From Macrostomum lignano (taxonomy: Eukaryota), in NCBI GenBank assembly GCA_002269645.1, contig NIVC01004846.1, forward strand, positions 1 to 33,538: a DNA stretch of 33,538 nt, read 5' to 3'. Made by a program: the position numbers and the translations under genes. Below are positions 1 to 33,538 of the stretch, in pieces (the stretch's first letter is position 1; each line of letters opens with the position of its first letter). Below the pieces are notes generated by a model. It did no database searches. It was not told where the DNA came from and was given only the letters and a program-made list of their open reading frames with translations.

Positions 1-649
1 TCCTAAGATGCCAAATGCCACAATGATCAGGGGTTGTATTTTGGATATTGTGGTAGGTCAATAGATGTTTTTGTTCTTAATTATTCTATCCCACTGGCCA
101 CTAAGGCCACTAAGTTGTAAGGCCTATCTATCTAGAATCTAGGTTGGTATGTGATTGATTTTATCAAAATTAGAGTCCTAAATTTAGACTAACCCTAGAT
201 TGGAGTTGCCCAATGAGACAAACTTCTTACTCTTGCTGTCTCCTAATAGTTATTACTTCTTTTTTCTATTAGCTTAAGCTTAGAGAATAGTAAGTTAGAA
301 TGCTTTGCTTTATTTCTTAGACCAAATTGTAGAGATGCAGCCAAATCTAAAATGAGGCAAAATTTGCTTGTATTTATAGTCTTATGGGGAGGTGCATCAG
401 TGCATAAAACAAGTATAGCAAAACAAAGTCATCAATTTGAAAAAATTACCAAGAATAGTTCCTGTCAAAATAATTCTCTTATTTATAACAAGTTTAGAAT
501 TAAGTTATATAGTAGGGCTAAGTTTAGACTTTGTAGTCATAGATCTAGATATATATCCTAAACTTAAATATGCCCTAAAATCTAATTAGTAGGCTCCCTA
601 GTGTCATGGTGACCCATAATCAGGATCAAGATCATGACATGACGCACCT

Positions 650-775
650 ATGCCAGAACAAATCCTATCAAAAAGTTGGATTGCACTATGCACCAGAATA
701 AATCCTATCAAAAAAGTTCATTTGTACTGTGCGCTAGAACTAATTCTATCAAAAAAGTTTGCTTGCACCATGTAC
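650..775. repeat. Degenerate ~41-bp tandem repeat, 3 copies
   Basis: The core AGAAyAAATCCTATCAAAAA(A)GTT recurs three times at ~41-bp spacing (gaacaaatcctatcaaaaagtt, gaataaatcctatcaaaaaagtt, gaactaattctatcaaaaaagtt). Confidence 0.6.
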
Positions 776-1302
776 CACAACGTTATAGAAAAAAACTGCA
801 AAAAATCTATAATTTTCCATTTGAAAAATACAAGTAAAACTTGTATTTGAATCTGTTTTATAGAAATGCAATGTTGATACAAATTAATTAAAAAGCCATA
901 AATACACTAGTAAATAAAAATTGCTAATAAAAAGAAATTATATATAATTTTCTGTTGGAGAAAATATTGTCTTGTCCAAAGTTTTTGTTTTGCAACAAGT
1001 TATGCCAATTTTTTGTCTTATGCCTTACTGCACCAGACTTTTCTCCCTTGCATGCTATTGCGCCGGAGTGCCCCAATGCAGCGCATATCCAACCCTTTTT
1101 TGTGTTGGAATTTTCCATGAAAAAGGCTATCTTCCTAACTATGGAATTGGTGACTTGGTAAGGAATAGATATAAACTATAAAGGTCATATCCAATAGTAT
1201 AGAAGTAGCTTGAATTATATGAAAAAGAAAAATGTAGGGCCTATCATTTAAATTGTATTTGAAAAATTAAAATATCAAAAACTAAGTCAATATCCAGGGA
1301 CC

Positions 1303-1959
1303 AAGGTCTAGATCATATAGTCTATAGTTCAGAACACTGTATGTATCCCAGAAAAAAATATGACCAATTTTTTGGTATATGCCAGTTTATGCTAAACATA
1401 TAGAATCTTATTGTAGCTAAAATGTCAATAGGGGGCCTATATACTAACAAATGTAAAATTTCCACAAAATGTACACTAAAATTTCTCCTAAAAAGAGGTT
1501 ATTTATCTTTGACAATGAGTTTCCTAATAAAGGTCATTTTTAAGATAGGGCCTATCAAAAATATTAACAGTTTATTTTTTAGATTACTTTTAGAGATAAA
1601 ATAAAATTAGACCTTTGAAAATAATGATGCAAAGGTCTAGATCATATAGTCTATAGTTCAGAACACTGTATGTATCCCAGAAAAAAATATGACCAATTTT
1701 TTGGTATATGCCAGTTTATGCTAAACATATAGAATCTTATTGTAGCTAAAATGTCAATAGGGGCCTATATACTAACAAATGTAAAATTTCCACAAAATGT
1801 ACACTAAAATTTCTCCTAAAAAGAGGTTATTTATCTTTGACAATGAGTTTCCTAATAAAGGTCATTTTTAAGATAGGGCCTATCAAAAATATTAACAGTT
1901 TATTTTTTAGATTACTTTTAGAGATAAAATAAAATTAGACCTTTGAAAATAATGATGCA
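1303..1959. repeat. Near-perfect tandem duplication of a 329-bp AT-rich segment
   Basis: 1303-1631 and 1632-1959 both start aaggtctagatcatatag and end aatgatgca. The only difference I saw is a G run of 5 versus 4. Confidence 0.95.
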
Positions 1960-2206
1960 TAATTTTAGTTTTCAATGATCATTTTTACTAATTTTATTAA
2001 ATATTAGCTAATTGTAAAAGAACAAAAAAATTATCACTCATTGTTTAGAGTATATGAATCATTCTTTTCTCAAACAAATTTTTGTTTTTGTATGTCAATA
2101 TATGTATAGTGTATGCAACTTTGCAAGAGGTTATTTGTACATTATATTCAAAAATTTCTAGCATACATGTAACCTTCTAAAGTCTAGACTTAAATTAGGC
2201 CCTAGC

Positions 2207-2545
2207 CAGTGGCATAGTCAGGAATTTCAATTTGGGAGAAGGGGAAGGTAGGTTGGCCTGGCTGGTCATGCCTAGTGACATTGCCATTGCCACTTCCCAT
2301 TGCCATTGCAAAGTCAGATAGAATTTGACATTATGAGTTGATTTTAATTTTTATAGCTTCATGTAGTTCATTTTTTCTTTGATGTTTCAACCTGTCCTGT
2401 CCTGCAGACCAACCTGCAGCCAGTCTAATCTAGCCCATAAAGTCTGGGTAATAAAATTTTGCTTGGTTTTTGGTACCCACCACACCCCACCCCACTCCCA
2501 GGCAATTGCCACAGCCCCCTTGGCCCTTTCCTGGCTATGCCATTG
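2207..2545. mobile_element. Non-autonomous hAT-type DNA transposon (MITE), 339 bp
   Basis: 17-bp terminal inverted repeats match at 15/17 (cagtggcatagtcagga at 2207-2223; tcctggctatgccattg at 2529-2545). An exact 8-bp direct repeat GCCCTAGC flanks both sides (2199-2206, 2546-2553). An 8-bp TSD with CAG-type termini is the established hAT signature. There is no transposase ORF. Confidence 0.75.
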
Positions 2546-3214
2546 GCCCTAGCAAAATAAATAGTCACTTTGTATTAAAAATTGATTTTTAAAACGATCT
2601 ATCAAATGTCTCAATTAATTTTTGCCATCTATTCTTTAAACATATATTCAAGATTTTTTAAGTCATTTTTTCATTTTAAAAATAGAAGTTTATTCATTAT
2701 TATATAATTTTCATGATTTATGACAAGTTTGATCAATATTTACTAATTAACTAACAACTCTTATATTACATTATGGTTTCAGCCTATTTTAATCTTCAGA
2801 CAACTAAAATGAGCAAAAATTTCTCTGAATCAGATAAGAGTCTGCTTTGCAATACAATAGCCACTATTGCTATCACAGCTAATAGTGATAGCTCTGTAAA
2901 TAGCGGATGCAAAGTTTTATCAAAGCATTTGCTTCCTCTAAAGCCATATGATTGGGTTGAACTTTATAAGGTTATAATTGATTACCACTTCTAAGTCTTA
3001 ATAAAAAATTAAGCATATTGATTCTAATTTTAAGATAAAGAACTTTCTTTTGTAGACAAATCACAATGCTAATGAAGTCAATGCATTTACACTAACACTA
3101 TCAACTAAAAAAGTTTTTTTGGACAACTTGTTGGAGTCAGTAAGTTTAAAATGTTGTATTAAAATTATTCTTGCATAAATAGTTAAACTGTTTGAATAAT
3201 TTAAATTCAAGAAT

Positions 3215-3890
3215 GGGGATTTGATACCTTGAAGGGGATTTAGGATCTCAATCCTACCTTGAATGGGATTAAGGATCTCAGTCATACCTTGGAGAGGATT
3301 CGATCTTAGACATACCTTGGAGGGTATTTGAGATCTCAGACATACCTTGGAGGGGATTTGGGATCTTAGACATACCTTGGAGGGGATTTGGGATCTTAGA
3401 CATACCTTAGACATCTTAGACATCTTAGACTCTTAGATCTTAGACATCTCAGACATACCTGGAAAGGGATTTGGGATCTCAGTCATACCTGGAAAGGGAT
3501 TTGGGATCTCAGTCATACCTGGAAAGGGATTTGGGATCTCAGTCATACCTGGAAAGGGATTTGGGATCTCAGTCATACCTGGAAAGGGATTTGGGATCTC
3601 AGTCATACATGGAAAGGGATTTGGGATCTCAGTCATACCTGGAAAGGGATTTGGGATCTCAGTCATACCTGGAAAGGGATTTGGGATCTCAGTCATACCT
3701 GGAAAGGGATTTGGGATCTCAGTCATACCTGGAAAGGGATTTGGGATCTCAGTCATACCTGGAAAGGGATTTGGGATCTCAGTCATACCTGGAAAGGGAT
3801 TTGGGATCTCAGTCATACCTGGAAAGGGATTTGGGATCTCAGTCATACATGGAAAGGGATTTGGGATCTCAGTCATACCTCGAAGGGGAT
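3215..3890. repeat. 30-bp minisatellite (GGAAAGGGATTTGGGATCTCAGTCATACCT)n
   Basis: 14 near-identical copies run from 3461. They are preceded by about 8 degenerate copies and a 9-bp agacatctt micro-repeat near 3409-3450. Confidence 0.95.
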
Positions 3891-4271
3891 TTAATAACAA
3901 TCTGTCATAACTAATCCCAGTCAATCAGCCATTCTCTCTGTCTCGCCCGAATAGACAACCAGATCCCTGTTGCGCAATCATCTGGCTAGCCATTTCGGGC
4001 CACTGTCCAGCCTCCACTTGATGAGGCGCAATCGCGGCGGTGGCAGCCGACTAACCGGCAGCGCCATAGCTGAGTTTGCCTCGCCTCAGTCGGCCACCAG
4101 CTGCTTGGCAGCGGAGCCTCCCCAGCTGACCATTCACGGGTCGCCGTGCCCGCTACTCGACAAAGATCCCAGCGGCTGCGGCGACGGCGGCGACCAAGGC
4201 GACGTCGATGTAATCTGCTGCGAGCGTCGCCTTTCTATGAAAAAGCTATCCGTGAAACCGATCCCAGCCCC

Positions 4272-4454
4272 ATGGAATCTGTTGATCCTAACAATTTCTA
4301 TGGCCAAGATGACGGAGAGGAGGCTGAGGACAAATTGGCAGTTCATCAACGTCGAGCTGAACACGCCAATCAGTGCCTGCTGTTCAAAATTAATCCGATG
4401 GCTTTTAGAGCTATTTTGGAGCGACTGGATTTGAAAGATTGGTTTAGACTGTTG
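4272..4454 (+). CDS. F-box/LRR gene exon 1 (coding part; 5' end uncertain)
   Basis: ATG at 4272 gives [12 protein letters not shown]...DWFRLL, followed by donor GTGAGA at 4455 (phase 0). Confidence 0.65.
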
Positions 4455-7400
4455 GTGAGAGACCTTGCTGTGCTTGTTTCATAACCCTTAAATTAATTCT
4501 CAGGTGAGAATCTCCCCAGAATGTCTCTTAGGTGAGAATCTCCCCCAAGAATGACTCTCAGGTGAGAATCTTCCCCAGAATGATTCTCAGGTGAGAATCT
4601 CCCTCAGAATGATTCTCAGGTGAGAATCTCCCCCAGAATGACTCTCAGGTGAGAATCTCCCCAGAATGATTCTCAGGTGAGAATCTCCCCAGAATGATTC
4701 TCAGGTGAGAATCTCCCCAGAATGATTCTCAGGTGAGAATCTCCCTCAGAATGATTCTCAGATGAGAATCTCCCCAGAATGATTCTCAGGTGAGAATCTC
4801 CCCAGAATGTCTCTCAGGTGAGAATCTCCCCCCCCCAAGAATGACTCTCAGGTGAGAATCTCCCTCAGAATGATTCTCAGGTGAGAATCTCCCCAGAATG
4901 TCTCTTAGGTGAGAATCTTCCCCCCCCACAGAATGACTCTCTGGTGAGAATCTCCCCCCAGAATGACTCTCAGGTGAGAATCTCCCTCAGAATGATTCTC
5001 AGGTGAGAATCTCCCCAGATGGTTCTCAGATGAGAATCCCTCCACAGAATGATTCTCAAGTGAGAATCTCCCTCAGAATGATTCTCAAGTGAGAATCTCC
5101 TCCAGAATTATTCTCAGGTCAAAGCAAAGCGCCCACAACCCCGTCGGTGTCCGCAGGAGGTGTGCAGCTGCACACATCACCGGGTACGCCTCGCGCTGAC
5201 AGCCACCCGTCAGTTTCGACTGGATGGGTCGCTGTTCCGACGCGGTTTTCCAGTCCCTTCGCCGCCATTAAACGACAGCCTCTGCATGCGATTGCTGGGC
5301 CAATTATCCACAACGCTGACTTGCCTAACTGTCAATCTGGCGGATTACAGTCAGCGCAGCATTAGCGGCAAACTGCTGATTGACATTGCGCGACAATTCC
5401 CTGCTTTGGAGAGTCTGGAACTCGTGCCTGTACAGCTAAGCGCGGCCGACTGCCGATCAGCTGGTATCGCGGGGCTTCAGCGACTCGCTCGACTGCGCCT
5501 GCTGATGCCGCCGCCCGAGCAGAGGTTTGTCGCTAGCAGGGGAGCTTACGGTGGCCTTGGCTTCAGCAGCAGCTTCAGCAGCGGCTACGGCGACTGGACT
5601 GGGGACGAGTGTCGAATCACTGAAGATGGCCTCTGGCACCTGCTGAAGGTGATGGATTGTTTGATGAGTTGATAACGGATTCTGGGTTTCGGTAGAGATG
5701 ATGGATTCTGGGTTCTGGTAGAGACTAAGGATTCTGGGTTTCGGTAGAGATGATGGATTCTGGGTTCTGGTAGAGACTAGGGATTCTGGGTTTCGGTAGA
5801 GATGATGATGGATGCTGTGTTCCAGTAGAGATGATGATGGATGCTGGGTGTCAGTGGAGATGATGATGGATTCTGGGTGTCAGTAGAGATGATGATAGAT
5901 GCTGGGTGTCAGTAGAGATGATGATGGATGCTGAGTGTCAGAACCTAAAGCCGCTCCCCACCGCACGCAGACCGTGGGTCCCAGACTGGAGGAGCTTCGC
6001 GTCCCGGCCGCCGGCCTCAGCGGCAAGTGCTTCCACTTCCTGACCGACCGCCTGACCATCCTGGAGCTGGTTGGTGTCGTCTCGCCGCGCGTACTTCGCC
6101 GATTGACCGAAGCCGCCTGCTGTCGGTCGCTTCGCTGCCTCCTGGTTGTCGCCGCTCCGCCAAGCCGCACTCCCGCTGGCTGTCGTCTTGCCGACTGGCT
6201 CGACTGGCAGCCAAGCGACCTCTACGCCCGATTGCCGCGTCTGTGCATCGCCGACTTTGCCGGCCGCGGCGTCAGCTGCTCGGCTCGTCACGTTGAGCTG
6301 CCGGTCGGACAGGAGATCGGCTACTTCGGACGTCGGCACGGCGATTTGGGATCGGCAGATATTGGACAGGCCAGGCGTGGCGAGAGATGGCTGAGCGTGC
6401 TCACCGCGTTCACCTGCGTTTCCTGCCTGGTGCTCACGGATACGTCTGTGAGTTGGTTGATGGATGATGGGATTTTGGGATTGATGGATGATGGGATTTT
6501 GGGATTGACAAATGATGGGATTTTGGGATCGACGGGTGATGGGATTTTGGGATTAACGGATGATGGGATTTTGGGATTGATGGATGATGGGATTTTGGGA
6601 TTGATGGATGATGGGATTTTGGGATTGATGGATGATGGGATTTTGGGATTGATGGATGATGGGATTTTGGGATTGACGGATGATGGGATTTTGGGATTGA
6701 CCGATAATGGGATTTTGGGATTGACGGATAATGGGATTTTGGGATTGATGGATGATGGGATTTTGGGATTGATGGATGATGGGATTTCGGGATTGATGGA
6801 TGATGGGATTTTGGGATTGACGGATGATGGGATTTTGGGATTGACCGATAATGGGATTTTGGGATTGATAGATGATGGGATTTTGGGATTGACGGATGAT
6901 GGGATTTTAGGATGAACGAATAATGGGATTTTGGGATCGACAAATGATGGGATTTTGGGATTAACGGATGATGGGATTTTATGATTGTTGAATGATGGGT
7001 TTCGGGGATTTGAGGATAAAGATTGGAGATTTGGGTTGAGATCTTTAGACTGGGTTTAGTTGCATTGCATTGTGCATTGGGTGATGGCGTGTTAGGCTGT
7101 GCATGTTTAAGTAAGTCGATGTGGGTTCTCTCGGATCGTGTCTAGAACATGCACTGCCCGCTACCCCTGGCCATGGCCAGGTGGACGACCAGTGTCTGCA
7201 GGCGGTGAGCCAGCGCCTGTCCAGCAGTCTGCAGGCCCTGTGCCTCACCCACTGCACCCGGATCAGCGCCTCAGGCTTTTGCGCGCTCGCCGAGTGCTCC
7301 AAATTGCGTCGGCTCCGAGTTTCCTGCACGCAGTTCGACCTCGGCGTTTCAACCCGTCTGCCTCCGCCGGGACTGCAGGAGCTGGCGGTGGCCTCCTGCC

Positions 7401-8121
7401 ACCGGCTGGGCCAGCCTGTGCAGCCCGGCGTGCTGCGACGCTTCCTGGCACTTCGCCAACTCGTCAGTCTCGACCTGTCCTTCTGCGTCGGACTGCCGAC
7501 TGCCGACGAGATTGCCGATTGTCTTCGTCGGACCGACAGCGTCGCTGCCGCTGCTAAGCTAACCATCTACTGTAGGGGTGTCAGCGTGCCGATTGCGCAG
7601 GTTAGTACGATGAAGCTTTGGCGTCTCAGCCTCGGCAATCCCATTTAACCCGTTAACAACGTTACCGTGACAAGAATCTTGTGACTTCTCTTCAATTTCT
7701 TGACTATCTGACGATCTGAATGCGGTTATTCTTACTGTTAAAGAGTCATACTCGTACCTTTATGAAACTTCAGGAGCAACTGGACTCGATGAATCTAAAT
7801 AGGCCAGTCGAGTTTAACAACCATCGATATCCATCGTCGTCATTGACTTGTACTCAGCAGGACGGCTGGTCCAATAGCGACTGGACCGCAACAGCCGCCC
7901 AGTCGGTACGGCCAATGTGCCTGCCGACACACTGGGTTCACCCCACTGCCACCGAAGCAGCCCGCCAGCAGGACCTGGAAGGCGGCTACGAGCACTATGT
8001 GGGCGAGTTCGACCTCATAGAGGACGAGCACGACTTCGATTTTGACGATACGGACGATGAAGATTATACAGACGAAGACTTAATCGACTGGGTTGACGAC
8101 GGATCAGATTTTAGCTATTGA
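4272..8121 (+). CDS. F-box-like/leucine-rich-repeat (FBXL-type) protein, five exons, ~639 aa from ATG 4272
   Basis: Predicted join(4272..4454,5157..5648,5971..6447,7181..7600,7774..8121) uses GT-AG introns and keeps one frame throughout. Junction 1 builds an F-box-like motif ([26 protein letters not shown]|EVCS). Junctions 2 and 3 build LRR segments (LWHLLK|[11 protein letters not shown]; CLVLTDTS|VDDQCLQAV). Further LRR-like units include [29 protein letters not shown] and LVSLDLSFC. The true start is uncertain. Confidence 0.8.
4497..5117. repeat. Intron 1 minisatellite, ~28-34-bp unit (CAGGTGAGAATCTCCCCAGAATGATTCT)n, ~21-22 copies
   Basis: Read directly from the sequence. Unit length varies mainly in the C run. 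Confidence 0.95.
5157..5648 (+). CDS. F-box/LRR gene exon 2
   Basis: Acceptor CCGCAG ends at 5156 and donor AAG|GTGATG starts at 5649. An alternative in-frame acceptor ends at 5117. The frame is that of ORF 5160..5672. Confidence 0.8.
5678..5941. repeat. Intron 2 minisatellites: alternating 26-bp units, then ~5 units of ~27-29 bp
   Basis: gattctgggtttcggtagagatgatg alternates with gattctgggttctggtagagacta(a/g)g, followed by (gatgatgatggatgctgggtgtcagtaga)n. Confidence 0.9.
5971..6447 (+). CDS. F-box/LRR gene exon 3
   Basis: Acceptor ACGCAG ends at 5970 with CCTAAA upstream, and donor GTGAGT starts at 6448. The frame is that of ORF 5935..6915. Confidence 0.8.
6461..6990. repeat. Intron 3 minisatellite, 24-bp unit (GGATGATGGGATTTTGGGATTGAT)n, ~22 copies
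   Basis: gggattttgg recurs every 24 bp (for example at 6541 and 6565). Confidence 0.95.
7181..7600 (+). CDS. F-box/LRR gene exon 4 (Cys-containing LRRs)
   Basis: Acceptor GGCCAG ends at 7180 and donor CAG|GTTAGT starts at 7601. The frame is that of ORF 7121..7648. Confidence 0.8.
7774..8121 (+). CDS. F-box/LRR gene last exon with acidic tail
   Basis: Acceptor CTTCAG ends at 7773. The exon reads [11 protein letters not shown]...DDGSDFSY, then TGA at 8119-8121. Confidence 0.75.
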   Translation, partial: EQLDSMNLNRPVEFNNHRYPSSSLTCTQQDGWSNSDWTATAAQSVRPMCLPTHWVHPTATEAARQQDLEGGYEHYVGEFDLIEDEHDFDFDDTDDEDYTDEDLIDWVDDGSDFSY

Positions 8122-8624
8122 TGACAGAAGGCTGCGATGATGCTGTCAGCATGCTCTGTGTTGCATTTTGCTCACCCTTTAAACCAGTTTAAATATACAA
8201 ACGTTAGAAACTATTAACTACCAATAACAACACTAAAAAGCTGCACTTCAAAAGTTTTATAATAGTACTTGAACTTAATTTGCTTCCCGATATATATTGT
8301 AAACGTCATTCATAAACGCTTAAACAAACAGATCCGATACCTTATGTTACTTTAGTATAGAGCATGGCTGACAGGCTACGATTTACGTACTGTATAAAAT
8401 GCGTCTGCGCTTTACAGTGCAGAGCTGTAGAGACTGCAGTTGTGTAGTATGTAATAACTGAGTATGATGCAACATTGATTAGTAAACGGCCAGCACATGT
8501 AATTACAGTATACTATAAGTTGCAGTTTGATCAGCAGGCATCCAGCAACTCGTACAGGTCGGTAGGAGCGCCGCGATCAAGCCAGCATACAGGTTGGTAT
8601 AGCGCGATCCGCAACGCACATCGA

Positions 8625-8750
8625 TCACTTCTTCTTATGACCGCCCTTGGCAGCGGCCTGCTCGCCCTCGGCTTTTTCCGGCTGCTGCTTGGCGGCGTCC
8701 TTGTTGGCATCGGCGGCCTTCTTGTCGGCGGCGGCTTTCTTGGCAGGCAT
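8625..8750 (-). CDS. Micropeptide gene A, copy 1 (41 aa, MPAKKAAADKKAADANKDAAKQQPEKAEGEQAAAKGGHKKK)
   Basis: Start context ACAAAC-ATG, stop TGA, codon use skewed to GCC/AAG/CAG. Start, core and stop align with paralog B, and the inter-type indel is an in-frame 3 bp. Confidence 0.75.
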   Translation of the reverse strand: MPAKKAAADKKAADANKDAAKQQPEKAEGEQAAAKGGHKKK

Positions 8751-8786
8751 GTTTGTCTGTTGAGATTAGGAAGCTGATGCTTGAAG

Positions 8787-8793
8787 CTGCAAT
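8787..8793 (-). promoter_or_regulatory. Candidate 3' splice acceptor ATTGCAG, 36 nt upstream of gene A ATG (repeated in each unit)
   Basis: It follows a pyrimidine-rich run (CTGCTCGCTTCTCAAATTGCAG). The same heptamer sits at the equivalent position in gene B. Confidence 0.5.
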
Positions 8794-9473
8794 TTGAGAA
8801 GCGAGCAGCTGCGGTTTGCAAGGTGACCAACGTCAACTTCAAGTATAGCTAGCTGGCTGTACATCCTCATTAGAAAAACTATCTAGATATGTCCTAAAGG
8901 GCACTTCTTCTTATTTAACCGCTTATTGGAGCAGTGCAGCTCTACAAGGAACATTGGTGCATATCTAGCCTCTAGTTGGATGTGCTGGACAACGAAATCT
9001 AGAGGATGCTATATCAAGCCAAATGCAAGTAATGCCCCCTTTCTCTGTCTGCAACTGCTGATCTAACACAAAACATCCTAAGCATATAGGGAAACAGAGA
9101 GCATTTAAAGAACGAGAGCCGAAAACACCTGCTTGCTTTAAAAATACTGTCCAATATGTAATTAGGAAATGCTACTGTAATTATTCTACAATCAAACAAC
9201 TTTTTTCAAAGGATCAATTTACAACTATAAGCTTTCGTCAGCACGTGAGTAAGGTTAGTACAGTACAGAATACAGTAAGTAACCTAATTGCAGTTTCAGA
9301 GCTGGATGCAGCGACTCTTTAGCCCTAACAAAGACGATACGCTAATGCGGACAGATTATAGTATACTGTACAGGTATAGAGAGAGCTCAGAGTTCCACTC
9401 AGTCACGCCAATAGTAGGCCTGGCTGTCATGCGGTGCAGAGCACACCTAACAATTGATCTCTCTGAAATCGCA

Positions 9474-9614
9474 TCACTTCTTCTGACCGGCCTTGGCGGC
9501 AGCGCCACCAGCCTGCTGTTGTTGTTGCTGCTGCTTTTGCTGCTTGGCGTCCTTGTTGGCATCGGCTGCCTGCTGCTTGCCGGCTCCCTGCTGCTGGTTC
9601 TGCTTGGCTGGCAT
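9474..9614 (-). CDS. Micropeptide gene B, copy 1 (46 aa, MPAKQNQQQGAGKQQAADANKDAKQQKQQQQQQQAGGAAAKAGQKK)
   Basis: Start context CACAGA-ATG, stop TGA. It is a paralog of gene A. The ORF-track entry 9474..9677 extends it upstream only through a TTG start. Confidence 0.75.
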   Translation of the reverse strand: MPAKQNQQQGAGKQQAADANKDAKQQKQQQQQQQAGGAAAKAGQKK

Positions 9615-9652
9615 TCTGTGTTTTGCTTTTTGTGCTTGAAAGCTGCTTAGAG

Positions 9653-9659
9653 CTGCAAT
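9653..9659 (-). promoter_or_regulatory. Candidate 3' splice acceptor ATTGCAG, 38 nt upstream of gene B ATG (repeated in each unit)
   Basis: It follows TGACTTGCTTACTGTCGCCCCG. A possible donor GTGAGC at 9693 would give a 41-nt intron. Confidence 0.5.
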
Positions 9660-10501
9660 CGGGGCGACAGTAAGCAAGTCATATAGTGCTCACACAACAA
9701 CAACACACACACAGCAGCGAACGAAGTCTGCGTGCATCTTAATCAAGTAGCTAGCTAGAATTTTTAAGTGCTACCAACCAGAGTATAACTTAGCTAAATA
9801 CCAAAGGAATTTCACTCTTTCTACTCATACAACTAATGATCGACGCTGGTTGCATTGATAAACCTGATGACCTGACCAGCTCGCAAGGGATGCCTAGAAA
9901 TTATACATTTACGAGCCGTATACTCCATTTCCACAGATTAGTCTACAAAAGCCCAGTAGCTAATTATTGCACTGCAAAATGTCTAACTCTTATACATAAA
10001 CTGAAACAGCCCCACTGTCAGCCTGTGAGCGAGAGGCCCCTAAGCCTTGAGGAGCATGAAACTATATACGTGACTAGGAAGCAGCAAAAATATTGGTAAA
10101 AGTAGAGCTCAAGCCGAAAAACGATTGTTGGTTGTTGCAACAACTTTGTAAGTAACTGATGCACCCAGTACAACAATGTAATTTACGACAAGTACATGAC
10201 TGCCCGTCAGAACAGAGCAGCTGGTACCATAGTATAGAGCATGGCTGACAGGCTACGATTTACGTACTGTATAAAATGCGTCTGCGCTTTACAGTGCAGA
10301 GCTGTAGAGACTGCAGTTGTGTAGTATGTAATAACTGAGTATGATGCAACATTGATTAGTATCCGGCCAGCACATGTAATTACAATTCGCTATAAGTTGC
10401 AGTTTGATCAGCAGGCATCCAGCAACTCGTACAGGTCGGTAGGAGCGCCGCGATCAAGCCAGCATACAGGTTGGTATAGCGCGATCCGCAACGCACATCG
10501 A

Positions 10502-10627
10502 TCACTTCTTCTTATGACCGCCCTTGGCAGCGGCCTGCTCGCCCTCGGCTTTTTCCGGCTGCTGCTTGGCGGCGTCCTTGTTGGCATCGGCGGCCTTCTT
10601 GTCGGCGGCGGCTTTCTTGGCAGGCAT
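10502..10627 (-). CDS. Micropeptide gene A, copy 2 (type I, 41 aa)
   Basis: Same CDS as copy 1, shifted by 1877 bp. Confidence 0.72.
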   Translation of the reverse strand: MPAKKAAADKKAADANKDAAKQQPEKAEGEQAAAKGGHKKK

Positions 10628-11350
10628 GTTTGTCTGTTGAGATTAGGAAGCTGATGCTTGAAGCTGCAATTTGAGAAGCGAGCAGCTGCGGTTTGCAAGG
10701 TGACCAACGTCAACTTCAAGTATAGCTAGCTGGCTGTACATCCTCATTAGAAAAACTATCTAGATATGTCCTAAAGGGCACTTCTTCTTATTTAACCGCT
10801 TATTGGAGCAGTGCAGCTCTACAAGGAACATTGGTGCATATCTAGCCTCTAGTTGGATGTGCTGGACAACGAAATCTAGAGGATGCTATATCAAGCCAAA
10901 TGCAAGTAATGCCCCCTTTCTCTGTCTGCAACTGCTGATCTAACACAAAACATCCTAAGCATATAGGGAAACAGAGAGCATTTAAAGAACGAGAGCCGAA
11001 AACACCTGCTTGCTTTAAAAATACTGTCCAATATGTAATTAGGAAATGCTACTGTAATTATTCTACAATCAAACAACTTTTTTCAAAGGATCAATTTACA
11101 ACTATAAGCTTTCGTCAGCACGTGAGTAAGGTTAGTACAGTACAGAATACAGTAAGTAACCTAATTGCAGTTTCAGAGCTGGATGCAGCGACTCTTTAGC
11201 CCTAACAAAGACGATACGCTAATGCGGACAGATTATAGTATACTGTACAGGTATAGAGAGAGCTCAGAGTTCCACTCAGTCACGCCAATAGTAGGCCTGG
11301 CTGTCATGCGGTGCAGAGCACACCTAACAATTGATCTCTCTGAAATCGCA

Positions 11351-11491
11351 TCACTTCTTCTGACCGGCCTTGGCGGCAGCGCCACCAGCCTGCTGTTGTT
11401 GTTGCTGCTGCTTTTGCTGCTTGGCGTCCTTGTTGGCATCGGCTGCCTGCTGCTTGCCGGCTCCCTGCTGCTGGTTCTGCTTGGCTGGCAT
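11351..11491 (-). CDS. Micropeptide gene B, copy 2
   Basis: Same 46-aa ORF as copy 1. Confidence 0.72.
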   Translation of the reverse strand: MPAKQNQQQGAGKQQAADANKDAKQQKQQQQQQQAGGAAAKAGQKK

Positions 11492-12378
11492 TCTGTGTTT
11501 TGCTTTTTGTGCTTGAAAGCTGCTTAGAGCTGCAATCGGGGCGACAGTAAGCAAGTCATATAGTGCTCACACAACAACAACACACACACAGCAGCGAACG
11601 AAGTCTGCGTGCATCTTAATCAAGTAGCTAGCTAGAATTTTTAAGTGCTACCAACCAGAGTATAACTTAGCTAAATACCAAAGGAATTTCACTCTTTCTA
11701 CTCATACAACTAATGATCGACGCTGGTTGCATTGATAAACCTGATGACCTGACCAGCTCGCAAGGGATGCCTAGAAATTATACATTTACGAGCCGTATAC
11801 TCCATTTCCACAGATTAGTCTACAAAAGCCCAGTAGCTAATTATTGCACTGCAAAATGTCTAACTCTTATACATAAACTGAAACAGCCCCACTGTCAGCC
11901 TGTGAGCGAGAGGCCCCTAAGCCTTGAGGAGCATGAAACTATATACGTGACTAGGAAGCAGCAAAAATATTGGTAAAAGTAGAGCTCAAGCCGAAAAACG
12001 ATTGTTGGTTGTTGCAACAACTTTGTAAGTAACTGATGCACCCAGTACAACAATGTAATTTACGACAAGTACATGACTGCCCGTCAGAACAGAGCAGCTG
12101 GTACCATAGTATAGAGCATGGCTGACAGGCTACGATTTACGTACTGTATAAAATGCGTCTGCGCTTTACAGTGCAGAGCTGTAGAGACTGCAGTTGTGTA
12201 GTATGTAATAACTGAGTATGATGCAACATTGATTAGTATCCGGCCAGCACATGTAATTACAATTCGCTATAAGTTGCAGTTTGATCAGCAGGCATCCAGC
12301 AACTCGTACAGGTCGGTAGGAGCGCCGCGATCAAGCCAGCATACAGGTTGGTATAGCGCGATCCGCAACGCACATCGA

Positions 12379-12504
12379 TCACTTCTTCTTATGACCGCCC
12401 TTGGCAGCGGCCTGCTCGCCCTCGGCTTTTTCCGGCTGCTGCTTGGCGGCGTCCTTGTTGGCATCGGCGGCCTTCTTGTCGGCGGCGGCTTTCTTGGCAG
12501 GCAT
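12379..12504 (-). CDS. Micropeptide gene A, copy 3 (type I)
   Basis: Same CDS as copy 1. Confidence 0.72.
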   Translation of the reverse strand: MPAKKAAADKKAADANKDAAKQQPEKAEGEQAAAKGGHKKK

Positions 12505-13227
12505 GTTTGTCTGTTGAGATTAGGAAGCTGATGCTTGAAGCTGCAATTTGAGAAGCGAGCAGCTGCGGTTTGCAAGGTGACCAACGTCAACTTCAAGTAT
12601 AGCTAGCTGGCTGTACATCCTCATTAGAAAAACTATCTAGATATGTCCTAAAGGGCACTTCTTCTTATTTAACCGCTTATTGGAGCAGTGCAGCTCTACA
12701 AGGAACATTGGTGCATATCTAGCCTCTAGTTGGATGTGCTGGACAACGAAATCTAGAGGATGCTATATCAAGCCAAATGCAAGTAATGCCCCCTTTCTCT
12801 GTCTGCAACTGCTGATCTAACACAAAACATCCTAAGCATATAGGGAAACAGAGAGCATTTAAAGAACGAGAGCCGAAAACACCTGCTTGCTTTAAAAATA
12901 CTGTCCAATATGTAATTAGGAAATGCTACTGTAATTATTCTACAATCAAACAACTTTTTTCAAAGGATCAATTTACAACTATAAGCTTTCGTCAGCACGT
13001 GAGTAAGGTTAGTACAGTACAGAATACAGTAAGTAACCTAATTGCAGTTTCAGAGCTGGATGCAGCGACTCTTTAGCCCTAACAAAGACGATACGCTAAT
13101 GCGGACAGATTATAGTATACTGTACAGGTATAGAGAGAGCTCAGAGTTCCACTCAGTCACGCCAATAGTAGGCCTGGCTGTCATGCGGTGCAGAGCACAC
13201 CTAACAATTGATCTCTCTGAAATCGCA

Positions 13228-13368
13228 TCACTTCTTCTGACCGGCCTTGGCGGCAGCGCCACCAGCCTGCTGTTGTTGTTGCTGCTGCTTTTGCTGCTTG
13301 GCGTCCTTGTTGGCATCGGCTGCCTGCTGCTTGCCGGCTCCCTGCTGCTGGTTCTGCTTGGCTGGCAT
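13228..13368 (-). CDS. Micropeptide gene B, copy 3
   Basis: Same 46-aa ORF as copy 1. Confidence 0.72.
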   Translation of the reverse strand: MPAKQNQQQGAGKQQAADANKDAKQQKQQQQQQQAGGAAAKAGQKK

Positions 13369-14255
13369 TCTGTGTTTTGCTTTTTGTGCTTGAAAGCTGC
13401 TTAGAGCTGCAATCGGGGCGACAGTAAGCAAGTCATATAGTGCTCACACAACAACAACACACACACAGCAGCGAACGAAGTCTGCGTGCATCTTAATCAA
13501 GTAGCTAGCTAGAATTTTTAAGTGCTACCAACCAGAGTATAACTTAGCTAAATACCAAAGGAATTTCACTCTTTCTACTCATACAACTAATGATCGACGC
13601 TGGTTGCATTGATAAACCTGATGACCTGACCAGCTCGCAAGGGATGCCTAGAAATTATACATTTACGAGCCGTATACTCCATTTCCACAGATTAGTCTAC
13701 AAAAGCCCAGTAGCTAATTATTGCACTGCAAAATGTCTAACTCTTATACATAAACTGAAACAGCCCCACTGTCAGCCTGTGAGCGAGAGGCCCCTAAGCC
13801 TTGAGGAGCATGAAACTATATACGTGACTAGGAAGCAGCAAAAATATTGGTAAAAGTAGAGCTCAAGCCGAAAAACGATTGTTGGTTGTTGCAACAACTT
13901 TGTAAGTAACTGATGCACCCAGTACAACAATGTAATTTACGACAAGTACATGACTGCCCGTCAGAACAGAGCAGCTGGTACCATAGTATAGAGCATGGCT
14001 GACAGGCTACGATTTACGTACTGTATAAAATGCGTCTGCGCTTTACAGTGCAGAGCTGTAGAGACTGCAGTTGTGTAGTATGTAATAACTGAGTATGATG
14101 CAACATTGATTAGTATCCGGCCAGCACATGTAATTACAATTCGCTATAAGTTGCAGTTTGATCAGCAGGCATCCAGCAACTCGTACAGGTCGGTAGGAGC
14201 GCCGCGATCAAGCCAGCATACAGGTTGGTATAGCGCGATCCGCAACGCACATCGA

Positions 14256-14381
14256 TCACTTCTTCTTATGACCGCCCTTGGCAGCGGCCTGCTCGCCCTC
14301 GGCTTTTTCCGGCTGCTGCTTGGCGGCGTCCTTGTTGGCATCGGCGGCCTTCTTGTCGGCGGCGGCTTTCTTGGCAGGCAT
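14256..14381 (-). CDS. Micropeptide gene A, copy 4 (type I)
   Basis: Same CDS as copy 1. Confidence 0.72.
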   Translation of the reverse strand: MPAKKAAADKKAADANKDAAKQQPEKAEGEQAAAKGGHKKK

Positions 14382-15104
14382 GTTTGTCTGTTGAGATTAG
14401 GAAGCTGATGCTTGAAGCTGCAATTTGAGAAGCGAGCAGCTGCGGTTTGCAAGGTGACCAACGTCAACTTCAAGTATAGCTAGCTGGCTGTACATCCTCA
14501 TTAGAAAAACTATCTAGATATGTCCTAAAGGGCACTTCTTCTTATTTAACCGCTTATTGGAGCAGTGCAGCTCTACAAGGAACATTGGTGCATATCTAGC
14601 CTCTAGTTGGATGTGCTGGACAACGAAATCTAGAGGATGCTATATCAAGCCAAATGCAAGTAATGCCCCCTTTCTCTGTCTGCAACTGCTGATCTAACAC
14701 AAAACATCCTAAGCATATAGGGAAACAGAGAGCATTTAAAGAACGAGAGCCGAAAACACCTGCTTGCTTTAAAAATACTGTCCAATATGTAATTAGGAAA
14801 TGCTACTGTAATTATTCTACAATCAAACAACTTTTTTCAAAGGATCAATTTACAACTATAAGCTTTCGTCAGCACGTGAGTAAGGTTAGTACAGTACAGA
14901 ATACAGTAAGTAACCTAATTGCAGTTTCAGAGCTGGATGCAGCGACTCTTTAGCCCTAACAAAGACGATACGCTAATGCGGACAGATTATAGTATACTGT
15001 ACAGGTATAGAGAGAGCTCAGAGTTCCACTCAGTCACGCCAATAGTAGGCCTGGCTGTCATGCGGTGCAGAGCACACCTAACAATTGATCTCTCTGAAAT
15101 CGCA

Positions 15105-15245
15105 TCACTTCTTCTGACCGGCCTTGGCGGCAGCGCCACCAGCCTGCTGTTGTTGTTGCTGCTGCTTTTGCTGCTTGGCGTCCTTGTTGGCATCGGCTGC
15201 CTGCTGCTTGCCGGCTCCCTGCTGCTGGTTCTGCTTGGCTGGCAT
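15105..15245 (-). CDS. Micropeptide gene B, copy 4
   Basis: Same 46-aa ORF as copy 1. Confidence 0.72.
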   Translation of the reverse strand: MPAKQNQQQGAGKQQAADANKDAKQQKQQQQQQQAGGAAAKAGQKK

Positions 15246-16132
15246 TCTGTGTTTTGCTTTTTGTGCTTGAAAGCTGCTTAGAGCTGCAATCGGGGCGACA
15301 GTAAGCAAGTCATATAGTGCTCACACAACAACAACACACACACAGCAGCGAACGAAGTCTGCGTGCATCTTAATCAAGTAGCTAGCTAGAATTTTTAAGT
15401 GCTACCAACCAGAGTATAACTTAGCTAAATACCAAAGGAATTTCACTCTTTCTACTCATACAACTAATGATCGACGCTGGTTGCATTGATAAACCTGATG
15501 ACCTGACCAGCTCGCAAGGGATGCCTAGAAATTATACATTTACGAGCCGTATACTCCATTTCCACAGATTAGTCTACAAAAGCCCAGTAGCTAATTATTG
15601 CACTGCAAAATGTCTAACTCTTATACATAAACTGAAACAGCCCCACTGTCAGCCTGTGAGCGAGAGGCCCCTAAGCCTTGAGGAGCATGAAACTATATAC
15701 GTGACTAGGAAGCAGCAAAAATATTGGTAAAAGTAGAGCTCAAGCCGAAAAACGATTGTTGGTTGTTGCAACAACTTTGTAAGTAACTGATGCACCCAGT
15801 ACAACAATGTAATTTACGACAAGTACATGACTGCCCGTCAGAACAGAGCAGCTGGTACCATAGTATAGAGCATGGCTGACAGGCTACGATTTACGTACTG
15901 TATAAAATGCGTCTGCGCTTTACAGTGCAGAGCTGTAGAGACTGCAGTTGTGTAGTATGTAATAACTGAGTATGATGCAACATTGATTAGTATCCGGCCA
16001 GCACATGTAATTACAATTCGCTATAAGTTGCAGTTTGATCAGCAGGCATCCAGCAACTCGTACAGGTCGGTAGGAGCGCCGCGATCAAGCCAGCATACAG
16101 GTTGGTATAGCGCGATCCGCAACGCACATCGA

Positions 16133-16258
16133 TCACTTCTTCTTATGACCGCCCTTGGCAGCGGCCTGCTCGCCCTCGGCTTTTTCCGGCTGCTGCTTGG
16201 CGGCGTCCTTGTTGGCATCGGCGGCCTTCTTGTCGGCGGCGGCTTTCTTGGCAGGCAT
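16133..16258 (-). CDS. Micropeptide gene A, copy 5 (type I)
   Basis: Same CDS as copy 1. Confidence 0.72.
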   Translation of the reverse strand: MPAKKAAADKKAADANKDAAKQQPEKAEGEQAAAKGGHKKK

Positions 16259-16981
16259 GTTTGTCTGTTGAGATTAGGAAGCTGATGCTTGAAGCTGCAA
16301 TTTGAGAAGCGAGCAGCTGCGGTTTGCAAGGTGACCAACGTCAACTTCAAGTATAGCTAGCTGGCTGTACATCCTCATTAGAAAAACTATCTAGATATGT
16401 CCTAAAGGGCACTTCTTCTTATTTAACCGCTTATTGGAGCAGTGCAGCTCTACAAGGAACATTGGTGCATATCTAGCCTCTAGTTGGATGTGCTGGACAA
16501 CGAAATCTAGAGGATGCTATATCAAGCCAAATGCAAGTAATGCCCCCTTTCTCTGTCTGCAACTGCTGATCTAACACAAAACATCCTAAGCATATAGGGA
16601 AACAGAGAGCATTTAAAGAACGAGAGCCGAAAACACCTGCTTGCTTTAAAAATACTGTCCAATATGTAATTAGGAAATGCTACTGTAATTATTCTACAAT
16701 CAAACAACTTTTTTCAAAGGATCAATTTACAACTATAAGCTTTCGTCAGCACGTGAGTAAGGTTAGTACAGTACAGAATACAGTAAGTAACCTAATTGCA
16801 GTTTCAGAGCTGGATGCAGCGACTCTTTAGCCCTAACAAAGACGATACGCTAATGCGGACAGATTATAGTATACTGTACAGGTATAGAGAGAGCTCAGAG
16901 TTCCACTCAGTCACGCCAATAGTAGGCCTGGCTGTCATGCGGTGCAGAGCACACCTAACAATTGATCTCTCTGAAATCGCA

Positions 16982-17122
16982 TCACTTCTTCTGACCGGCC
17001 TTGGCGGCAGCGCCACCAGCCTGCTGTTGTTGTTGCTGCTGCTTTTGCTGCTTGGCGTCCTTGTTGGCATCGGCTGCCTGCTGCTTGCCGGCTCCCTGCT
17101 GCTGGTTCTGCTTGGCTGGCAT
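16982..17122 (-). CDS. Micropeptide gene B, copy 5
   Basis: Same 46-aa ORF as copy 1. Confidence 0.72.
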   Translation of the reverse strand: MPAKQNQQQGAGKQQAADANKDAKQQKQQQQQQQAGGAAAKAGQKK

Positions 17123-18009
17123 TCTGTGTTTTGCTTTTTGTGCTTGAAAGCTGCTTAGAGCTGCAATCGGGGCGACAGTAAGCAAGTCATATAGTGCTCA
17201 CACAACAACAACACACACACAGCAGCGAACGAAGTCTGCGTGCATCTTAATCAAGTAGCTAGCTAGAATTTTTAAGTGCTACCAACCAGAGTATAACTTA
17301 GCTAAATACCAAAGGAATTTCACTCTTTCTACTCATACAACTAATGATCGACGCTGGTTGCATTGATAAACCTGATGACCTGACCAGCTCGCAAGGGATG
17401 CCTAGAAATTATACATTTACGAGCCGTATACTCCATTTCCACAGATTAGTCTACAAAAGCCCAGTAGCTAATTATTGCACTGCAAAATGTCTAACTCTTA
17501 TACATAAACTGAAACAGCCCCACTGTCAGCCTGTGAGCGAGAGGCCCCTAAGCCTTGAGGAGCATGAAACTATATACGTGACTAGGAAGCAGCAAAAATA
17601 TTGGTAAAAGTAGAGCTCAAGCCGAAAAACGATTGTTGGTTGTTGCAACAACTTTGTAAGTAACTGATGCACCCAGTACAACAATGTAATTTACGACAAG
17701 TACATGACTGCCCATCAGAACAGAGCAGATGGTACCATAGTATAGAGCATGGCTGACAGGCTACGATTTACGTACTGTATAAAATGCGTCTGCGCTTTAC
17801 AGTGCAGAGCTGTAGAGACTGCAGTTGTGTAGTATGTAATAACTGAGTATGATGCAACATTGATTAGTATCCGGCCAGCACATGTAATTACAATTCGCTA
17901 TAAGTTGCAGTTTGATCAGCAGGCATCCAGCAACTCGTACAGGTCGGTAGGAGCGCCGCGATCAAGCCAGCATACAGGTTGGTATAGCGCGATCCGCAAC
18001 GCACATCGA

Positions 18010-18135
18010 TCACTTCTTCTTATGACCGCCCTTGGCAGCGGCCTGCTCGCCCTCGGCTTTTTCCGGCTGCTGCTTGGCGGCGTCCTTGTTGGCATCGGCG
18101 GCCTTCTTGTCGGCGGCGGCTTTCTTGGCAGGCAT
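18010..18135 (-). CDS. Micropeptide gene A, copy 6 (type I)
   Basis: Same CDS as copy 1. Confidence 0.72.
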   Translation of the reverse strand: MPAKKAAADKKAADANKDAAKQQPEKAEGEQAAAKGGHKKK

Positions 18136-18858
18136 GTTTGTCTGTTGAGATTAGGAAGCTGATGCTTGAAGCTGCAATTTGAGAAGCGAGCAGCTGCGGT
18201 TTGCAAGGTGACCAACGTCAACTTCAAGTATAGCTAGCTGGCTGTACATCCTCATTAGAAAAACTATCTAGATATGTCCTAAAGGGCACTTCTTCTTATT
18301 TAACCGCTTATTGGAGCAGTGCAGCTCTACAAGGAACATTGGTGCATATCTAGCCTCTAGTTGGATGTGCTGGACAACGAAATCTAGAGGATGCTATATC
18401 AAGCCAAATGCAAGTAATGCCCCCTTTCTCTGTCTGCAACTGCTGATCTAACACAAAACATCCTAAGCATATAGGGAAACAGAGAGCATTTAAAGAACGA
18501 GAGCCGAAAACACCTGCTTGCTTTAAAAATACTGTCCAATATGTAATTAGGAAATGCTACTGTAATTATTCTACAATCAAACAACTTTTTTCAAAGGATC
18601 AATTTACAACTATAAGCTTTCGTCAGCACGTGAGTAAGGTTAGTACAGTACAGAATACAGTAAGTAACCTAATTGCAGTTTCAGAGCTGGATGCAGCGAC
18701 TCTTTAGCCCTAACAAAGACGATACGCTAATGCGGACAGATTATAGTATACTGTACAGGTATAGAGAGAGCTCAGAGTTCCACTCAGTCACGCCAATAGT
18801 AGGCCTGGCTGTCATGCGGTGCAGAGCACACCTAACAATTGATCTCTCTGAAATCGCA

Positions 18859-18999
18859 TCACTTCTTCTGACCGGCCTTGGCGGCAGCGCCACCAGCCTG
18901 CTGTTGTTGTTGCTGCTGCTTTTGCTGCTTGGCGTCCTTGTTGGCATCGGCTGCCTGCTGCTTGCCGGCTCCCTGCTGCTGGTTCTGCTTGGCTGGCAT
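18859..18999 (-). CDS. Micropeptide gene B, copy 6
   Basis: Same 46-aa ORF as copy 1. Confidence 0.72.
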   Translation of the reverse strand: MPAKQNQQQGAGKQQAADANKDAKQQKQQQQQQQAGGAAAKAGQKK

Positions 19000-19882
19000 T
19001 CTGTGTTTTGCTTTTTGTGCTTGAAAGCTGCTTAGAGCTGCAATCGGGGCGACAGTAAGCAAGTCATATAGTGCTCACACAACAACACACACACACAGCA
19101 GCGAACGAAGTCTGCGTGCATCTTAATCAAGTAGCTAGCTAGAATTTTTAAGTGCTACCAACCAGAGTATAACTTAGCTAAATACCAAAGGAATTTCACT
19201 CTTTCTACTCATACAACTAATGATCGACGCTGGTTGCATTGATAAACCTGATGACCTGACCAGCTCGCAAGGGATGCCTAGAAATTATACATTTACGAGC
19301 CGTATACTCCATTTCCACAGATTAGTCTACAAAAGCCCAGTAGCTAATTATTGCACTGCAAAATGTCTAACTCTTATACATAAACTGAAACAGCCCCACT
19401 GTCAGCCTGTGAGCGAGAGGCCCCTAAGCCTTGAGGAGCATGAAACTATATACGTGACTAGGAAGCAGCAAAAATATTGGTAAAAGTAGAGCTCAAGCCG
19501 AAAAACGATTGTTGGTTGTTGCAACAACTTTGTAAGTAACTGATGCACCCAGTACAACAATGTAATTTACGACAAGTACATGACTGCCCATCAGAACAGA
19601 GCAGATGGTACCATAGTATAGAGCATGGCTGACAGGCTACGATTTACGTACTGTATAAAATGCGTCTGCGCTTTACAGTGCAGAGCTGTAGAGACTGCAG
19701 TTGTGTAGTATGTAACTGAGTATGATGCAACATTGATTAGTATCCGGCCAGCACATGTAATTACAATTCGCTATAAGTTGCAGTTTGATCAGCAGGCATC
19801 CAGCAACTCGTACAGGTCGGTAGGAGCGCCGCGATCAAGCCAGCATACAGGTTGGTATAGCGCGATCCGCAACGCACATCGA

Positions 19883-20007
19883 TCACTTCTTCTTATGACC
19901 GCCCTTGGCAGCGGCCTGCTCGCCCTCGGCTTTTTCCGGCTGCTGCTTGGCGGCGTCCTTGTGGCATCGGCGGCCTTCTTGTCGGCGGCGGCTTTCTTGG
20001 CAGGCAT
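19883..20007 (-). pseudogene. Gene A, copy 7, 1-bp deletion frameshift (or consensus error)
   Basis: cttgtggcat replaces cttgttggcat, so the frame reads MPAKKAAADKKAADA and then shifts to TRTPP... Confidence 0.5.
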
Positions 20008-20730
20008 GTTTGTCTGTTGAGATTAGGAAGCTGATGCTTGAAGCTGCAATTTGAGAAGCGAGCAGCTGCGGTTTGCAAGGTGACCAACGTCAACTTCAAG
20101 TATAGCTAGCTGGCTGTACATCCTCATTAGAAAAACTATCTAGATATGTCCTAAAGGGCACTTCTTCTTATTTAACCGCTTATTGGAGCAGTGCAGCTCT
20201 ACAAGGAACATTGGTGCATATCTAGCCTCTAGTTGGATGTGCTGGACAACGAAATCTAGAGGATGCTATATCAAGCCAAATGCAAGTAATGCCCCCTTTC
20301 TCTGTCTGCAACTGCTGATCTAACACAAAACATCCTAAGCATATAGGGAAACAGAGAGCATTTAAAGAACGAGAGCCGAAAACACCTGCTTGCTTTAAAA
20401 ATACTGTCCAATATGTAATTAGGAAATGCTACTGTAATTATTCTACAATCAAACAACTTTTTTCAAAGGATCAATTTACAACTATAAGCTTTCGTCAGCA
20501 CGTGAGTAAGGTTAGTACAGTACAGAATACAGTAAGTAACCTAATTGCAGTTTCAGAGCTGGATGCAGCGACTCTTTAGCCCTAACAAAGACGATACGCT
20601 AATGCGGACAGATTATAGTATACTGTACAGGTATAGAGAGAGCTCAGAGTTCCACTCAGTCACGCCAATAGTAGGCCTGGCTGTCATGCGGTGCAGAGCA
20701 CACCTAACAATTGATCTCTCTGAAATCGCA

Positions 20731-20871
20731 TCACTTCTTCTGACCGGCCTTGGCGGCAGCGCCACCAGCCTGCTGTTGTTGTTGCTGCTGCTTTTGCTGC
20801 TTGGCGTCCTTGTTGGCATCGGCTGCCTGCTGCTTGCCGGCTCCCTGCTGCTGGTTCTGCTTGGCTGGCAT
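20731..20871 (-). CDS. Micropeptide gene B, copy 7
   Basis: The CDS is intact. The 1-bp deletion in this unit lies upstream of the ATG. Confidence 0.7.
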   Translation of the reverse strand: MPAKQNQQQGAGKQQAADANKDAKQQKQQQQQQQAGGAAAKAGQKK

Positions 20872-21754
20872 TCTGTGTTTTGCTTTTTGTGCTTGAAGCT
20901 GCTTAGAGCTGCAATCGGGGCGACAGTAAGCAAGTCATATAGTGCTCACACAACAACAACACACACACAGCAGCGAACGAAGTCTGCGTGCATCTTAATC
21001 AAGTAGCTAGCTAGAATTTTTAAGTGCTACCAACCAGAGTATAACTTAGCTAAATACCAAAGGAATTTCACTCTTTCTACTCATACAACTAATGATCGAC
21101 GCTGGTTGCATTGATAAACCTGATGACCTGACCAGCTCGCAAGGGATGCCTAGAAATTATACATTTACGAGCCGTATACTCCATTTCCACAGATTAGTCT
21201 ACAAAAGCCCAGTAGCTAATTATTGCACTGCAAAATGTCTAACTCTTATACATAAACTGAAACAGCCCCACTGTCAGCCTGTGAGCGAGAGGCCCCTAAG
21301 CCTTGAGGAGCATGAAACTATATACGTGACTAGGAAGCAGCAAAAATATTGGTAAAAGTAGAGCTCAAGCCGAAAAACGATTGTTGGTTGTTGCAACAAC
21401 TTTGTAAGTAACTGATGCACCCAGTACAACAATGTAATTTACGACAAGTACATGACTGCCCATCAGAACAGAGCAGCTGGTACCATAGTATAGAGCATGG
21501 CTGACAGGCTACGATTTACGTACTGTATAAAATGCGTCTGCGCTTTACAGTGCAGAGCTGTAGAGACTGCAGTTGTGTAGTATGTAACTGAGTATGATGC
21601 AACATTGATTAGTAAACGGCCAGCACATGTAATTACAGTTCACTATAAGTTGCAGTTTGATCAGCAGGCATCCAGCAACTCGTACAGGTCGGTAGGAGCG
21701 CCGCGATCAAGCCAGCATACAGGTTGGTATAGCGCGATCCGCAACGCACATCGA

Positions 21755-21877
21755 TCACTTCTTCTTATGACCGCCCTTGGCAGCGGCCTGCTCGCCCTCG
21801 GCTTTTTCCGGCTGCTGCTTGGCGTCCTTGCTGGCATCGGCGGCCTTCTTGTCGGCGGCGGCTTTCTTGGCAGGCAT
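21755..21877 (-). CDS. Micropeptide gene A, copy 8 (type II, 40 aa, MPAKKAAADKKAADASKDAKQQPEKAEGEQAAAKGGHKKK)
   Basis: Carries an in-frame 3-bp difference and N-to-S relative to type I. Confidence 0.72.
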   Translation of the reverse strand: MPAKKAAADKKAADASKDAKQQPEKAEGEQAAAKGGHKKK

Positions 21878-22597
21878 GTTTGTCTGTTGAGATTAGGAAG
21901 CTGATGCTTGGCCTGCAATTTGAGAAGCGAGCAGCTGAGGTTTGCAACGTGACCAACGTCAACTTCAAGTATAGCTAGCTGGCTGTACATCCTCATTAGA
22001 AAAACTATCTAGATATATCTCACGGGCACTTCTTCTTATTTAACCGCTTATTGGAGCAGTGCAGCTCTACAAGGACATTGGTGCATATCTAGCCTCTAGT
22101 TGGATGTGCTGGACAACGAAATCTAGAGGATGCTATATCAAGCCAAATACAAGTAATGCCCCCTTTCTCTGTCTGCAACTGCTGATCTAACACAAAACAT
22201 CTAAGCATATAGGGAAACAGAGAGCATTTAAAGAACGAGAGCCGAAAACACCTGCTTGCTTTAAAAATACTGTCCAATATGTAATTAGGAAATGCTACTG
22301 TAATTATTCTACAATCAAACAACTTTTTTCAATGGATCAATTTACAACTATAAGCTTTCGTCAGCACGTGAGTAAGGTTAGTACAGTACAGAATACAGTA
22401 AGTAACCTTGCAGTTTCAGAGCTGGGTGCTGCGACTCTTTAGCCCTAACAAAGACGATACGCTAATGCGGACAGATTATAGTATACTGTATGTACAGGTA
22501 TAGAGATAGCTCAGAGTTCCACTCAGTCACGCCAATAGTAGGCCTGGCTGTCATGCGGTGCAGAGCACACCTAACAATTGATCTCTCTGAAATCGCA

Positions 22598-22738
22598 TCA
22601 CTTCTTCTGACCGGCCTTGGCGGCAGCGCCACCAGCCTGCTGTTGTTGTTGCTGCTGCTTTTGCTGCTTGGCGTCCTTGTTGGCATCGGCTGCCTGCTGC
22701 TTGCCGGCTCCCTGCTGCTGGTTCTGCTTGGCTGGCAT
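22598..22738 (-). CDS. Micropeptide gene B, copy 8
   Basis: Same 46-aa ORF as copy 1. Confidence 0.72.
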   Translation of the reverse strand: MPAKQNQQQGAGKQQAADANKDAKQQKQQQQQQQAGGAAAKAGQKK

Positions 22739-23620
22739 TCTGTGTTTTGCTTTTTGTGCTTGAGAGCTGCTTAGAGCTGCAATCGGGGCGACAGTAAGCA
22801 AGTCATATAGTGCTCACACAACAACACACACACACAGCAGCGAACGAAGTCTGCGTGCATCTTAATCAAGTAGCTAGCTACAATTTTTAAGTGCTACCAA
22901 CCAGAGTATAACTTAGCTAAATACCAAAGGAATTTCACTCTTTCTACTCATACAACTAATGATCGACGCTGGTTGCATTGATAAACCTGATGACCTGACC
23001 AGCTCGCAAGGGATGCCTAGAAATTATACATTTACGAGCCGTACACTCCATTTCCACAGATTAGTCACAAAAGCCCAGTAGCTAGTTATTGCACTACAAA
23101 ATGTCTAACTCTTATACATAAACTGAAACAGCCCCACTGTCAGCCTGTGAGCGAGAGGCCCCTAAGCCTTGAGGAGCATGAAACTATATACGTGACTAGG
23201 AAGCAGCAAAAATATTGGTAAAAGTAGAGCTCAAGCCGAAAAACGATTGTTGGTTGTTGCAACAACTTTGTAAGTAACTGATGCACCCAGTACAACAATG
23301 TAATTTACGACAAGTACATGACTGCCCATCAGAACAGAGCAGCTGGTACCATAGTATAGAGCATGGCTGACAGGCTACGATTTACGTACTGTATAAAATG
23401 CGTCTGCGCTTTACAGTGCAGAGCTGTAGAGACTGCAGTTGTGTAGTATGTAACTGAGTATGATGCAACATTGATTAGTAAACGGCCAGCACATGTAATT
23501 ACAGTTCACTATAAGTTGCAGTTTGATCAGCAGGCATCCAGCAACTCGTACAGGTCGGTAGGAGCGCCGCGATCAAGCCAGCATACAGGTTGGTATAGCG
23601 CGATCCGCAACGCACATCGA

Positions 23621-23743
23621 TCACTTCTTCTTATGACCGCCCTTGGCAGCGGCCTGCTCGCCCTCGGCTTTTTCCGGCTGCTGCTTGGCGTCCTTGCTGG
23701 CATCGGCGGCCTTCTTGTCGGCGGCGGCTTTCTTGGCAGGCAT
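23621..23743 (-). CDS. Micropeptide gene A, copy 9 (type II)
   Basis: Same CDS as copy 8. Confidence 0.72.
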   Translation of the reverse strand: MPAKKAAADKKAADASKDAKQQPEKAEGEQAAAKGGHKKK

Positions 23744-24466
23744 GTTTGTCTGTTGAGATTAGGAAGCTGATGCTTGGAGCTGCAATTTGAGAAGCGAGCA
23801 GCTGAGGTTTGCAACGTGACCAACGTCAACTTCAAGTATAGCTAGCTGGCTGTACATCCTCATTAGAAAAACTATCTAGATATATTCTCACGGGCACTTC
23901 TTCTTCTTTAACCGCTTATTGGAGCAGTGCAGCTCTACAAGGACATTGGTGCATATCTAGCCTCTAGTTGGATGTGCTGGACAACGAAATCTAGAGGATG
24001 CTATATCAAGCCAAATACAAGTAATGCCCCCTTTCTCTGTCTGCAACTGCTGATCTAACACAAAACATGCTAAGCATATAGGGAAACAGAGAGCATTTAA
24101 AGAACGAGAGCCGAAAACACCTGCTTGCTTTAAAAATACTGTCCAATATGTAATTTGGAAATGCTACTGTAATTATTCTACAATCAAACAACTTTTTTCA
24201 ATGGATCAATTTACAACTATAAGCTTTCGTCAGCACGTGAGTAAGGTTAGTACAGTACAGAATACAGTAAGTAACCTTGCAGTTTCAGAGCTGGATGCTG
24301 CGACTCTTTAGCCCTAACAAAGACGATACGCTAATGCGGACAGATTATAGTATACTGTATGTACAGGTATAGAGATAGCTCAGAGTTCCACTCAGTCACG
24401 CCAATAGTAGGCCTGGCTGTCATGCGGTGCAGAGCACACCTAACAATTGATCTCTCTGAAATCGCA

Positions 24467-24607
24467 TCACTTCTTCTGACCGGCCTTGGCGGCAGCGCCA
24501 CCAGCCTGCTGTTGTTGTTGCTGCTGCTTTTGCTGCTTGGCGTCCTTGTTGGCATCGGCTGCCTGCTGCTTGCCGGCTCCCTGCTGCTGGTTCTGCTTGG
24601 CTGGCAT
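24467..24607 (-). CDS. Micropeptide gene B, copy 9
   Basis: Same 46-aa ORF as copy 1. Confidence 0.72.
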   Translation of the reverse strand: MPAKQNQQQGAGKQQAADANKDAKQQKQQQQQQQAGGAAAKAGQKK

Positions 24608-25489
24608 TCTGTGTTTTGCTTTTTGTGCTTGAGAGCTGCTTAGAGCTGCAATCGGGGCGACAGTAAGCAAGTCATATAGTGCTCACACAACAACACACAC
24701 ACAGCAGCGAACGAAGTCTGTGTGCATCTTAATCAAGTAGCTAGCTACAATTTTTAAGTGCTACCAACCAGAGTATAACTTAGCTAACTACCAAAGGAAT
24801 TTCACTCTTTCTACTCATACAACTAATGATCGACGCTGGTTGCATTGATAAACCTGATAAACCTGACCAGCTCGCAAGGGATGCCTAGAAATTATACATT
24901 TACGAGCCGTACACTCCATTTCCACAGATTAGAACACAAAAGCCCAGTAGCTAGTTATTGCACTACAAAATGTCTAACTCTTATACATAAACTGAAACAG
25001 CCCCACTGTCAGCCTGTGAGCGAGAGGCCCCTAAGCCTTGAGGAGCATGAAACTATATACGTGACTAGGAAGCAGCAAAAATATTGGTAAAAGTAGAGCT
25101 CAAGCCGAAAAACGATTGTTGGTTGTTGCAACAACTTTGTAAGTAACTGATGCACCCAGTACAACAATGTAATTTACGACAAGTACATGACTGCCCATCA
25201 GAACAGAGCAGCTGGTACCATAGTATAGAGCATGGCTGACAGGCTACGATTTACGTACTGTATAAAATGCGTCTGCGCTTTACAGTGCAGAGCTGTAGAG
25301 ACTGCAGTTGTGTAGTATGTAACTGAGTATGATGCAACATTGATTAGTATCCGGCCAGCACATGTAATTACAATTCGCTATAAGTTGCAGTTTGATCAGC
25401 AGGCATCCAGCAACTCGTACAGGTCGGTAGGAGCGCCGCGATCAAGCCAGCATACAGGTTGGTATAGCGCGATCCGCAACGCACATCGA

Positions 25490-25612
25490 TCACTTCTTCT
25501 TATGACCGCCCTTGGCAGCGGCCTGCTCGCCCTCGGCTTTTTCCGGCTGCTGCTTGGCGTCCTTGCTGGCATCGGCGGCCTTCTTGTCGGCGGCGGCTTT
25601 CTTGGCAGGCAT
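25490..25612 (-). CDS. Micropeptide gene A, copy 10 (type II)
   Basis: Same CDS as copy 8. Confidence 0.72.
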   Translation of the reverse strand: MPAKKAAADKKAADASKDAKQQPEKAEGEQAAAKGGHKKK

Positions 25613-26336
25613 GTTTGTCTGTTGAGATTAGGAAGCTGATGCTTGGAGCTGCAATTTGAGAAGCGAGCAGCTGAGGTTTGCAACGTGACCAACGTCAACT
25701 TCAAGTATAGCTAGCTGGCTGTACATCCTCATTAGAAAAACTATCTAGATATATTCTCACGGGCACTTCTTCTTCTTTAACCGCTTATTGGAGCAGTGCA
25801 GCTCTACAAGGACCATTGGTGCATATCTAGCCTCTAGTTGGATGTGCTGGACAACGAAATCTAGAGGATGCTATATCAAGCCAAATACAAGTAATGCCCC
25901 CTTTCTCTGTCTGCAACTGCTGATCTAACACAAAACATGCTAAGCATATAGGGAAACAGAGAGCATTTAAAGAACGAGAGCCGAAAACACCTGCTTGCTT
26001 TAAAAATACTGTCCAATATGTAATTTGGAAATGCTACTGTAATTATTCTACAATCAAACAACTTTTTTCAATGGATCAATTTACAACTATAAGCTTTCGT
26101 CAGCACGTGAGTAAGGTTAGTACAGTACAGAATACAGTAAGTAACCTTGCAGTTTCAGAGCTGGGTGCTGCGACTCTTTAGCCCCAACAAAGACGATACG
26201 CTAATGCGGACAGATTATAGTATACTGTATGTACAGGTATAGAGATAGCTCAGAGTTCCACTCAGTCACGCCAATAGTAGGCCTGGCTGTCATGCGGTGC
26301 AGAGCACACCTAACAATTGATCTCTCTGAAATCGCA

Positions 26337-26477
26337 TCACTTCTTCTGACCGGCCTTGGCGGCAGCGCCACCAGCCTGCTGTTGTTGTTGCTGCTGCTTT
26401 TGCTGCTTGGCGTCCTTGTTGGCATCGGCTGCCTGCTGCTTGCCGGCTCCCTGCTGCTGGTTCTGCTTGGCTGGCAT
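26337..26477 (-). CDS. Micropeptide gene B, copy 10
   Basis: Same 46-aa ORF as copy 1. Confidence 0.72.
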   Translation of the reverse strand: MPAKQNQQQGAGKQQAADANKDAKQQKQQQQQQQAGGAAAKAGQKK

Positions 26478-27359
26478 TCTGTGTTTTGCTTTTTGTGCTT
26501 GAGAGCTGCTTAGAGCTGCAATCGGGGCGACAGTAAGCAAGTCATATAGTGCTCACACAACAACACACACACAGCAGCGAACGAAGTCTGTGTGCATCTT
26601 AATCAAGTAGCTAGCTACAATTTTTAAGTGCTACCAACCAGAGTATAACTTAGCTAACTACCAAAGGAATTTCACTCTTTCTACTCATACAACTAATGAT
26701 CGACGCTGGTTGCATTGATAAACCTGATAAACCTGACCAGCTCGCAAGGGATGCCTAGAAATTATACATTTACGAGCCGTACACTCCATTTCCACAGATT
26801 AGAACACAAAAGCCCAGTAGCTAGTTATTGCACTACAAAATGTCTAACTCTTATACATAAACTGAAACAGCCCCACTGTCAGCCTGTGAGCGAGAGGCCC
26901 CTAAGCCTTGAGGAGCATGAAACTATATACGTGACTAGGAAGCAGCAAAAATATTGGTAAAAGTAGAGCTCAAGCCGAAAAACGATTGTTGGTTGTTGCA
27001 ACAACTTTGTAAGTAACTGATGCACCCAGTACAACAATGTAATTTACGACAAGTACATGACTGCCCATCAGAACAGAGCAGCTGGTACCATAGTATAGAG
27101 CATGGCTGACAGGCTACGATTTACGTACTGTATAAAATGCGTCTGCGCTTTACAGTGCAGAGCTGTAGAGACTGCAGTTGTGTAGTATGTAACTGAGTAT
27201 GATGCAACATTGATTAGTATCCGGCCAGCACATGTAATTACAATTCGCTATAAGTTGCAGTTTGATCAGCAGGCATCCAGCAACTCGTACAGGTCGGTAG
27301 GAGCGCCGCGATCAAGCCAGCATACAGGTTGGTATAGCGCGATCCGCAACGCACATCGA

Positions 27360-27482
27360 TCACTTCTTCTTATGACCGCCCTTGGCAGCGGCCTGCTCGC
27401 CCTCGGCTTTTTCCGGCTGCTGCTTGGCGTCCTTGCTGGCATCGGCGGCCTTCTTGTCGGCGGCGGCTTTCTTGGCAGGCAT
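27360..27482 (-). CDS. Micropeptide gene A, copy 11 (type II)
   Basis: Same CDS as copy 8. Confidence 0.72.
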   Translation of the reverse strand: MPAKKAAADKKAADASKDAKQQPEKAEGEQAAAKGGHKKK

Positions 27483-28206
27483 GTTTGTCTGTTGAGATTA
27501 GGAAGCTGATGCTTGGAGCTGCAATTTGAGAAGCGAGCAGCTGAGGTTTGCAACGTGACCAACGTCAACTTCAAGTATAGCTAGCTGGCTGTACATCCTC
27601 ATTAGAAAAACTATCTAGATATATTCTCACGGGCACTTCTTCTTCTTTAACCGCTTATTGGAGCAGTGCAGCTCTACAAGGACCATTGGTGCATATCTAG
27701 CCTCTAGTTGGATGTGCTGGACAACGAAATCTAGAGGATGCTATATCAAGCCAAATACAAGTAATGCCCCCTTTCTCTGTCTGCAACTGCTGATCTAACA
27801 CAAAACATGCTAAGCATATAGGGAAACAGAGAGCATTTAAAGAACGAGAGCCGAAAACACCTGCTTGCTTTAAAAATACTGTCCAATATGTAATTTGGAA
27901 ATGCTACTGTAATTATTCTACAATCAAACAACTTTTTTCAATGGATCAATTTACAACTATAAGCTTTCGTCAGCACGTGAGTAAGGTTAGTACAGTACAG
28001 AATACAGTAAGTAACCTTGCAGTTTCAGAGCTGGGTGCTGCGACTCTTTAGCCCCAACAAAGACGATACGCTAATGCGGACAGATTATAGTATACTGTAT
28101 GTACAGGTATAGAGATAGCTCAGAGTTCCACTCAGTCACGCCAATAGTAGGCCTGGCTGTCATGCGGTGCAGAGCACACCTAACAATTGATCTCTCTGAA
28201 ATCGCA

Positions 28207-28347
28207 TCACTTCTTCTGACCGGCCTTGGCGGCAGCGCCACCAGCCTGCTGTTGTTGTTGCTGCTGCTTTTGCTGCTTGGCGTCCTTGTTGGCATCGGCT
28301 GCCTGCTGCTTGCCGGCTCCCTGCTGCTGGTTCTGCTTGGCTGGCAT
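28207..28347 (-). CDS. Micropeptide gene B, copy 11
   Basis: Same 46-aa ORF as copy 1. Confidence 0.72.
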   Translation of the reverse strand: MPAKQNQQQGAGKQQAADANKDAKQQKQQQQQQQAGGAAAKAGQKK

Positions 28348-29229
28348 TCTGTGTTTTGCTTTTTGTGCTTGAGAGCTGCTTAGAGCTGCAATCGGGGCGA
28401 CAGTAAGCAAGTCATATAGTGCTCACACAACAACACACACACAGCAGCGAACGAAGTCTGTGTGCATCTTAATCAAGTAGCTAGCTACAATTTTTAAGTG
28501 CTACCAACCAGAGTATAACTTAGCTAACTACCAAAGGAATTTCACTCTTTCTACTCATACAACTAATGATCGACGCTGGTTGCATTGATAAACCTGATAA
28601 ACCTGACCAGCTCGCAAGGGATGCCTAGAAATTATACATTTACGAGCCGTACACTCCATTTCCACAGATTAGAACACAAAAGCCCAGTAGCTAGTTATTG
28701 CACTACAAAATGTCTAACTCTTATACATAAACTGAAACAGCCCCACTGTCAGCCTGTGAGCGAGAGGCCCCTAAGCCTTGAGGAGCATGAAACTATATAC
28801 GTGACTAGGAAGCAGCAAAAATATTGGTAAAAGTAGAGCTCAAGCCGAAAAACGATTGTTGGTTGTTGCAACAACTTTGTAAGTAACTGATGCACCCAGT
28901 ACAACAATGTAATTTACGACAAGTACATGACTGCCCATCAGAACAGAGCAGCTGGTACCATAGTATAGAGCATGGCTGACAGGCTACGATTTACGTACTG
29001 TATAAAATGCGTCTGCGCTTTACAGTGCAGAGCTGTAGAGACTGCAGTTGTGTAGTATGTAACTGAGTATGATGCAACATTGATTAGTATCCGGCCAGCA
29101 CATGTAATTACAATTCGCTATAAGTTGCAGTTTGATCAGCAGGCATCCAGCAACTCGTACAGGTCGGTAGGAGCGCCGCGATCAAGCCAGCATACAGGTT
29201 GGTATAGCGCGATCCGCAACGCACATCGA

Positions 29230-29352
29230 TCACTTCTTCTTATGACCGCCCTTGGCAGCGGCCTGCTCGCCCTCGGCTTTTTCCGGCTGCTGCTTGGCGT
29301 CCTTGCTGGCATCGGCGGCCTTCTTGTCGGCGGCGGCTTTCTTGGCAGGCAT
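29230..29352 (-). CDS. Micropeptide gene A, copy 12 (type II)
   Basis: Same CDS as copy 8. Confidence 0.72.
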   Translation of the reverse strand: MPAKKAAADKKAADASKDAKQQPEKAEGEQAAAKGGHKKK

Positions 29353-30081
29353 GTTTGTCTGTTGAGATTAGGAAGCTGATGCTTGGAGCTGCAATTTGAG
29401 AAGCGAGCAGCTGAGGTTTGCAACGTGACCAACGTCAACTTCAAGTATAGCTAGCTGGCTGTACATCCTCATTAGAAAAACTATCTAGATATATTCTCAC
29501 GGGCACTTCTTCTTCTTTAACCGCTTATTGGAGCAGTGCAGCTCTACAAGGACCATTGGTGCATATCTAGCCTCTAGTTGGATGTGCTGGACAACGAAAT
29601 CTAGAGGATGCTATATCAAGCCAAATACAAGTAATGCCCCCTTTCTCTGTCTGCAACTGCTGATCTAACACAAAACATGCTAAGCATATAGGGAAACAGA
29701 GAGCATTTAAAGAACGAGAGCCGAAAACACCTGCTTGCTTTAAAAATACTGTCCAATATGTAATTTGGAAATGCTACTGTAATTATTCTACAATCAAACA
29801 ACTTTTTTCAATGGATCAATTTACAACTATAAGCTTTCGTCAGCACGTGAGTAAGGTTAGTACAGTACAGAATACAGTAAGTAACCTTGCAGTTTCAGAG
29901 CTGGGTGCTGCGACTCTTTAGCCCCAACAAAGACGATACGCTAATGCGGACAGATTATAGTATACTGTATGTACAGGTATAGAGATAGCTCAGAGTTCCA
30001 CTCAGTCACGCCAATAGTAGGCCTGGCTGTCATGCGGTGCAGAGCACACCTAACAATTGATCTCTCTGAAATCGCATCGCA

Positions 30082-30222
30082 TCACTTCTTCTGACCGGCC
30101 TTGGCGGCAGCGCCACCAGCCTGCTGTTGTTGTTGCTGCTGCTTTTGCTGCTTGGCGTCCTTGTTGGCATCGGCTGCCTGCTGCTTGCCGGCTCCCTGCT
30201 GCTGGTTCTGCTTGGCTGGCAT
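30082..30222 (-). CDS. Micropeptide gene B, copy 12
   Basis: Same 46-aa ORF as copy 1, with a 5-bp atcgc duplication just past the stop. Confidence 0.72.
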   Translation of the reverse strand: MPAKQNQQQGAGKQQAADANKDAKQQKQQQQQQQAGGAAAKAGQKK

Positions 30223-31104
30223 TCTGTGTTTTGCTTTTTGTGCTTGAGAGCTGCTTAGAGCTGCAATCGGGGCGACAGTAAGCAAGTCATATAGTGCTCA
30301 CACAACAACACACACACAGCAGCGAACGAAGTCTGTGTGCATCTTAATCAAGTAGCTAGCTACAATTTTTAAGTGCTACCAACCAGAGTATAACTTAGCT
30401 AACTACCAAAGGAATTTCACTCTTTCTACTCATACAACTAATGATCGACGCTGGTTGCATTGATAAACCTGATAAACCTGACCAGCTCGCAAGGGATGCC
30501 TAGAAATTATACATTTACGAGCCGTACACTCCATTTCCACAGATTAGAACACAAAAGCCCAGTAGCTAGTTATTGCACTACAAAATGTCTAACTCTTATA
30601 CATAAACTGAAACAGCCCCACTGTCAGCCTGTGAGCGAGAGGCCCCTAAGCCTTGAGGAGCATGAAACTATATACGTGACTAGGAAGCAGCAAAAATATT
30701 GGTAAAAGTAGAGCTCAAGCCGAAAAACGATTGTTGGTTGTTGCAACAACTTTGTAAGTAACTGATGCACCCAGTACAACAATGTAATTTACGACAAGTA
30801 CATGACTGCCCATCAGAACAGAGCAGCTGGTACCATAGTATAGAGCATGGCTGACAGGCTACGATTTACGTACTGTATAAAATGCGTCTGCGCTTTACAG
30901 TGCAGAGCTGTAGAGACTGCAGTTGTGTAGTATGTAACTGAGTATGATGCAACATTGATTAGTATCCGGCCAGCACATGTAATTACAATTCGCTATAAGT
31001 TGCAGTTTGATCAGCAGGCATCCAGCAACTCGTACAGGTCGGTAGGAGCGCCGCGATCAAGCCAGCATACAGGTTGGTATAGCGCGATCCGCAACGCACA
31101 TCGA

Positions 31105-31227
31105 TCACTTCTTCTTATGACCGCCCTTGGCAGCGGCCTGCTCGCCCTCGGCTTTTTCCGGCTGCTGCTTGGCGTCCTTGCTGGCATCGGCGGCCTTCTT
31201 GTCGGCGGCGGCTTTCTTGGCAGGCAT
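31105..31227 (-). CDS. Micropeptide gene A, copy 13 (type II)
   Basis: Same CDS as copy 8. Confidence 0.72.
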   Translation of the reverse strand: MPAKKAAADKKAADASKDAKQQPEKAEGEQAAAKGGHKKK

Positions 31228-31956
31228 GTTTGTCTGTTGAGATTAGGAAGCTGATGCTTGGAGCTGCAATTTGAGAAGCGAGCAGCTGAGGTTTGCAACG
31301 TGACCAACGTCAACTTCAAGTATAGCTAGCTGGCTGTACATCCTCATTAGAAAAACTATCTAGATATATTCTCACGGGCACTTCTTCTTCTTTAACCGCT
31401 TATTGGAGCAGTGCAGCTCTACAAGGACCATTGGTGCATATCTAGCCTCTAGTTGGATGTGCTGGACAACGAAATCTAGAGGATGCTATATCAAGCCAAA
31501 TACAAGTAATGCCCCCTTTCTCTGTCTGCAACTGCTGATCTAACACAAAACATGCTAAGCATATAGGGAAACAGAGAGCATTTAAAGAACGAGAGCCGAA
31601 AACACCTGCTTGCTTTAAAAATACTGTCCAATATGTAATTTGGAAATGCTACTGTAATTATTCTACAATCAAACAACTTTTTTCAATGGATCAATTTACA
31701 ACTATAAGCTTTCGTCAGCACGTGAGTAAGGTTAGTACAGTACAGAATACAGTAAGTAACCTTGCAGTTTCAGAGCTGGGTGCTGCGACTCTTTAGCCCC
31801 AACAAAGACGATACGCTAATGCGGACAGATTATAGTATACTGTATGTACAGGTATAGAGATAGCTCAGAGTTCCACTCAGTCACGCCAATAGTAGGCCTG
31901 GCTGTCATGCGGTGCAGAGCACACCTAACAATTGATCTCTCTGAAATCGCATCGCA

Positions 31957-32097
31957 TCACTTCTTCTGACCGGCCTTGGCGGCAGCGCCACCAGCCTGCT
32001 GTTGTTGTTGCTGCTGCTTTTGCTGCTTGGCGTCCTTGTTGGCATCGGCTGCCTGCTGCTTGCCGGCTCCCTGCTGCTGGTTCTGCTTGGCTGGCAT
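31957..32097 (-). CDS. Micropeptide gene B, copy 13
   Basis: Same 46-aa ORF as copy 1, with the same 5-bp duplication as copy 12. Confidence 0.72.
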   Translation of the reverse strand: MPAKQNQQQGAGKQQAADANKDAKQQKQQQQQQQAGGAAAKAGQKK

Positions 32098-32975
32098 TCT
32101 GTGTTTTGCTTTTTGTGCTTGAGAGCTGCTTAGAGCTGCAATCGGGGCGACAGTAAGCAAGTCATATAGTGCTCACACAACAACACACACACAGCAGCGA
32201 ACGAAGTCTGTGCATCTTAATCAAGTAGCTAGCTACAATTTTTAAGTGCTACCAACCAGAGTATAACTTAGCTAACTACCAAAGGAATTTCACTCTTTCT
32301 ACTCATACAACTAATGATCGACGCTGGTTGCATTGATAAACCTGATACCTGACCAGCTCGCAAGGGATGCCTAGAAATTATACATTTACGAGCCGTACAC
32401 TCCATTTCCACAGATTAGAACACAAAAGCCCAGTAGCTAGTTATTGCACTACAAAATGTCTAACTCTTATACATAAACTGAAACAGCCCCACTGTCAGCC
32501 TGTGAGCGAGAGGCCCCTAAGCCTTGAGGAGCATGAAACTATATACGTGACTAGGAAGCAGCAAAAATATTGGTAAAAGTAGAGCTCAAGCCGAAAAACG
32601 ATTGTTGGTTGTTGCAACAACTTTGTAAGTAACTGATGCACCCAGTACAACAATGTAATTTACGACAAGTACATGACTGCCCATCAGAACAGAGCAGCTG
32701 GTACCATAGTATAGAGCATGGCTGACAGGCTACGATTTACGTACTGTATAAAATGCGTCTGCGCTTTACAGTGCAGAGCTGTAGAGACTGCAGTTGTGTA
32801 GTATGTAACTGAGTATGATGCAACATTGATTAGTAAACGGCCAGCACATGTAATTACAGTTCACTATAAGTTGCAGTTTGATCAGCAGGCATCCAGCAAC
32901 TCGTACAGGTCGGTAGGAGCGCCGCGATCAAGCCAGCATACAGGTTGGTATAGCGCGATCCGCAACGCACATCGA

Positions 32976-33097
32976 TCACTTCTTCTTATGACCGCCCTTG
33001 GCAGCGGCCTGCTCGCCTCGGCTTTTTCCGGCTGCTGCTTGGCGTCCTTGCTGGCATCGGCGGCCTTCTTGTCGGCGGCGGCTTTCTTGGCAGGCAT
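32976..33097 (-). pseudogene. Gene A, copy 14, frameshifted and lacking the upstream acceptor
   Basis: ctcgcctcgg replaces ctcgccctcgg (frameshift after PEKAE). The upstream ATTGCAG is changed to ATTGCTG (plus strand gagcagcaat, 33131-33140). Confidence 0.55.
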
Positions 33098-33538
33098 GTT
33101 TGTCTGTTGAGATTAGGAAGCTGATGCTTGGAGCAGCAATTTGAGAAGCGAGCAGCTGAGGTTTGCAACGTGACCAACGTCAACTTCAAGTATAGCTAGC
33201 TGGCTGTACATCCTCATTAGAAAAACTATCTAGATATATTCTCACGGGCACTTCTTCTTCTTTAACCGCTTATTGGAGCAGTGCAGCTCTACAAGGACCA
33301 TTGGTGCATATCTAGCCTCTAGTTGGATGTGCTGGACAACGAAATCTAGAGGATGCTATATCAAGCCAAATACAAGTAATGCCCCCTTTCTCTGTCTGCA
33401 ACTGCTGATCTAACACAAAACATGCTAAGCATATAGGGAAACAGAGAGCATTTAAAGAACGAGAGCCGAAAACACCTGCTTGCTTTAAAAATACTGTCCA
33501 ATATGTAATTTGGAAATGCTACTGTAATTATTCTACAA

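What the first reader, a model, noticed from the sequence alone, without database searches (positions are those of the whole stretch)
8353..33538. Amplified two-gene cassette encoding unrecognised 40-46-aa lysine/glutamine/alanine-rich micropeptides (27 gene copies)
Seen: each ~1.87-kb unit carries two short minus-strand ORFs that are below the 60-aa cut-off or hidden inside longer spurious ORFs. Both start MPAK and end KK-stop. They have good start contexts and strongly biased codons (GCC, AAG, CAG), and the variant indel is frame-preserving. Known: near-identical tandem gene arrays (histones, rDNA, chorion and eggshell genes) usually reflect demand for very high, brief output. Inference: this is a dosage-amplified, co-expressed peptide pair, possibly for gametes, secretory cells or stress. 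I do not recognise the family.
Basis: partly seen in the sequence, partly recalled or inferred. Interest (0 to 1): 0.85.

Follow-up and report, generated by a model that had tools for sequence, protein, structure and literature searches.

The report
Amplified flatworm micro-protein gene array
A flatworm (Macrostomum lignano) contig ends in a head-to-tail array of a 1.87-kb unit that carries two related, probably real genes for tiny, very basic and water-loving proteins of an unknown family, each preceded by a splice acceptor, so the array looks like a giant trans-spliced gene battery rather than a plain satellite.

Summary
Window 8353-33538 is a 1866-1877-bp tandem array. Its minus strand carries 13 identical copies of a 46-aa ORF (A) and 14 copies of a 40/41-aa ORF (B). 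Two B copies are frameshifted, probably by consensus errors.

The window is contig NIVC01004846.1 of the Macrostomum lignano Mlig_3_7 assembly. Two other contigs carry the upstream end of the same array (55 ORF copies in all), about 2.4 kb downstream of the TMA7 gene.

A and B are paralogues. Similarity between the two half-units is limited to a splice acceptor (ATTGCAG|), a 36-38-nt leader and the ORF. The MPAK ATG is the first ATG after the acceptor. ORF GC is 62-64% against 43% in spacers, and 73-80% of codons are M. lignano optimal codons, only in that frame.

Deposited RNA-seq-guided gene models splice into, or begin at, the A acceptor.

No homologue or family was found, and TMA7 homology was tested and not supported.

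Best reading: an operon-like, spliced-leader-processed battery of orphan hydrophilic micro-protein genes. Translation, expression level and function remain untested.

The parts
8353..33538 (-). Tandem array: 13 full units plus a partial unit, period 1866-1877 bp. It runs off the contig end. 8353 is the downstream end in the sense of the genes.
   Evidence: 65 variable columns out of 1887. Units fall into two variant blocks with a gradient.
9653..9659 (-). ATTGCAG splice acceptor of gene A (representative copy). The other copies are at 11530-11536, 13407-13413, 15284-15290, 17161-17167, 19038-19044, 20909-20915, 22777-22783, 24646-24652, 26516-26522, 28386-28392, 30261-30267 and 32136-32142.
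   Evidence: Matches the M. lignano spliced-leader acceptor motif [T/C]TNCAG (PMC8629364). The GenBank models P0002 and P0003 splice exactly here. Invariant in 13 of 13 copies.
9615..9652 (-). 38-nt 5' leader of gene A (representative). It contains no ATG. One T/C SNP and one 1-nt deletion occur among copies.
9474..9614 (-). ORF A copy 1 (46 aa)
11351..11491 (-). ORF A copy 2
13228..13368 (-). ORF A copy 3
15105..15245 (-). ORF A copy 4
16982..17122 (-). ORF A copy 5
18859..18999 (-). ORF A copy 6
20731..20871 (-). ORF A copy 7
22598..22738 (-). ORF A copy 8
24467..24607 (-). ORF A copy 9
26337..26477 (-). ORF A copy 10
28207..28347 (-). ORF A copy 11
30082..30222 (-). ORF A copy 12
31957..32097 (-). 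ORF A copy 13. The deposited annotation calls it as a 58-aa 5'-partial CDS, 31957-32133, starting at the third base after the acceptor.
8787..8793 (-). ATTGCAG splice acceptor of gene B (representative). The acceptor G of the other copies is at 10664, 12541, 14418, 16295, 18172, 20044, 21913, 23780, 25649, 27519, 29389 and 31264. The copy nearest the contig end (upstream of the ATG at 33097) reads ATTGCTG instead.
   Evidence: 13 of 14 copies are intact.
8751..8786 (-). 36-nt 5' leader of gene B (representative). It has no ATG and an in-frame TAA 5 codons upstream of the MPAK ATG.
8625..8750 (-). ORF B copy 1 (41 aa)
10502..10627 (-). ORF B copy 2 (41 aa)
12379..12504 (-). ORF B copy 3 (41 aa)
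14256..14381 (-). ORF B copy 4 (41 aa)
16133..16258 (-). ORF B copy 5 (41 aa)
18010..18135 (-). ORF B copy 6 (41 aa)
19789..20007 (-). ORF B copy 7, frameshifted (reads 72 aa). The missing base is exactly the A/G polymorphic base, at the junction between the two variant blocks.
21755..21877 (-). ORF B copy 8 (40 aa)
23621..23743 (-). ORF B copy 9 (40 aa)
25490..25612 (-). ORF B copy 10 (40 aa)
27360..27482 (-). ORF B copy 11 (40 aa)
29230..29352 (-). ORF B copy 12 (40 aa)
31105..31227 (-). ORF B copy 13 (40 aa)
32882..33097 (-). ORF B copy 14, frameshifted (GGG to GG, reads 71 aa). It is annotated in GenBank (P0001), its acceptor is also mutated, and it lies 441 nt from the contig end.
10266..10273 (-). 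Cryptic 5' splice site TATACA|GTACGTAA in the B-to-A spacer (representative; the GT is at 10267-10266). Equivalent GT positions: 8390-8389, 12144-12143, 14021-14020, 15898-15897, 17775-17774, 19651-19650, 21523-21522, 23389-23388, 25258-25257, 27128-27127, 28998-28997, 30873-30872 and 32744-32743.
   Evidence: The same site on contig NIVC01003793.1 is used by GenBank model PAA49765.1, with a 615-nt intron ending at the A acceptor.

Best explanation
The array is a head-to-tail battery of two alternating paralogous micro-protein genes of the flatworm Macrostomum lignano.

Each cistron is a single small exon. It has a TTGCAG splice acceptor, a 36-38-nt leader without an AUG, an MPAK-initiated ORF of 40-46 codons, and a stop after KK(K).

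The most likely mode of expression is as follows. RNA polymerase II reads through many units on the minus strand, entering from the upstream TMA7-containing region and/or from promoters inside the spacers. The precursor is then cut into monocistronic mRNAs by addition of the 35-nt spliced leader at each acceptor. When an upstream 5' splice site is available, cis-splicing competes with this and produces the chimeric isoforms seen in GenBank.

The products are 4.2- and 4.8-kDa proteins. They are strongly basic (pI about 10) and extremely hydrophilic, have no hydrophobic core, and are helix-prone or disordered.

As the most likely function I propose abundant cytosolic or nuclear polyanion-binding (RNA or ribosome) or protective 'hydrophilin-type' micro-proteins, with output scaled by copy number.

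Shown here: the array, the paralogy, the conserved acceptor and leader, the coding-like composition, and use of the A acceptor in deposited transcript-based models.

Inferred, not shown: spliced-leader addition, polycistronic transcription, translation, abundance and function.
For: Identity of the window: M. lignano Mlig_3_7 contig NIVC01004846.1.

Paralogy: blastn between the two half-units finds one significant match, 69% over 188 nt, E 2e-14. It starts at ATTGCAG and ends at the stop codon. The 3' spacers are unrelated. The repeat finder recovers the same two blocks independently. The protein alignment of A and B scores 82-90 against 22-44 for shuffles, p<2e-4.

Frame: four length differences between conserved blocks (12, 3, 9 and 3 nt), and the polymorphic indel, are all multiples of three.

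Acceptor: TTGCAG fits the published M. lignano trans-splice acceptor motif [T/C]TNCAG, and same-strand genes less than 1 kb apart fit the operon criterion (PMC8629364). The acceptor is intact in 13/13 A and 13/14 B copies, and the leaders contain no ATG.

Transcript evidence: GenBank models PAA49765.1 and PAA92363.1 splice from GT donors exactly onto ATTGCAG|CTCTAAGC. Two further models have a CDS starting at the third base after the acceptor. That is what is expected if the transcript 5' end was set at a trans-splice site by the TBONE pipeline. Models in that annotation required RNA-seq support (PMC5730564).

Coding signal: ORF GC is 62-64% against 43% in spacers. Optimal codons are 33/45 (A) and 32/40 (B) in the MPAK frame, the best of six frames. 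The maximum in spacer windows is 0.45 (optimal codons taken from the codon-optimised reporters).

Conservation: all 28 A copies on three contigs are identical, although units differ by up to 59 columns.

Product properties: pI 9.8-10.2, GRAVY -1.5 to -1.8, no aliphatic or aromatic residues. AlphaFold2 on B alone predicts two helices with pLDDT 71.
Against: No RNA-seq, spliced-leader read, 3'-end, Ribo-seq or proteomic data could be examined here. Transcript evidence is second-hand, through deposited gene models, and multi-mapping in a repeat can create artefactual models.

No homologue was found outside M. lignano, so frame conservation across species is untested.

Variation among units is not significantly lower in the ORFs than in the spacers. 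The A-versus-B differences are not concentrated at third codon positions.

The ORFs are triplet-biased low-complexity sequence, open in several frames, so indels that are multiples of three could come from slippage.

Two of the 14 B copies are frameshifted.

No AATAAA-type poly(A) signal lies in either spacer, whereas the neighbouring TMA7 gene and the EFA 3'UTR have one.

Fifteen of 25 units are 100% identical. The expansion is therefore very recent and need not be adaptive. Tandem and simple repeats make up 15% of this genome.
Confidence: 0.6

Rival explanations
1. The array is a 1.87-kb satellite-like tandem repeat, of a kind common in this genome. It happens to be transcribed by read-through, and its ORFs are not translated into functional products.
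For: Simple and tandem repeats make up 15% of the M. lignano genome. Fifteen of 25 units are identical, which indicates very recent expansion. There is no excess constraint on the ORFs among units. Two B copies are frameshifted. No homologues exist in any database searched. No canonical poly(A) signal is present. The ORF sequence is low-complexity and open in several frames.
Against: The two half-units have diverged beyond recognition everywhere except acceptor, leader and ORF. That pattern needs selection on that segment, or a recent local conversion. The high optimal-codon fraction and GC3 are specific to the MPAK frame. The first-AUG arrangement behind a conserved acceptor is present in both paralogues. 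Both frameshifts look like consensus errors: one sits at the polymorphic base at a block boundary, the other is in a GGG run 441 nt from the contig end.
Confidence: 0.2
2. The micro-ORFs are only the last exons of longer proteins, as in the GenBank models of 87, 100 and 153 aa. The real products would then be larger spliced proteins.
For: The deposited models join upstream exons in frame to the A exon.
Against: The three models have three different, unrelated N-terminal parts: a 29-aa stretch from the B 3' spacer, an exon from the upstream flank, and a model spanning five units. This is typical of longest-ORF calling on read-through isoforms. The in-frame extension of A exists only because its leader has no stop codon. 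B has an in-frame TAA in its leader. No good 5' splice site lies inside either ORF before its stop codon (sequence).
Confidence: 0.07
3. A and B are highly diverged duplicates of the neighbouring TMA7 gene and act, like TMA7, as ribosome-associated factors. This is a hypothesis about origin and function, and it is compatible with the array being a gene battery.
For: The M. lignano TMA7 gene (PF09072, E 4.9e-20) lies about 2.4 kb upstream of the array start on the same strand. The first A gene is named as gene 3 of transcriptional unit Mlig001540. A, B and TMA7 have the same general build: a single small exon behind a YTNCAG acceptor, Lys-rich, basic, no hydrophobic core, ending in G-x-K-K.
Against: Pfam TMA7 does not match A or B even at E<=10. 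BLASTP gives E 1.7 and 19. The shuffle test gives p 0.4 and 0.6 for local alignment and 0.05 and 0.17 for global. hhalign probability is 1%. There is no DNA similarity.
Confidence: 0.1
4. The conserved segment works as RNA, either as a structured or regulatory non-coding RNA or as a splicing decoy, and not as a coding sequence.
For: Conservation covers the untranslated leader as well as the ORF.
Against: No Rfam family matches at gathering score or at E<=1, and there is no tRNA. The codon-frame-specific composition and the conserved start and stop in one frame are not explained by an RNA function.
Confidence: 0.03

Closest known systems
Spliced-leader trans-spliced operons of Macrostomum lignano (Ustyantsev and Berezikov 2021, PMC8629364; transcriptional units of Wudarski et al. 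2017, PMC5730564)
   Same: Genes lie on one strand. Each is preceded by a [T/C]TNCAG acceptor at the 5' end of its first exon. Spacing is under 1 kb. The first A gene is annotated as gene 3 of a multi-gene transcriptional unit.
   Different: Published operons hold 2-9 different genes. This array has at least 27 cistrons in the window (55 on three contigs) of only two alternating paralogues, in near-identical repeats. Spliced-leader reads at these acceptors were not seen here. Spacers of 680-840 nt are long compared with the roughly 100-bp mode.
TMA7, translation machinery-associated protein 7 (Pfam PF09072)
   Same: A small, Lys-rich, basic, hydrophilic single-exon protein ending in G-x-K-K. 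The M. lignano TMA7 gene is the nearest recognisable upstream neighbour on the same strand.
   Different: No detectable sequence or profile similarity. A and B have 41-46 aa against 64 for TMA7. They lack the invariant GGKxKPLK and EDxAFK motifs.
Hydrophilins and small LEA-like proteins. This is a physico-chemical class; the criteria of Garay-Arroyo et al. 2000 are recalled from my own knowledge.
   Same: Gly is above 6% (7.3% and 10.9%) and the mean hydropathy is below -1 (GRAVY -1.47 and -1.81). The composition is rich in Ala, Lys, Asp, Glu and Gln. The peptides are helix-prone or disordered.
   Different: No Pfam LEA, KGG or CsbD match. The peptides are much shorter than typical LEA proteins. 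Induction by water deficit or any protective activity is untested.
Tandemly amplified small-protein gene arrays: yeast CUP1 (2-kb unit with two ORFs), winter-flounder type I antifreeze genes, histone repeats, and the trans-spliced tandem arrays of trypanosomatids and dinoflagellates (own knowledge)
   Same: Near-identical head-to-tail units of about 2 kb, each carrying one or two small genes, with copy number as a plausible dosage lever. In the protist cases, polycistronic transcription is resolved by spliced-leader addition.
   Different: The protein family is unrelated. No selective agent is known. It has not been shown that copy number varies or matters. A test for spliced-leader relics upstream of the acceptors, as seen in dinoflagellates, was not significant.

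Membership tests
M. lignano spliced-leader trans-spliced operon | Adjacent genes in the same transcriptional orientation, not interrupted by opposite-strand genes | tested here: met
   All 27 ORFs are on the minus strand and alternate A and B.
M. lignano spliced-leader trans-spliced operon | [quoted passage not shown] | tested here: met
   ATTGCAG lies 36-38 nt upstream of the first ATG in 13/13 A and 13/14 B copies. The motif is from PMC8629364.
M. lignano spliced-leader trans-spliced operon | Intergenic distance below 1 kb | tested here: met
   Stop-to-next-acceptor distance is 680 nt (A to B) and 842 nt (B to A). True distances are shorter, by the unknown 3'UTR lengths.
M. lignano spliced-leader trans-spliced operon | RNA-seq reads that carry the 35-nt spliced leader joined at the acceptor | not testable with these tools
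   Only indirect evidence. Two deposited CDS start at exon base 3. Two models cis-splice onto the same acceptor.
TMA7 (PF09072) | Match to the Pfam TMA7 profile at or above the gathering score (27 bits) | tested here: not met
   No hit for A or B at E<=10. The neighbouring true TMA7 scores 72.5 bits. hhalign probability is 1%.
Hydrophilins | Gly above 6% and hydrophilicity index above 1 | tested here: met
   A: 5/46 Gly, GRAVY -1.81. B: 3/41 Gly, GRAVY -1.47. The criteria are recalled from the literature, not from a tool.
Hydrophilins | Accumulation under water deficit, and protection of enzymes in vitro | not testable with these tools
   No expression or biochemical data were available.
Non-coding satellite DNA | Long head-to-tail array of near-identical units | tested here: met
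Non-coding satellite DNA | No segment under coding or functional constraint | tested here: not met
   Paralogue similarity is confined to acceptor, leader and ORF. The codon bias is frame-specific. The among-unit variation test alone was inconclusive.
Known RNA gene arrays (5S rRNA, spliced-leader RNA, snRNA, tRNA) | Match to an Rfam or tRNA model | tested here: not met

The most novel reading that the evidence does not exclude
The locus is the largest spliced-leader-resolved polycistron described in an animal, with dozens of cistrons and a total length not yet assembled. It encodes a genus-restricted, recently born pair of micro-proteins that arose beside TMA7, possibly from it. These micro-proteins would be among the most abundant small proteins of the worm, acting on ribosomes or RNA or as stress protectants, with array copy number as a fast-evolving dosage control.
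Probability: 0.12. Interest if true: 0.75.

Novelty: new variant of a known kind. Interest (0 to 1): 0.5.

Why it matters
If the peptides are made, this is a new, taxonomically restricted micro-protein family that standard annotation misses or mis-extends. Intact B is absent from GenBank, and A is present only with artefactual N-termini.

It sits in a genetically tractable flatworm where RNAi, in situ hybridisation and transgenesis are routine.

It would also be an unusually clear case of a homogeneous tandem array that depends on spliced-leader trans-splicing. That links two open questions in M. lignano genomics: what trans-splicing is for outside classical operons, and whether part of the 15% tandem-repeat fraction is actually genic.

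If the peptides are not made, the locus is a cautionary example of a transcribed satellite that generates plausible gene models.

Tried and rejected
(1) Spliced-leader relic idea: that the sequence upstream of the acceptors derives from a retroposed leader. Local alignment of the 35-nt leader to the 70 nt upstream gave p 0.19 (A) and 0.07 (B) against shuffles, and similar ranks among other YTNCAG sites. Dropped.

(2) TMA7 homology: rejected as unsupported.

(3) Database homology. The word-indexed searches with B, A and leader+A returned only M. lignano's own models. The exhaustive phmmer search of 1.84 billion representatives with A gave only P0002 and P0003. PDB gave no hit. Pfam gave no hit.

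(4) Exact-product look-ups, to find RNA-seq or other assemblies carrying the ORFs or the longer overlapping ORFs: none on record.

(5) Metagenome scan with the conserved 21-mer: 32 hits, all GC-rich unrelated contigs.

(6) Literature. Gene IDs, accessions and peptide strings were not found in any held paper or in the supplements checked.

(7) Constraint test on among-unit variation: no power and no contrast.

(8) Codon-position test on A-versus-B differences: not informative, because the central part cannot be aligned.

(9) Transposon-like structure: no terminal or inverted repeats in the unit.

(10) RNA genes: none.

(11) tblastn of A and B against the three flanks: only weak low-complexity hits. 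One of these led to the TMA7 gene.

Full report
**Observation**

- Anchors for the two ORFs occur 14 times (B) and 13 times (A) on the minus strand, at a spacing of 1866-1877 nt.
- Similarity to the unit stops at base 8353 (sequence), and the array runs off the contig end at 33538.
- All 13 A copies encode the identical 46-aa peptide.
- Of the B copies, 6 give 41 aa and 6 give 40 aa (N16S plus an in-frame GCC deletion).
- The 13 full units differ at 65 of 1887 aligned columns. They form two variant blocks with a gradient, as expected for local homogenisation.

**Source**

An exact-product look-up places the window as the whole of contig NIVC01004846.1 of assembly GCA_002269645.1. The accession series NIVC00000000 is the Macrostomum lignano Mlig_3_7 assembly (PMC5730564).

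This free-living flatworm has several relevant properties:
- Widespread spliced-leader (SL) trans-splicing.
- Polycistronic transcriptional units.
- A genome with 15% simple and tandem repeats.
- A duplicated large chromosome in the sequenced DV1 line.

**Anatomy of the unit**

On the minus strand each unit reads: B exon, 842-nt spacer, A exon, 680-nt spacer.
- A blastn comparison of the two half-units finds a single significant match: 69% over 188 nt, E 2e-14. It begins at ATTGCAG and ends at the stop codon.
- The 3' spacers share nothing.
- The repeat finder independently picks out the ORF core (52 nt, 77%) and the acceptor/leader start (16 nt, 88%) as the only notable internal repeats. It finds no transposon-like terminal repeats.
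- At protein level A and B align with conserved MPAK, AADA(N/S)KDA, KQQ, AAAK and G-x-KK blocks. The alignment score exceeds every one of 5000 composition-preserving shuffles (z about 7).

A and B are therefore old paralogues. Only the acceptor, the short leader and the ORF have been kept.

**Coding-like features**
- The MPAK ATG is the first ATG after the acceptor in every copy of both genes, with A at position -3.
- The four length differences between conserved blocks (12, 3, 9 and 3 nt), and the polymorphic indel, are all multiples of three. This is weakened by the triplet-like nature of the sequence.
- ORF GC is 62-64%, with GC3 0.74-0.80, against 43% in the spacers.
- The fraction of codons that are M. 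lignano 'optimal' codons was read from the reporters that Wudarski et al. optimised on the 100 most expressed genes. It is 33/45 for A and 32/40 for B in the MPAK frame.
- That frame is the best of the six for both ORFs, and it lies above the maximum of 0.45 seen in any spacer window.

**Second-hand transcript evidence**

The exhaustive protein search with A found only two proteins, both from M. lignano's deposited annotation:
- PAA49765.1 (BOX15_Mlig030344g1, 87 aa, contig NIVC01003793.1).
- PAA92363.1 (BOX15_Mlig001540g3, partial, 100 aa, contig NIVC01000056.1).

I reconstructed both models on the DNA.
- The first joins an exon in the B-to-A spacer, through the donor TATACA|GTACGTAA and a 615-nt intron, to CCCCGATTGCAG|CTCTAAGC.
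- The second joins an exon in the upstream flank (donor AGCCAT|GTAAGTCG) to the same acceptor.

Two further models have a CDS that starts at the third base after the acceptor. One is in the window (31957-32133) and one is on NIVC01000056.1. This is what one expects if the annotated mRNA 5' end was set at a trans-splice site by the authors' TBONE pipeline.

TTGCAG fits the published M. lignano SL acceptor motif [T/C]TNCAG, and the spacing fits the published operon criterion of less than 1 kb. That annotation kept only transcripts with RNA-seq support.

I did not see any reads. SL addition, polycistronic transcription and expression level are therefore inferences.

**The wider locus**

The other two contigs carry the upstream end of the array.
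- It starts about 330 nt before a first A gene and again runs to the contig end. One contig has 3 A and 2 B copies, the other 12 A and 11 B.
- Their flanks are 99.9% identical over 4.1 kb. This is consistent with the duplicated chromosome of DV1.
- Fifteen of the 25 full units on the three contigs are 100% identical.
- All 28 A copies are identical. B is 19 copies of 41 aa, 6 of 40 aa and 2 frameshifted.
- All three arrays end at contig ends, so the true copy number is higher than assembled.
- About 2.4 kb upstream of the array start, on the same strand, lies the M. lignano TMA7 gene: 64 aa, PF09072 E 4.9e-20, its own TTTGCAG acceptor, and an AATAAA signal.

**The frameshifts**
- In the copy with ATG at 20007, the missing base is exactly the A/G polymorphic base. 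The copy sits at the junction of the two variant blocks.
- In the copy with ATG at 33097, one G of a GGG run is missing. The acceptor also reads ATTGCTG, and the copy lies 441 nt from the contig end.

Both look like long-read consensus errors. This is not proven.

**Products**
- A is 4.8 kDa with pI 10.2. B is 4.2 kDa with pI 9.8.
- GRAVY is -1.8 (A) and -1.5 (B).
- Neither has an aliphatic, aromatic or Cys residue, and neither has a signal-peptide-like segment.
- AlphaFold2 on B alone predicts two helices broken at Pro24, with moderate confidence (pLDDT 71).
- Both meet the physico-chemical definition of hydrophilins (own knowledge of the criteria).

**Family searches**
- No Pfam, PDB or Rfam match.
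- Because of the neighbour, I tested TMA7 homology explicitly. All tests were negative: Pfam no hit, BLASTP E 1.7 and 19, shuffle p 0.05-0.6, hhalign probability 1%, no DNA similarity.
They aligned well to the tool-derived M. lignano TMA7.

**Mechanism proposed**

This is an operon-like battery. Long minus-strand precursors are resolved by SL addition at each TTGCAG acceptor. Competing cis-splicing occurs wherever an upstream donor exists. The result is many identical small mRNAs for two paralogous basic hydrophilic micro-proteins, and copy number sets the dosage.

For function I lean towards polyanion (RNA or ribosome) binding or hydrophilin-type protection. Confidence in either specific function is low.

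**Rivals**
- A transcribed but non-functional satellite (0.2).
- Longer spliced proteins, as annotated in GenBank (0.07).
- Diverged TMA7 duplicates (0.1; compatible with the main reading).
- An RNA function (0.03).

**Weak points of the coding reading**
- There is no cross-species comparison.
- There is no excess constraint among units.
- There is no third-position bias in the A-versus-B differences.
- There is no canonical poly(A) signal in the spacers.
- The expansion is very recent.

**Verdict**

The finding is real and more structured than a satellite, and it is only partly captured by existing annotation. I score interest 0.5 and classify it as a new variant of a known kind: a trans-spliced, tandemly amplified gene array that encodes an orphan micro-protein family.

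Noticed in passing
L003:9185-9379 (+), contig NIVC01000056.1; the same gene is in L002 at about 6090-6284: The M. lignano TMA7 orthologue (64 aa, PF09072 E 4.9e-20). It has a TTTGCAG acceptor 23 nt upstream of its ATG and AATAAA about 60 nt after its stop. It lies about 2.4 kb upstream of the array start, on the same strand.
   Followed up: yes
window 3224-3892, 4496-5119, 5677-5941, 6457-7010: Four minisatellites (periods 30, 29, 29 and 24 bp; about 6-23 copies) in the GC-rich left flank. The 24-bp one lies inside a long plus-strand ORF (5935-6915) and would encode about 20 LMDDGILG repeats.
   Followed up: no
window 7121-7648 (+), with other plus-strand ORFs at 3970-8121: A leucine-rich-repeat-like ORF (LRR_6 E 0.019, below the Pfam cut-off). 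It is probably an exon of a plus-strand gene that converges on the array end, about 230 nt from 8353.
   Followed up: partly
window 1303-1959 and 653-781: A 328-bp direct duplication (2 copies, 99%) and a 41-bp repeat (3.2 copies) in the AT-rich (about 30% GC) left end of the contig.
   Followed up: no
window 33134-33140 (upstream of the B ATG at 33097): The B copy nearest the contig end has ATTGCTG instead of ATTGCAG, as well as the GGG-to-GG frameshift. That is two defects within 150 nt, 441 nt from the contig end, which suggests poor consensus quality there rather than a decayed copy.
   Followed up: partly
L003:17552-27111 (+): A deposited 153-aa gene model starts at the third base after one A acceptor and ends at the stop codon of the A copy five units downstream. 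It is probably an assembly or mapping artefact in the repeat. I could not retrieve its sequence.
   Followed up: partly
L003:10001-10124 and L003:10840-11055 (+): Two features lie between TMA7 and the array. One is an exon with a GTAAGT donor that is spliced onto the A acceptor in PAA92363.1; it may be a non-coding first exon or a promoter-proximal exon for the array. The other is an unannotated 71-aa Lys/Ser/Thr/Ala-rich ORF with no Pfam match.
   Followed up: partly
L002:4446-8600 versus L003:7541-11695: The upstream flanks of the array on two contigs are 99.88% identical over 4155 bp. These are haplotig or duplicated-chromosome copies of one locus. Further upstream the identity drops to 88-93%, with an inversion.
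   Followed up: partly
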